Notes under the pieces: model-generated
What the model saw: the letters and a program-made list of their open reading frames with translations, nothing else
Told to the model about the DNA's origin: nothing
The model's database searches: none
Part shown: in pieces, positions 1 through 64,000 of the stretch
How positions within the stretch are numbered: position 1 is the stretch's first letter
How the letters are laid out: every line of letters begins with the position of its first letter
Assembly (NCBI GenBank): GCA_043228905.1
Contig: JBHGNT010000011.1
Span: forward strand, 15,376,001-15,440,000
Direction: 5' to 3'
DNA length: 64,000 nt
Source of the DNA: Azolla caroliniana
Lineage: Eukaryota > Plantae > Polypodiophyta
Program-made: the position numbers and the translations under genes

Positions 1-828
1 AGGTTGTCGTCTTCCGACTTCATCCTCCCTTGCCGCCTTTCACGTCGGGTTCACCAAAGATGTCGTGTTACTACGCGCGTGCGTGGAGAAAGGCGGGACC
101 ACGGGGGTCTTGGACTAGGGAGTGACGGTGCGTAGGAAGTCGTGGCTTCACCGTTTCCGGGGCATCCTAGAAGAACACCGGAAGCAACCGAAGGGAGAGA
201 GAGAAAGAGAAGGAGCGCGCACTTGACGTCGACTCATGCGCACACACACACACACACACAGGCCGACCCGACTCACGCCCTTATGTACAGGAAACGCAGG
301 AAAAGGGGAAGTGCCCGACACCAACAGAGACACCAATATACACAGACAGACGCAAATGTATATATATAAAAGGAGGAATACACTCGCGGCTTCGAGCCGG
401 ACCAAGGTAGGTTACAGTAGTCGTCGGCTGCCAAGCCGCAGGTCGGGAGCTCACGGGCTTGTCGCGCCGAGCGGGGTCTTGCGCAGGAGACGAGCTGAAG
501 CCAACCCTAAGCGAACACGAAGGGGGAGAAGAAGAAGAAGAAGAATAACTAACCCTAAATCTAACGGTATACCCTCTAACGAAAAATGGGCAACCCTTTC
601 ACAAAGGGCGCTCCCTTCCTTTTATAGAACAAGGAGAGGGATGCGTTACAATGTGGGATAAATCCCAACTTACATGGGATCGTCTGTCCCGACTTGACTA
701 CTCTTCGGCGCATAAAGGCGCCCTCGTTATTCACACTAAATGTACAAGGGTGAGCACACACATGCTGCACCCCGCCGATGTAGCCAATGTTTCCCGGTTT
801 CCGCCTCTGGCCGAAATTCTTCACGACA
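1..828 (-). mobile_element. Gypsy Z: 5' LTR (61-828) plus tRNA-Trp PBS; the body continues beyond the left edge of the window
   Basis: The LTR is bounded by TGTCGTG...CACGACA. Plus-strand TTCACGTCGGGTTCACCA at ~39-56 is the same PBS as in elements D and G. The U5 motif is shared with the D/E/G LTRs. The outer flank is ACGG (829-832). Confidence 0.85.
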
Positions 829-1166
829 ACGGGTTAAGCTTTAACCAGTTTGGGAGTTTCCGAACTTGAACAGAACTTGTTCCTAAACTAGTTAAGGCTA
901 ACTAGGTTTAAGGAATCGGTTTAGCCAAGCGATTAAGCTTTAACCGGTTTGATTTAGCTTGAGCTGTCTGAAACCTATCTCAAACCAATTAAGGAAACTC
1001 AAGTTTAAACCTGACTGCCAAACTGTTTAAAATGGTCTAATGGTTTAGTTCAAGATTGAGCCAAGCACTACCGATTATCAACACGAAGTGAACAACATTC
1101 AAAACCAACCTTAGGCCAAATTTTTGGTTACATTGCCTCCGTACATGCAAAACACATTTCTTAAAG

Positions 1167-1554
1167 TGTTGAGAATCAAGCTCAACTTAGTCTAGTGTGT
1201 GAACTCACCTTGAGAGTGAATAGACACTCCAACGGTCAAGAGTCACCATTATGTCACCTCTTTGTATTCTAGCATTTAGTATGAGTCATAGAATCATATT
1301 CTATGACACATAACTTATGAGCTTTCACATTCCCCATGCTCCATGAGTCTTGTAGTTACTGAAGAGAGAGGGTGACTATATAAAGCACCCTCCTCCCACC
1401 TTGTATTTAGTTGAGTCTTTCTCCTTTGTTAATACAATCTACCTTGCGTATTCTTTGTGTTATTCTTTGTCTCTCTCTCTCACTCTCTCTCTCTCATACA
1501 CACACATAACTCACATCTCTTCCGCTTCACAAGAATCATATCTGATTCTTTACA
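1167..1554 (+). repeat. Copia A 5' LTR (~388 bp)
   Basis: TGTTGAGAATC...TTCTTTACA, with TATATAAA at ~1377. It matches 10865-11156 joined to 23780-23875, and both LTRs of H in inverted orientation. Confidence 0.95.
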
Positions 1555-1714
1555 TGGTATCAGAGCGAGGTTGTTAGCTCGATCTAGCCCATTCGCCTCA
1601 TCGTGATCGTGTGTTGTGCTCCACGCCGACGACTAAGAACCGGCTCAATACTATCGTAACTTCGCTACATAGCTCGCATTCGAAGAGAGAAGAAGAAGAA
1701 GAAGAATCGACATA

Positions 1715-2438
1715 ATGAATACTCAAATGGGGAGCGCTCTCCCTACCAAGAAGTTGGATCAAAACAACTTCGTATCATGGGAGTACAAGATGCACCAATA
1801 CCTTGTCGGACAAGGCTATTGGAGCTACATCAAAGGAGCGCATGAAGACCGACCCGCTGAAGCGGCTCCCGGATACGCGACATGGGAGCAAGCCGCGTGA
1901 TGTATTGCTTGGCGACATGTGTTCACGATCACATGCTTGGCTACATCCGCGAAGCCAAGACGCCGAAGGAGGCATGGGAAAATCTACGAAAGATTTTCGC
2001 GGCGAACACAACCGCAAGAAGGCTTCAACTCCGCCAAGAGTTGAACCACATTCAACAAAGGGACATGTCCATTACCACATACACCTCGAAGATCAAGGAG
2101 CTTTGCGATTCGCTCGGCTCAATAAGCGTAAATATCGATGATGATGAGATGGTTCAAATATGCCTCTGCGGCCTCGCACCATAGTTCGGTGCGATGCGAA
2201 CCGCCGTTCTAGCACGGGAGAAATCTCTCTCCTTCTTCGAGCTCCAATCAATGTTATTGGTTGAAGAAAACCACGTGCGTACAAGGAGCAATGAGTCGGA
2301 AGGCCGCATGCTCTACAAGCACTCGAACGGAGGAAGAGGACACAGACAGTCGAGAGGCCGATTCGGCTAAGGACAAGGCGGACGAGGTCCGACCTATGAT
2401 AACAATTCCCAATTTCGGCCGCAAAACGGAAGCCAACG
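1715..2438 (+). pseudogene. Copia A gag, N-terminal part (frameshift and stop), interrupted by Copia B
   Basis: Translation KLDQNNFVSWEYKMHQYLVGQGYW...AKTPKEAWENLRKIF...LRQEL is typical Copia gag (UBN2-type). There is a stop at 2182-2184. Confidence 0.85.
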
Positions 2439-5400
2439 TGTCGAATACAAATTTATAATGGACATATTCACACTATTCTCTTAGAGAGCCCAAGTTCGGG
2501 CTATTTCTGTAAATAACATAAAGGGCAGTTGCCCTATGTGAGTCACTATATAAAGTGACTTTGTAACCTTTTGTAAAGTTGTTGTTCATTGTTGTAACGG
2601 TTGCCCTTTTATGAATATAGATATATGCTTTGTGCCTCTCTCTCTCTCTCTCTCCATATACGTATTTTGTTCTTGCCTCTCTCATACTCAGGTATTTTCT
2701 TCCTCACAGATTCATATTGTGTGATCTCTTCCGCACTGACGGCTTTGTTCATTCCCTACATTTGGTATCAGAGCTTGGATGTCCTTCATCCCGTTGCCGG
2801 CTGCCATTCGAATCTTTGGATCACAACATTTTGTTTCTTTTTGCTTTGTATTTGAAGAAACAGAGAAGAGAGAAGAAGAAGAAAAACGAGGCTTGCATCT
2901 CATCGCGTTAGATCATCTTCGCTTGGAGTAAGCCAACCGGCTGTACTCTGTTCCTTATGATCGTAACCGCTTGAGGTGAAATCCCCCTGTGCAACATTGA
3001 CACAATCGTGCTCCACTCCGTTAAACGGCATCCGAACAGGTCATCGAACGCTGCTCGCCGCCCGTTGTAACCACTCGGTGCAGATCGGTCTCAAGACAAC
3101 AACCCCAATTCGTGCTTCATCCGGCTGATTGACATTCGGGAGGATCAATTGGATCCGTCTCTCTCGTCGCTGCAGTCACCTGAAGCAGAATCGGTCCAGA
3201 CAATCGGTTTCAATAATCAGTATTTGGCATATATATTCGGAAGTGAACCGGGCTCACTCCGACTCGGCAACATTCGGGAAGACCAGTCGGTTCTGTCCCT
3301 CAAGTTACCGGAGTCAATTCGAGCAAGTTCAACAATACATATATCCGAAGCCGAACCGACTCGGGTTCAAATCCGACTAGAACGATATCGGGTGAGCCGA
3401 CCGGCTACACTCCAACAAGGTTCGTAGTCAACTCCGAACCGAGCTTCGTCAACCGAAACTAAATCTGATGGCATCAACATCGGGCTCATTGGAAATGAGT
3501 CTAAGGAGGTTCGAGAGTTCGAACTTCAATTTTTGGAAGGAGCAAATGCAGGACTATCTTATAGTCAAGGGTCAGATCGATTCGATTGAGAATGAAACTG
3601 CTCCAGAAATATACAAGGCAAAAGAGTGGCAGAAGCTGGACAGAATCGTTTGCGCCACGATTCGGATGCACCTGTCGGAGTCAGTGTACTTCACAGTGCT
3701 ATCGTGCACGATAGCCTTCGAACTTTGGAAGAAGCTGTCGGAAACCTACGAAAAGGTCGCCTCAACGAAGATGTATTTGATCCGGCGCCTCTACAACTTG
3801 CGGATGAAAGACTCCGATTCGGTTCAGGCACACCTTAACAAGTATGAAAGTTTGAGCTCCCAAATCTCGTCACAGGGGACGACAATCGAGGATAAACTCA
3901 GAGCTATGATACTCATGAGCAATCTCCCCTCCTCTTGGGAAACCTTCGTTACAACTGTGTGCAACGCTTCTACGACTGCCATCAAGTACTCCGAAGTCAC
4001 AAGTGCAATCCTGACTGAAGCAGCTCGGAGAAAGTCTTTCACCAAAGACTCGACAGAAGAAGCCTATTTAGTACAAGGTTCGACCGACCGATCGAACAAC
4101 CGGGGAAGAAGTTCTTCCCGACCGCCGACAAATCAACGAAGCCGCAGCAAGTCCCGAGAAACCCGAATCTGCAACTACTGCAAGAAACCAGGACACATCA
4201 AGGCCGACTGTCGGGTACTCAAGTCAAAGACAGACAAAGCTCAGAGAGCTGATCAGAGGAGTAACCGGCATGAGGTAGTCAACTACGTCGGCTCTTCAGC
4301 CGAGATATTGACGACCGACCCGAACATATTGTCCATAGAGAATCCAGTCGAATAAGAAGTTCTGCTTACGACTGAGGAATCGAGCACATGGCTTCTGGAC
4401 TCGGGTGCGTCGTATCACGTGACACCTCACCGATTACAGTTTCGGCAATATTCGGACCGGCACTCTGACTCAGTTCAAGTCGGAAATTCGCAGCACTGTG
4501 CTATCATCGGAATCGGCACCGTAGAGCTCAACCTTCCGGGTGGCTCTACACTCGTACTACACAACGTCCGACACGTTCCTGAGCTCTCACGACCCTTGAT
4601 CTCAATCGGACAACTTGATGAAGCTGGCATCCGTGCTGGTTTCTCATCAGGAGGGTGGACACTCCATAGAGGGAACCTCCTGCTTGCTAGAGGACCAAAG
4701 GTACACTCATTGTACCCTTTGTATGTCACACTCAGAGAGGGTGACTTATTTCTGGTAGATATCCCTGTGTCATCCTTATGGCATGGACGACTTGGACACC
4801 TCAGCAAGGCCGGCATCACGCACCTATCTAGAGCCGAATACATCCCGAAACTCTCCTTCTCGGACCATCAGTTTTGCGAGCATTGCCAATACGGCAAACA
4901 GGTAGCCGCATCACACCCGACATCAACACCAAGAGAGTCGAGCCTGCTCGATTTGGTCCACTCGGACGTCTGTGGCCCGATGCCACATCAGTCACTCGGT
5001 GGTGCCTCGTACTTCGTTAGTTTCATTGACGACTCGACTCGGAAGGTGTGGGCTTACCCCATCAGAACCAAAGATCGGGTGTTCTCAATCTTCTCAAATT
5101 GGCTCGCAATGGTCGAAAACCAGACCGGTCGGAAACTAAAGTGTCTCCGAACCGACAATGGAGGTGAGTTCAAATATGATGAATTCGTCAAATCTTGCCG
5201 AGAACGCGGCATTAGACGTGAATATACGGCACCATATAGTCCGGAGCAGAACGCATGAATCGAACGATTCAAGAACGCGTTGTATGCATGCTCCAACACT
5301 CCGGACTGTCGGATGGCTTCTGGGCAGAGGCTCTACTCACGGCAGTACACATAATCAATATGTCGCCAAGTAGACCTCTAGGACTTAAGATACCTTAGGA

Positions 5401-7998
5401 AATATGGACCAACAGAAAGCCGAATTATGATAAGCTGAGGATTTTCAGTTGCAAGGCATACGCCCTCATACCGAAAGACGACCGCCGAAAACTTGAACCA
5501 AGATCAAGGAAATGCGTTTTCCTCGGGTATGGACCCGACGGCGAGATCGGATACCGACTCTAGGACCCCGAGCACAGGAAAATCGTCCGAAGTTCGGACG
5601 TCGTGTTCAACGAGTCAACTATGCACAAAATGGCCGAAAGGCCTATTGAAGTCCGAAGGGTAATATTTTCCGAAGTGCCAACCCTTCATGACGGCCCAAC
5701 ACACAACATGAGACCGGTTTCACGGGTAACCGACGTCTCTCACACCGAATCCACAGATTCAGCACAGCCGAATGGCTCGGCTTCCGACCATCCGACATCG
5801 CCACCCGGTGCGACCAGTCCAGTCATACCTCGAAGATCCGAGAGACTGTCGCAACCTCCGGAGAGGTACTCTCCCGGAATTTTCTTCACCGACGCCGGCG
5901 AACCGACGTCCTACGAAGAAGCATCGGCAGCTCCCGATTCAGCCACCTGGCATCTGGTAATGGAGTCGGAAATGCACTCCATCCGCGCCAACAAGACTTG
6001 GGATCTGGTCGACTTACCGAAGAATCGACGTGCTCTTCCTTGCAAGTGGGTCTATAGACTAAAGGAGACGTCCGACTCGACCACCCCAAAGTACAAGGCC
6101 AGATTAGTTGCGAAGGGATTTCAACAGGAATATGGCGTCGAGTTCGACGAAATCTTTTCACCAGTGGTGAAAATGACAACCCTTCGTTTCATGCTCGGTG
6201 TTGTGGTTGCCGACAATTTGGAGCTGATTCAACTAGATGTGAAAACGACATTCCTCCACGGTGATCTAAAGGAGGAAATCTACATGGAGCAACCGAAAGG
6301 CTTTGTGGCCACCGGTCAGGAACATCTAGTCTGCCGACTCAAGAAGAGTCTTTACGGCCTGAAACAGGCACCCCGATAGTGGTACAAGAAGTTCGACGAT
6401 TTCATCCAGCTGGTCGGCTTCTCCAAGAGCGATGAGGACCACTGCCTCTTCACCAAAACAGCTCAAGACGGTTCTCCCGTCTTCCTCATCATCTACGTGG
6501 ACGACATGCTACTCTCCGGTCGGCATACCGGAGAGCTCACCGAACTCGTTCGGAAACTGCGATTGAAGTTTGCCATGAAGGACCTCGGTCCGGCAAGACA
6601 CATACTCGGAATGAAGATTAGTCGGAATTGCGCCAAAAGATAGCTTTTTCTGTCTCAAACCGACTACATCGGACGTGTCTTGGAACGCTTCAACATGCAA
6701 TCGGCCAAGTCTGCTTCGCCCTCGCTCCCCGTTCATCTTCAGCTTTCTCAGCGAGACTGCTCGACATCCGGTCCGGAGAGGGAAGACATGAAGTCAGTAC
6801 TGTATGCACCAGCAGTAGGCTCTCTGATGTACGTGATGGTCACGACACGGCCTGATATTTCTCACGTCGTAGGAGTCATCAGCAGATTTATGCACAATCC
6901 CGGCCGATCGCACTTGAACGCAGTCAAGCATGTGTTCAGATATTTAGCTGGCACAAAAGACCATGACATCCTTTTCGGTCCGAACTCAACTTCAGGCGTA
7001 GCCGGTTACACCGACTCGGACTTCGCCGGCTGTGTGGACAGTCGCAAGTCAACAACCGGATATTGCTTTAAATTCGGCAATGGAGCAATCTCGTGGAAGT
7101 CGAAACTTCAGGAGTGCACAACCACCTCAACGACCGAAGTAGAATATGTAGCTGCCTCCGACGCAACGAAAGAAGCTTTATGGCTCGATTGGCTGGCGCA
7201 CACGTTTCGACAAGTCGACTCCGACTCGGCTCCAGTTGTCTACAACGACAGTCAGAGTGTTGTTGCTTTATCGAAAAATCCGTTTCATCACAACACCTCC
7301 AAGCATATCGAAGTTCAATATCACTTCGTTCGGGACTGCGTCATTTCCGGGAAAATCGGTTTAGAGAAGATATCCACAACCGACAATGTCGCAGATGGAA
7401 TGACCAAGTGTCTTTCGGCAGACCGGTTCCGGTCTCTTCGGCAACAGATGGGCATAACAACATATCGGTCTGATTGAAGCCGGACATAGTGCAAGATGGT
7501 TTCGGACAACAGACATCGGTTCACTGACGATCGGCTTCAGCTTTTTCGACCCGACTAGTTCGGTCTTCTGTCTACGGATCAGGCCGATTCGAACAAAACC
7601 GACCTGTTCGAGAACCTATGCCTATACCTGTATTTTTTAGATAACCCATGTATACGCCCATTACGGGGGAGTGTCGAATACAAATTTATAATGGACGTAT
7701 TCACACTATTCTCTTAGAGAGCCCAAGTTCGGGCTATTTCTGTAAATAACATAAAGGGCAGTTGCCCTATGTGAGTCACTATATAAAGTGACTTTGTAAC
7801 CTTTTGTAAAGTTGTTGTTCGTTGTTGTAACGGTTGCCCTTTTATGAATATAGATATATGCTTTTTGCCTCTCTCTCTCTCTCTCTCTCTCTCCATGTAC
7901 GTATTTTGTTCTTGCCTCTCTCATACTCAGGTATTTTCTTCCTCACAGATTCATACTGTGGATCTCTTCCGCATTGACGGCTTTGTTCATTCCATACA
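2439..7998 (+). mobile_element. Copia B, full-length but decayed, inserted in the gag of A
   Basis: LTRs 2439-2760 and 7672-7998 (TGTCGAATAC...TACA). TSD CAACG at 2434-2438 and 7999-8003. PBS-Met TGGTATCAGAGC at 2763. PPT ACGGGGGAG precedes 7672. Confidence 0.95.
3468..7477 (+). pseudogene. Copia B gag-pol (gag, PR, IN, RT, RNase H) with several stops and a small deletion/frameshift
   Basis: Motifs in Copia order: zinc knuckle CNYCKKPGHIKADC; protease WLLDSGAS; integrase WHGRLGH...CEHC...HSDVCGP...RTDNGGEF; RT LDVKTTFLHGDL and YVDD; RNase H GYTDSDFAG. Stops at 4353, 5561, 6377 and elsewhere. Confidence 0.92.
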
Positions 7999-8003
7999 CA
8001 ACG

Positions 8004-10635
8004 AAGAACCTTCGCAAGAAGGGGGAGCTTCCACTCCGGCCCGAGCCGTCAAAACGCAACCGAATGCGGATATTGCGGAAAGCTCGGCCACCACGAAGAA
8101 GAGTGCCGAAAGAAGATGCGTGAATCGGCTTCCACAAGCCGACAACTCACGAATTACTCCGACTACGAAATGTATAGCGGAATGTACGGGAACAACTCCG
8201 ACTACGAAGATCGTGGCGGAATGTATGCACGCAACTCCGACCGTGGTGGAATGTTCATAATGAAACATAGAGCAAACTCTATGTCGGCCTCTACCTCAAC
8301 TAATGCCCTAAACCATATGACATCTCATAAAGAATGGTTTCTCGAACTTCGAGAGCCGGAGCGACCCAGTTATGTCGAAACCGGAGATGACACTACGCAC
8401 CCGATTCGACACATCGGCAATGTTCCGTTCGGAAAAGAAGGTAAGCAAAATTACATTAAAAATGTCTTGAGTGATAACGTACGTGCACATCCTCGACGAG
8501 AAGCGTCAAAAGCTTCACCCGAAGTCGAAGAAATGTATGCTCGTAGGATACTCACTCGAACAAAAGGGGTACAAGTGCTACAACCCCTCAACTTGAAAAT
8601 CTCAAGTAAGTCGAGACGTCTTTTTTGACGAGTCCATATCCTGGTACGCACCAGAGACAACTTCGCCTCCAACTCCACTCGACCCGGAATTTGCCGAACA
8701 AGAGATCGAGGATGAAGATCGCCCTATGCGCAAGATCGAAGAAAGTCCGATCACGACCCGACTAAGCGGACCACAAGGGCCTTTAAGCGATCAAAGCACA
8801 TCACGGCCTAGCCCGAAGATGGACAGAGGCAAAGCGAAAATGGCGGAATATGAAGACGATCGCTTCGACAACGATGAATCGACTCACTCACTCGACAGTG
8901 AGTTCGGCAGCTTCGATGTACCTATCGGACCTAAGAAAGCCGTCATCTTTGCAAATGAAAAGCTCCGCCGATCCACTTGTGAAAAGAACCTCGTAAGCTG
9001 ATTCGGCTACAACGATTATATGGCGTACCATTACGCCTTTATTATGAAGGTAGCAACAGTACGGGAGCCGGAAACATTCTCCGAAGCAACCAAGGATCCG
9101 CGATGGATCGAAGCCATGAACGAGGAGATGCAGGCACTACGCAAGAATGAGACGTGGGATCTCGTTCTCATCTCACCACACAAAAAGGCGATCGGATGCA
9201 GATGGATCTACAAGGTGAAGTATAACGCCGATGGCTTCGTAAACCGCTACAAAGCTCGACTCGTAGCGAAAGGATACGCTCAGACGCATGGCGTCGACTA
9301 CGAAGAAACCTAGTCCCCGGTGGCAAAGATGACGACGGTGCGGACCGTAATTGCGCTAGCCGCGGCAAAAGGGTGGCACCTCCATCAAATGGACTTCAAG
9401 AACGCCTTTCTACAAGGCGAATTAGAAGAGGAGGTGTACATGATACAACCACCCGGCTTCAACTCAAGCACCCTTCCGAAAGTTGTATGCCGACTCAAGA
9501 AGCCCCCCTACGGCCTTAAGCAAGCACCGCGTGCTTGGCATTCGAAGATAACGCAATATCTTCATCAAATCGGCTTCCGTATGTCAAAATCGGACAACTC
9601 CCTCTACATACAAAGCAATTTCGCTAGTCCTATCGTCATCATCTTATATGTGGATGACCTAGTCATTGGAGGTGAGCATCTCGTCGAAATCAATAAGGTC
9701 AAATCCCTCCTTTCCGACAAGTTCGAGATGGCGGACATGGAGGAACTCCACTACTTCCTCGGCATCGAGGTAATTCGGACTCCGGCCGTCATCATGATTT
9801 CTTCTCAACGGCACTACATCCTCAACTTGTTATACAAGTTCGGTATGGCTGAGTGTAAATCCGTGGCAACCCCGCTCGATCGTAATCTCAAACTAGATGC
9901 GAACTCCGGCACCAAAGCGTGTGAGCTAACTCAGTATCGGCAACTCATCGCGAGTCTCATCTACTTCACGATCACTCGACCCGATCTCAGTTATCCGGTC
10001 GGTCTTCTTAGTCAATTCATGCAAACACCGCGTGATACTCACTTGGATTGCGCTAAGCGAGTTCTACGGTACATTAGTGGCACAATGGATTACGACATCC
10101 TCTACAAGACCGTGATGCCAATACGACTCGAGGGGTACACTGACGCCGATTGGGCCGGCTACAAAGCCGATAGAAGATCAGCCTCCGTATTTGTTTTCTC
10201 CCTCGGCATCGGAGCAATATACTGGAGTAGCAAGAACCAACCTACCGTCGCTCTTTCGAGTACGGAGGCGGAATACAGGGGCACAACCGTAGCTGCGTGT
10301 GAAGCCATATGGCTCAAGAGGATTTTGAAGGATCTGGGCGTACCCATCAAGGATCCGACTTCCCTTTATTGCGACAACATGAGCAATATCTATCTGGCTC
10401 GGAACCCGGTGTTCCACGCGGGGACAAGCACATCGAAGTGCACTATCACTTCATCCGAGAGCGCGTTCTAGTTGGCGATGTCGACCTACAACATATTAGC
10501 ACCAATCTTCAAACGGCCGACATCTTCACTAAAGCCTTAGGAGCTGACAAGCTATGGCATTTCATGACCGATCTCGGATTGATGATCCCTGATTTGCCAA
10601 GCTTGAGGGGGAGTACTGAAGACACTACGCAATAA
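8004..10635 (+). pseudogene. Copia A: remainder of gag, protease remnant, integrase C-terminal remnant, RT and RNase H
   Basis: CGYCGKLGHHEEEC knuckle at ~8085. RT motifs YKARLVAKGY, QMDFKNAFLQG and LYVDDL; RNase H GYTDADWAG. No DDE integrase core is found. TAG at 9311 and a frameshift near 10420. Confidence 0.88.
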
Positions 10636-11775
10636 TGTGTGGATTACGCAACCACGCAACGAAGCCGCGAAGAGCCGATCTACCACGCAAAGCCACGAAG
10701 AAAGACACAAGCCAAAGCACAAACTTCGCAACTATGCACAACGCAAGCTGGAGCACGGATTCCACAACTCCGCATAAATGCGAGTTGACGCGGACTCCGG
10801 AACGCGAGTCGAAGCGGATTTCGGATATCGTCTGAAACCGACTTGACTTGAGCTTGAGGGGGCATGTTGAGAATCAAGCTCAACTTGGTCTAGTGTGTGA
10901 ACTCACCTTGAGAGTGAATAGACACTCCAACGGTCAAGAGTCACCATTATGTCACCTCTTTGTATTCTAGCATTTAGTATGAGTCATAGAATCATATTCT
11001 ATGACACATAACTTATGAGCTTTCACATTCCCCATGCTCCATGAGTCTTGTAGTTAATGAAGAGAGAGGGTGACTATATAAAGCACCGTCCTCCCACCTT
11101 GTATTTAGTTGAATCTTTCTCCTTTGTTAATACAATCTACCTTGCGTATTCTCTGTTGATGAAAAAAAATCAATCGACACTTTCCAAACTTCACCTCTCG
11201 GCCACAACCAAGGAAACACACGAATCGTTGTTGCAGAAAATGGGAAATGCAGAAGTAAATAAGTGGACACACGATTTAACGTGGAAAACCCTGTACGGGA
11301 AAAACCACGGGAGTACAAGACTCCGAACCAAAACTATGCACAGAGAAGTATACAATGGCGAGCTGCAAAGCGACGACCTTGAGCTCGCTGTCCTCGCCAC
11401 AGGCGGCGGAAATACACAGAGGCGTCGACCTCTTCCTCTCTCACGCTCTATCTCTCTCATAGCTGCTCTCTCTTCACTCCTCTTGAGTGGAAAAACAGAA
11501 AAATGAGTAGCCCCATTAAAACTGTTTGCCCTAAGTCATATTTATACACATATGACTTTGGGGCTATTTACAACTATAGCCTCAAGGGCCCTTGGCAAAC
11601 ATATTCACAGATATGTCCCCGCATCCGGATCTCTCTCCGGGTACATTCGTCATCCGGCTCCGAAGCCGGGGTCTTCATCATCCGGTTCCGAAACCGCAAC
11701 CGGGCTTGTCGGCATTCATCTCTGACATCCGACCATCCCATCCGAAAGGGACCGTAATCCCAACAAACTCCCCCT

Positions 11776-14700
11776 TCACTTCGGCATGGGATGTCTCTCC
11801 AATCCGATCCTCTTCCGGCATGCTTCCAGCTTGTCGGGTGTGAGCACCTTGGTCAGCATATCCGACCCGTTCTCGACCGTATGGACCTTTGTCAGCGCGA
11901 ACTCCTTGTCTTCTATCCTTTCCCGGATCCAGTGATATCTTCGCTGGATGTGCTTCGTCCGGGAGTGATAGGCCGCGTTCTTCGCAAGGTGGATGGCACT
12001 CTGACTGTCGCAGTAGAGTCGGTACTCCTCCTGCTGGATACCGAGCTCTCTAATGAAGTCCTTCATCCATATTATTTCCTTGCCGGCTTCAACAGCCGCC
12101 ATGTAATCCGCCTCCGTGGTTGACAACGCAACCGTCTTCTGCAGCCTCGACTGCCATGAAACAGCTCCCCCTGCATACGTCATCACATACCCTGATGTGG
12201 ACCGGCTGGTATCTGCATCAGCCGACATATCCGAATCGGTAAAGCCGTCGAGTTCGGGCTTACCGGAGCCGAATCGGAGGCACACGTTTGCCGTGCCCTT
12301 CAGGTATCGGAGTATCCACTTGGCCGCGTTCCAATGCTCTTTGCCAGGATTGCTCATGTACCGGCTCACCACTCCGACTGCGTATCCAATGTCCGGTCTT
12401 GTACACACCATTGCGTACATCAAGCTTCCGACGGCAGAGGCATATGGCACTTTCATCATGTCCTCCTTCTCAGCCTTTGTCTTGGGGCTTTGCTTGCTGG
12501 ACAACTTGCAGTTTGCCGGGAGGGTCGATCCGACCGGTCTTGCTTCCGACATGTTGAACCGTTTAAGCACCTTTGTCACGTACTTCTCTTGTGACAACCA
12601 CAACTGCTTCTTGCTCCGGTCCCGAATTATGTGCATCCCTAGTATTTGTCTCGCCGGACCCAAGTCCTTCATTGAGAAGGTTCGGTGAAGAGCCTTCTTC
12701 AGCATCCGTATCTTGACCTGGTCCCGTCCGACGATCAACATGTCGTCCACGTACAGGAGGAGTATTAGAGAGTCTCCTCCTTCGAACTTCTTCACAAACA
12801 CGCAGTGGTCGGACTGCGTTTTGAGGTACCCTTCGTCGGTCATGAAGGAGTCGAACTTCCGGTACCATTGCCGGGGAGCCTGCTTCAGTCCGTAAAGGCT
12901 CTTCTTCAACCGGCATACCAGGTGCTCCTTCCCTTTCTTCTCAAATCCTTCCGGTTGCTGCATGTAGATCTCTTCTTCGAGGTCACCGTGAAGGAATGTC
13001 GTCTTCACGTCCATCTGTTCTACCTCGAGGTCCATGCTTGCCGCTATGCTCAGCACCGTCCGGATGGAGGTCATCTTCACTACCGGGGCAAATATCTCGT
13101 CGAAGTCGACGCCCTTCTTCTGCTGAAACCCCTTCACCACGATCCTGGCTTTGTATCTCGGGGGGTTTCCGGCATCTCCCGGTTTCAGCTTGAACACCCA
13201 CTTGTTTCGAAGTGCCCGCTTTCCTTTCGGCAACTCCACAAGTTCATATGTGTGGTTCTCATGCAGGGAATCCATCTCGTCCTGCATGGCACTCAACCAC
13301 CTGCGGCTTTGGGTGTCATGCTTTGCTTCTTCAAAGCTCTCCGGCTCCCCCTCGTCGGTTAGCAGCACGTGCTCTGGTTCCGGAAATCTCCGGGGGGCCC
13401 TTCTCTCTCTTAGAGGATATCTCCGTTCCGGAGCTTCGGTAACCGGTTCTTCCGATTCTTCTTCATCCGAATCCATTTCGGGATCGGGGCCGGTTCCGGT
13501 ATCATTTTCATCTTCTTCGGCCGGTTCTGTTTCTTCACCGTCTTCGGCCGGATCCTCGAGTGCTAACCGGTCCCTTGCCGGTCGGGACTGCTCCTCGTAG
13601 AGTTGATCCTCACCGGTCGACTTGGAGCTCTTCATCTTCTTCTCCGACTCCCAGTCGGCGAGTGTCTTGTTCTCCATGAAGATGATATCACGACTCCGGA
13701 ATATCTTCTTGTCGACCGGGTCCCATACTCGGTAGCCGAACTCGTCATCGCCGTAACCGAGGAATATGCATGGCCGGGTCTTTGGATCTAGCTTTCCTCT
13801 CCGGTCCTTTGCCACATGCACGTATGCGAGACACCCGAACACCTTCAGATGCCGGTAGGATACTTCCCTACCGGTCCACACTCTCTGCGGCGTGTCTCCG
13901 TCCAAAGGTACTGAGGGTGATCTGTTTATCACGTATGTCGCCGTCGACATCGCCTCAGCCCAAAACCCCTTGGGTAATTCCGCATGCGCCAGCATACTCC
14001 GGACCCTCTCCATTATGGTCCGATTCATCCTCTCGGCCAGCCCGTTCAGTTCCGGTGTCTTCGGCACAGTAAACTCGAGCCGGATTCCCTTCGAGCGACA
14101 GTACTCCACGAACTGCCCCCGGTATTCCCCTCCGTTATCCGCTCGTATCGCTTTCAGCTTCTTGCCGGATTCCCTTTCCACTCTCGCGTGGAGTTCTTTG
14201 AAGACGCACAACACTTGGTCCTTTGTCTTCAACGGTGCCGTCCACAGCTTCCGGCTGTGATCATCAATGAATGTTATGAAGTACTGGGCTCCGCCATGTG
14301 ACTTCGTTTCTACCTGACACACATCAGTGTGCACCAACTCCAATGGTGCGCTACGTCTCGTCGGTGGCCTTGAGTGGAAGGAGGTTCGGTTCTGCTTACC
14401 GGCCAGGCAATCGGTGCACTTCTCCAGGTGCACATGCTTCACTGGAATAAGGTTGTCTTCTGCAAGCCTCTTCATCCCCTTCTCACTCATGTGGCACAGT
14501 CTCTTGTGCCACAGCTCACCGGCAGTGTCGGCTGCCACGTTCAACTCTTCCGGACACAACCAGGCATTCATAAGGTACAGTGTGTTGACTTTCCGGGCCC
14601 GAGCCACTATCAGGCTCCCCTTGCTGAACTTCATTACGCCGTTCCGGATGCTACCTGTGTAGCCTTCATCGTCTAGCCTCCCGGCCGAAATCAGGTTCAA

Positions 14701-15849
14701 TCGAACCTCCGGAACGTGTCTGACATCCTTCAGCAGCATTTTGCATCCGGTCGAGGTTGTCACCCACACGTCTCCTATGCCGGCAATCCGGCACGTACCT
14801 TCATTTCCCATCCGAACACAGCCATGCTCACCGGCTGTGTAGGATGAGAAGTATCTTCTCTCCGGGGTCAGGTGGAACGATGCTCCGGAATCGACCACCC
14901 AGGTCGTCTCATCGCCGGCAATGTTTAGTTCACCTTCTTCGGTGATGAGCATGATTTCTTCCTCACTTGCCGCGAGTGCCGTCGTTCCTTTCCGGTCCTG
15001 CCCTCGCCGATCCGGACCTCTCCGGTCCGTGGCTCCCCGGTATGCACCGTTTCTCTCCGGTGGCTTCTTCGAATCGGTGTCGTCGGCTCCGTTGTCCTTT
15101 CGGTAATGCCGACAATTCTTCCGGAAGTGCCCCGGCTTCCCACAGTGGAAGCATGTGGGTCTTCCTCTTGACTGCGACCGGGTCCCCGACTTCTCCCGTC
15201 TTTGCGGACTCCGGTTCCATTGTCTTCCCCGTTCCGATTCGGTAAGCAGCGCCTTCGAGTCGGAGGCCGGTTCTTTATCTCTCCGACGCGCTTCCTCATT
15301 CAAAATACTTGTCTTTACCGTTTGTAGGGACAAGTTATCTTCCGTGCAGGAGGTGCTGAGAGTCACCACCAAGTTCTCCCAGCTTTCCGGCAATGTACAC
15401 ATCAGAATGATGGCTTGCATTGCATCCTCCAACGGGAACTTGATCGCCGCAAGCTGGTTCACGAATCCCATGAACGTGCTTACGTGTTCCACCATACTCT
15501 CGCGGTCCCGGTACTTGAGGTTCACTATCTTCCTCATCAGGGAGGTCCGGTTCAACGCGTTCTTCCTCTCGTAGAGGCCCGACAGCTTCCGCCACATCTC
15601 ATATGCGTTGGTGTCGTTCGCCACATGTTGTAGAACGCTCACGTCCACGTATTGCCGAATGGTTGCAACGGCTTTCCGGTTCAGAAGCCTCCATTCCGAC
15701 TAAAGTACTCCCTTCGGTATTTCCGACCTGTCAATCGGTTCGTACAGGTCCCGAACAATCAAAAGATCCTCCATCTTGATCTTCCAGTCGGCGTAATTCT
15801 GCGCATTCAGCACCATCATCCCCGACTGCCTGCTGCCGCCGCCTTCCAT
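11776..15849 (-). CDS. Copia C gag-pol polyprotein, single frame, with one in-frame TAG at codon 50 (15700-15702)
   Basis: The ATG at 15849 is in frame with the 1290-aa ORF (MEGGGSRQSGMMVLNAQNYADWKIKMEDLL...). Motifs CFHCGKPGHFRKNC, WVVDSGAS, WHKRLCH...CTDC, HTDVC...DNGGEY...AERMNRT, YVDD and FTDSD are present. Confidence 0.9.
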
Positions 15850-17166
15850 TTTCTGCAGCAGCCTGCTCTGATACCAAATTGATGAAAAAAATCAATCGAC
15901 ACTTTCCAAACTTCACCTCTCGGCCACAACCAAGGAAACACACGAATCGTTGTTGCAGAAAATGGGAAATGTAGAAGTAAATAAGTGGACACACGATTTA
16001 ACGTGGAAAACCCTGTACGGGAAAAACCACAGGAGTACAAGACTCCGAACCAAAACTATGCACAGAGAAGTATACAATGGCGAGCTGCAAAGCGACGACC
16101 TTGAGCTCGCTGTCCTCGCCACAGGCGGCGGAAATACACAGAGGCGTCGACCTCTTCCTCTCTCACGCTCTATCTCTCTCACAGCTGCTCTCTCTTCACT
16201 CCTCTTGAGTGGAAAAACAGAAAAATGAGTAGCCCCATTAAAACTGTTTGCCCTAAGTCATATTTATACACATATGACTTTGGGGCTATTTACAACTATA
16301 GCCTCAAGGGCCCTTGGCAAACATATTCACAGATATGTCCCCGCATCCGGATCTCTCTCCGGTGTCGTGAAGAAAACCGTCCATAGGCGGAATCGGCGCA
16401 CCAAGGCGTGGGAACCGGTTCTTCACGCGCGCACGCTCCGAGTTGTACATAGAAACGAATTGAGAGGATAATCGGCAGGAACGGGCCCTAACTCAAGTGG
16501 AGACAAAGACCGCGCGAACAGTCTTTTCGGTCGCGCGCGCGAACTGTACGAGTCGGCGGCGTAACTACGCGGATCCGTGAAAAACGGAGCGGATCCCTGT
16601 CCAAAAGGGACAGGGAATAAAGCTGACACGACGGCCTGTTCGTCGGCCTATATAAGGAGCGGGAAAGAGCTGTTGCAGGGATCTGGCGCGGAGAGGACGA
16701 AGTGCTGTCGGACCGTTTCTGGACGCTTCGCTCTCTCTGTTTCCTTCCTTCTTGAGCTCCAAAGCTTTCTGTGCAGGGTTCCGGGGAGGCTCGCGCTGTT
16801 TCGAGGAACGCCCGAGTGCTTCCGGCAGCACCTCCGACCTGCTACCCCCCCCCCATTTCCCCGTTTGTGCGTCGAAGCGAACAGGCATCGGCATCTGTTC
16901 GCCGGCCTGTTCGGTTGCAACCAACCTGTGCCCCATCGGGGGTTGTAGTCGTGTTAGCCATTTTGTTAATACACATATTTAGTCATTCGCATCCGTCTGT
17001 GTCGGTGTCTGTTCGCGTTCTCCGTGCTGAAGGGCCGTGTCCCTGTGTATCCCCGGTCCTGCGTAGCCGGTTCTCTCTCTTTCTCCTCCCTCGCTTGCTC
17101 TTTGGTTCGAGACCCCCGCGGTCCCGCCTCTATTCCACACGCACTTGCGTAATATCTCGACATCTT

Positions 17167-17184
17167 TGGTGAACCCGACGTGAA
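17167..17184 (+). promoter_or_regulatory. Primer-binding site complementary to the 3' end of tRNA-Trp
   Basis: TGGTGAACCCGACGTGAA is the reverse complement of TTCACGTCGGGTTCACCA, the 3' end of plant cytosolic tRNA-Trp. It lies 4 nt after the LTR. Confidence 0.85.
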
Positions 17185-17206
17185 AGAGGCGGCAGAAGAG
17201 CAGAAG

Positions 17207-19333
17207 ATGAGGGGGTCGGATCTCGCAGAGGCCATGGCTTCGGCCGTGGATCGGATCGTAAACGCGCGCGAGGGTACCGGTGCCCTCGACAGAGCTATTG
17301 AGGCGGTCGTCGGCACGATCGGCCGGTTCGATGGGAGGGATGCCACGAAGTATCTGGCGTCCTACGGTGCAGAAATGTTGATGCGGGACATTCCGGAAGA
17401 AAGGCGTCTTGCCGGTTTTCCCCGAGTGGCAATGCCGAGCATCCATGCGGAGGTGCTCGAGGTGCGGGCGGAGAGCCGTACCTGGGAGGAGTTCGAAGGT
17501 CGGCTCCTAGAGAAATACGGGCTGGACGACGCGCTCCGGCTTTCGAAGCGAAGGTTCATGGAATGGGTGGAGTCCCCGGGGAAGGGAAGAAACGCGTCGG
17601 CACTCCTCCGGGAGTTCGAGGAAAACTTTGCGCGCCTTTCGGCGCTCGACCGAACCATCCTGGACACGAGCCGGGTCTTGCTGTTTGTCAAGTCGGTCGA
17701 CGAGCGGGATCGGGAGCAAGTGGGCCTCTTGCTGGAAACCGAAGACGGGCTCACTACCGACTGGGCGGCTGTCAGGAAGGTCTGTGGCCGTTTCGACAAA
17801 CGGCGAGAATGGGCGGATAACGGGGCGACTGGGTCGGGCTCGGTCGCAGCAAGGAAGCTCGAACCAGCGCCACAGGTGCGCAAGGAAGAGACCCGGGAGT
17901 GGTTGGAAACCGGTTCGGCTTCGACCGGCGTAGTCAGAGGCTCAACCGGAGGAGCGGCGCTGGAGGAATTGACGAAGGCGATAAAGGACCTCCAAATCGC
18001 GCAGGCCCGAAGGGAAGGAGGCGAACCGGCTCGTGACCGACGGCCGGCGGCAGGAAACAGGTGCATGTGGTGCGATGAAGTCGGCCACGTTCGGAAGGAC
18101 TGCGGCGACTTCGCGGAGGCGCTGAGGGACCGGGTGGTGTACCTGTGGGAAGGACGGGTGCATGCCAGCGACACCCGAAGGGCCCTGAGCCGAAACGACG
18201 GAAAGGGTGGTATGAAAAGGTTGATGGAAGAGGCGGCGGCCCGACACGCGGAAACCGTCCACTACTCGGCGTCGGCCGGCATTCGAGTCGGGGGCGGCGA
18301 GGCCCGAAAGGAAAGCAAAGCCGGATTCTGGCCGACGATGCTGGAAGGCCTTGCCGGTGCAGGGCTTAAAAGGGAGGAATCGGACCGTGCGGAGAAACGG
18401 GTACGGGAGATGACCGGGTGGAGCGACCCGGTCGAGGAAAGGACGGGCTTCGTGGAAGCCGCTTGGCGGAACTACGAGGCTCTGGTAGAAGAGAAGCGGG
18501 TGGGAAAACCCGGGACGACCGGGCCCTCACAACGATACGAGACCCGGTCCGGGCCACGACGGGACGAAGCCGGCAGGGCCGGTACGCAAGATAAACCCCA
18601 GAAGGGCGGGTACCGTCTGGGGACGGAGATAGAAAGAACCACGGACTTACGAAAGGTCCTGGAGGAACGGATCCTCGACAGCAAGGTGGAGCTGTCGCTA
18701 CGGGAGGTGCTTGGAATCGCCAAGAAGGAGTTCCACGACTCCATCGTGGACTTGGTGAAACGGAAGAGGCTGTCAACGGAGACAGAACCGGAAAGACCGG
18801 TGGAAGTGCGGACGACGCACCTAGACGACATGGCGCTGGGAGACGAGTGGGCGGAAAGCCACTATTCGAGACCGCACTGGGCCCGAGCGACCACGGAAAC
18901 CCCGGTGAAGATCGGCGATGTCCAGGAACCGGTGATAGCTTTGGTGGACCACGGATCGGAGATCAATTTGATGTCCATGGACTTCTATAAGAAGGGCAAA
19001 TGGCCGATCAACACCAAGCACGGGTGGAAAATAAGGGCAGCAACGCACGCCACCGAGGAACTGCACGGGGCCTGTCCGAATGTGCGAGTCAAGATCGGCG
19101 ACGTCGAGATTGACCAGCACTTCTTCGTGCAGGAGACGTCTTCGCATCCGGTCATACTGGGAGAGCCGTACATCACGGCGGCGCGAATGGAGACCAAGGT
19201 GCTGGACAATGGTTCGGCCTATGCGCGGGTCAAGAGCCAGGACGGGCGCCATTCGGTCCAGTTTTTGACGGTTAGGCCGAACCACGAGCGTAACCGCGAC
19301 TCCCTCGGTTCCGATAACCGAGAGGATTTTTAG
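17207..19333 (+). CDS. Gypsy D ORF1: Gag plus aspartic protease
   Basis: Uninterrupted ORF with first ATG at 17207. CCHC knuckle CMWCDEVGHVRKDC. Retropepsin-like ALVDHGSEINLM...VILGEPY near the C-terminus. Confidence 0.9.
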   Translation: MRGSDLAEAMASAVDRIVNAREGTGALDRAIEAVVGTIGRFDGRDATKYLASYGAEMLMRDIPEERRLAGFPRVAMPSIHAEVLEVRAESRTWEEFEGRLLEKYGLDDALRLSKRRFMEWVESPGKGRNASALLREFEENFARLSALDRTILDTSRVLLFVKSVDERDREQVGLLLETEDGLTTDWAAVRKVCGRFDKRREWADNGATGSGSVAARKLEPAPQVRKEETREWLETGSASTGVVRGSTGGAALEELTKAIKDLQIAQARREGGEPARDRRPAAGNRCMWCDEVGHVRKDCGDFAEALRDRVVYLWEGRVHASDTRRALSRNDGKGGMKRLMEEAAARHAETVHYSASAGIRVGGGEARKESKAGFWPTMLEGLAGAGLKREESDRAEKRVREMTGWSDPVEERTGFVEAAWRNYEALVEEKRVGKPGTTGPSQRYETRSGPRRDEAGRAGTQDKPQKGGYRLGTEIERTTDLRKVLEERILDSKVELSLREVLGIAKKEFHDSIVDLVKRKRLSTETEPERPVEVRTTHLDDMALGDEWAESHYSRPHWARATTETPVKIGDVQEPVIALVDHGSEINLMSMDFYKKGKWPINTKHGWKIRAATHATEELHGACPNVRVKIGDVEIDQHFFVQETSSHPVILGEPYITAARMETKVLDNGSAYARVKSQDGRHSVQFLTVRPNHERNRDSLGSDNREDF

Positions 19334-19389
19334 AGAGGGCTGCCAAGGCGTGGGGCCGCGACAGTCCGGACACCCCGGGAAAACCCCAC
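19324..19389 (+). promoter_or_regulatory. Putative -1 programmed ribosomal frameshift signal (G_GAT_TTT heptamer plus H-type pseudoknot)
   Basis: The heptamer at 19324-19330 abuts the ORF1 TAG. A 6-nt spacer follows. Stem 1 is GGGCTG (19337-42) / CAGTCC (19362-67); stem 2 is GTGGGG (19350-55) / CCCCAC (19384-89). The -1 frame is open from 19318 into pol. Confidence 0.75.
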
Positions 19390-22300
19390 ACCTGTACGAT
19401 AAAACCGAAGAAACCTTGTACCATAGGTAGGGAATTTTTGTTCTCCGACAACGGAGCGTGTGCGATGGTCGGCATCGCCGGCCGAGAGAAAACAAAGACG
19501 GAGGCGAGACTTCGAGCGTGCGGAGTTCTCGGCCCGGACGAGGAAATCAACGGAGCCGTGGAGGCGGTCTCATTCGACGACACCTTGGGAATGCTGGGAA
19601 AGGTAGTCGAAGAAGGCCTTAACGACGACCGGACGATACCGGTGTGTTCCGAGGAGATGTACGAAGTCATCGCGGACTTCGGTCGAGGGCTCGAGTCAGT
19701 TCGGACGGCCCACGTAAACACCAAGTACAAGACTGTGGACCGGAAGGTAAGGCCAGTAGCGGCACCCTTACCGGAGGACAGCGCGTCGAGAATCAAAGGG
19801 GTTGCATCAGACCCTAGTCTACGAGATCCGGCCTGCATAGGGCACACCTTCACTGACGAGACGCTCCGAGAGCTCAAAATCGGTGGGGGCGGGTTCCTAC
19901 TGCCGGCGGAGGAAGACCGGTTTCGGAGAATGCTCGGAAGGCACGGGAAAGCCTTCGCATTCTCGCCGGAGGAAATCGGGTGCGTTGACCCGACGATCGT
20001 GGAGCCGATGGTGATATTCACGGTACCGCATGTACCATGGAATCTCAAGCCAATCCCGGTTCCGAGAGCTCACATCCCGAAGTTGATGGAGCTGCTGAGG
20101 CAGAAAGTTGATATGGGAATTCTTGAGCCGTCGAGCGCCCCATATTCGAATCGATGGTTTACCGTACCGAAGAAAAACGGTTCGCTGCGCTTCATCCAGG
20201 ACCTGCAGCCGGTCAATCGAGTGACCATTCGGAACGCAGGAATCGGACCGACCATAGACGAGTTCGCGGAGGCCTTCGCCGGAAGGTCAATTTACTCGGT
20301 CGGGGATCTATACTCAGGGTACGACCAGTTCCAGCTGGCCGTGGAGAGCAGAGACCTTACGACGATGCGAACTCCCCTCGGCCTAGTTCGGATGTGTACA
20401 CTGCCGCAAGGAGGGACCAACTCGGTGGCCCACATGGTGAATGCGATGAACAAGGTTCTGAGGGACTGTGTCCCGGACATTACCATGCCGTTTCTGGACG
20501 ACATCCCGATCAAGGGATGCCCGGTGGAAGAAAAGGACGAGACGATCGGGCCGGACGGATGCCGGCGATTCGTGGCGACGCACGTCGACGACTGCGAGAA
20601 GGTGCTGCAAAGGCTAGAGGATGCGAGACTCACCTTCTCCGGGGAGAAGTCGGCCTTCGGGCAGTCAGAAATCATGGTGGTCGGACACCTGTGCGGACCA
20701 TATGGCCGGAAACCGTCTCCGGCGAAGGTAGAAGCCATCTCCGCGATGAAGCCCGACTGCAGCTCGGTCACGGAAGTACGGAGATTCCTGGGGGCATGCG
20801 CGTTCTACCACATATGGATCCCGCATTACGCACACGTCGCGGAGCCACTGTACGGGTTGCTGAAAAAGGGGCGAAGGTTCGAATGGCTAGACAAGCACGC
20901 GGAATCGGTCCGGAAGCTGAAAGAGGCCCTTGCAGCGGCACCGGCACTCCGGAAGGCGGTTTACGGGAAGGGTACCCCGGTATTCATAACGGTGGATACC
21001 AGTCCGACCGGGATCGGATGGGTCGTGAACCAGGAAGACGAGGACGGCAATCGGTTTCCGATCCGATTCGGCGCGAAAGTCCTCAGTGAACGGCAGCGAG
21101 GGTACGCCCAGGTTAAACGCGAACTCTGGGGTATTGTTTCGGCGGTTAAGGCCGACAAAGACTACCTGATAGGGACGGAAGTGATCATCGAGACGGATTG
21201 CCTGCCGATTCTCGGTATGGTTTCCGGATGCGCGACTCCGGACCTGGCGATGCTCAGGTGGATAGCGTACATCAAGTCCCTGGACCCGGAAATACGACAC
21301 ATTTCCGGGAAAGACAACGCCATGGCCGACATGCTTTCGAGGGCGAGGTTCGACGACGAGGGCGGCATGGTTTCGGAAGACGAAGAAGTCGGCGTGGATT
21401 TCTTCGAGGCGGCATACATAACGACCGACGGGGAATGGCTGCAGATCGGCGGGTTTTTGAAGACGATGACGCCCGATGCGTCATGGACGAAGGACGAGGC
21501 CAACCGGATCCGGAAGAAAGCATATCGATTCTTTCTCCGAGATGGGCATCTATGGAAGCACCCGAAGAAGAGGGACGGCGTCCCGCTCCGAGTGGTGGCG
21601 ATGAAGGAAGAACAGGAGGAGCTACTGGCGGCCTACCACGACAGCCCTTGGGCTGGACACCGTGGAACGTGGGCGACGTTTGAGAAGCTGAAGGGAAAGT
21701 ACTGGTGGCCGGGATTGTACCGGGACGTGCATCGGTTCGTGTCAACTTGCGAGAGTTGTCAGATGCACTCGATAGTCCGACACCGGGACGGGCTTCACCC
21801 TACGTACCCTCCGACTATCCACTTCAAATGGATGGTAGATCTGGTGACGATGCCGATGGGGGTAGGACAGATGCGGTATCTGGTCCTAGCGCGGGAAGAC
21901 CTGACGAACCAGGTGGAAGGCCGAGCCCTTCAGAACAAGACGACCGCGGCCGTGTGTCGGTTCCTAGTCGAGGACGTGATATGCCGGTACGGGTGCGTCG
22001 GGAAGATCGTGGCTGACCGAGGGGAGTTGGACGCCGAAGAGGCCGCGGAGCTGTTCGACCGGCTTGGAGTCAAGCTCTCGCTCACCACTGCGTACAATCC
22101 GGAGGCGAATGGAAAGGTGGAGCGCGGACACGGACCGATCGTCAAGGCGTTGATTCGGGCATGCGGAGGCCAAGTCGGTAACTGGCCGCGGCTGCTACCT
22201 TATGCTTTGTGGGCAGACCGGACCACGCACAGTTCGGTAACCGGGTACATGCCGACGGAGCTCATGTTCGGCCAGAAGCCGATCATGCCGATTGAACGGA

Positions 22301-22773
22301 CGATCTCCTCGTGGGCAACGGTCGACTGGAGGGACGAGATGAGCCGGGAGGAGTTGTTGGTCGCACGTATACGACAGCTCGAGCGGAGGCCGGAGGACGT
22401 GGCACTGGCTACGGAGAAGCTCCGGGTGGCGAGGACAAAGAACAAAGCCCGGTTCGACCGAACGCACCGGCTACGACCGAAGAAAATCGAAGAAGGTGAC
22501 TGGGTGCTCGTCTACGACAGCAGCCTCGACAACCAGCACCGAGCCACACGGAAGTTCGCACGAAGGTGGTTCGGGCCTTACGTGGTACGGAGCGCCAATG
22601 ACAACGGGACATATCACCTGGCGGAACTTGACGGCACGAGAATGGCGATACCGGTTGCAGGGAAGCGGATCAAAGCGTTCAAGAAGCGACACGACGACGA
22701 GCCAGACCCGGCTCTCCTGGTCGGCAGTGACGAACGATCCGAAAATGAAGAAGAACCGACGGGCGAGGAATGA
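19330..22773 (+). CDS. Gypsy D ORF2: RT, RNase H, integrase (-1 frame relative to ORF1)
   Basis: RT GDLYSGYDQF...LPQG...FLDD; RNase H VDTS...KREL...ETDC...NAMADMLSR; integrase HDS...GH...CESC, VDLV...ADRGE...NGKVER, and a WFGPY motif. RT-RH-IN is the Gypsy order. Confidence 0.92.
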   Translation, partial: LERAAKAWGRDSPDTPGKPHTCTIKPKKPCTIGREFLFSDNGACAMVGIAGREKTKTEARLRACGVLGPDEEINGAVEAVSFDDTLGMLGKVVEEGLNDDRTIPVCSEEMYEVIADFGRGLESVRTAHVNTKYKTVDRKVRPVAAPLPEDSASRIKGVASDPSLRDPACIGHTFTDETLRELKIGGGGFLLPAEEDRFRRMLGRHGKAFAFSPEEIGCVDPTIVEPMVIFTVPHVPWNLKPIPVPRAHIPKLMELLRQKVDMGILEPSSAPYSNRWFTVPKKNGSLRFIQDLQPVNRVTIRNAGIGPTIDEFAEAFAGRSIYSVGDLYSGYDQFQLAVESRDLTTMRTPLGLVRMCTLPQGGTNSVAHMVNAMNKVLRDCVPDITMPFLDDIPIKGCPVEEKDETIGPDGCRRFVATHVDDCEKVLQRLEDARLTFSGEKSAFGQSEIMVVGHLCGPYGRKPSPAKVEAISAMKPDCSSVTEVRRFLGACAFYHIWIPHYAHVAEPLYGLLKKGRRFEWLDKHAESVRKLKEALAAAPALRKAVYGKGTPVFITVDTSPTGIGWVVNQEDEDGNRFPIRFGAKVLSERQRGYAQVKRELWGIVSAVKADKDYLIGTEVIIETDCLPILGMVSGCATPDLAMLRWIAYIKSLDPEIRHISGKDNAMADMLSRARFDDEGGMVSEDEEVGVDFFEAAYITTDGEWLQIGGFLKTMTPDASWTKDEANRIRKKAYRFFLRDGHLWKHPKKRDGVPLRVVAMKEEQEELLAAYHDSPWAGHRGTWATFEKLKGKYWWPGLYRDVHRFVSTCESCQMHSIVRHRDGLHPTYPPTIHFKWMVDLVTMPMGVGQMRYLVLAREDLTNQVEGRALQNKTTAAVCRFLVEDVICRYGCVGKIVADRGELDAEEAAELFDRLGVKLSLTTAYNPEANGKVERGHGPIVKALIRACGGQVGNWPRLLPYALWADRTTHSSVTGYMPTELMFGQKPIMPIERTISSWATVDWRDEMSREELLVARIRQLERRPEDVALATEKLRVARTKNKARFDRTHRLRPKKIEEGDWVLVYDSSLDNQHRATRKFARRWFGPYVVRSANDNGTYHLAELDGTRMAIPVAGKRIKAFKKRHDDEPDPALLVGSDERSENEEEPTGEE

Positions 22774-24742
22774 AGACGGGCCGGTTTTCTCCGTCCCAAC
22801 TCTCTTGGCGCATACCGGAGGATGCGCGGTTAGGTGGGGGCGGATGTCGTGAAGAAAACCGTCCATAGGCGGAATCGGCGCACCAAGGCGTGGGAACCGG
22901 TTCTTCACGCGCGCACGCTCCGAGTTGTACATAGAAACGAATTGAGAGGATAATCGGCAGGAACGGGCCCTAACTCAAGTGGAGACAAAGACCGCGCGAA
23001 CAGTCTTTTCGGTCGCGCGCGCGAACTGTACGAGTCGGCGGCGTAACTACGCGGATCCGTGAAAAACGGAGCGGATCCCTGTCCAAAAGGGACAGGGAAT
23101 AAAGCTGACACGACGGCCTGTTCGTCGGCCTATATAAGGAGCGGGAAAGAGCTGTTGCAGGGATCTGGCGCGGAGAGGACGAAGTGCTGTCGGACCGTTT
23201 CTGGACGCTTCGCTCTCTCTGTTTCCTTCCTTCTTGAGCTCCAAAGCTTTCTGTGCAGGGTTCCGGGGAGGCTCGCGCTGTTTCGAGGAACGCCCGAGTG
23301 CTTCCGGCAGCACCTCCGACCTGCTACCCCCCCCCCCATTTCCCCGTTTGTGCGTCGAAGCGAACAGGCATCGGCATCTGTTCGCCGGCCTGTTCGGTTG
23401 CAACCAACCTGTGCCCCATCGGGGGTTGTAGTCGTGTTAGCCATTTTGTTAATACACATATTTAGTCATTCGCATCCGTCTGTGTCGGTGTCTGTTCGCG
23501 TTCTCCGTGCTGAAGGGCCGTGTCCCTGTGTATCCCCGGTCCTGCGTAGCCGGTTCTCTCTCTTTCTCCTCCCTCGCTTGCTCTTTGGTTCGAGACCCCC
23601 GCGGTCCCGCCTCTATTCCACACGCACTTGCGTAATATCTCGACACCGGGTACATTCGTCATCCGGCTCCGAAGCCGGGGTCTTCATCATCCGGTTCCGA
23701 AACCGCAACCGGGCTTGTCGGCATTCATCTCTGACATCCGACCATCCCATCCGAAAGGGACCGTAATCCCAACATCTGTGTTATTCCTTGTCTCTCTCTC
23801 TCACTCTCTCTCTCTCATACACACACATAACTCACATCTCTTCCGCTTCACAAGAATCATATCCGATTCTTTACATAAAGGATGTAAGCTCAAATGTCTG
23901 AGCTCCATCAAATATAATTTAGGCATTGACAATGTCGTCAACTATAATAATGTGCCATTTAAAAGCCAATGTGGAAAGCCATCACATCTCCATATTTATC
24001 ACCAAATATCACTTTCCTCTACACACTTAGTGCTGATTTTGAAATCAAGAATGAAGCTTTGAGAGGACTAGCTGAGCAAAACATACTTGAACACTATTTT
24101 TTAGTCATTGCAATGACTCATCATGAGAATTCACCATGATGGCTCACGAAAATAGTTTACCATGGTAAGAGTTGTTGATGGCCCCCTACATTATTTTGGA
24201 AATTCAACACGTTGTCGTGAAGAAAACCAGCCATAGGCGGAATTGGAGAGAAAGCGCGTAAACCGGCCCTTACACGGATGAACGCGTGACTGGATACTTT
24301 GCACGCGAACCGGTGGATGTAACTACTAAGCCGCACGCATTTATTAGAGGGGATTGTGCGTATCCCGGTTGGGGGGGGGGGGGGGGACAGGGAATAAAGG
24401 CAAGAGGAGAAGAGAAGGACGATATCGCGCGCGAGGAGAAGGAAGGAGGTTGCGGCAGAACGGAAGGCGGAGCTCTCTCTCTACGACTCGAATCGTCGCT
24501 CCCTGCGGGTGTCGGGAGGTCGCTGCCTCTGATTCGTGGACAACCCGTGTGCTTCCAGCAGAGTCGCTCCCCTTCCCCTTTGTTTCCTTGAGTCGTTGAC
24601 TGTAGTCGGTGTGCGTGAGTAGGGTCCTCGTGTCGGGCCCGTCGCCACTTTGTCGGTTGTAATCGTCAGAGTCTGTAATCTCTGTCATTATAATTAAGTG
24701 TTGTGTTCTGTTTCTCTCTTCTCGCTTCTACGTGTTGGTGAA

Positions 24743-24783
<41 letters not shown>

Positions 24784-25916
24784 CCTCGGTCCAAGACCCT
24801 CGTGGTCCCGCCCCTTTCTACACGTACGCGCGTAACAACGCGACATATATTCGTGAACCCGACGTGAAAGGGCGGCAAAGGAGTCGAAAGATGAGGGGAT
24901 CGGAGCTAGCAGAGGCAATGGCGGTGGCCGTCGACCGGCTGGTGAGCGCTCGTGAGGGAACGGGTACCCTCGACAGAGCCATTGAATCGATCGTCGGCTC
25001 TATAGGCCGTTTCGGAGGGAAAGACGGCCACAAGTTATTTGGAGGCTTACCGGGCCGAAATGATCATGAGGGATATCCCAGTGTACAGGCGGCTGTCCGG
25101 ATTCCCTCGGGTGGTGACGCCGGGCATCCATGCGAAGGTGCTCGAGGTGTTGGCCGGATGCCAGACATGGGAGGAGTTCGAGCTGTAGCTCCTCGAGAAG
25201 TACGGGTTTGACGACTCGCTCCGGCTGTCGAGGCGGGACTTCATGGCGTGGGTGGAAAGCCCCAAAAAAGCGAGGAACACGTTGGTGCTCCTCCAGGAGT
25301 TCGAAAAACGGTTCGCGCGGCTGTCGACGCTGGACCGGACGGTGCTCAAGACGAGTCGAGTGCTGTTGTTTGTCAAGTCGGTGGATGCGCTCGACAGGGA
25401 AAAGGTGGGTCCCCTACTGGAAACGGATGAAGGGCTCACAACGGATTGGGCCGTGGTAAAACGGGTTTGCAGCCGTTTCGACAAACGGCGCGATTGGAGC
25501 AACGGAAGCACATCGGGGTCGGAGCCGGTCCCGGGGAGGAGGCTCGAGGAGCCGGTTTCGGTGCCGGCTGGGAGGAAGGAAGAGACCCGAATCTAGCCGA
25601 AATCGGGGTCGGCATCGAATGACATGGTCAGAGGCCCGTCCGGAGGAGCGGCTCTGGAGGAGCTATCACAGATGGTGCGCGACCTGCAGATCGCACAGGC
25701 CCGAAGACACAGCAGTGAACAACCTCGCGACCGGAGGCTGTCGACTGGGCAACGGTGCATGTGGTGTGACGCGATCGGTCACATTCGGAAGGACTGCGCG
25801 GATTTCGCCGACGCGCTCAGGACCAACGTGGTGTACCTCTGGAACGGGCGGGTGCACGCGAGCGAGACCTGGAGAGCCCTGGAATACGGGGCGCGGCGGA
25901 ATGAAGAGGTTGATGG

Positions 25917-26724
25917 TGATGGGAACCTATGTTCCTTATGCGCAATGCTCGGCCACAACCGAGATTCTTTTCATACACAGAAAAACGGGAAATACAACAC
26001 GATACAAAGGAGAGGAAGATACACACACACTACACAGGAGGTTAACGTGGAAAACCCCAAACTGGAGGAAAAACCACGGCAGCTCACATGCTGCAAACTG
26101 TCACTATGTATGAATGTACAAAACAGTGAGTTCTCAGAGGCAACGACCTCGGACTCACGCTCTTCGCCACAGGCGGCGGTTACAACAGAGGCAACGACCT
26201 CGTTCTCTCTCTCTCTCTCTGTACACTATTACGTACTCTCACTTCTTCTTGCACCAACAAGAAAAGTAACAACAACAACAGTAACTAAAAGTTTGCCCTA
26301 AGTCATATTTATACTAATATGACTTTTCGGCTATTTACAAATGTAGCCTCGATGGGCTCTCAGAAACATATTTACGAATATGTCTCTTCCTCCGGTTCGT
26401 ACCGGGCTTGCACCATCCAGTTCTCCGTAGCCGGGTACTCCTCATCCGGTTCATACCAAGCCTGCACCATCCGGCTCTCCGTAGCCGGGTACTCCTCATC
26501 CGGTTCATACCAGGCCTGCACCATCCGGCTCTCCGTAGCCGGGTACTCCTCATCCGGTTCATACCGGGTCTGCACCATCCGGCTCTCCGTAGCCGGGTAA
26601 TCCTCGTCCGGTTCATACCGGGTCTGCACCATCCGGCTCTCCGTAGCCGGGTATTCCTCATACCGTTTCTGTTCGTCGGCACTGTTCTTCTCTCTTCCCA
26701 TCCGGAGGGACCTGTCTCCCAACA
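25917..26724 (-). mobile_element. Solo LTR of a Copia C-related family
   Basis: Ends TGATG...CCCAACA as in the C LTRs. It shares the blocks AACGTGGAAAACCC, CGCCACAGGCGGCGG and TTTGCCCTAAGTCATATTTATAC with them. TSD GATGG/AATGG (one mismatch). The flanks rejoin as E gag MKRLM|EEA. Confidence 0.85.
26391..26660. repeat. 54-bp tandem repeat, 5 copies, inside the solo LTR
   Basis: Unit TCCGGTTCATACCAGGCCTGCACCATCCGGCTCTCCGTAGCCGGGTACTCCTCA starts at 26391, 26445, 26499, 26553 and 26607. Confidence 0.93.
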
Positions 26725-27732
26725 AATGGAAGAGGCCGTGACACGGCACATCGAAGCCGTTAACTGGCTGGGGAAGAAGAGGCGGACCGCGCGGAACAGC
26801 GGGTCCAGGAGGTCACCGGTTGGGACAATCCGGTGGAAGAGAAAACGGGCTTCGTAGAAGCCACTTACCAGAACTACGAGGTTTTGGTGGAGGACAAACG
26901 GGTAGGAAAGGCCGGAGGGGTCGCCCCCCCGAGGTATGAGACCCGGTTCGGACCGAAACCGACCGGTGCCGGCAACCCGAGCGCACCGGACGGAAAGAAG
27001 CAGGCGGGGTTTCGGTTGAGCACAGAGATCAAAAGGACCACAGACCTGCGAAGGGTCCTGGAAGAGCGAATCCTCGACAGTAAAGTGGAGTTGTCGTTGC
27101 GGGAGGTGCTGGGAATCGCCAAGAGGGAGTTCCATGACTCTATCGTAGACTTGGTGAAGCGGAAGAGGCTCTCGACAGAGCCGGAACCGGAGAAGCCGGT
27201 GGAAGTGAGGACCACGCACCTGGAAGACGGAGCCTTGGAAGATGAGTTGGCGAGAAGCCACTACACGAAGCCGCATTGGGCCAGGGTGACTACGGAAACC
27301 CATGTACGGATCGACAACGTTCTGGAACCGGTGGTGGCATTGGTAGACCATGGATCCGAAATCAACCTGATGTCCATGGATTTCTACAAGAAGGGTAAAT
27401 GGCCGATCAACACCAAGCACGGCTCGAAGATACGGGCAGCGACACGCGCCACGGAAGAACTACATGGGGCATGTCCGAACGTACGGGTGAAAATCGGCAA
27501 TGTCAAGATCGACCAGCACTTCTTCGTGCAGGAGACGTCCTCGCATCCGGTTATACTAGGAGAGACATATATCACGGCGGCACGAATGGAGACCAAGGTG
27601 TTGGACAATGGTTCAGCCTATGCAAGAGTCAAGAGCCAGGACGGGCGTCACTCGGTCCAGTTCCTAACGGTGCGACCAAACCACGAGCGTAACCGCGAGG
27701 CCCTCGGCAACGAAACCCGAGGGGATTTTAAG

Positions 27733-30635
27733 AGAGGGCTATCAAGGGGTGGTGCCGCGATAGTCTGGACTCCCGGGAACAACCCCACAAATGTACAGTA
27801 CGGAAGAAGACTTGTACCATGGGTAGGAAGTTTTGGTTCTCCGACAACGGAGGTTGTACTATAACCAACGTCAGCGGCCGGGAGAGGAAGCGAGCGGAGG
27901 AGCGGCTCAAGGGATGCGGAGTCCTCTTCCCTGACGAAGACATCAGCGGCGCCATGGAGGCGGTCTCTTTTGACGACACCTTGGGCGAACTACGAAAGGT
28001 GATCGATGAAGACCTTAGAGAAGACCGGACCATTCCGATAGGGTCGATGGGAATGTACGAAGTCATCGCAGACTTTGGGAAAAGGATCGGGTCGGATCGG
28101 ACGGCCCGCGTGGATACGAAATACAAGACTGTGGACCGGATGGTGAGACCAGTCGCGGCACCCTTGCCGGAGGGCAGCGAGGAGCGGATAAAGGGGGTCG
28201 CGTCGGACCCAAGTTTACGAAATCCAGCTGGCATAGGGCACCGATTCATTGACATAACGCGACGGGAGCTCAAGGTCGGTGGGGGCGGCTTTCTACTACC
28301 GGCGGAGGAGGACCGGTTTCGGAGAATGCTCGGAAGGCACGGGAAGGCTTTCGCATTCTCACCGGAGGAGATCGGGTGCGTAGACCCGACAGTTGTCGAA
28401 CCGATGGTGATCTTCACGGTACCGCATGTACCGTGGAATCTCAAGCCGATTCCGGTGCCAAGAGCTCACATCCCGAAGTTGATGGAGATCCTAAAGCAAA
28501 AGGTGGAGATGGGCATCTTCGAACCGTCGAGTGCCTCGTATTCAAATCGGTGGTTTACGGTGCCGAAGAAGAACGGCACGCTGCGCTTCATCCAGGATCT
28601 ACAACCGGTCAACAAGGTGACCATCCGTAATGTAGGGATCGGACCGACCATAGACGAGTTCGTGGAGGCCTTCGTTGGAAGGTCGATCTATTCTGTCGGT
28701 GATCTGTACTCAGGGTACGATCAGTTCCAACTAGCCGTGGAGAGCAGAGACATTACGACGATGCGGACTCCTCTTGGCCTAGTGCGGATGTGTACCCTGC
28801 CACAAGGAGGGACGAACTCAGTGGCTCACATGGTGAACGCGATGAACAAAGTGCTCAGGGATTGTATCTCGGACATCAACATCCCGTTCTTAGACGACAT
28901 CCCGATCAAGGGATGCCCAATGGATAAAAGGGATGAGGCAATCGGGCCGGACGGATGTTGGAATTTCGTGGCGTCCCACATCGATGACTACGAGAAGGTG
29001 CTGCTGAGACTAGAGCGCGCGAGGCTCACCTTCTCCGGGGAAAAGTCAGCCTTCGGACAGTCAAAGATCTTGGTGGTCGAACACCTGTGCGGGCCTTACG
29101 GTAGGAAACCGTCTCCGGCAAAGGTAGAGGCCATCTCCGCGATGAGGAACGTTTGCGGGTCGGTCACGGAGGTCTGCAGATTCTTGGGGGTATGCGCGTT
29201 CTACCACATCTGGATCCCGCACTACGCACATGTCGCGGAACCCCTCTACGGACTATTGAAAAAGGGGTGTAGCTTTGAGTGGAGGACGGAGCACGCGGAG
29301 TCGGTTCGGAGACTAAAGGAGGCACTTACGGCAGCGCCAGCTCCCCGTAGAGCGGTTTACGGCAAGGATGTTCCCATCTGCGTAACGGTGGACACAAGCC
29401 CGACCGGGATCGGGTGGGTAATCAGTCAGGAGGACAAGGGCGGGGTACGATTCCCGATCCGGTTCGGGGCGAAGGTATTGAGTGAGCGGCAGCAGGGGTA
29501 CGCCCAAGTTAAGCGCGAACTTTGGGGTGTCGTTTCGGCAGTCAAGGCCGACAAGGATTATCTGATCGGGACAAAGGTGATTATTGAGACGGACTGCCTG
29601 CCGATACTCAGCATGGTTTCCGGATGCGCGACGCCGGACCTAGCAATGCTCCGGTGGATAGCGTACATTAAGTCCCTGAACCCGGAGATACGACACATCT
29701 CCAGAAAGGACAACGCCATGCCCGACATGCTGTCGAGGGCAAGGTTCAACGACGAAGACGGCATGGTTTCGGAGGACGAAGAAGTCGGTGAGGACTTCTT
29801 CGGGTCGGCTACTGTAATGACAAGAAGGAAAGGGAACACTTCGGCGCTTAACGAATTTGACGAAAGCAGGTACAACGGGGAGTTCCTACGGACGATGACG
29901 TCGGACACAGCATGAGCGAGAGAGGAGGCGAGCCGGATACGGAGGAAGGCGTACCGATTCTTCCTGCGGGACGGGTGCATATGGAAACACCCAAAGAAGA
30001 GAAGCGACATCCCACTCTGAGTAGTGGCAAAGAAAGAAGAACAGGGGAAACTACTACCGACATTCCACGAGAGCCCATGGGCCGGACACCGCGGAACGTG
30101 GGCCACGTTCGAGAAGCTGAAGGAGAAGTACTGGTGGATGGGGCTATACCAGGACGTGCATCGGTTCGTAACGACCTGCGAAAGCTGTTAGGTGCACTCC
30201 ATAGTCCGACACTAGGACAAGCTACACCCGACCTACCCGCCTACTGTCCATTTCAAGTGGATGGTGGACTTGGTGACGATGCCGATGGGGGTAGGATAGA
30301 TGTGATGCCTGGTGCTTGCACGGGAAGACTTAACGAACCAGGTCGAAGGCCGTGCACTGCAAAGCAAGACAACCGCGGCGGTATGTCGGTTCCTAATCGA
30401 AGAAGTAGTGTGTTGGTAGGGGGTGCGTTGGGAGGATCGTGGCGGACCGAGGAGAGCTGGATGCGCGGGAGGCCGAGGAGTTGTTCGACCGGCAAGGCGT
30501 CAAACTCTCCCTCACCACGGTGTACAATCCGGAGGCGAATGGAAAGGTGGAACGTGGGCATGGACCGATTGTAAAGGCGTTGGTGCGTGCATGCGGTGGG
30601 CAGGTCGGGAATTGGCCGCGACTCCTTCCTTACGC
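27733..30635 (+). pseudogene. Gypsy E pol (RT, RNase H, integrase N-terminal part)
   Basis: A 698-aa ORF contains FLDD, VDTS and TDC. Multiple stops follow from 29913. It is cut at LLPYA by element G. Confidence 0.9.
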
Positions 30636-31424
30636 TGTCGGGGTTGCTACGCCCTTGCGTGTAGAAAGGAGGAGGGACCACGGGGGTCTCGAACCGAAGA
30701 GCAAGAGAGAGAGGAGTAAGAGAGAGAGACCCGATTACACAGAACCGAAGATCCGATTGCGCAGAACCGACGATTGCACAGGGACACGGCCCAACAAACA
30801 GAGATCACAAATAGACGCCGACGCAGATGGACGCAACAACGAGAGATATGTGCTTATGAACGCAAGAAAATAACAGACTAAAGTATTACAACCCACGGTG
30901 GGGCACAAAATAGATACTAACGGAAACGAACAGGGCGGCGAACAGCTGCCGACCCCTGTATGTCGCGACGCACAGAAGGGGAAAACAGGTCGGAGGTGCT
31001 GCAGGACGCACTCGGGGCGTTCCACGGAACAGCGCAAGCCTCCTCGAAACCTGCACAGGTACGCGATGGAGCAGAAGACAGAGAGAGCAGGAGTGAGAGA
31101 GAAGCTCCGAAATCGGTTCGGCAGCACTTTGTCCTCTCCGCGGGAGATGTCCGACTTCTATTCTTCCTCTTCCTTTTATAGCCCGTCAAGAGGCCGTTTG
31201 GCATTAACTGCATACCAACCGAATCTGCCCACCTAGGATCCTCGTATGTACCTACTTCGTCCTTAGGTACTTCTTGGCGCGCGCGTGTGTGTAGAGCCGT
31301 TTCCCACGCCTTGTTCCTCCGATTCCTCTTGTGGGCGGTTTTCTTCACGACATCCGCCCCCACCTAACCGCGCATCCGCCGGCATGCGCCAAATTGAGTT
31401 GGCACGGAGAAAACCGGCCCGCCT

Positions 31425-34400
31425 TTACTCTTCGCCTGCCGGCCCTTCCTCGGCCTCGGATCGGTCGTCGCTGCTATCCAGGAGAATCGGGTCAGGTTCG
31501 TCGTCGTGCCGCTTCTTGAAAGCTTTGATCCTCTTCCCGGCCACGGGTATCGCTATTCTCGTTCCGTCGAGTTCCGCCAGATGATACGTCCCGTTGTCGT
31601 TGGCGCTCTGTACCGTGTACGGCCCGAACCATCTCCGTGCGAACTTCCGCGTTGCTCGGTGCTGGTTGTCGAGGCTGCTGTCGTAGACGAGCACCCAGTC
31701 ACCTTCGTCGATTTTCTTCGGTCGTAGCCGGTGCGTTCGGTCGAACCGGGCTTTGTTCTTTGTCCTCGCCACCCGGAGCTTCTCCGTAGCCAGTGCCACG
31801 TCCTCCGGTCTCCGCTCGAGCTGTCGTATACGTGCGGCCAACAACTCCTCCCGGCTCATCTCGTCCCTCCAGTCGACCGTTGCCCACGAGGAGATCGTCC
31901 GTTCAATCGGCATGATCGGCTTCTGGCCGAACATGAGCTCCGTCGGCATGTACCCGGTTACCGAACTGTGCGTGGTCCGGTCTGCCCACAAAGCATAAGG
32001 TAGCAACCGCGGCCAGTTACCGACTCGGCCCCCGCATGCCCGAATCAACGCCTTGACGATCGGTCCGTGTCCGCGCTCCACCTTGCCATTCGCCTCCGGA
32101 TTGTACGCAGTGGTGAGCGAGAGCTTGACTCCAAGCCGGTCGAACAGCTCCGCGGCCTCTTCGGCGTCCAACTCCCCTCGGTCAGCCACGATCTTCCCGA
32201 CGCACCCGTACCGGCATATCACGTCCTCGACTAGGAACCGACACACGGCCGCGGTCGTCTTGTTCTGAAGGGCTCGGCCTTCCACCTGGTTCGTCAGGTC
32301 TTCCCGCGCTAGGACCAGATACCGCATCTGTCCTACCCCCATCGGCATCGTCACCAGATCTACCATCCATTTGAAGTGGATAGTCGGAGGGTACGTAGGG
32401 TGAAGCCCGTCCCGGTGTCGGACTATCGAGTGCATCTGACAACTCTCGCAAGTTGACACGAACCGATGCACGTCCCGGTACAATCCCGGCCACCAGTACT
32501 TCCCCTTCAGCTTCTCAAACGTCGCCCACGTTCCACGGTGTCCAGCCCAAGGGCTGTCGTGGTAGGCCGCCAGTAGCTCCTCCTGTTCTTCCTTCATCGC
32601 CACCACCCGGAGCGGGACGCCGTTCCTCTTCTTCGGGTGCTTCCACAAATGCCCATCTCGGAGAAGGAATCGATATGCTTTCTTCCGGATCCGGTTGGCC
32701 TCGTCCTTCGTCCATGACGCATCGGGCGTCATTGTCTTCAAAAACCCGCCGATCTGCAGCCATTCCCCGTCGTACTTGCTCGCGTCGAACTCGTTAAGCG
32801 CCGGAGTGCTCATCCCGTCGGTCGTTATGTATGCCGCCTCGAAGAAATCCACGCCGACTTCTTCGTCTTCCGAAACCATGCCGCCCTCGTCGTCGAACCT
32901 CGCCCTCGAAAGCATGTCGGCCATGGCGTTGTCTTTCCCGGAAATGTGTCGTATTTCCGGGTCCAGGGACTTGATGTACGCTATCCACCTGAGCATCGCC
33001 AGGTCCGGAGTCGCGCATCCGGAAACCATACCGAGAATCGGCAGGCAATCCGTCTCGATGATCACTTCCGTCCCTATCAGGTAGTCTTTGTCGGCCTTAA
33101 CCGCCGAAACAATACCCCAGAGTTCGCGTTTAACCTGGGCGTACCCTCGCTGCCGTTCACTGAGGACTTTCGCGCCGAATCGGATCGGAAACCGATTGCC
33201 GTCCTCGTCTTCCTGGTTCACGACCCATCCGATCCCGGTCGGACTGGTATCCACCGTTATGAATACCGGGGTACCCTTCCCGTAAACCGCCTTCCGGAGT
33301 GCCGGTGCCGCTGCAAGGGCCTCTTTCAGCTTCCGGACCGATTCCGCGTGCTTGTCTAGCCATTCGAACCTTCGCCCCTTTTTCAGCAACCCGTACAGTG
33401 GCTCCGCGACGTGTGCGTAATGCGGGATCCATATGTGATAGAACGCGCATGCCCCCAGGAATCTCCGTACTTCCGTGACCGAGCTGCAGTCGGGCTTCAT
33501 CGCGGAGATGGCTTCTACCTTTGCCGGAGACGGTTTCCGGCCATATGGTCCGCACAGGTGTCCGACCACCATGATTTCTGACTGCCCGAAGGCCGACTTC
33601 TCCCCGGAGAAGGTGAGTCTCGCATCCTCTAGCCTTTGCAGTACCTTCTCGCAGTCGTCGATGTGCGTCGCCACGAATCGCCGGCATCCGTCCGGCCCGA
33701 TCGTCTCGTCCTTTTCTTCCACCGGGCATCCCTTGATCGGGATGTCGTCCAGAAATGGCATGGTGATGTCCGGGATGCAGTCCCTCAGAACCTTGTTCAT
33801 CGCATTCACCATGTGGGCCACCGAGTTGGTCCCTCCTTGCGGCAGTGTACACATCCGAACTAGGCCGAGGGGAGTTCGCATCGTCGTAATGTCTCTGCTC
33901 TCCACGGCAAGCTGGAACTGGTCGTACCCTGAGTATAGATCCCCGACCGAGTAAATTGACCTTCCGGCGAAGGCCTCCGCGAACTCGTCTATGGTCGGCC
34001 CGATCCCTGCGTTCCGAATGGTCACTCGATTGACCGGCTGCAGGTCCTGGATGAAGCGCAACGAACCGTTTTTCTTCGGTACGGTAAACCATCGATTCGA
34101 ATATGGGGCGCTCGACGGCTCGAGAATTCCCATATCAACTTTCTGCCTCAGCAGCTCCATCAACTTCGGGATGTGAGCTCTCGGAACCGGGATTGGCTTG
34201 AGATTCCATGGTACATGCGGTACCGTGAAAATCACCATCGGCTCCACGATCGTCGGGTCAACGCACCCGATTTCCTCCGGCGAGAATGCGAAGGCTTTCC
34301 CGTGCCTTCCGAGCATTCTCCGAAACCGGTCTTCCTCCGCCGGCAGTAGGAACCCGCCCCCACCGATTTTGAGCTCTCGGAGCGTCTCGTCGGTGAAGGT

Positions 34401-34916
34401 GTGCCCTATGCAGGCCGGATCTCGTAGACTAGGGTCCGATGCAACCCCTTTGATTCTCGACGCGCTGTCCTCCGGTAAGGGTGCCGCGACTGGCCTTACC
34501 TTCCGGTCCACAGTCTTGTACTTGGTGCTTACGTGGGCCGTCCGAACTGACCCGAGCCCTCGACCGAAGTCCGCGACGACTTCGTACATCTCCTCGGAAC
34601 ACACCGGTATCGTCCGGTCTTCGTTAAGGCCTTCTTCGACTACCTTTCCCAGCATTCCCAAGGTGTCGTCGAATGAGACCGCCTCCACGGCTCCGTTGAT
34701 TTCCTCGTCAGGGCCGAGAACTCCGCACGCTCGAAGTCTCCCCTCCGCCTTTGTCTTCTCTCGGCCGCCGATGCCGACTATCGTACACGCTCCGCTGTCG
34801 GAGAACAAAAATTCCCTACCTATGGTACAAGGTTTCTTCGGTTTTATCGTACAGGTGTGGGGTTTTCCCGGGGTGTCCGGACTGTCGCGGCCCCACGCCT
34901 TGGCAGCCCTCTCTAA
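31425..34916 (-). CDS. Gypsy G ORF2: RT, RNase H, integrase
   Basis: An uninterrupted 1127-aa ORF extends upstream to the G_GAT_TTT heptamer at 34922-34916. Motifs match those of D. Confidence 0.92.
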   Translation of the reverse strand, partial: LERAAKAWGRDSPDTPGKPHTCTIKPKKPCTIGREFLFSDSGACTIVGIGGREKTKAEGRLRACGVLGPDEEINGAVEAVSFDDTLGMLGKVVEEGLNEDRTIPVCSEEMYEVVADFGRGLGSVRTAHVSTKYKTVDRKVRPVAAPLPEDSASRIKGVASDPSLRDPACIGHTFTDETLRELKIGGGGFLLPAEEDRFRRMLGRHGKAFAFSPEEIGCVDPTIVEPMVIFTVPHVPWNLKPIPVPRAHIPKLMELLRQKVDMGILEPSSAPYSNRWFTVPKKNGSLRFIQDLQPVNRVTIRNAGIGPTIDEFAEAFAGRSIYSVGDLYSGYDQFQLAVESRDITTMRTPLGLVRMCTLPQGGTNSVAHMVNAMNKVLRDCIPDITMPFLDDIPIKGCPVEEKDETIGPDGCRRFVATHIDDCEKVLQRLEDARLTFSGEKSAFGQSEIMVVGHLCGPYGRKPSPAKVEAISAMKPDCSSVTEVRRFLGACAFYHIWIPHYAHVAEPLYGLLKKGRRFEWLDKHAESVRKLKEALAAAPALRKAVYGKGTPVFITVDTSPTGIGWVVNQEDEDGNRFPIRFGAKVLSERQRGYAQVKRELWGIVSAVKADKDYLIGTEVIIETDCLPILGMVSGCATPDLAMLRWIAYIKSLDPEIRHISGKDNAMADMLSRARFDDEGGMVSEDEEVGVDFFEAAYITTDGMSTPALNEFDASKYDGEWLQIGGFLKTMTPDASWTKDEANRIRKKAYRFLLRDGHLWKHPKKRNGVPLRVVAMKEEQEELLAAYHDSPWAGHRGTWATFEKLKGKYWWPGLYRDVHRFVSTCESCQMHSIVRHRDGLHPTYPPTIHFKWMVDLVTMPMGVGQMRYLVLAREDLTNQVEGRALQNKTTAAVCRFLVEDVICRYGCVGKIVADRGELDAEEAAELFDRLGVKLSLTTAYNPEANGKVERGHGPIVKALIRACGGRVGNWPRLLPYALWADRTTHSSVTGYMPTELMFGQKPIMPIERTISSWATVDWRDEMSREELLAARIRQLERRPEDVALATEKLRVARTKNKARFDRTHRLRPKKIDEGDWVLVYDSSLDNQHRATRKFARRWFGPYTVQSANDNGTYHLAELDGTRIAIPVAGKRIKAFKKRHDDEPDPILLDSSDDRSEAEEGPAGEE

Positions 34917-37039
34917 AAATCCTCTCGGTTATCGGAACCGAGGGAGTCGCGGTTACGCTCGTGGTTCGGCCTAACCGTCAAAAACTGGACCGAATGGCGC
35001 CCGTCCTGGCTCTTGACCCGCGCATAGGCCGAACCGTTGTCCAGCACCTTGGTCTCCATTCGAGCCGCCGTGATGTACGGCTCTCCCAGTATGACGGGGT
35101 GCGATGACGACTCCTGCACGAAGAAGTGCTGGTCTATCTCGACATCGCCGATCTTGACCCGTACATTCGGGCAGGCCCCGTGAAGTTCCTCGGTGGCGCG
35201 CGTCGCCGCCCTTATCTTCCACCCGTGCTTGGTGTTGATCGGCCATTTGCCCTTCTTATAGAAGTCCATGGACATCAGGTTGATTTCCGATCCGTGGTCC
35301 ACCAAAGCTACTACCGGTTCCTGGACATCGCCGATCTTTACCGGGGTTTCCGTGGTCGCTCGGGCCCAGTGTGGCCGCGAATAGTGGCTCTCCGCCCACT
35401 CGTCTTTCAGCGCCATGTCGTCCAGGTGCGTCGTCCGCACCTCTACCGGTCTTTCCGGTTCTGTCTCCGTTGACAGCCTCTTCCGTTTCACCAAGTCCAC
35501 GATGGAGTCGTGGAACTCCTTCTTGGCGATTCCCAGCACCTCCCGTAGCGACAACTCCACCTTGCTGTCGAGGATCCGTTCCTCCAGGACCTTTCGTAAG
35601 TCCGTGGTTCTTTCTATCTCCGTCCCCAGACGGTACCCGCCCTTCTGGGGTTTATCTTGCGTACCGGCCCCGCCGGCTTCGTCCCGTCGTGGCCCGGACC
35701 GGGTCTCGTATCGTTGTGAGGGCCCGGTCGTCCCGGGTTTCCCCACCCGCTTCTCTTCTACCAGAGCCTCGTAGTTCCGGCAAGCGGCTTCCACGAAGCC
35801 CGTCTTTTCCTCGACCGGGTCGCTCCACCCGGTCATCTCCCGTACCCGTTTCTCCGCACGGTCCGATTCCTCCCTTTTAAGCCCTGCACCGGCAAGGCCT
35901 CCCAGCATCGTCGGCCAGAATCCGGCTTTGCTTTCCTTTCGGGCCTCGCCGCCCCCGACTCGAATACCGGCCGACGCCGAGTAGTGGACGGTTTCCGCAT
36001 GTCGGGCCGCCGCCTCTTCCATCAACCTCTTCATTCCGCCTCGCCCGTCGTTTCGGTTTAGGGCCCTTCTCGTGTCGTTGGCGTGAACCCGGCCTTCCCA
36101 TAGGTACACCACCCGGTTCCTCAGCGCCTCTGCGAAATCGCCGCAGTCTTTTCGGATGTGGCCGACCCCGTCGCACCACATGCACCTGTTCCCTGCCGCC
36201 GGCCGTCGGTCACGAGCAGGTCCTCCGTCTTCTCTGCGGGCCTGTGCGATTTGGAGGTCTTTTATCGCCCTCGTCAGTTCCTCCAACGCAGCTCCTCCAG
36301 TCGAGCCTCTGATCACGCCGGTCGGAGCTGAACCGGATTCCAGCCACTCCCGAGTCTCTTCCCTTCGCACCGGCTGCGCCGGCTCGAGTTTCCTCGCCGC
36401 GACTGAGCCCGAACCGGTTGCTCTGTCATCCTCCCATTCTCGCCGTTTGTCGAAACGGCCGCAGGCTCTCTTGACCGCCGCCCAGTCGGCTGTCAGCCCG
36501 TCTTCGGTTTCTAGCAGGGCGCCCACGTGACTCCGATCCCTCTCGTCAACCGATTTGACGAACAGCAGGACCCGGCTTGTATCCAGGACCATCCTGTCAA
36601 GCGCCGAAAGGCGCGCGAAGTTCTCCTCGAACTCCCGGAGGAGTGCCGACGCATTCCTTCCTTTCCCGGGAGACTCCACCCACTCCATGAAGCTTCGCTT
36701 CGAAAGCCGGAGCGCGTCGTCCAGTCCGTATTTCTCCAGGAGCCGACCTTCGAACTCCTCCCAGGTACGGCTCTCCGCCCGCACCTCGAGCACCTCCGCG
36801 TGAATGCTCGGCATCGCCACTCGGGGAAAACCGGCAAGACGCCTGTCTTCCGGAATGTCCCGCATTAACATTTCCGCACCGTAGGACGCCAGGTACTTCG
36901 TGGCATCTTTTCCAGTGAATCGACCGATCGTTCCGACGACCGCCTCAATAGCTCTATCGAGGGCGCCGGTGCCCTCGCGCGCGCTTACTATCCGATCCAC
37001 GGCCGAAGCCATGGCCTCTGCAAGATCCGCCCCCTTCAT
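34913..37039 (-). CDS. Gypsy G ORF1: Gag plus protease (708 aa)
   Basis: The ATG lies just after the PBS. Contains CMWCDGVGHIRKDC and ALVDHGSEINLM, and ends REDF-TAG as in D. Confidence 0.92.
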   Translation of the reverse strand: MKGADLAEAMASAVDRIVSAREGTGALDRAIEAVVGTIGRFTGKDATKYLASYGAEMLMRDIPEDRRLAGFPRVAMPSIHAEVLEVRAESRTWEEFEGRLLEKYGLDDALRLSKRSFMEWVESPGKGRNASALLREFEENFARLSALDRMVLDTSRVLLFVKSVDERDRSHVGALLETEDGLTADWAAVKRACGRFDKRREWEDDRATGSGSVAARKLEPAQPVRREETREWLESGSAPTGVIRGSTGGAALEELTRAIKDLQIAQARREDGGPARDRRPAAGNRCMWCDGVGHIRKDCGDFAEALRNRVVYLWEGRVHANDTRRALNRNDGRGGMKRLMEEAAARHAETVHYSASAGIRVGGGEARKESKAGFWPTMLGGLAGAGLKREESDRAEKRVREMTGWSDPVEEKTGFVEAACRNYEALVEEKRVGKPGTTGPSQRYETRSGPRRDEAGGAGTQDKPQKGGYRLGTEIERTTDLRKVLEERILDSKVELSLREVLGIAKKEFHDSIVDLVKRKRLSTETEPERPVEVRTTHLDDMALKDEWAESHYSRPHWARATTETPVKIGDVQEPVVALVDHGSEINLMSMDFYKKGKWPINTKHGWKIRAATRATEELHGACPNVRVKIGDVEIDQHFFVQESSSHPVILGEPYITAARMETKVLDNGSAYARVKSQDGRHSVQFLTVRPNHERNRDSLGSDNREDF

Positions 37040-37803
37040 TTCCTACTCTTCTGCCGCCTCTTTCACGTCGGGTTCACCAAGATGTCGGGGTTGCTACGCC
37101 CTTGCGTGTAGAAAGGAGGAGGGACCACGGGGGTCTCGAACCGAAGAGCAAGAGAGAGAGGAGTAAGAGAGAGAGACCCGATTACACAGAACCGAAGATC
37201 CGATTGCGCAGAACCGACGATTGCACAGGGACACGGCCCAACAAACAGAGATCACAAATAGACGCCGACGCAGATGGACGCAACAACGAGAGATATGTGC
37301 TTATGAACGCAAGAAAATAACAGACTAAAGTATTACAACCCACGGTGGGGCACAAAATAGATACTAACGGAAACGAACAGGGCGGCGAACAGCTGCCGAC
37401 CCCTGTATGTCGCGACGCACAGAAGGGGAAAACAGGTCGGAGGTGCTGCAGGACGCACTCGGGGCGTTCCACGGAACAGCGCAAGCCTCCTCGAAACCTG
37501 CACAGGTACGCGATGGAGCAGAAGACAGAGAGAGCAGGAGTGAGAGAGAAGCTCCGAAATCGGTTCGGCAGCACTTTGTCCTCTCCGCGGGAGATGTCCG
37601 ACTTCTATTCTTCCTCTTCCTTTTATAGCCCGTCAAGAGGCCGTTTGGCATTAACTGCATACCAACCGAATCTGCCCACCTAGGATCCTCGTATGTACCT
37701 ACTTCGTCCTTAGGTACTTCTTGGCGCGCGTGTGTGTGTAGAGCCGTTTCCCACGCCTTGTTCCTCCGATTCCTCTTGTGGGCGGTTTTCTTCACGACAA
37801 CGC

Positions 37804-38371
37804 ACTATGGGCGGACCGGACTACGCACAGTTGGGTGATAGGGTTCATGCCGGCGGAGCTAATGTATGGACAGAGGCCGATCACGCCGGTGGAGCGGATG
37901 GTTTCTTCGTGGGCGATGGTAGATTGGAAGGACGAAATGAGCCGGGAGGAGTTGCTGGCAGCGCGGATTCGGCAACTCGAGCGGAGGCCGGAGGACGTGA
38001 TACGGGCGAACGAAAGGCTGCGAGCGGCAAGGGAGCGGAACAAGATCCGGTTCAACCGAACGCATCGATTGCGACCAAAGAAGATCGAGGAAGGCGACTA
38101 GGTCTTGGTATACGACAGCAGCCTCGACAATCAGCACAAGGCGGTGCAAAAGTTTGCTAGCAGATGCTTCGGGCCCTACATGGTGACGAGCGCGAACGGC
38201 AACGGCACGTACCACCTCGCGGAACTCAACGGGACACGGTTAGCGGTGCTGGTGGCCGGAAAGCGGATCAAAGCTTTCAAAAAGCGGTTCGAAGACGAGC
38301 CGGAGCCTGCGAGCGGGAGCGACAACGACGATCAGTTCGGGTCCGGCGGAGAACCGGAGAGCAACGAGTGA
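37804..38371 (+). pseudogene. Gypsy E integrase, C-terminal part
   Basis: Translation resumes LWADRTTHS...RLRPKKIEEGD*...FGPY...GKRIKAFK, continuing the sequence cut at 30635. Confidence 0.88.
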
Positions 38372-39247
38372 GGCCGGTTTAGGGTAGGCGCATGCCGGTG
38401 GATGCGCGGTTTGGTGGGGGTGGATGTCGTGAAGAAAACCGGCCATAGGCGGAATTGGAGAGAAAGCGCGTAAACCGGCCCTTACATGGATGAACGCGTG
38501 ACTGGATACTTTGCACGCGAACTGGTGGATGTAACTACTAAGCCGCACGCATTTATTAGAGGGGATTGTGCGTATCCCGGTCAAGGGGGGGGGACAGGGA
38601 ATAAAGGCAAGAGGAGAAGAGAAGGATGATATCGCGCACGAGCAGAAGGAAGGAGGTTGCGGCAGAACGGAAGGCGGAGCTCTCTCTCTACGACTCGAAT
38701 CGTCGCTCCCTACGGGTGTCAGGAGGTCGCTATCTCTGCTTCGTGGACAGCCCGTGCGCTTCCAGCAGAGTCGCTCCCCTTCCCCTTTGTTTCCTTGAGT
38801 CGATGACTGTCGTCGGTGTGCGTGAGTAGGGTCCCCGTGTCGGGCCCGTCGCCGCTTTGTCGGTTGTAATCGTCAGAGTCTGTAATCTCTGTCATTATAA
38901 TTAAGTGTTGTGTTCTGTTTCTCTCTTCTCGCTTCTACGTGTTGGTGAATCTTTCTCTCTCTCTCTCTCTCGCTCCTCGGTCCAAGACCCCCGTGGTCCC
39001 GCCCCTTTCTACACGTACGCGCGTAACAACGCGACAACGTACACAATGATGGTATACATTACATGATGGTTCGTGTTGAAATGTAAAACCTCAATACAAT
39101 GGTTTATTGTGAGCTTTACATGATGGCTCCGATTGAGGTTTAAAACCTGAAAATGATGGTCTCTTGTGAGGTATATGGTTTTTGTCAAGGTTTTTAGCCT
39201 GAACACAATCTTTATATGTTTGTCCTTGCCAAAACCTTGAAGGGCCT

Positions 39248-42200
39248 TGTAAAGAATCGGGTGTGATTCTTGTGTAGCGGAATAGGTGTGAACTGTGTGT
39301 ATGAGAGAGAGAGAGAGAGAGAGACAAGGAGTGAGACACAGAGTATACACAAGGTAGATTATATTAACAAAGGAAAAAGACTCGACACAATACAAGGTGG
39401 GAGGACGGTGCTTTATATAGTCACCCTCTCTCTTCATTAACTACAAGACTCATGGAGCATGGGGAATGTGAAAGCTCATAAGTTATGTGTCATAGAATAT
39501 GATTCTATGACTCATACTAAATGCTAGAATACAAAGAGGTGACATAATGGGTGACTCTTGACCGTTGGAGTGTCTATTCACTCTCAAGGTGAGTTCACAC
39601 ACTAGACCAAGTTGAGCTTGATTCTCAACATGCCCCCTCAAGCTCAAGTCGGGTCGGTTTCAGACTGTATCCGTAATCCGCTTTGACTAGCGTTCCAGAG
39701 TCCGCGTCGACTCGCATTTATGCGGAGTTGCTAAAACCATGCTCCAGCTTGCGTTGTGCGTAGTTGCGAAGTCTGTGCTTCGGCTTGCGTCTTTCTTCGC
39801 GGCTTTGCACGGTAGATCGGCTCTTCGCGGCTTCGTTGCGTGGTTGCGTAATCCACGCGTTCTTGCATATTGTGCGTGGCTTGCGGAATCCACGTGTTAT
39901 TGTGTAATGTCTTCACTACTCCCCCTCAAGCTTGGCAGGTCAAGGATCGTCAATCCAAGATCGGTCATGAATTGCCACAACTTGTCAGCTCCTAAGGCTT
40001 TAGTGAAGATGTCGGTCGTTTGAAGATTTGTGCTAATGTGTTGTAGGTCGACATCGCCAGCTAGAATGCACTCTCGGATCAAGTGATAGTGCACTTCGAT
40101 GTGCTTTGTCCGCGGGTGGAACACCGGGTTTCGAGCCAGATAGATTTGATGAAGATATTGTGTTATCTTCGAATGCCAAGCACGTGGTGCTTGCTTGAGG
40201 CCGTAGGGGGGCTTCTTGAGTCGGCATACAGCTTTCGGAAGGGTGCTTGAGTTGAAGCCGGGTGGTTGTATCATGTACACCTTTTCTTCTAATTCGCCTT
40301 GTAGAAAGGCGTCTTTGACGTCCATTTGATGGAGGTGCCACCCTTTCGCCGCGGCAAGCGCAATTACGGTCCACACCGTCGTCATCTTTGCCACTGGGGA
40401 CCAGGTTTCTTCGTAGTCAACGCCATGTGTCTGAGCGTATCCTTTCGCTACGAGTCGAGTTTTGTAGCGGTTTACGAAGCCATCGGCGTTATACTTCACC
40501 TTGTAGATCCATCTGCATCCGATCGCCTTTTTGTGTGGTGAGATGGGAACGAGATCCCACGTCTCGTTCTTGCGTAGTACCTGCATCTCATCGTTCATGG
40601 CTTCGATCCATCGCGGATCCTTGGCTGCTTCGGAGAATGTTTCCAGCTCCCGTATTGTTGCTACCTTCATAATAAAGGCGTAATGGTACGCCATATAATC
40701 GTTGTAGCCGAATCGGCTCGTGAGCAAAGGTCTCCTCGTAGTCAACTCCGTGCGATTTGGTGTAGCCTTTCACTACGAGACGCGCTTTGTAGCGGTTGAC
40801 GGAGCTGTAGGCGTTGTACTTCACTTTGTATATCCATCTGCATCTGATCGCCTTTTTGTGTGGTGAGGTGGGAACGAGATCCCACGTCTCGTTCTTGCGT
40901 AGTGCCTGCATCTCCTTGTTCATGGCTTCGATCCATCGCGAATCCTTGGCTGCTTCGGAACAGGTTTCCGGCTCTCGTACTGTTGCTACCTTCATCATAA
41001 AGGCGTAATGGTACGCCATATAATCGTTGTAGCCGAATCTCCTTACGGGGTTCTTTTCACGGGTGGATCGGCGAAGCTCTTCATTTGCAGAGATGAGGGC
41101 TTTCTTAGCTCCGATTGGTACCTCGAAACCGCCAAACTCACTGTCGAATGACTGAGTCGACTCATCCTCGTCGAAGTGATCGTCTGCATATTCCGCCATT
41201 TTCGACTTGCCTTTGTCCATCTTCGGGCTAGGCCGTGATGTGCTTTAATTGCTCAAAGGCTCTTGTGGTCCGCTCATTCGGGTCGTGATCGGACTTCATC
41301 TCGCGTGAATCGAGAATGAACATCCGGCCCTCTCTTCGTCCGCGTGCGATGAGTCGGCCCTCTTTTTCGATGAAGCAACCGACTTGATTAAATCGAACTT
41401 ACATCCCTTGCTCTACAATTTGGCCGACATTTTTAATGTAATTTTGCTTACCTTCTTTTCCAAACGGAACATTGTCGATGTGCCGAATCGGGTGCGTAGT
41501 GTCATCTCCGGTTTCGACATAACTGGGTCACTCCGGCTCTCGAAGTTCGAGAAACCATTCTTTATCAGATGTCATATGGTTTGAGGCTCCGGAGTCAACA
41601 AACCATACGTCCTCCGGATTGAGGGCACTAGTTGAGGTTTCATTATGAACATTCCGCCACGGTCGAAGTTGTGTGCATACATTCCGCCACGATCTTCGTA
41701 GTCGGAGTTGTTCCCGTACATTCCGCTATACTCTTCATAGTCGGAATTGTGCGCGTACATTCCGCCACGGTCGGAGTTGCGTGCATACATTCCGCCACGA
41801 TCTTCATAGTCAGAGTTGTGCCCGTACATTCCACTATACTCTTCGTAGTCGGAATTGTGCGTGTAATTTGTGAGTTGTCGGCTTGTGGAAGTCGATTCGT
41901 GCATCTTCTTTCGGCACTCTTCTTCGTGGTGGCCGAGCTTTCCGCAATATCCGCATTCAGTTGCGTTTTGACGGCTCGGGCCGGAGTGGAAGCTCCCCCT
42001 TCTTGCGAAGGTTCCTCATTGGCTTCCATTTTGCGGCCGAAATTGGGAGTTGTTGTCGTAGGTCGGATCTCGTCCGCCTTGTCCTTGGCCGAATTGGCCT
42101 CTCGCTCGTCCGCGTCCTCTTCCTCCGTTCGAATGCGTGTAGAGCATGTAGCCTTCCGACTCATTGCTCATTGTACGCACGTGGTTTTCTTCGACCAATA

Positions 42201-42723
42201 GCATTGATTGGAGCTCGAAGAAGGAGGGAGATTCTCCCATGCCTCCTTCGACGTCTTGGCTCCGCGAATGTAGCCGAGCATGTGATCATGAACACATGTC
42301 GCCAAGCAATACATCACACAGCTTGCGGCTTGCTCCCATGTCGCGTATCCGGGAGCCGCTTCGGCGGGCCGATCTTCATGCGCTCCTTTGATGTAGCTCC
42401 AATAGCCTTGTCCAACAAGGTATTGGTGCATCTTGTACTCCCAAGATGCGAAGTTGGTTCGATCCAACTTCTCGGTAGGGAGAGCGCTCCCCATTTGAGT
42501 ATTCATTATGTCGATTCTTCTTCTTCTTCTTCTTCTTCTCTCTTTGAATGCGAGCTATGTAGCGAAGCTACTATAGCGATGAGCCAGTTCTTGGTCATCG
42601 GCATGGAACACAACACACGATCACGATGAGGCGAATGGGCTAGATCGAGCTACCAAATCGCTCTAATACCATGTAAAGAATCGGGTGTGATTCTTGTGTA
42701 GCGGAATAGGTGTGAATTGTGTG

Positions 42724-42777
<54 letters not shown>

Positions 42778-43077
42778 AGTGAGACACAGAGTATACGCAA
42801 GGTAGATTATATTAACAAAGGAGAAAGACTTGACACAATACAAGGTGGGAGGAGGGTGCTTTATATAGTCACCCTCTCTCTTCATTAACTACAAGATTCA
42901 TGGAGCATGGGGAATGTGAAAGCTCATAAGTTATGTGTCATAGAATATGATTCTATGACTCATACTAAATGCTAGAATACAAAGAGGTGACATAATGGTG
43001 ACGCTTGACCGTTGGAGTGTCTATTCACTCTTAAGGTGAGTTCACACACTAGACCAAGTTGAGCTTGATTCTCAACA
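39248..43077 (-). mobile_element. Copia H, internally deleted and duplicated non-autonomous member of family A
   Basis: LTRs 39248-39630 and 42672-43077 match the A LTRs in inverted orientation. TSD GGCCT/AGCCT (one mismatch). PBS TGGTATTAGAGC at 42660-42671. Only gag, RT and RNase H fragments remain. Confidence 0.92.
41650..41865 (-). repeat. Coding higher-order tandem repeat (39+39+30 bp, two copies) between gag and PR of H
   Basis: Translation HNSDYEEYSGMYGHNSDYEDRGGMYARNSDRGGMYAHNSDYEEYSGMYGNNSDYEDRGGMYAHNFDRGG. Element A has one copy at ~8155-8255. Confidence 0.85.
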
Positions 43078-46000
43078 AGCCTAAAACTGTAATCCTTGGA
43101 ATGTACACTTAGAGCCTCGTAATCGTACTGATATTTTTTGTCCAAGGACTAGATTGTGTTGGGAAGAGAATATTGTTAATACCCTGAATTACCAACTAAT
43201 ACTAATCAATAGTCATGGTTAGAATTAACGTTATACTCTTGAATTATAAAAATAGTAGATCACGACTTGTGACTAATTAGCAAGATGAAGAAAACAAGAA
43301 AATGAACACAAGGGTTAAAGAACAAAGGAATAAAAAATTATCAACTTACGTAATTTTTCATTAGTGCAATGTTAATTACAAGTTGTTGATAATACAATGA
43401 CTAGGGTCTTAACTTATAATTAGGAAAATGATTGAGAGAGAGAGAGAGAGTATAATAGAATAGAAATTTTATCGTCCATGATGAGGTCAAATTTGACCTA
43501 TGGGACCAAATCAACATATCATCTTATATGTGAATCTTGACTATATAGTAAAATATCTCCATGTGAAAATAATGCATGGACTTATGTGCTCACCATTCTT
43601 GGGGGAAGTTTGAGTATGACACTCACATTATCATGCCCATTTAACAAGTCATCATATATTTCACGAATTAACTTATATGATGAGCATGCGATAACTAAGT
43701 TGTATTCATCTTCCATTAGGTTTTCATTCCATACCTTCATGTTTGCATGTTGATGCCATGATCGTACCTGAACACCTAACTTGCACGAGCTAGTTCGGAG
43801 TAGTGTTAAGGCTCTTTCATAGCCAAGGGTCAAGGGAGTAGTGAGGTGTGATTGGATATGTTTTGACATTTTTTACTTGTATTGAGATATAGATAGATAG
43901 ATTATTTTATTGTCTTCAGAGGTAAAATATGACCTATGAGACCAAAAATATTACATTTCATGTGATAAGTGTGAAAGTGAGTCGCGACTCTCAATGTTCA
44001 AGAACTTTACAAATGAATGTTGCAATCGAGAGTGCACATTGTGATTGTGAGAGAAATTTGTGCAAGGATTGGGCTTGGTCGAAGATGTGTGGAAAGCATG
44101 GTCGAATATGATCAAAGGCAAAGAATTGTATCAAAGTGTGATGCTCAAACTCTTGAACTTGTTTAGCACAAAGTGTGCATAGTCAACCACTTTCATCACT
44201 TGTGCCCCAACGCCCCATCTCAAATCGCAATGCTCTTTATAATATGACCATGTTTCTTCTCTTCATTTGGTCCATGACCAATTTATATTGGAAATATTAA
44301 TCCATATAAGGTTTGTTAAAACTAAAGAAAATGACATTATTTCTTGTAACAAGGCTCAAGGCCAAGTAGAGCTCTTTAGTATAGTTGAAATGCATTCACA
44401 CTGACACGCTTGCGATTACATTATATCAATGAGAAGAAACCACTAACATTTTTTTATGAGATCCTAAAGATACAAACACATTAAATTGGCCAAATTGGTA
44501 CTTCAAGTATCTAAGAGCTTTTCTCTTAAATCGGTTACAAGGATTTCATATTAAAAATGATTAATGAAACATTGAAAACGAACTAATTTTCACCTTAATG
44601 AGTAATTTTCCATGCAAAAACTTGGATACATAACGACAATTGTATGCAAGAACGATGTGGCAATATTGAATATAATAAGATATCACGTGTTAAATCATAA
44701 TGTAAGATATTATCAACATCCCCACAAATGTTTGCTTTTACGAACTTGGGTCTGGACTTACTTTTTTCATGACCCAAGGGTTGAAAATATTACGATGCAT
44801 AAACCAATGGTAACAAACAATATAAAGAAAGAAGCATATAAACAATTACAAATGTAGAACAACATGATAAACTCCTTAACAATTAGATTATCTCATGTGC
44901 TTCATGTAATGTATATTGTAAAAGGATATTTATGTTGTCAAAATTCAAGAAGGATATAGAGGCCCACTCCACGGAGATCAACACACGAGGAGATATAGTG
45001 TTTGAGGTCAGTAGACAAGTACATGCAAATGGAAGTGCTAAGAATCTCATTTGCAGATACAAGAGTATGTTATTTGGATGCATATACAAAAGGCACAAAT
45101 TTTGTATGATTCTGGAGGACTAAGTGCACTCTATGTAACATGGCTTTAATAGAATAAGATGATAAAGATTACAAAATTACCATGATACTGGCTTGAGCAT
45201 CATCATTGTGTGTGCTTCATTTTGATTTGGAATGGGTTTATATAAGGCATCACAAATGTTCATGACAAATTAGTAACCTATTCAAATTCCCCGATTATAA
45301 ATACTTAAAAAAACAACAAGAAGTTTTTGACAACCATGGGTATACGGTATACCCTAACAAAATAACACTAAACCTCACACTGTGAGAAGGAAACAACCAA
45401 CGTGGGGGTTGGTAGTTCCACCTTTGGCCACTTCCTCCTAGCATCACCATAGGTGTGTTCTGCCATTTTTGCCAAAAGCGCAAACGGGCAGTGGCCACGT
45501 CATTGGAGTGGTTGTAAACCTTGTCCAATTGCCCTCATGGAGTCTGTTCATACTGACCGACACTAAAGGCCACTGCTTTTAGTTATAGGTATCTACTTAC
45601 TTTAGGTCGTCGGTTTGAAATACTATGTAAGTAGTCTCATTTTCTTGATCTTGATCGGAGGGAGATTCCCCGTTTTGTGTATAAGCTTCCTTGTATAGTC
45701 TCCTTGTAATAATCCTTCCTAACTAATGGGAAAGTAGCTTTATTTTGGAAAAAAAAAACACTAAACCTCGCACTAACTACATATTATATGTATGTTTGAC
45801 TATTAAAATAATATGATAGTTACGTAAATATAATAGTGTACAAAGACTAGGTAAATGGCACAAGAAACTAGCAATGCTTTGAATCTCAATGTACCTTATT
45901 CTTATCACGTCAATAGAGAGGTTCCAAATAGTCATGGTCCGTAGACACTTGATAGTTTAAATTGTTGTCGCGTACAAACATATTTTGATATTTTTATCAC

Positions 46001-49000
46001 ATCTCTACTTTAAAAAGACCATACACTAGACCCTTAATTTTGAATTGTAAATATATGTAATTAGTAAGTATTAAGAACCTAAAATTGATGACTAATGCCA
46101 CATTATAGTTATTTAAAAAGGATTTCTAATACTCACACGTATTTGATATTGTAGTACTGCATTTGTATAGTAACAAAATATTGGACCCATTTTTGTAGGT
46201 TTATATTTAAGATGGGAAAAAAATATAATTGGCATTTTCTTGGCAAGACAACCGTCTAAATCCTCCTCTTTTTGCTTCTTTTTCTTTGATTTTTTGCAAC
46301 TTGCATTGTGATCTATCTTCGCCATCATAGTCTCCATGCTTTCTCAATATATTTGATCAAAGTATTTCAAGAACTTTGCTAGCGAGCCCTTGAATTAAAT
46401 GTGCACTTTGGCACAAAGGTGTAATAAAAGTGTGTAAAGAGACGTCAAGATCCAACACATATGATAGATGTATGGTATGCTACATATGTTACAATCATGT
46501 GACACATTCAAACAAAATCATATGTTCTAACAAGCATGGTAATTGATAATATGAAGCAATATATTAAAACAATGGAAGTCCAAAGGAAACAAGAAGGACC
46601 CATACTCCTTTTGAACAGGTACTCCTCCTTTTGAACAGGTTATTGCTTATGTCTTTTGGATCCCATCTTTGCAATAATAAAACAAGGTGGAGAGCATTGA
46701 ACGACTTGTCTTGTTCCAATATGGGTGCTACTCTGTGCATACCCTTTAAACCACTATCACAATATCATCTTCAACATATTTCCGTTCAATTGGAAACATG
46801 ATGGATACATATTGTAGTATTAAGCCATTTCTATCGATATAGGCATTTTTGTTTAGAGGGCCATGCAATGGTTTTTACTCATTTTAATGTTGAAAATGTG
46901 ACAATTCCAAAGTTGTGAAGCCATTTTTTGTGAGCAAAATTTGAAATAAAGAAACAAGGAGTTGCTTGATATCAACCCAAACTTGTAACAATATTCTATA
47001 ACATGTATGATATTGAACCCATTGATCGAGGTTTGAAGTCACAATCCTTCAATTACAAAGCACAAACTTGACCACCATGTTATCATGGTTAATATTCCAT
47101 CTTTTGAGGATACAGGCAATAATTTGTGAAAAGAAAACTTTACCATGTCTTAATGTATTGGCTTAATGTAGTTAAAACCTCCAAGAGACTCATTGATATT
47201 ACATATACATGCCATGTAATGGAACTCCATATTTCTGTGTCACAAATATGTCAGATGTATATATAACATGTTAAAATGAACATTGTTTTTTGAATGTTTC
47301 TAGCTTTTTTGAATTTATAATGGGACCATTTTCGAATTATCCAAAACATTCAATAAGATAACATTATCAAGTGATTTTATTCGAGTATGAACCTAACCAT
47401 TTTGATGCAATTGGAAAGAATGTTAATCTTACAAGATCATCATTACAACATTATGTAAACAATTAACTACAACTCATTACATGGATGTATTGAACAACTC
47501 GCTATATATGCAATACTATGGTCTTTGAAAAACCATAGAATAATATAAAAAATATTGTCGTAATAGTTGTGATGTAGTTGCAAAGAAAGTTTACTATGCA
47601 ACATTGAAACTTAATCGACAATTCAAGTAACCAACTATGGGCACACAAAGTTGCTCTATTACAAATTAGTAGTAGATAGAGATGCAATATGGCCCCTTAT
47701 TCCCACCACAACACTTAGTTATTTTAAAAACTACTATGGCCCATCAGAGAACATACACAACTAACAGAAGGGGAATGCAATCTCCTGGACTCTTTAGAGT
47801 AGGCAAGAATAACCACATAAAGAAGGGATGATCAAGGTCTACCATAAATCAATCAACATATGTGATCTTATGTGCTAGGTTGGATTTATTATATCAAATT
47901 GGTTCGAGTCTTGAAAACATTTGAACGCAAAAAAAAGCTCCTATAAGGATCTTGAGTAAAAAGAAGTCCATAGAAAAGGAATACTAAGAGTCGCGTGCTA
48001 ACCCTTGGAAAATAATACTAACATCACCGAGAGGGCAAAATAGTTATAGCAAGTTGAAAGTTCAATAAAGTCAAAGAAAGTTTGGTGGGCTAGTTACATA
48101 TAGTTGAACAAAACTTTGCCAAAGTCACGTGCCAAGGGATAGGGAGAGGATATTATGATGTATCAAATTTTTATATCAAAGATTGCGCAAATCAATGGTA
48201 CAAGCCGAAGGAGAAAGTCATGAGCAGAGTAAAGCTTCTACTTCCATTTACCTTTTTTCTTTCTCGTCTTTAAGTGATATTGTCAAGGTGCAAGAAATGA
48301 GGGAAAACCTGAACCCACAGGTGATATAGCTAGAACCTAAAGTGTGAGGCCTTAACATTCAGTGAAGTGTCAAACCCATGTATTTCCCATCGTTTCCTCT
48401 CATTTGTTTGGCATTACTATAATTGTCTCTCGCTTATGGTGGTGTACAATCAGCTTATTTAACATTATCCATATAGCCTCTAAATCTATGATATTGCATG
48501 ATGTTCTAAAATATTCCAATTCCAAGGGAAGGTGTCAACTCACAAGAATCACTTTGTCTATAGCACCAAATAATATTTCTGCTCCTCTTTTCAAAAACTT
48601 TGAGATACATATTACTTTGCACTTACTAACCTTTATTCTGCCATGTGCAATTGACTTGCTCAAGCATATCCAAAGTATCTCTCAAACTTCACACGCGTTC
48701 TTCCAATACATCATTAAGTAAAACTTTCATCGCATTTCATTTGATGTATTATCGTGAAACATGAGCAATCACATTTAAGGCATTTGCAATATAGAGCACT
48801 ATATTTGAATGTATGATTCTTCAGACAGACTGAAGAGGGTATACATCACATCATCTAACAGTATTGTGTGTGTTATTACCTTCTAACCATTTCAACAATA
48901 TTACTTCTCATAAATCAAATTTGGCTATGCATGAGATAACATTTAGTCCATACATAAAAAAACCAAAATCCTTTTGATGGCGCAATCAATCCTAGACTTT

Positions 49001-49568
49001 GGCTAAGGTGACAAACCTAGATCAGTGCAACAGGTAGTAAAATATCAGAACTAAGATTAAGATCATTAGGCCATCATAAAGATAACTTTGAATCCTCTAT
49101 TACCCTTCGAAAAACTGACATACTATCCAAGCTATCAATTACTAACCACAGCACAAGGATATAAACATGTGTATATTATACCTGTAACACAAATGCACTA
49201 TTGTTTTGTTGACAAATCCTTTGAAATTTCAATCATTGGACATACACCAGCATCTCTTGGTTAACAATGTAAGTGATATGAAAGAAAGAAGAAAAGAGTA
49301 AAAGAAAGAGCCATACATTTCAACTAACCATACTGTGTTTCATCCCAAAGGACCAAAAGGCTAAATGTGTGAATGTGAACCTTTTTGGGTGACATTCCAC
49401 ACTTTCATGAAATTTCACTTTCAGTCCCAGTCCTTTTGCAAACCCATCTGTTTTCTCTCAATCTCCAAGATCTAAGGGATGTGTATACTTTTTTAGGGTT
49501 TTTCTTCTACCTTTGGTCTGTGTACCTTATACCCTCATAGGACATGTTCAAACCTACAGTAGCCCATT

Positions 49569-51732
49569 TCATAATCGCAGCTTTTTGGTACTGCATGATG
49601 GACACTTATATTGCTTGATGAGCTCAGCTCTTGCTGGCGTTATCTTCACACATTTCCCATGGAACCATTGCTCACAAACGTCACAACATATCCAAAATTC
49701 ATCTGAAGCATAATTCTCACCACATTTCCCACAGAGGGCATTCTCATGCTCATCTTCTTCCTCCTCCTCTTCTTCTTCTTCTTCCTCTTCTGGTTCTTCA
49801 GTCTTTCTCGATGATGGCGGAGGAGGTTGTCGAATCGGCTTTTGCTGCAATTCCGACAATAATACTAAGTACTTGTTTGGTTATGGGCCTGGTCTGATGA
49901 TGAGATTCTTATAACCATGTTTATTAGGTTAATCATGTAATTAAGAGAATGTGATACCTTTTGACCAGATAACATTTCTATTGGGCAATGTAGTGAGAAC
50001 ATAGAAATATATCTTATTACCGGTTTTACCGCCGAGGAGCTCTTTGCCTTGTTGGTGTTGCTCATGCCTCGAACTGGTTTCCGTTCCATCATCACATCAT
50101 ATAGCGTGGGAAGATCACTTATCAGCCCAAATAGCTTTTTCCTGTTTCCAAACACATCAAAAGTCGTGATTTCACCATTCCCGCTAGATAGTTGCTTTTC
50201 ATCTGATTGTTTACATATGAATAAATCATTACACATGACTAGATTATTGGATATCATTGAACTAGATCAAGCTTTCTCATGATACGACATAACGATAAGA
50301 ACTCCACAGTTTGAAAAATTGTCACAACATACCTTTCAACCTTGTCAAACCTTGCAGCATAGAAAAAGGCTACTGCAAGGAGCCATGAATCACTATGAAC
50401 TGCAACAAGTGAGAGCCAATCATGTCGATCCATGCCATCACGCGAGAAGTTGATACCTAACACAGGCTCTGGAAGCTCCGAGGGCACCTCCTCTACTGGT
50501 AAAGTCACCACCCATTTTGCATCTGGGAAACCATACAGGCATAAATTCTCTCTCCCTGCAAAAAAAACACATGAATGAAGTAAAATGTGGTGAATCAAGC
50601 GTGTACGTTCTGTCTCTCTTAGGATATACCCTTGTAATAAGCCAGTTTTTATTAGGGCTACACCCTAGTGGTAAGCCAAGAAGTTTCTATGAATGCATAC
50701 ACCTGGGTTCAAATCTCACTATCCTTGTACTACTTTACCAGATGTCATTGACCGATGTGAAGGCTGAACACATGACATTCGGGTCACCATATGATAACCT
50801 TCTCATTGCAGTGTTGTCTGTCTTGATTCATTATTGTCAAAGTGTGGTCTCGTTCTCTCTCTCTCTCTCAACTATCAGGGTATCTACAATATTCAAATCT
50901 CACTAAAAGCACTACTTTACAAGATGACAATGCAAAAAGCATAGGCTTTGAATGCATGACCTTCATGTACACAACAGCTCCTTGGTCCAGCAGAGAGGAT
51001 AAAGAATCTGTGTGACGGAGTTATATCAATTTCCCAAATCAAATAAATAACTGACAAACTACCACAAGCCACTGTGGAATGCCAGGGCTTTGACACATGA
51101 CCTAGGCTCTGCCAGATAACCTTATCAACCGTGCTACAACTGCTTTGGACAAATCTATATATATCTCTCTCTCTCAAACACACAGACAGGGTCATGCTCT
51201 ACCGGTGTTTTGAGGACGAGAATACATCACCATTACCACCTTTCGCTCTTAAGGGTTGTACCCTAGGGCTAAAGAAGCCATATCCTTTATGAAACCATAG
51301 ACCTGGGGTTCAAAGCTCAAACCACAAACCAATTTCACCAGACAACACATCCAAAACTTAGGGTTTTGATTCTTGAACACGTAACCCCTTCCTCCCTCCA
51401 CCGCAAAATCTTCCCAGCTGAGCTACTATATACCCATGAAGTTCTCTTTCTTGCTCACTCCCTTTTCAAATCCCACAGAAAGAGAACCCAATCAGCAGGC
51501 AAGCTAAATCCTCCAGAAAGGAAAAAGAGAAATCCACATCGAGAACACAAATTCTTGAGGGAAAAGATGGATAAGGATCCAATTCCGCAGGGGAAACGAA
51601 GAAGAGAAGAGAGCACCCACCTGGATCACATTGCTTGACGAAATCGTCGACATCTGCAGAGAAGAAGAGAGAAGGAGATGAATTAAAACGAAACAATGGG
51701 AAAAGAAAAACAGAGTAGAGGTGGGGATGAAA

Positions 51733-51769
<37 letters not shown>

Positions 51770-51926
51770 AAGAGAGAGTTAAGTTGTAAAAAAAAAATTG
51801 GTTACCATTGGTGAGAGCGGAGAGCAGAGCAGATCGACGGCCTTTGAAATCTCTGAAAATCTCTTCGAGGGAACGTGGGTGCTGATGGTGGTGGTGGTGG
51901 TGGTGATGATGAATCTCTGCTTCCAT
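49569..51926 (-). CDS. Alfin-like PHD finger protein (~257 aa); exons 51926-51806, 51653-51621, 50555-50333, 50141-50021, 49844-49569
   Basis: Alfin/PAL domain [15 protein letters not shown]...[12 protein letters not shown]...[21 protein letters not shown]...[14 protein letters not shown], an acidic tract, and [40 protein letters not shown]...YKCPSC. GT-AG introns are phase-compatible (774 nt total). The last acceptor is the least certain. Confidence 0.93.
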
Positions 51927-52051
51927 TGATTCAAAGAGGAAAGAAACAGAGGAAGGAACAGAGGAACAGAGTGTGAAGGAGGGAGGAGGATGGTTTACAA
52001 GAGAAGACAGGAATCCCCTTCTTTCTTTACATTGTTTTTTATCTGAGTTAT

Positions 52052-52297
<246 letters not shown>

Positions 52298-52514
52298 TCC
52301 ACATATAATGAAACAAAATGGAGGAAACTAAAAAACTAATGTGTGTGTGTGTGGTGTATCAGAGCAGATCATGTGAGCTACCAAAGCGCTCTACATAGCA
52401 CAATACCATCGAAGGCCATGGAAAAAAAGGCCCCAAGGGCATTCACACAGAAATAAAGAAACGTTCCAGTGGGCATCTGATCTACTACTCTCGTGCCTTA
52501 TACCTTGTTTCGTC

Positions 52515-52728
52515 AGGATCACCTGGTATGTTGGTTGAAGAAGAGCTTATACGGACTGAAGGAAGCTCCCCAACAATGGTACCGAAAGGTCGACTCCATC
52601 ATGACAGACCAAGGATACCACAAGACACAGGCCGACCACTGCGTGTTCGTGAAGAAATTTGACGAAGGCAATTTCCTGATACTGTTGTTGTATGTGGATG
52701 ACATGCTAATCGTCGGACCGGACCGGAT
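52515..52728 (+). pseudogene. Isolated Copia RT fragment resembling family C
   Basis: LVCWLKKSLYGLKEAPQQWYRK...DHCVFVKKF...LLLYVDDMLIVG, with no LTRs nearby. Confidence 0.85.
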
Positions 52729-53299
52729 GCTGCTTGTTAATGGGTCTACGCAATTATATTTGGGGGTAATGATCTGTGTGCTTTTTGTAACGGTTCCATT
52801 CCATTTGCTCATAGTAAGTGTAGGATGGGTGGTGCAGAAGATTGGGTATACATATATGGCATTGCATGCATGCAAGGGAGCATTCTTTCAGGCCCGTCGC
52901 ATCAACGGGCCGAACATTTCATCTTGCAACTCTTGGACGCTTGCACCCCTGCATGGCCCATGCAAATTGAAGGCATGATAGATGTGTTGGTCTAACAATT
53001 TCAGAATTAGTTGGGCGTGCATCTTGGTGCATGTTCTTGGAATTCAGCCCATGTTTGTGTGTGGCAAACAATGTCCTTGTTGAAAATCTTTTGGATTTAG
53101 TGTAGGATATGGAATAGACTATCCCCATTCCCATTCCTTTCAATAGTTTTTCTTGTAACTCTAGTTTGGTATCTTAGGTTGACCTTTTAAAAGCGTTCGC
53201 ATTTATATTATTTCTCTTTGATTTTTTAACTATTAAATTGGAACAAATGGTTTTACACAAAAAAGGGCTCTAAATAGGCTGCCATTGGGAATAAAGTTA

Positions 53300-53800
53300 C
53301 AATGCATTTGCTACAACTAGATTGATGTGGTGCTTTTAACAAACACTCCAAAGAGATGCACAAAAGCGTATGGGTGACTTGGAAATCTTGTGCATGCATA
53401 GTTAGTTGACTCTCGATAGATATACAACTAAGGTTATCCTTGTGAAAACAAAAAATAAGGACAAATCATGCATTGATTATGAGGGAGTACTTGAATTATT
53501 AGAATGCTTCAAATACCTTCCATCCAATCATAGATCAAATAAATGTGTTACTCATTGCTTGGAAGCTCAAAGGAGGGTTGGCTAGGTGTGCATTTGAGAA
53601 CATATGCAATGGAAGACAATTGAATGATATGTTCTCCACAAATATCTCTTTGTTATATTGGTGACATCAATGCCTTTTTATGGCGTAAAGTATGGGATGG
53701 TAACATATGTAACACCACTTAGAACAAATTTGAAAATGTCTAAAACTGATTTCTTATGATGTTTCTTCGGGTCAATATATAGATGACATACGTACATTCT
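53300..53800 (+). pseudogene. Possible highly degenerate LINE RT C-terminal remnant
   Basis: Fragments read ELLECFKYL (FKYLG-like) at ~53495-53520 and YGVKVW (YGxExWG-like) at ~53680. There is no continuous ORF. Confidence 0.4.
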
Positions 53801-56800
53801 CCTACTTCTCAAGAGTAGATCACTTTACGTTAAGATAATGTACATGCTTAAGATTTTTTAAAAGATAAAACGCATATTCCCTTGCTTAAATTTCATAGGA
53901 AGTAATTAATGTTTGCAACTTTTTACGGCATACAAAAGCAAAATATGAAGTTATGGGCGGATACAATATGCGAGGAAATGGTTTGGAAAATGGGATGTAT
54001 TACAATCATTTCAATATATTTACCGATGAATAAGGTTGTTTTTGTAACACCAATGTGTCACAACTTCAAAGAGATGGGGATGCTCATGCTTAATATAGAT
54101 TATATGCATATTTATTGTACCAACCTATAAAACCATACTCTTTTGTCCACCGTTGCCAACATTTAATACATGTAACTCACACAAGTGAGGAAGTTCGTTG
54201 AATTTGCATAGAGGGTCCTAAACAGGTTTGTAAGTGTGAGCATCACTCTCTACAACAACATTCCACCTTTGATAATATTCGGTATTGCTTCCCAACGTTG
54301 TCAACTCAAACCTATCCCTACACATATCTCTCGATTTGCACTCACGATTTGCCACGTTCATTTATAAAATTGTTGAGCCATGAGAGTCACTAATCAAATC
54401 ATACAACACACCACATGAAATGTTTCCTTTCAGGTCCATAAGTCATATCTGGCCTCCAAGGGTGATAGCCAAATTATCTATGTATATTTGCTATTAAAAA
54501 TAAGTGAAAATTCACTTGGGCCAATTATGCAAACATGATTTGAGAAAATCGAAGAGCCCAGTAGGCATACTCGCATAAGTTGAGAACTTTTGTTTGATTC
54601 ACATGTTTGAGCTGTAACTGATTGATGTAGATCATGACTTGTACGCTTTTCGACATGGACACAATGGTGAAAAAAAAACTTTTTGCCTTGTTCAAAATCA
54701 CATGAATTATACACATAATTATCTGTCGTTGAGGTACACTTATTTATTCATAAATAGAGGCCGCATACCATTATCACATTACATAGGGCTAGGTAGGTAG
54801 AAGAACACCCACAATTAAAAAACCATTCTCCTATAAGTTTGGCTAATTACAAATGGAAATGTATATTAGAGTTGGAATTAGAAGACGAATGAAGTTTTAT
54901 TGGAAATACACAAATATATCGATATTTTATATACTATTATACACTCATATGTACATATGGACATTCCTTTTCTTTTCTTTTCTTTTTCCAAAAAAACCTT
55001 CTTCCATTATTTTATAAAATATTACAGATGAGAGTATTATATACAAATCCCTGTAGGGACACGATAGTTCCATCTTATGTGGATACCCACAGACTCAAGA
55101 AAGGGAGAGGATGACCGTTGTTGGATAAAGGCTAGTCGTTGTCTTTTAACTCCATTGGAGCCACCTTTAAGGCTATCATATTGGCTCTTTAGAGTGGTTA
55201 CAACTTCACTCCATATCTCTTGCATTAACATTATTGGATGCATGGTTTGGTTGGAGAAGAACTGTCTACACTATTGTTTCCATAGAATCTAGAGAGTTAT
55301 TGGGTTGACCAATTCCAACACAACTTGAGATTCGGCATTAATAAGAGCTGAGTGGATAGTGCCGATGGTGGAAAAAAGAACCTCTTGTTCTTATCACCAA
55401 AGTCATCTCCTCCTCCTGATGTTCGTACCTATCAATTGGGGCTTGCCATGATAACCAACATACATTTTCCCACTTGATTGCGCTTTGCACCTAGCATAAT
55501 TGCAATAGGCGGCCAACCCCCCGCTATATTCGATTGGTCTCTGGGCAATCCCAAAGAGCGTGTCGGATTGATTTTGTTGCATTTGGGTACGCTACACAAT
55601 TAGGAGAGCTAAGGTTGCCACACTCCAACCGGTAGTGGCTTATGTATTAATAGCCATTGGAATGTAGTAATTCACCTTGTGTGTTCTTGTTTCCAGATTT
55701 TCTGCCAAAACATGGTGATAATTGTGTGAGGAACATGATATGTGTGCCAGACCTTTGCAGCAGCCGACTCTCGAGCGGTTTGAGCGGCTAGAATGTGGCG
55801 ACCCAATCTAGTCGTGAATTGGAAGAAAGGGATGACTTTGCTTCCTTGACCCGCATAAGGATCACGCCATGTCCATTACAAAGGGTCCCAAATTACTAGT
55901 ATTTCAGAATAGCCCTTGGTTGAACATCCCAACCTTAGTCCCAACATGAGTTAGAATCAACCCCCTCTGACTGTTTATCGAATTATTACACAAACATCTT
56001 CTTGCCAGTGATTCATCAAGATTGCCCTCCTGAATGGCATGTTCCCCTCGATCTGGATGGATGGATCTTTTTGTAGACCTCCTCCCTCAGAATCGAACTT
56101 GAGAGTTCTTACATAGCCATGTGTACATTCCTTTACTTTCATGATTATCGATTTAGAATGATGTTCATTGTTGAGTTCAAGCTCTTGTAGTTGTTCATAT
56201 ACATAAATACATATACAAAAAACAAAGCATGCATACATGTAAATATTCATGAACACATAACGTGTATTTGTGTATGTGTGTATGGATGGATGAATGTTTT
56301 GAGGTATGTGTAAGCGTGCATTTATATGTATGTATTATGTACACATATATGTATTTGAACTTGATTGCACGTAAAATTTGAACAAAGATATATGATATGA
56401 TTTATGTTTAAATGATACACATGCATAATGTTGAGAAGGTATATTTCAAGACACATTGCACTAATTTGTTTAAGTCGGTTTTGGAAGTTGCAAGAAGTTG
56501 TGGGAATATTGTATTGATGTGGGATATATTCAAGTTTGTGTATACCATTGTCAATCACACTATGATTATAGCATTGTTGGGATGGTCGTATTTGAACTTC
56601 ATATCAAATAGGGAGAGAAATTAAAATGTCATCATATGTTCAATTATCTTGTTGAATCAATTTGTATTACTTTTTGCTAATTTGTTAAGGAATAATATAA
56701 AGTGGGTTACAAACTTGAGATTAGGCCATAATGACAAAGAACTTAAAGAACATTTCTCTTTGATGGAAGATTTCTTAGCTAATCACATTATATATTGTTA

Positions 56801-59016
56801 ATTTTCTTCATTAAGAATATGAAACATGTCACAACTTGCCTTTCTAAACATAGTCATAATGCCCAAGAAGACCAATATTTTCTACAGAATGTTGAGGATG
56901 TATAGTTAAATCACATTGTAAGGATATATAGTTAAATAACATTGTAGCAACTTGTTTCCCTAGTTGATCACGACAAAGAATATCAACGTCTCCTAGGATG
57001 TTGAAGTTTTTCAAATAAATAATCTTGTGTATGTTGGAAACATGGAAAAACTTGCCAATATATTATATACTCTCACATATTCAAAGGTATTTGGGTGATT
57101 TATACATCAACATTAACAAATCTCACAATGGTTGTGACAAATGGGATTGTCTACAAAAGAAGCACATCAGATTAACTTATAGAACCAACCAATGATATGT
57201 TCATTGTGCAAAACCCACAAGAAGGTAGTAAATTTCTACAATTATATAAAGACAGGTTATTATCAAAATTTGGCAAGCTGTCGGATTTGAACCTGCATTT
57301 GTAGATCTACGAATCCAATCCCCTTTTGTTGGGTGATGCTTGCTTCATGTAAACCTTATGTTGAGCTCTTGTGATGAGTACGTGTTGAGCTCCGCACGAG
57401 AGAGGTTAAAGAATTCTCTCATGGTGAGCTCGTCATTGTGTGAACACACACCCATCTCATCATGGCTAGTCATCCGTGATAGAATTAGAGGGTTCTGCCA
57501 TACTTTTGCATAATAGTTGAGGGGAAAGGGGTCACAACAAATAGTGCTTGCGATAGAGCATTATTGCATGGGGACAATAGTGCTCATTGTTGTAGAAGAA
57601 TACAATGCTTGAGTGCTTGAATACAAAATAACTCAAAGTCGACTTCGGTGGCATTGTTAAATTCAACTTCAATTTCAACTTTAACAAACTCTAAAGATGT
57701 AATCTTCAACCCCATCTTTCTTGGTTCAAGCAGCTACTAGTGGCCCGGTTCATGTTTCAATGATTACAATAGTGGGAGTGGGAGTGAAGGTTGTACATGT
57801 TATTGTTGGATTTTCTTCACTTCCATTGTCACTAACAATGGAGATGTTTATGCTGTTGGATTAAAACAAGAAAACCAAGGGTATGGAAAGGCTCATGTCT
57901 CTCTTTCCAACACTAACTTCCTTCCCTTTGGTATGTTATCATTTGCTTAGTGGTGGGTACCCAAGGAACTCCTCAAACATGTGCATATTTTACAAAAGAA
58001 CTTTCTTTATTCATTTTTTATGCATTCAAGTGATAAATCCTAAGGTTTAGTTTGATTCATTTATAGATTCCACGTTCAAATCTTATCAATTTTCTCACTA
58101 ATACCATGGCCTACTACATTGTATTGCAATGAACTTGAAACGTGAGATCAAATCCCAATAATATAACTATGTGAACATGCTGAATGTAGAGGAAGATTGC
58201 ATATTATCTTCATTGTCTACCAAGCAACCACAGGAACTAATTAAGACCTCTTTGGTCTCTCCCTCTCTCTTTTTCTCTAATTCACTCACTCTCTAGTTGT
58301 GGTATTAAGGGATGGAAATATTAGGTCTTACATATTGAAAATTCTCGTATATATGACTAATACTAAGTAAAACTCATCAGTGATTATAAAATGCCATGAA
58401 AAACTAATCAACAAGCAGATTTCTGACATAAAACCTGTATGGAATTCCCACCATAGTCCTATCATGAGAATAGAATCACCAAGTCACTTGAATTTCAATA
58501 AATCCACAACGGTTTCAATCATTTAGTTGAATGCTTGGTTTGTTTAACCCCAATTCTTTTAGATCCATTCCCACAATGAAAGCAAAATTCACTCTCCAGT
58601 TTTGCATAGCTTCTGTTCCTAACAAAATATTTCTAACTTGATCCAGACTAAACCAGATTTGAGCACAAAAGCCTTCTCTTCAAACCTTGATAACACTGTC
58701 GTGTAGCAATGAATCTAACAAATTTGAAGTGAGCTGAAGCCCATCCTATCTCAGGAGAGGGCAAGATACCAGAATAAAGATATGTTTTTGTCAGCATTTT
58801 ATTCAAAAAATTATTATCATTACAATAATAATAACAATACTCAAAAGAGGCTCTAACCAGCTAATCCTGATATACCTTTCTTTTTTGAGTCTATATATTT
58901 GGAAGCCCAAGTAACAAATTTTGCTTTTATTTAGTTATCCATTCCATTGATACCTCGGAATGTATGCATCGATACGATGAATACGCGATAAAGAAAGAAA
59001 AAAAAAGGGAAATTTT

Positions 59017-60090
59017 TCACTTTCCTGTTGGGAATGAGCGAAGAACTTGATGAGGATTCGGGTGGTTCTGAAGTTGTTGTCTGGTGGCACCGTGCATATG
59101 ATGAGGGTCGGGGTGAATGAATCTTTGTGGTGGAGGGGCAAATACATTGTAAGGGTAAGGCTCAATGGCGGGTGTGGTAGGGTTCGAACCCCGAACCATA
59201 GGAAGAGGCCCTTGTGGTGGTGCTAATGTCTTAATTGAAGCTTTCACAACATCTTCCATACCAGCATAGTACCCGGGGGGCATTGGTGCCGATGCAAAGA
59301 TGTAATCCGAAGATGAAGGGCCTTCACTAGAGAGGCCTTGCATCCTTTTGAGATATAACCTATACTTTTGAAGATGACTCGCGACATTCTCTCGGGTTAA
59401 CCCTTCCACATTCATGAGCTGCATGATGGTCTTCGGGACGGCGTTGTGGATGCCGAGATGGCCGACCGCCTCTATGAACCGTTTGTGAAGCTCGGGTGTC
59501 CACACTAGACGAGGCCGCTTGAGTGTCCGGGCCGACGAGTCATCATTTGGATTTGCTTCCTCGGGCACTGAAGAATCCACCTCCTCCGGTTGGGGATCGT
59601 GGTCTCGGTCTCGGTCTCTATCTTGGTCTCGGTCTCGGTCTTGGTCATGTCCGGGGTTGATGCCCATCTGAACACCCCTATCGAAGGGGTATCGGGACTC
59701 ACCATCATTGACATCACCAGACGTTATTACAGGATGGTTGGGATTAGGGTTTCTAGATTTTGGGAAATTGGGGTTAACAGGGTAATTAGGGCCAAGGCTA
59801 TTCGGGTTAGAGTTAGAAGGGTTTCTAGGGTTGAGGTTAAAAGGATGGTTATTTGGATTGTTAGGGTTAGGGCTTTCTGAGGTGTGGGTGCCTCTGAGGA
59901 TGGCAACAATGGACTGGGAAGCTTTGTTTACATCTGCAAGGATATGGTAAGGAGGTATGTCTGAGGTTATACTAAAAGCTGAGGCAAGCTGTGGGGATAT
60001 GAGGCACTGTGATAGAGGGGTTAGCTCTGCTACACTAGGTAAACCATCTTCCCATTCCTTCACTCTATCACTTCTATTATCTCCATCCAT
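59017..60090 (-). CDS. LUX: LUX ARRHYTHMO/PCL1/BOA-like GARP (SHAQKYF-class MYB) transcription factor, ~357 aa, intronless CDS
   Basis: N-terminal [30 protein letters not shown] motif, and DNA-binding domain [76 protein letters not shown]. The first ATG is at 60090. Confidence 0.92.
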
Positions 60091-60208
60091 CCTCTCTCGA
60101 TCTCTCTTTTTTCCTCTGTCTCCTCTCCCCTCCCTCTTTCTGTCTCTTTCTCTCTCCTGTTTTGTATTGAAATGAAAACAAATATATGTCTTCGATCTGT
60201 TCACTTAC

Positions 60209-60247
60209 CTCTTCTTCTTCTTCTTCTTCTTCTTCTTCTTCTTCTTC
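60209..60247. repeat. (CTT/GAA)n microsatellite in the probable 5' leader of the LUX-like gene
   Basis: About 13 CTT units are visible. Confidence 0.9.
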
Positions 60248-60540
60248 ATTTCCACTGTAAGCCCACCATTGCTTGATTCGATGCTTTCCTTCCTCCGCCC
60301 TGATCTCTTACAATACCAGCAAATGGGTGCGAAAGAAAAAACCCTAATTTCTGAAAGAAAGAAAACAAGAGATTATTCAGGGATGGGGAGGGTTTGATCC
60401 CATTGTTGTTGGCCTGCAACGATCTTCCATAGCTTGAAAAGCTCCAAAAGAAAAAAGAAATGTGCGTGTGTGAGTGTGTGTGGTTTCAGAGAGGGTTCCT
60501 TTTTTCCTTATTTTTCTTCCTTTAGTAAGAGAAGGAAGAT

Positions 60541-60620
60541 ATATGTATGTATGTGAGCATGTATGTATGTATGTATGTATGTATCATGTATGTATCATGT
60601 ATGTATGTATGTACATATAT
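60541..60620. repeat. (ATGT)n microsatellite upstream of the LUX-like gene
   Basis: Directly visible tetramer array. Confidence 0.85.
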
Positions 60621-63600
60621 ATCATATCTCTATCTCACCTTATTCACTAAGGTTTTGGAGCATCTCTGTATCTCTACCTCGAAAGATTGGTTGAGTGCCA
60701 TGGGGTCCATTATTCCACATGCTACTCGTCAAGCTCCAGGACGCCCTCTTAGTTCATTTTGTCCCAGCTTGCTTGTCCATATGTCCACACCTATCAGTAC
60801 CTCCTCTAAACCAAGCTCATGCCCTCTTCTCACTTTTTTCATTTGCACTATGCTCGACAGCCTCGTGCTTTGTTTTCCCTCTCTCGCTCGTATCTCTTGC
60901 CCATGAAGCTCGACCGAAGCTCAATTGAACGAAACCATGTGTCTTGTTTTCACGCTTCACTGGAAAGCTCACTCACACATGCCTAGGAGGGAGGGCGGAG
61001 GGGTCCTTATTTCACACCTGAACGGAGCTCGTACGGAAAAGCAACCAACCAAGTTGTATGTCACACCACTCAACGTAAGTTCATTTTAAAAGGATTTCTT
61101 TATTCGAAAGCTTAGTCAATTCAAATAGAATCTCTCGTATGAAAAGCATGGATGTCCAATCAGTTGTTGATGGGGCCCTCTCAATTAAGGAGGACCAAGG
61201 TGTGAACCATTCATAGTTAATACATTAACGATGCCATGAGTTATTAAAGGAAGAAGAAACGCATTGTAGATAATATCTAGAGTGATTCATTTGAACAAAG
61301 AGGTATACACAAACTAGAGAAGCTAGCATTTCATAGTTCAAAATCTATCTTACGTATATGCAACAAGAAGGCTCTCAACATTAGTATGTTGAACAATGTC
61401 GAGCTTGAAAGGGTAGTTTTCCCAACATTTGCTTTTGCGGGTACATAGATGCATGTCTCTAGCGCCGCACGTGATGGTATCTCGTTTTGTGTTTCTATTA
61501 CATGTTCTTTTGAAAGGATCCAATGCAATGTAACATTTATGCATGGTGAGACTAAGCAAGGATGTAAATTTGAAGTTCCCTTGCCTTTTCCACTACAGCT
61601 GGTAGGATGAGTAAAGTTTGAAAATTGAATGGTTGTACCAATATTGAACGTGAAAGCTACAACACGTGAAAGATACATTCTCTCTCTAGCACCATCGGGA
61701 ATCAGATGACATAGTTGTGTACATTAGATTCAAAGGTCCATGCCACTACCTCATGAATTGTGGTGGACTTATTTTAGACCTTATTGAGAGTGATTTTCTA
61801 TTTGAAGCAGGAAACTGACATAATTTGGCTACACAAAAACACTCAAATATAATGAAAGTTTGACACGCAAAATGTGAAGTCTAACAATACTCATGAAAGC
61901 ATTGAGTACGAAATGTATGATGCCCAAATTGTGAAGAGATATGTACTATGAAGGACTTGGCAAGTTTAAATGATTGAGTGAACTATATATATCCATATGA
62001 TGTATGTACATATGTGTGTGCATGTATATTAATATACACGAAACCTTATAAATATCATGGTAATCTTTCAACTTTCATACAATTTAGTTTGTCAAAAGCT
62101 TAGAATAATGCACAGGATTATATTGCCCCAATTGGTTGGTCGCACGAGCACCAAGGGGGAATAGTTGTTACACATAAGTGTGAAGATCGAATGTGGCAAC
62201 AATTGGCCAAGAAACACTAAACAAACAATTAAGATACTTCGGTCTATAGTATATACTCATATGTCATAGCAAAGTCTAGTTCACAAGAGTAAACATTGAC
62301 AACAACATTTCACATTGAGTTTGTCTTTTATCACCATGGCATTTCACAAATATGGGTGCGAATGTCGTTGTTTCTTATCTTTCTTTCTATTCAAACATTT
62401 CCTCTCAACTCTCTTTACATATATGAATAGCCGATTGAAATAAGAGTTATGCCTTCCATCATACGGTTTTGTTTTCGAGGGTATCATCCTCGACATTCAG
62501 TCAAACACTTATTTTGATGCAATTCCACCAATATGTGTACATACATTGAGAGAGAGACAGAGACGGAGATGGAGATTGAGAAATTTGATCCATCAATGTG
62601 AGATTATTTCTAATTACTTTAGCTTTTTACCAAGGTGGTAAGGATAAATTCGATATTTTCAAAGTTAATTGGGTATTTCTCATATTACTCTTAAAATGGG
62701 GCAATTTTTCTTTTGCTTCCTTTCTTTAAGCAATACATCATGTTGTTATCCGCTTTTGTAGGTTGGTTTATACCACTAGAATCAAGACTTCTTTGTATTG
62801 CTTTGATAGTGTTTTCTTTTCACTTTAAGTAATTGTTTGATTGGTTCCGCATCAAATCAGTTGCTCTAGAGATTTATTTAATATGCAACTTGATAGCACA
62901 CAATTCACATTGGGTTTGCTCAAAAGCATAATATAGTTAGCAAGGAAAGAGATGGGAGGGAAATCTAATAAATAGGCAAGAAAGGTAAATAAAAACTAAC
63001 AAGGAGTTTTGAAGATGGATAGACTCACCAAACATTTACACGCGCCCTTCATGAGAAGGAATCAAACCTATTTGAGGGTGGATATTTTGAGGGGTACAAT
63101 ACCCCTTTTAGAACTGGCAAGGGAGTTGAGGATAGGAAAACCACATATGATTAGTGATAAACACATGAGAATATGCATGTGTTTTTGTGCACTCATACAT
63201 TGTTAATGCCATTTTGTAGTTAAATCTAGTGTAAGTTAATCCTACCCCTACCACTTGATCCTACATGTTTAGGCATTCAATATATTCCATGCAAGCTCGC
63301 ATACTTGATACACGACAACACACACCACATTCAATGTAGTCTTGCTTGGGGTTAGGTTTGTAAACACGTAAAGAGGGGAGGGAAAGAGCCCAATGAATGT
63401 AGCTCAATTGGTAAGGTTATCCAATGAACACCAAAAGGTCATGCATTTAACCCCTACTTTAAGTTGTGATATTTAAATTTTAGACCAAGGAAAAACACGT
63501 ACATGTGATAAATTTCAAAGAGACCAAGCATGTTTTTCATGCATAGTAACATGACGTGCCCCACAATTGAAGAACAAATTGGATCAAACATTTATATGAA

Positions 63601-64000
63601 GTGGGAGATTTAAATCAAATAAACAATATTCTAACGTAGAAAAAGTCATTTGGGTATAATTCCTATATCATGGCTTGGGAGAGATCTAAGGCTCACACTT
63701 TGCACTTTATATTGCATATGTTGCAACAAATGACAATTTGATCCTCTTCTCCTTAAAATTAAATTTCATTAAGCAAAACACGTGAGATCCCATCCCTCTG
63801 TCCATAGTCCATACCACTCCTTAAAGTCATGGTATTAGGGCAACGAGAATGAGGCTCATTGACTATGCATGTTTCTCCCCCAATAACTTCACAAGTCTAT
63901 CACACTATATTCCAATACTGTGGTCTTGATTGTATTTGAGCTACATTTGCTCACATTTTTTACCTTAAGCCCTAAACATTTAAAACCTTGAATCCTAAAC

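What the first reader, a model, noticed from the sequence alone, without database searches (positions are those of the whole stretch)
16359..39040. Gypsy lineage that appears to integrate at CpG-centred 4-bp targets
Seen: the three complete Gypsy copies have 4-bp TSDs CCGG (D), ACGT (E) and ACGC (G), and the single visible flank of Z is ACGG (829-832). All four are N-CG-N. The base after the TSD is a purine in 4/4 and the base before it is a pyrimidine in 3/3, giving a symmetric YNCGNR. E found such a site in AT-rich, CpG-poor DNA. The five Copia TSDs here are 5 bp with no such pattern (TAAAG, CAACG, TCTGT, GATGG, GGCCT). Established: plant LTR elements mostly make 5-bp TSDs with weak preference, whereas sequence-biased 4-bp targets are known from insect errantiviruses such as ZAM (CGCG). 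Inference: this integrase, which has no chromodomain, prefers CpG, possibly methylated CpG. That would steer it into other GC-rich TEs and explain the nesting. The sample is only four sites.
Basis: partly seen in the sequence, partly recalled or inferred. Interest (0 to 1): 0.8.

Follow-up and report, generated by a model that had tools for sequence, protein, structure and literature searches.

The report
CpG-targeting Gypsy elements, Phygy-like
A family of jumping genes in what is likely a fern sits almost only at four-base sites centred on CG, a habit already published for the moss 'Phygy' group to which it most likely belongs; whether its inserting enzyme senses methylated CG is untested.

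Summary
D, E and G have 4-bp TSDs CCGG, ACGT, ACGC; Z's far flank is ACGG as predicted. Of 2,348 LTR starts not preceded by the PPT, 1,973 (84%) have a central CG, against 3.0% background; 39 of 39 perfect TSDs are NCGN and none is 5 bp. The motif is VCGB (95%), best ACGT; YNCGNR is only a weak bias (62% Y). Neumann et al. 2019 list Phygy as 4-bp NCGN, tRNA-Trp-primed and chromodomain-free. These elements match those features; tree placement could not be tested. What seems new: a probable fern host, at least 1,600 copies with recent activity, a sharper motif, and nesting beyond what CpG share explains (25% of sites in the same lineage against 7% expected). Most likely the integrase kinks target DNA at the central step and reads CG directly. 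Methyl-CpG sensing is open. The scan noted NCGN targets before in another, probably fungal, genome. New member of a known kind; interest 0.35.

The parts
40..56 (-). Z primer binding site, 17 nt complementary to host tRNA-Trp(CCA) 3' end
61..828 (-). Z 5' LTR (768 bp, 95.2% to its 3' LTR outside the window); Z is 5.36 kb with only a gag remnant
829..832 (+). Z TSD ACGG; the same 4-mer precedes the far end
16359..16362 (+). D left TSD CCGG, inside an LTR of a minus-strand Copia (11157-23774)
16363..17162 (+). D 5' LTR (800 bp, TGTCG...CGACA; 99.9% to 3' LTR)
17167..17183 (+). D primer binding site, 17 nt complementary to tRNA-Trp
17153..19333 (+). D gag-protease ORF (stop to stop, 726 aa) with DUF4100 and a DHG protease motif
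19318..22773 (+). D pol ORF (RT, one RNase H, integrase; 1151 aa), -1 frame, 16-nt overlap with gag; no chromodomain or second RNase H found
21415..22722 (+). D integrase region; predicted fold closest to PFV and Ty3 integrases, SH3-like end then acidic tail
22830..22844 (+). D polypurine tract
22845..23645 (+). D 3' LTR
23646..23649 (+). D right TSD CCGG
24209..24212 (+). E left TSD ACGT in AT-rich, CpG-poor DNA
24213..39036 (+). Element E (LTRs 24213-24845 and 38425-39036, 93.4% identical; about 7.66 kb without G; ORFs broken; pol 79% to D)
30632..30635 (+). G left TSD ACGC, inside E pol
30636..37799 (-). Element G (7,164 bp; LTRs 717 bp, 99.9% identical; gag 34913-37042, pol 31425-34928, 96% to D pol; tRNA-Trp PBS 37063-37079)
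37800..37803 (+). G right TSD ACGC
39037..39040 (+). E right TSD ACGT

Best explanation
These are tRNA-Trp-primed, chromodomain-free Ty3/gypsy elements, most likely of the Phygy lineage, that sit at 4-bp CG-centred VCGB sites, likely because their integrase kinks the target at the central step and reads the CG bases directly. Shown: 4-bp TSD, near-absolute central CG, avoidance of T at the first and A at the last TSD base, ACGT as best site, a roughly symmetric flank bias. From established knowledge: retroviral intasomes with a 4-bp stagger favour a flexible central pyrimidine-purine step and avoid T/A at TSD positions 0/+3 (PMC4422553). Inferred: general bendability gives the VNNB frame and a YR centre; base-specific contacts narrow YR to CG. 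A one-residue-shorter D-R-G-E-L loop at the place of PFV Ala188 is a candidate contact. Because CpG is concentrated in GC-rich elements, this preference accounts for about half of the shift into repeats; the rest likely needs a regional factor (chromatin or methylation state, or loss of inserts elsewhere). After insertion the duplicated CG is likely methylated and decays to TG/CA.
For: Counts: 1,973 of 2,348 CGN; 1,880 of 1,973 VCGB vs 43% background; 39 of 39 perfect TSDs NCGN; 30 of 31 junctions of the 30 best D-type LTR loci have CG. CG is 13% of background YR steps but 92% of YR-centred junctions, so bendability alone does not explain it. ACGT is 5.6-fold enriched among CpG sites. Control: a Copia family in the same genome has CG at that offset in 0 of 19 non-PPT junctions among 30 loci (my count). 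Related families in metagenome contigs (pol 59-92% identical) show NCGN at 7 of 7 non-PPT junctions found among 80 loci. All 7 one-mismatch TSDs are C>T or G>A changes at CG (4) or next to the LTR's CA end (3), in older elements (median LTR identity 0.966 vs 0.994, p=0.004). Phygy features match. Fold closest to PFV and Ty3 integrases; loop conserved in 72-77 of 77 rows per position.
Against: No biochemical test; a host factor that presents CG sites is not excluded. No Phygy reference sequence was available, so membership rests on structural features. D and G (7.2-7.3 kb) are shorter than the Phygy range of 7.7-10 kb. The loop alignment to PFV is ambiguous by one residue. CpG share under-predicts nesting: GC of flanks 0.493 vs 0.459 expected (difference 0.012-0.058). 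49 of 100 sampled elements could not be paired within 9.4 kb and 5 of 51 pairs had no matching TSD (2 young ones with unlike flanks, 3 probably mis-called ends). Junction counts are not all independent events.
Confidence: 0.75

Rival explanations
1. The integrase prefers methylated CpG, so DNA methylation itself guides it into silenced, element-rich DNA without a chromodomain.
For: Sites lie in repeats more than CpG share predicts (61 of 71 vs 199 of 300) and in the same lineage 18 of 71 times vs 7.2% (95% interval 3-12%; p=0.002 against the upper bound). Copia flanks (mean GC about 0.41 over 19 junctions, my sum) match the genome mean 0.414, so the shift is lineage-specific.
Against: No methylation data were examined. 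14% of 71 sites and 7 of 31 young junctions have GC under 0.40, though such CpGs may also be methylated. TSD decay shows methylation after insertion only. No methyl-binding or chromo domain was found. ZAM binds its CG-rich target directly in a fly that, from recall, has almost no CpG methylation.
Confidence: 0.15
2. A host protein or nucleosome feature tethers the intasome to element-rich chromatin or to ACGT-core sites, and the CG bias is largely imposed by that partner.
For: Excess nesting; per-position consensus approaches CACGTG, which from recall is the G-box of bZIP/bHLH factors.
Against: Exact CACGTG is 1 of 39 sites. The fixed register of CG at the centre of the cut, and its conservation in diverged families, fit contacts by the integrase itself. 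A tether may still explain the regional excess.
Confidence: 0.08
3. The pattern is an artefact of boundary calling, local GC richness, or survival of inserts at CG sites.
For: LTR ends themselves contain CG (TGTCG...CGACA) and the window is CpG-rich.
Against: TSDs vary in their outer bases and match on both sides; 28-fold over background; youngest copies show it best; holds in AT-rich flanks; absent for Copia.
Confidence: 0.02

Closest known systems
Phygy clade, non-chromovirus Ty3/gypsy of REXdb (Neumann et al. 2019, PMC6317226; passages, section 15 and supplementary table 5 read)
   Same: 4-bp TSD with NCGN (186 elements, 100%), tRNA-Trp PBS (81%), no chromodomain, no extra RNase H, no extra ORF, coding region filling the interior.
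   Different: Described there as specific to Physcomitrella patens; here the host is probably a fern. Elements are 7.0-7.7 kb against 7.7-10 kb. The paper gives no finer motif or mechanism in what I read.
Ginger1 DNA transposons (Bao et al. 2010, PMC2836005; passages read)
   Same: Gypsy-type integrase, TGT ends, 4-bp CG-centred TSD (CCGG 75%, CCGT/ACGG 24%).
   Different: Cut-and-paste DNA transposons of animals with inverted repeats; best site CCGG, here ACGT.
Retroviruses with 4-bp TSD: PFV, MoMLV, PERV, XMRV (Serrao et al. 2015, PMC4422553; abstract, sections 6 and 14 read)
   Same: Central YR step favoured; T and A avoided at TSD positions 0 and +3; PFV is the best structural match.
   Different: Their YR gain is about 63% over chance and not CG-specific; here CG is about 28-fold.
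ZAM errantivirus (PMC2527525; passages read)
   Same: LTR element with a CG-rich target bound by its own integrase.
   Different: Target is CGCGCg; insect host; not among the relatives found here.
TatI and Selgy (PMC6317226 supplementary table 5)
   Same: 4-bp TSDs in non-seed plants; TatI also uses tRNA-Trp.
   Different: TatI has an extra RNase H and Selgy uses tRNA-Ala at about 5 kb; neither is listed with NCGN.

Membership tests
Phygy (REXdb) | 4-bp TSD with NCGN | tested here: met
   39 of 39 perfect TSDs; 1,973 of 2,348 junctions
Phygy (REXdb) | tRNA-Trp primer binding site | tested here: met
   17 nt match to a host tRNA-Trp(CCA) gene end in D, G, Z; 15 nt in E
Phygy (REXdb) | Ty3/gypsy order GAG-PROT-RT-RH-INT, no chromodomain | tested here: met
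   Pfam to E<=1 shows no Chromo hit; model ends in an SH3-like domain and low-confidence tail
Phygy (REXdb) | No extra RNase H, no extra ORF, coding region spans the interior | tested here: met
   One RNase H in D pol; pol ends 72 bp before the 3' LTR
Phygy (REXdb) | Length 7.7-10 kb | tested here: inconclusive
   D 7,283, G 7,164, E about 7,656 bp; most paired copies 6.6-7.3 kb. Slightly short; the paper calls size a weak classifier
Phygy (REXdb) | Groups with Physcomitrella Phygy in RT-RH-INT trees | not testable with these tools
   Reference FASTA too large to read; no Physcomitrium-named protein among 120 listed hits; named hits are Riccia sorocarpa at 51-65%
TatI (OTA) | Additional archaeal-type RNase H | tested here: not met
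   No second RNase H in D pol
Selgy | tRNA-Ala PBS, about 5 kb | tested here: not met
   PBS is tRNA-Trp; length over 7 kb
Chromoviruses incl. Galadriel (4/5-bp TSD) | Chromodomain and tRNA-Met PBS or self-priming | tested here: not met
Errantiviruses (ZAM) | env ORF after pol (recalled) | tested here: not met
   No room for a third ORF between pol and the 3' LTR

The most novel reading that the evidence does not exclude
An old lineage of DUF4100 Gypsy elements shared by non-seed plants and fungi has an integrase that reads methyl-CpG itself, using the host's silencing mark as its landing signal without any chromodomain.
Probability: 0.15. Interest if true: 0.85.

Novelty: new member of a known kind. 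Interest (0 to 1): 0.35.

Why it matters
The NCGN habit was a one-line note for a moss clade. Here it appears as a near-absolute CG requirement across about 2,000 junctions in a probable fern with very young copies, which makes this genome a good place to ask how a retro-integrase gains base-specific target choice and whether it senses cytosine methylation. It also matters for annotation: fern elements of this kind have 4-bp TSDs that decay quickly. If methyl-CpG sensing were shown, it would be a new route of heterochromatin targeting.

Tried and rejected
YNCGNR as a rule: rejected. G-box CACGTG as the target: 1 of 39. Generic YR flexibility alone: rejected. Naming the organisms of unnamed relatives: cluster look-up gave no organism names. 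Tree placement in Phygy: no reference obtainable. Ylt1 as fungal parallel: passages gave no TSD sequence. Cryptococcus and GingerRoot papers: no CG-centred target (passages). Atlas search with the LUX-like gene gave only Streptophyta. Young vs older flanks differed little (GC 0.478, n=22 vs 0.505, n=24), so age did not separate targeting from selection. A first repeat test by 300 random draws was redone by masking all background. Earlier-finding look-ups by place near and by sequence were empty. Sequencing-run tools were not used; they do not report methylation.

Full report
Observation. The window holds three complete Gypsy copies and the end of a fourth. D (16363-23645) is flanked by CCGG, E (24213-39036) by ACGT, G (30636-37799, minus strand, inside E) by ACGC, and Z by ACGG at 829-832. 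E's site is AT-rich, with 3 and 5 CpG per 300 bp on its two sides. Of the five Copia TSDs cited, three are exact 5-mers, one has a mismatch and one I could not find.

Genome-wide test. The 16-nt LTR start occurs 3,984 times; 1,636 follow the polypurine tract and are 3' LTRs. Of the other 2,348, 1,973 are preceded by CGN and 2,154 by YRN. So 84% have a central CG and a further 8% TG, CA or TA. This is a lower bound, because 3' LTRs with a mutated tract stay in the denominator; some junctions may be duplicates rather than separate events. Background CG is 3.0% per position in 60 evenly spaced 8-kb stretches of contig C1. For true duplications I fetched the first 100 tract-anchored LTRs on C1, chosen without regard to flank. 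51 had a partner LTR within 9.4 kb: 39 perfect 4-bp TSDs, all NCGN, none of 5 bp; 7 with one mismatch; 5 unmatched. Counting single 3' ends, 80 of 100 could be called, 1 was dropped as tandem, and 71 of 79 have CG. A Copia family showed CG at the same offset in 0 of 19 non-tract junctions among 30 loci (my count, as the script's tract filter failed).

Motif. 1,880 of 1,973 CG sites are VCGB against 43% of background CpG. ACGT is 5.6-fold enriched, ACGG/CCGT 2.7-fold, TCGN and NCGA depleted. A pyrimidine precedes the TSD in 1,230 of 1,973 (62%, mostly C; about 50% expected), and YNCGNR holds for 15 of 39 sites, so it is a bias and not a rule. CG is 13% of background YR steps but 92% of YR-centred junctions. 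All 7 one-mismatch TSDs are C>T or G>A changes, 4 in the CG and 3 at a G next to the LTR's CA end, and they belong to older elements. This fits methylation and deamination after insertion (inference).

Anatomy. D and G carry a gag-protease ORF with DUF4100 and an overlapping pol ORF with RT, one RNase H and integrase. No chromodomain or second RNase H is found at E up to 1. The primer site matches a host tRNA-Trp(CCA) gene end over 17 nt in D, G and Z and 15 nt in E. The integrase model (pLDDT 82, pTM 0.55) is closest to PFV and Ty3 integrases. Named pol relatives are from the liverwort Riccia sorocarpa; Atlas neighbours of gag are Streptophyta and Basidiomycota DUF4100 clusters, a lead only. 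In 80 metagenome loci, 7 non-tract LTR starts were found, in families 59-92% identical in pol, and all 7 follow NCGN.

Mechanism. Retroviruses with 4-bp TSDs favour a central YR step and avoid T and A at positions 0 and +3 (PMC4422553, abstract and sections 6 and 14). That is the VNNB frame seen here, so part of the motif is ordinary intasome geometry. The restriction to CG is far stronger and most simply reflects base contacts by the integrase (inference). The same paper notes small neutral residues at the PFV Ala188 position; here that loop is D-R-G-E-L, one residue shorter and nearly invariant, a candidate contact whose alignment is ambiguous.

Nesting and methylation. Flanks of 71 sites have GC 0.493, against 0.414 for random positions and 0.459 for CpG-weighted positions. 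61 of 71 flanks are repeats, against 146 of 300 random and 199 of 300 motif-weighted draws. 18 of 71 lie in the same lineage, against 7.2% expected (interval 3-12%). CpG preference therefore explains about half of the shift into repeats. The excess is compatible with methyl-CpG sensing, a chromatin tether, or loss of inserts elsewhere; nothing here separates them, and no methylation data were examined.

What is known. Neumann et al. 2019 state that Phygy elements prefer NCGN, and their supplementary table lists 186 Phygy elements with 4-bp NCGN TSDs, tRNA-Trp in 81%, 7.7-10 kb and no extra domain. They call Phygy specific to Physcomitrella. Passages of PMC6911290 confirm 4-bp TSDs for Phygy and GC-rich centres of 4-bp TSDs; passages of PMC12885004 report Phygy in a liverwort, enriched at centromeres. 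Additional files 1 and 3 of the Neumann paper were too large to read and could bear on motif detail and membership. A search for NCGN with LTR retrotransposon returned only the Neumann paper. I read passages of 3 of the 18 papers listed for 'Phygy' and saw no fern report or methylation test in them or in the listings; this is not proof of absence.

Verdict. The pattern is real and strong, and its core is already described for Phygy. These elements meet every Phygy feature I could test except a slightly shorter length; tree placement is untested. The additions are a probable fern host, a large young population, the VCGB/ACGT motif and excess self-nesting. Novelty: new member of a known kind. 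Interest 0.35; the methyl-CpG reading has probability about 0.15 and would deserve 0.85.

Noticed in passing
window 17153-19333 (+), protease part of gag ORF: The protease active-site motif reads DHG rather than DTG, also in 22 of 35 related proteins examined (6 have DTG, 7 no match).
   Followed up: partly
window 1-828 and L061:5369-10000: Z is a 5.36-kb non-autonomous element with only a gag remnant and no pol match, yet with a perfect NCGN TSD.
   Followed up: partly
window about 22015-22035 (+), D integrase core: The loop after the second catalytic Asp reads D-R-G-E-L, one residue shorter than PFV and Ty3, at the place of the target-contacting PFV Ala188; nearly invariant in 77 rows.
   Followed up: partly
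window 19318-19333 (+): gag-protease and pol overlap by 16 nt in the -1 frame around a T run before the stop, a possible frameshift site.
   Followed up: no
window 59017-60204 (-): LUX/PCL1-like GARP Myb gene in one ORF; best full-length named hits are Adiantum proteins (49-50% over 89%), pointing to a fern.
   Followed up: partly
window 26032-26667 (+), inside E: A stretch 70% similar to the Copia LTR at 11267-11688, followed by four 54-bp tandem copies, interrupts E's gag region.
   Followed up: no
L021, L053, L029 (G000): Several copies adjoin the ACGC near the 3' end of an LTR of their own family, a possible self-insertion hot spot or tandem structure.
   Followed up: no
L083, L086 (G000:C1): Elements with 99.7-100% identical LTRs but unlike flanks on the two sides, possibly recombinants between two copies.
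   Followed up: no
L306: Three tRNA-Trp(CCA) genes in tandem about 700 bp apart.
   Followed up: no
window 52004-52345: 12-bp tandem repeat array in AT-rich DNA, next to a Copia fragment.
   Followed up: no

Follow-up and report, generated by a model that had tools for sequence, protein, structure and literature searches.

A predicted -1 frameshift signal with an H-type pseudoknot at the protease/RT junction of Phygy-like retrotransposons in Azolla caroliniana, and a sister lineage with RT in the -2 frame

Results

Retrotransposons in the analysed window

The window is a 64,000-nt stretch of the Azolla caroliniana genome (assembly GCA_043228905.1, contig JBHGNT010000011.1, positions 15,376,001 to 15,440,000 of the forward strand), and it contains the LTR retrotransposons D, G and E. 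All coordinates below are positions in the window.

16363-17162, + strand: 5' LTR of element D, with TG...CA ends and, before it, the target-site duplication (TSD) CCGG at 16359-62
17167-17183, + strand: primer-binding site of D, complementary to the tRNA-Trp 3' end
17207-19333, + strand: ORF1, 708 aa, Gag-like (CCHC-like motif, DUF4100), with a protease at the C-terminus, ending REDF-stop
19315-19317, + strand: TAA closing the -1 frame, placed shortly 5' of D's predicted shift site
19318-22773, + strand: 1151 codons in the -1 frame (ORF2), coding for a linker of ~135 aa, RT, RNase H and integrase
19324-19330, + strand: G_GAU_UUU of D, the slippery heptamer at which a -1 shift is predicted
19331-19336, + strand: 6-nt spacer in D, made of the ORF1 stop TAG (19331-33) and 3 nt
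19337-19367, + strand: 31-nt hairpin in D; stem 1 pairs 19337-44 with 19360-67 with one C.A mismatch
19347-48 with 19356-57, + strand: inner hairpin pairs in D
19350-19355, + strand: stem 2 of D, 5' strand GUGGGG, within the hairpin loop
19384-19389, + strand: stem 2 of D, 3' strand CCCCAC, 16 nt past the hairpin
22845-23645, + strand: 3' LTR of D, followed by CCGG
24213-39036: element E; LTRs 93.4% identical, TSD ACGT
27723-27788, + strand: decayed cassette in E, retaining heptamer and stem 1 but lacking the ORF1 stop and an open -1 frame
30636-37799: element G, inserted in E; LTRs 99.9% identical, TSD ACGC
34857-34922, - strand: cassette in G, identical to D

D and G (7283 and 7164 bp) are young Ty3/gypsy (Phygy-like) retrotransposons. 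The 5' and 3' LTRs of D are 99.9% identical over 801 columns, and D has the LTR pair with TG...CA ends, the TSD and the PR-RT-RH-IN domain order of Ty3/gypsy elements. The 3' terminus of a genomic tRNA-Trp(CCA) gene in L214 matches 14 nt of the primer-binding site of D. The ORF1 protease is of the retropepsin type (motif LVDHGSE). Because its Pfam matches were below the curated cut-offs, a fold search was used; a PDB sequence search with the protease gave no match. As ORF1 encodes both Gag and protease, the shift falls between protease and RT, and the junction described as gag/pol in the initial annotation is corrected accordingly.

The 4-bp NCGN TSD of the Phygy lineage (REXdb) is also found here (CCGG in D, ACGC in G, ACGT in E), and D has its tRNA-Trp primer site and PR-RT-RH-IN order (PMC6317226). 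Further Phygy-like traits are the lack of a chromodomain match and relatives in Physcomitrium, Riccia and Adiantum; D and G are just under the listed Phygy size of 7656-9968 bp, a descriptive range from one species (PMC6317226). REXdb gives the Phygy coding organisation as 'ND' (not determined), and the parts of PMC6317226 that deal with Phygy describe no frameshift for it.

Predicted shift site in D, G and E

G_GAT_TTT stands at 19324-19330, between the -1-frame TAA (19315-17) and the ORF1 TAG (19331-33), as first annotated. The heptamer is in the correct frame within this short overlap, and its first triplet, G_GA, is non-canonical but known from plant viruses. The G copy (heptamer 34922-34916, minus strand) is identical to D over the 161 nt compared, so that D and G count as one observation, not two. 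E had been taken as a third intact example; it reads G_GAT_TTT_AAG with no ORF1 stop, has a -1-frame TAA at 27729-31, and its loop (GGGGTGGTG) disrupts stem 2. With the ORF1 stop lost and the -1 frame closed, E was rejected as an independent functional copy. Among the best 30 genome matches to the E junction, 28 carry a stop after the heptamer (27 TAG, 1 TAA), and those without one are E itself and one other.

Conservation of the heptamer

The comparative set consisted of 34 representative related loci, hand-picked from 195; site detection among the 195 required a stem, which favours structure, and left 13 siteless. The metagenome loci came mostly (77/80) from one accession series. G_GAU_UUY or a close variant is kept across the 34 hand-picked loci. 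The first G of the heptamer is present in 34/34, following 11 different amino acids, compared with a background of 28% G (1141/4080) at upstream third positions. All 30 Asp-type loci encode the Asp at this position with GAT, while upstream Asp is GAC in 80/242. Of 120 homologous ORF1 proteins, 89 have a C-terminus of the form x[DGN]F (64) or x[DG]FxxxP[LF] (25), with linkers of varying length, and the residue preceding DF is always one having a G-ending codon. A DF/GF/NF-type end was found in 18 of 59 more distant representatives, which were picked for reaching the protease end and include many fragments or gene models.

In this genome the -1 pattern matched 3753 times and the control 5 times; a 6-nt spacer is present in 99 of the first 100 matches listed. 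No relatives were found in the viral contigs searched. The -1-frame peptide ERAAKAWGRDS, initially described as conserved, is kept among close families, but distant families differ (e.g., KSTTIKRDYGG and PHAIVRRGCNG). Peptide conservation was rejected as evidence: across families the base pairing is conserved, not the peptide.

Stem 1

Stem 1 of D, GGGCTGCC (19337-44) paired with GACAGTCC (19360-67) after a 6-nt spacer, was confirmed. The 31-nt hairpin begins 6 nt past the heptamer in all 31 gap-free -1-type loci, and the C.A mismatch of D is a derived state, the same pair being U-A in 28 of them. At spacer 6, stem 1 has a mean of 8.29/9 pairs in the 31 loci; other offsets give 2.2-4.2. On a structure-blind MAFFT alignment, 97.4% of stem 1 cells pair (slid controls 39-47%); double changes occur at 6/8 pairs, a level reached by 0/500 shuffles. 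RNAalifold recovers the same 8 pairs unaided, and stem 1 shows 5 same-branch double changes on the PR+RT tree, slid pairings 0-1. At least 7/8 end-to-end pairs are found at the fixed position in 34/34 representative loci and in 529/93,427 (0.6%) background 31-nt windows of the same loci. The shuffle and permutation controls ignore relatedness among the loci.

Folded alone, the D junction does not outperform its shuffles (z -0.24 and -0.37); the structure of lowest predicted energy contains stem 2 and a competing hairpin instead of stem 1. Single-sequence folding was rejected as evidence, its z-score not being significant; the structural evidence is comparative. An Rfam scan of 19000-19800 gave no frameshift-element match and a single chance-level snoRNA match. 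The conserved 3' structure lies within the 5-9 nt past the site typical of -1 frameshifting. An extra C-G pair is possible in 10/31 -1 loci, giving a 5-nt spacer, so that spacer length alone cannot tell -1 from -2.

Stem 2 and the predicted pseudoknot

In D the proposed pairing of the loop G-run with the downstream CCCCAC was found as GTGGGG (19350-55) with CCCCAC (19384-89). Own loop against own downstream strand averages 5.42/6 pairs and cross-family combinations 5.08/6, a result reached by 1/20,000 permutations; the best stem 2 register was fitted for the self-versus-cross and background-window counts. On the unfitted alignment, 76.5% of stem 2 cells pair, with double changes at 5/6 pairs. 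Matched swaps include GUGGGG/CCCCAC, GCGAGA/UCUCGC, ACAGGG/CCCUGU and UGAGGG/CCCUCA. The covariation of loop bases with the downstream strand points to an H-type pseudoknot, a signal weaker than that of stem 1 and partly fitted. It is conceivable that a simple hairpin stimulates the -1 shift and that stem 2 is incidental: stem 2 is G-rich, chance matches come easily (cross-family mean 5.08/6) and six loci reach just 4/6 pairs. We consider this unlikely, given the non-G swaps matched on both strands in the distant loci L131, L135, L139, L125 and L105, the double changes on the unfitted alignment and the permutation result.

Shifted frame and linker

In 32/34 loci one shifted frame, and one only, runs without a stop from the site to RT; the -1 frame is open in 30/32 -1-type loci, and the open shifted frame closes 3-40 codons upstream of the site. 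The linker between site and RT has no Pfam family. Its dN/dS is <1 in 7/7 pairs tested, of which one is only 0.79 and another has saturated dS. The first Met in the shifted frame lies at codon 1 to 109, depending on the locus. In Riccia, three annotated proteins each fuse Gag, PR and RT in one chain; they could be artefacts of the gene models or genuine unshifted relatives.

Proposed mechanism and alternative explanations

We concluded that ribosomes likely cross the protease/RT junction (probability about 0.88) by programmed slippage into the -1 frame at G_GAU_UUU; the stimulator would be an H-type pseudoknot predicted 6 nt downstream. The invariant heptamer G, the stem covariation, the stem 2 pairing and the selected open shifted frame, comparative evidence that the initial annotation lacked, strongly support the recoding signal proposed initially. 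Most ribosomes would terminate at UAG, setting Gag-PR free. For a minority, unwinding would be resisted by the pseudoknot (stem 1 of 8-12 bp, stem 2 of ~6 bp, loop 3 of 11-16 nt), and during the stall GAU would occupy the P site and UUU the A site; a one-base slip back would then yield Gag-PR-RT-RH-IN with the junction ...REDF-LERAAK. The expected outcome is a low ratio of RT/IN to Gag, with one protease per Gag.

RT-IN might instead be made from a spliced RNA joining ORF1 to ORF2, with the structure serving splicing or packaging. Ogre elements are described as spliced (PMC6317226), the sister-lineage site CAG|GTTTTT resembles a donor and the Riccia gene models fuse the ORFs. We regard splicing as very improbable here: no donor is conserved from protease to stop in the 34 loci, L103 and L105 lack a shared in-frame YAG acceptor, candidate introns would remove conserved residues, and the invariant heptamer would be left unexplained. 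As for a spliced gag-pol mRNA, polyA reads of a related organism span the junction with no joint listed there, though the coverage is thin (depth ~12 and ~6, 85-95% identity), and a contig from a run guessed to be RNA covers 19184-19566 gap-free (85-95% identity).

Slightly less probable still is that RT-IN is translated separately, from a downstream AUG reached by reinitiation or internal initiation. Every locus has an in-frame Met ahead of RT, near codon 99-110 (S-x-x-M-Y) in most; D has an in-frame ATG at 19465, absent from G, contrary to the initial statement that there is no ATG near the pol start. The M-Y Met is however missing from L081, L116, L131 and L132, first Met positions range from codon 1 to 109, and the conserved linker precedes any AUG yet is open in L062, L063, L073, L076, L086 and L133. 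A free RT-IN would also need another route into the particle. A -1 shift at the heptamer remains the preferred reading.

A sister lineage with RT in the -2 frame

The initial annotation had overlooked a sister lineage whose RT is in the -2 frame. This lineage has AG_GUU_UUU as its site, a hairpin lying 1 nt nearer and an RT-IN region that only the -2 frame reads without stops. These features suggest a natural switch from -1 to -2, of the kind predicted by spacer experiments in vitro. On the PR+RT tree the lineage forms a monophyletic group (support 1.0) placed within the -1 families. Its pattern has 89 matches in this genome, 88 with a 5-nt spacer. Copies with full LTRs are ~7.9 kb, and 9/14 full copies have an open -2 frame of 1152-1153 aa with an immediate -1 stop; the LTRs of these 9 intact copies are 99.3-100% identical. 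The lineage is recently active. RNA reads on this family numbered 23, 11 and 4, with almost none at the junction. A search of its own genome with the L103 junction found no close L103 copies; the matches (~72% identity) belong largely to the L105-type family.

The same pseudoknot would probably drive a -2 shift in this lineage. Since -2 and +1 lead to the identical frame, +1 slippage was weighed, and UUU followed by U, which permits +1 re-pairing, occurs in L103 and in 8/88 of the 5-nt-spacer genome matches. Most copies read UUU_G, incompatible with +1 re-pairing, and the GAU to GUU change is what permits A-site re-pairing at -2; we hold +1 slippage to be a rather unlikely route, and splicing or another mechanism somewhat more so. 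Taken together, +1 slippage and a non-autonomous lineage that arose by a 1-nt deletion still make an unlikely account. The L103/L105 dN/dS of 0.10/1.16 over 1097 codons points to strong purifying selection on ORF2 since their split, which, with the intact young copies, argues against non-autonomy. With somewhat less confidence than we attach to the -2 shift itself, we propose a natural, selected switch in one early-land-plant retrotransposon clade from a pseudoknot-driven -1 signal to a pseudoknot-driven -2 signal. The route would lead from G_GAU_UUU with a 6-nt spacer to AG_GUU_UUU with a 5-nt spacer by one base change and a 1-nt shortening.

Discussion

Pseudoknot-driven -1 frameshifting is textbook knowledge for viruses and animal retroelements. 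In the site itself the signal resembles those of umbraviruses and dianthoviruses: G_GAU_UUU of PEMV RNA2 supports -1 shifting in wheat-germ extract (PMC4737148), dianthoviruses are listed with a G_GA first triplet, and as here a stop lies directly or 3 nt past the site and plant ribosomes are used (PMC4737148, PMC5009743). The PEMV/RCNMV stimulator is a bulged stem-loop pairing with a distant 3' hairpin, whereas the one predicted here is a compact local H-type pseudoknot (PMC4737148, PMC5009743). Retroviruses, animal Ty3/gypsy elements and PEG10 likewise combine a heptamer -1 shift, a 3' pseudoknot 5-9 nt away and Gag/Pol control, but the retroviral and animal Ty3/gypsy shift usually separates gag from PR-RT-IN, and here there is one shift, after the protease (PMC5009743). 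In its passages on plant retrotransposons with split frames, a 2016 review lists +1 arrangements only (PMC5009743), and a 2003 survey cited there had two plant types with separate frames, both +1. Our search of the literature, outside subscription journals, theses and repeat-database entries, brought up no description of this signal, and the word 'frameshift' is absent from PMC7466625.

The sister-lineage site would work like the arterivirus nsp2TF -2/-1 site but is not a member of that type. Both have the octamer AG_GUU_UUU and a long open -2 frame, and the L105 family also has the immediate -1-frame stop (PMC7618472, PMC6675879). Cardioviruses use G_GUU_UUU too, for a -1 shift (PMC7618472). 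Arteriviruses do without an RNA structure at their signal, which depends on nsp1beta and PCBP at a C-rich motif lying 10 nt downstream (PMC7618472, PMC6675879). This motif (CCCANCUCC) is absent at that position from the sister-lineage downstream sequences, which have a hairpin there instead; unlike the arterivirus signal, the lineage has a pseudoknot 5 nt downstream, inherited from -1 ancestors. In engineered U6A constructs the optimal spacer for -2 is 1-2 nt shorter than that for -1, pseudoknot stimulators included; those are artificial constructs in reticulocyte lysate, and the sister lineage would be an evolved, selected case (PMC3458567).

The -1 cassette would explain RT expression in one of the genome's most abundant element groups, account for the truncation or mis-splicing of these ORFs by gene callers, and place the shift after the protease. 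How the direction of a shift, -1 or -2, is set has long been a mechanistic question. If the proposed switch is real, a chromosomal element of a eukaryote would use a -2 frameshift stimulated by RNA structure, and evolution would have confirmed the mRNA-tension model, one genome carrying matched cassettes of both kinds, -1 and -2. As this natural pair differs in the octamer and one spacer base, the direction of the shift could be tested with plant ribosomes.

Elements in the Window

Three mutually related Ty3/gypsy elements occupy positions 16363-39036, and element D carries the cassette studied here.

16363-23645, + strand: element D, LTR pair 99.9% identical, target-site duplication CCGG
17207-19333, + strand: ORF1 of D, whose C-terminal end is a retropepsin-type protease
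24213-39036, + strand: element E, LTRs 93.4% identical, with G inserted within, target-site duplication ACGT
30636-37799, - strand: element G, LTR pair 99.9% identical, target-site duplication ACGC

A genomic tRNA-Trp gene was found whose 3' end matches the primer site. NCGN target-site duplications and tRNA-Trp priming are marks of the Phygy lineage in REXdb, where its coding organization is entered as 'ND' (PMC6317226); D and G are Phygy-like elements. Named homologs come from Physcomitrium, Riccia, and Adiantum.

The ORF1 of E is broken up by an AT-richer insertion (26291-26763) with four 54-nt tandem repeats (26384-26667), part of which resembles the LTR of a young copia element at 11156-16362. 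This copia element adjoins the 5' end of D and has LTRs 99.2% identical and a minus-strand ORF of 1307 codons. Another copia element (3396-5258) has an in-frame TAA (4353-4355) between gag and protease, followed by GAAGTT; this stop may have arisen by mutation or may serve readthrough. Past the transposon cluster, an AT-rich gene region contains a 12-nt tandem array (52004-52345) and, on the minus strand, an ORF encoding a Myb DNA-binding domain (59017-60204).

The Frame Changes Between Protease and RT

Re-examination of the D sequence confirmed the heptamer G_GAU_UUU (19324-19330), the ORF1 stop, the 6-nt spacer, and both stems as initially annotated. The cassette had also been described as kept in G and E: G is identical to D there, but E is broken (ORF1 lacks the stop and the -1 frame stops at once). 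When the 30 sequences best matching the E junction are compared, a stop follows the heptamer in 28, unlike in E itself.

Pfam matches the ORF1 protease weakly (E = 0.006; 12 of 39 alignment members). Among the named atlas clusters the nearest are aspartyl proteases, and an AlphaFold model (pLDDT 83) is similar in fold to Ddi1 and to the proteases of retroviruses (E ∼2e-6). RT, RNase H, and integrase all lie in ORF2. Since the protease ends ORF1 and RT is in ORF2, the frame changes between protease and RT; pol had been placed in the -1 frame of ORF1, and the frame change stands, but ORF1 already includes the protease. The usual retropepsin motif is D-[ST]-G. Here the catalytic motif is D-H-G (18947-18955), with H in 92 of the 97 proteins with a parsed motif among the homologs P0001-P0120 and S in one; the protease is retropepsin-like in its modeled fold and its activity is putative. 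A conserved linker of ∼100-135 aa (19330-19740) joins the shift site to RT, with the motif G-V/I-L..E..I..E.SF.DT..E; no Pfam family was found for it. The linker is under purifying selection (dN/dS <1 in 7/7 pairs).

Open Frames Across the Site in Related Loci

A total of 195 junction loci were gathered, 115 from the same genome and 80 from metagenome contigs. A rule demanding a slippery-like site plus a stem, and hence partly circular, found the site in 182 of the 195. The metagenome loci are the best 80 of 169, and 77 of them come from one accession series; the site is present in 72 (directly before a stop in 62), and RT falls in the -1 frame at 59 loci and in the -2/+1 frame at 4, of which two have a broken linker; at the other 17 it is unplaced. 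Structure tests were performed on 34 loci hand-picked from the 195 with the aim of one per distinct family; E-type copies that were redundant and several loci that were decayed or lacked RT were excluded and L101 was added by hand, so that the set is biased toward intact cassettes.

In 32 of these 34 loci, a single shifted frame can be read without a stop from the site as far as RT, while the other two frames contain 2-27 stops. Upstream of the site, the open frame meets a stop after 3-40 codons. The 34 loci share no conserved AUG position and no conserved splice donor. Weak evidence against a spliced mRNA comes from polyA RNA of a related organism: its reads (423 and 238 aligned, from about 1/8 of each run, mostly 85-95% alike) span the junction thinly, and no joint is listed there. 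Three Riccia homologs (P0121, P0123, and P0124) are annotated as single Gag-PR-RT-IN fusions; they may be gene models in which a spurious intron bridges the frameshift, or relatives that lack it.

The first G of the heptamer never varies in the 34 loci, although the codon that it ends encodes 11 different amino acids (background 28%). The C-terminal residues are as the heptamer dictates in 89 of 120 homologous proteins; of the 31 exceptions, many resemble gene models or fragments. In six families (L109, L132, L135, L137, L138, and L140) the ORF1 stop is within or past stem 1 instead of directly behind the heptamer, and a stop next to the site is thus dispensable; the variants G_GGU_UUU and G_GUU_UUC also occur, with RT in the -1 frame. 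G_GAU_UUU is a -1 site of PEMV RNA2, as tested in wheat-germ extract, and in RCNMV a stop directly follows the slippery site (PMC4737148).

A Conserved Hairpin and Predicted Pseudoknot

When 31 loci were anchored on the heptamer only, a 31-nt hairpin at spacer 6 gave 8.29/9 pairs vs. 2.2-4.2 at other offsets; a spacer of 5-9 nt is described as typical (PMC5009743). Covariation across family members was borne out in a structure-blind MAFFT alignment, in which stem 1 is paired in 97.4% of cells with both-side changes at 6/8 pairs. RNAalifold predicted the same 8 pairs. On a protease plus RT tree, stem 1 has 5 same-branch double changes vs. 0-1 for slid pairings. For the whole structure, 0/500 shuffles reached the observed values and slid controls were 39-47% paired; the shuffle, permutation, and tree controls remove relatedness only in part. 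D folded alone gave a structure no better than shuffles, with a competing hairpin predicted in its loop 3, and no Rfam family matching the cassette was found. Four inner pairs are weaker, with double changes at each, and fit a stem that reaches 12 bp at most, loop 1 being 1 nt long.

The proposed pairing of the loop G-run with a downstream strand also held up in other families. Hairpin positions 14-19 find their partner strand 11-16 nt downstream, forming stem 2; in the unfitted alignment 76.5% of its cells are paired. Pairing within a family exceeds that across families (5.42/6 vs. 5.08/6; 1/20,000 permutations), with matched strand swaps including GCGAGA/UCUCGC and ACAGGG/CCCUGU. The stimulator is very probably a pseudoknot rather than a plain hairpin. 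From the sequence comparisons, we put the probability of -1 frameshifting at the predicted cassette at roughly 0.88. The majority of ribosomes would stop at UAG and release Gag-PR, and a minority would slip by -1 and make Gag-PR-RT-RH-IN, with ...REDFLERAAK as the predicted junction peptide.

A Sister Lineage With a Predicted -2 Shift

In two metagenome loci, L103 and L105, RT lies in the -2/+1 frame. Their site is C_AG_GTT_TTT and the same hairpin stands at spacer 5 (9/9 pairs vs. 2/9 at spacer 6). They form one clade (support 1.0) nested inside the -1 families, and their divergence (dN 0.10, dS 1.16 over 1097 codons) indicates that the arrangement is old and selected. The L105 family in the Azolla genome gave 89 pattern matches, 88 with the 5-nt spacer (control 0). 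Among 45 L105-type loci (32 distinct with the site, 9 duplicates, and 4 without it), the -2 frame alone is open over 390 nt in 25 of the 32 and no frame is open in 7. Nine of 14 full-length copies, picked among those with an open linker, have an open -2 frame of 1152-1153 aa to the integrase end and an immediate -1 stop; LTR identity in these nine is 99.3-100%.

A +1 shift leads to the same frame as -2, with a product that would be one residue shorter, and is a caveat, as is splicing: CAG/GT at the site resembles a splice donor, but no shared acceptor was found, and RNA-read coverage of the lineage is low. A further caveat to the -2 reading is that 10/31 of the -1 loci can lengthen the stem so that the spacer becomes 5 nt. 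In engineered constructs, pseudoknots included, spacers shorter by 1-2 nt are reported to favor -2 (PMC3458567). Under the tension model, efficient -2 shifting would call for the 5-nt spacer and the AG_GUU_UUU site together. The octamer AG_GUU_UUU is common to the PRRSV -2/-1 site, which is described as protein-dependent and without RNA structure (PMC7618472, PMC6675879), whereas the sister lineage has the hairpin. Given recoding, a -2 shift in the sister lineage is likely on these sequence features. A 2016 review (PMC5009743) names phage Mu, arteriviruses, and Trichomonas vaginalis virus 1 as natural -2 cases. A distant ORF1 (P0246, protease 40% identical) ends in ...KEKVFY-stop, like the -2-type QVFY-stop of L103, and judged from the protein is possibly an independent -2 lineage.

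The frameshift mechanism itself is of a known kind. The literature searched, with subscription papers mostly outside its scope, gave no account of such a signal in plant retrotransposons. A clade-wide, covariation-supported frameshift signal in these elements, its placement after the protease, and the proposed switch from -1 to -2 between lineages appear to be new.
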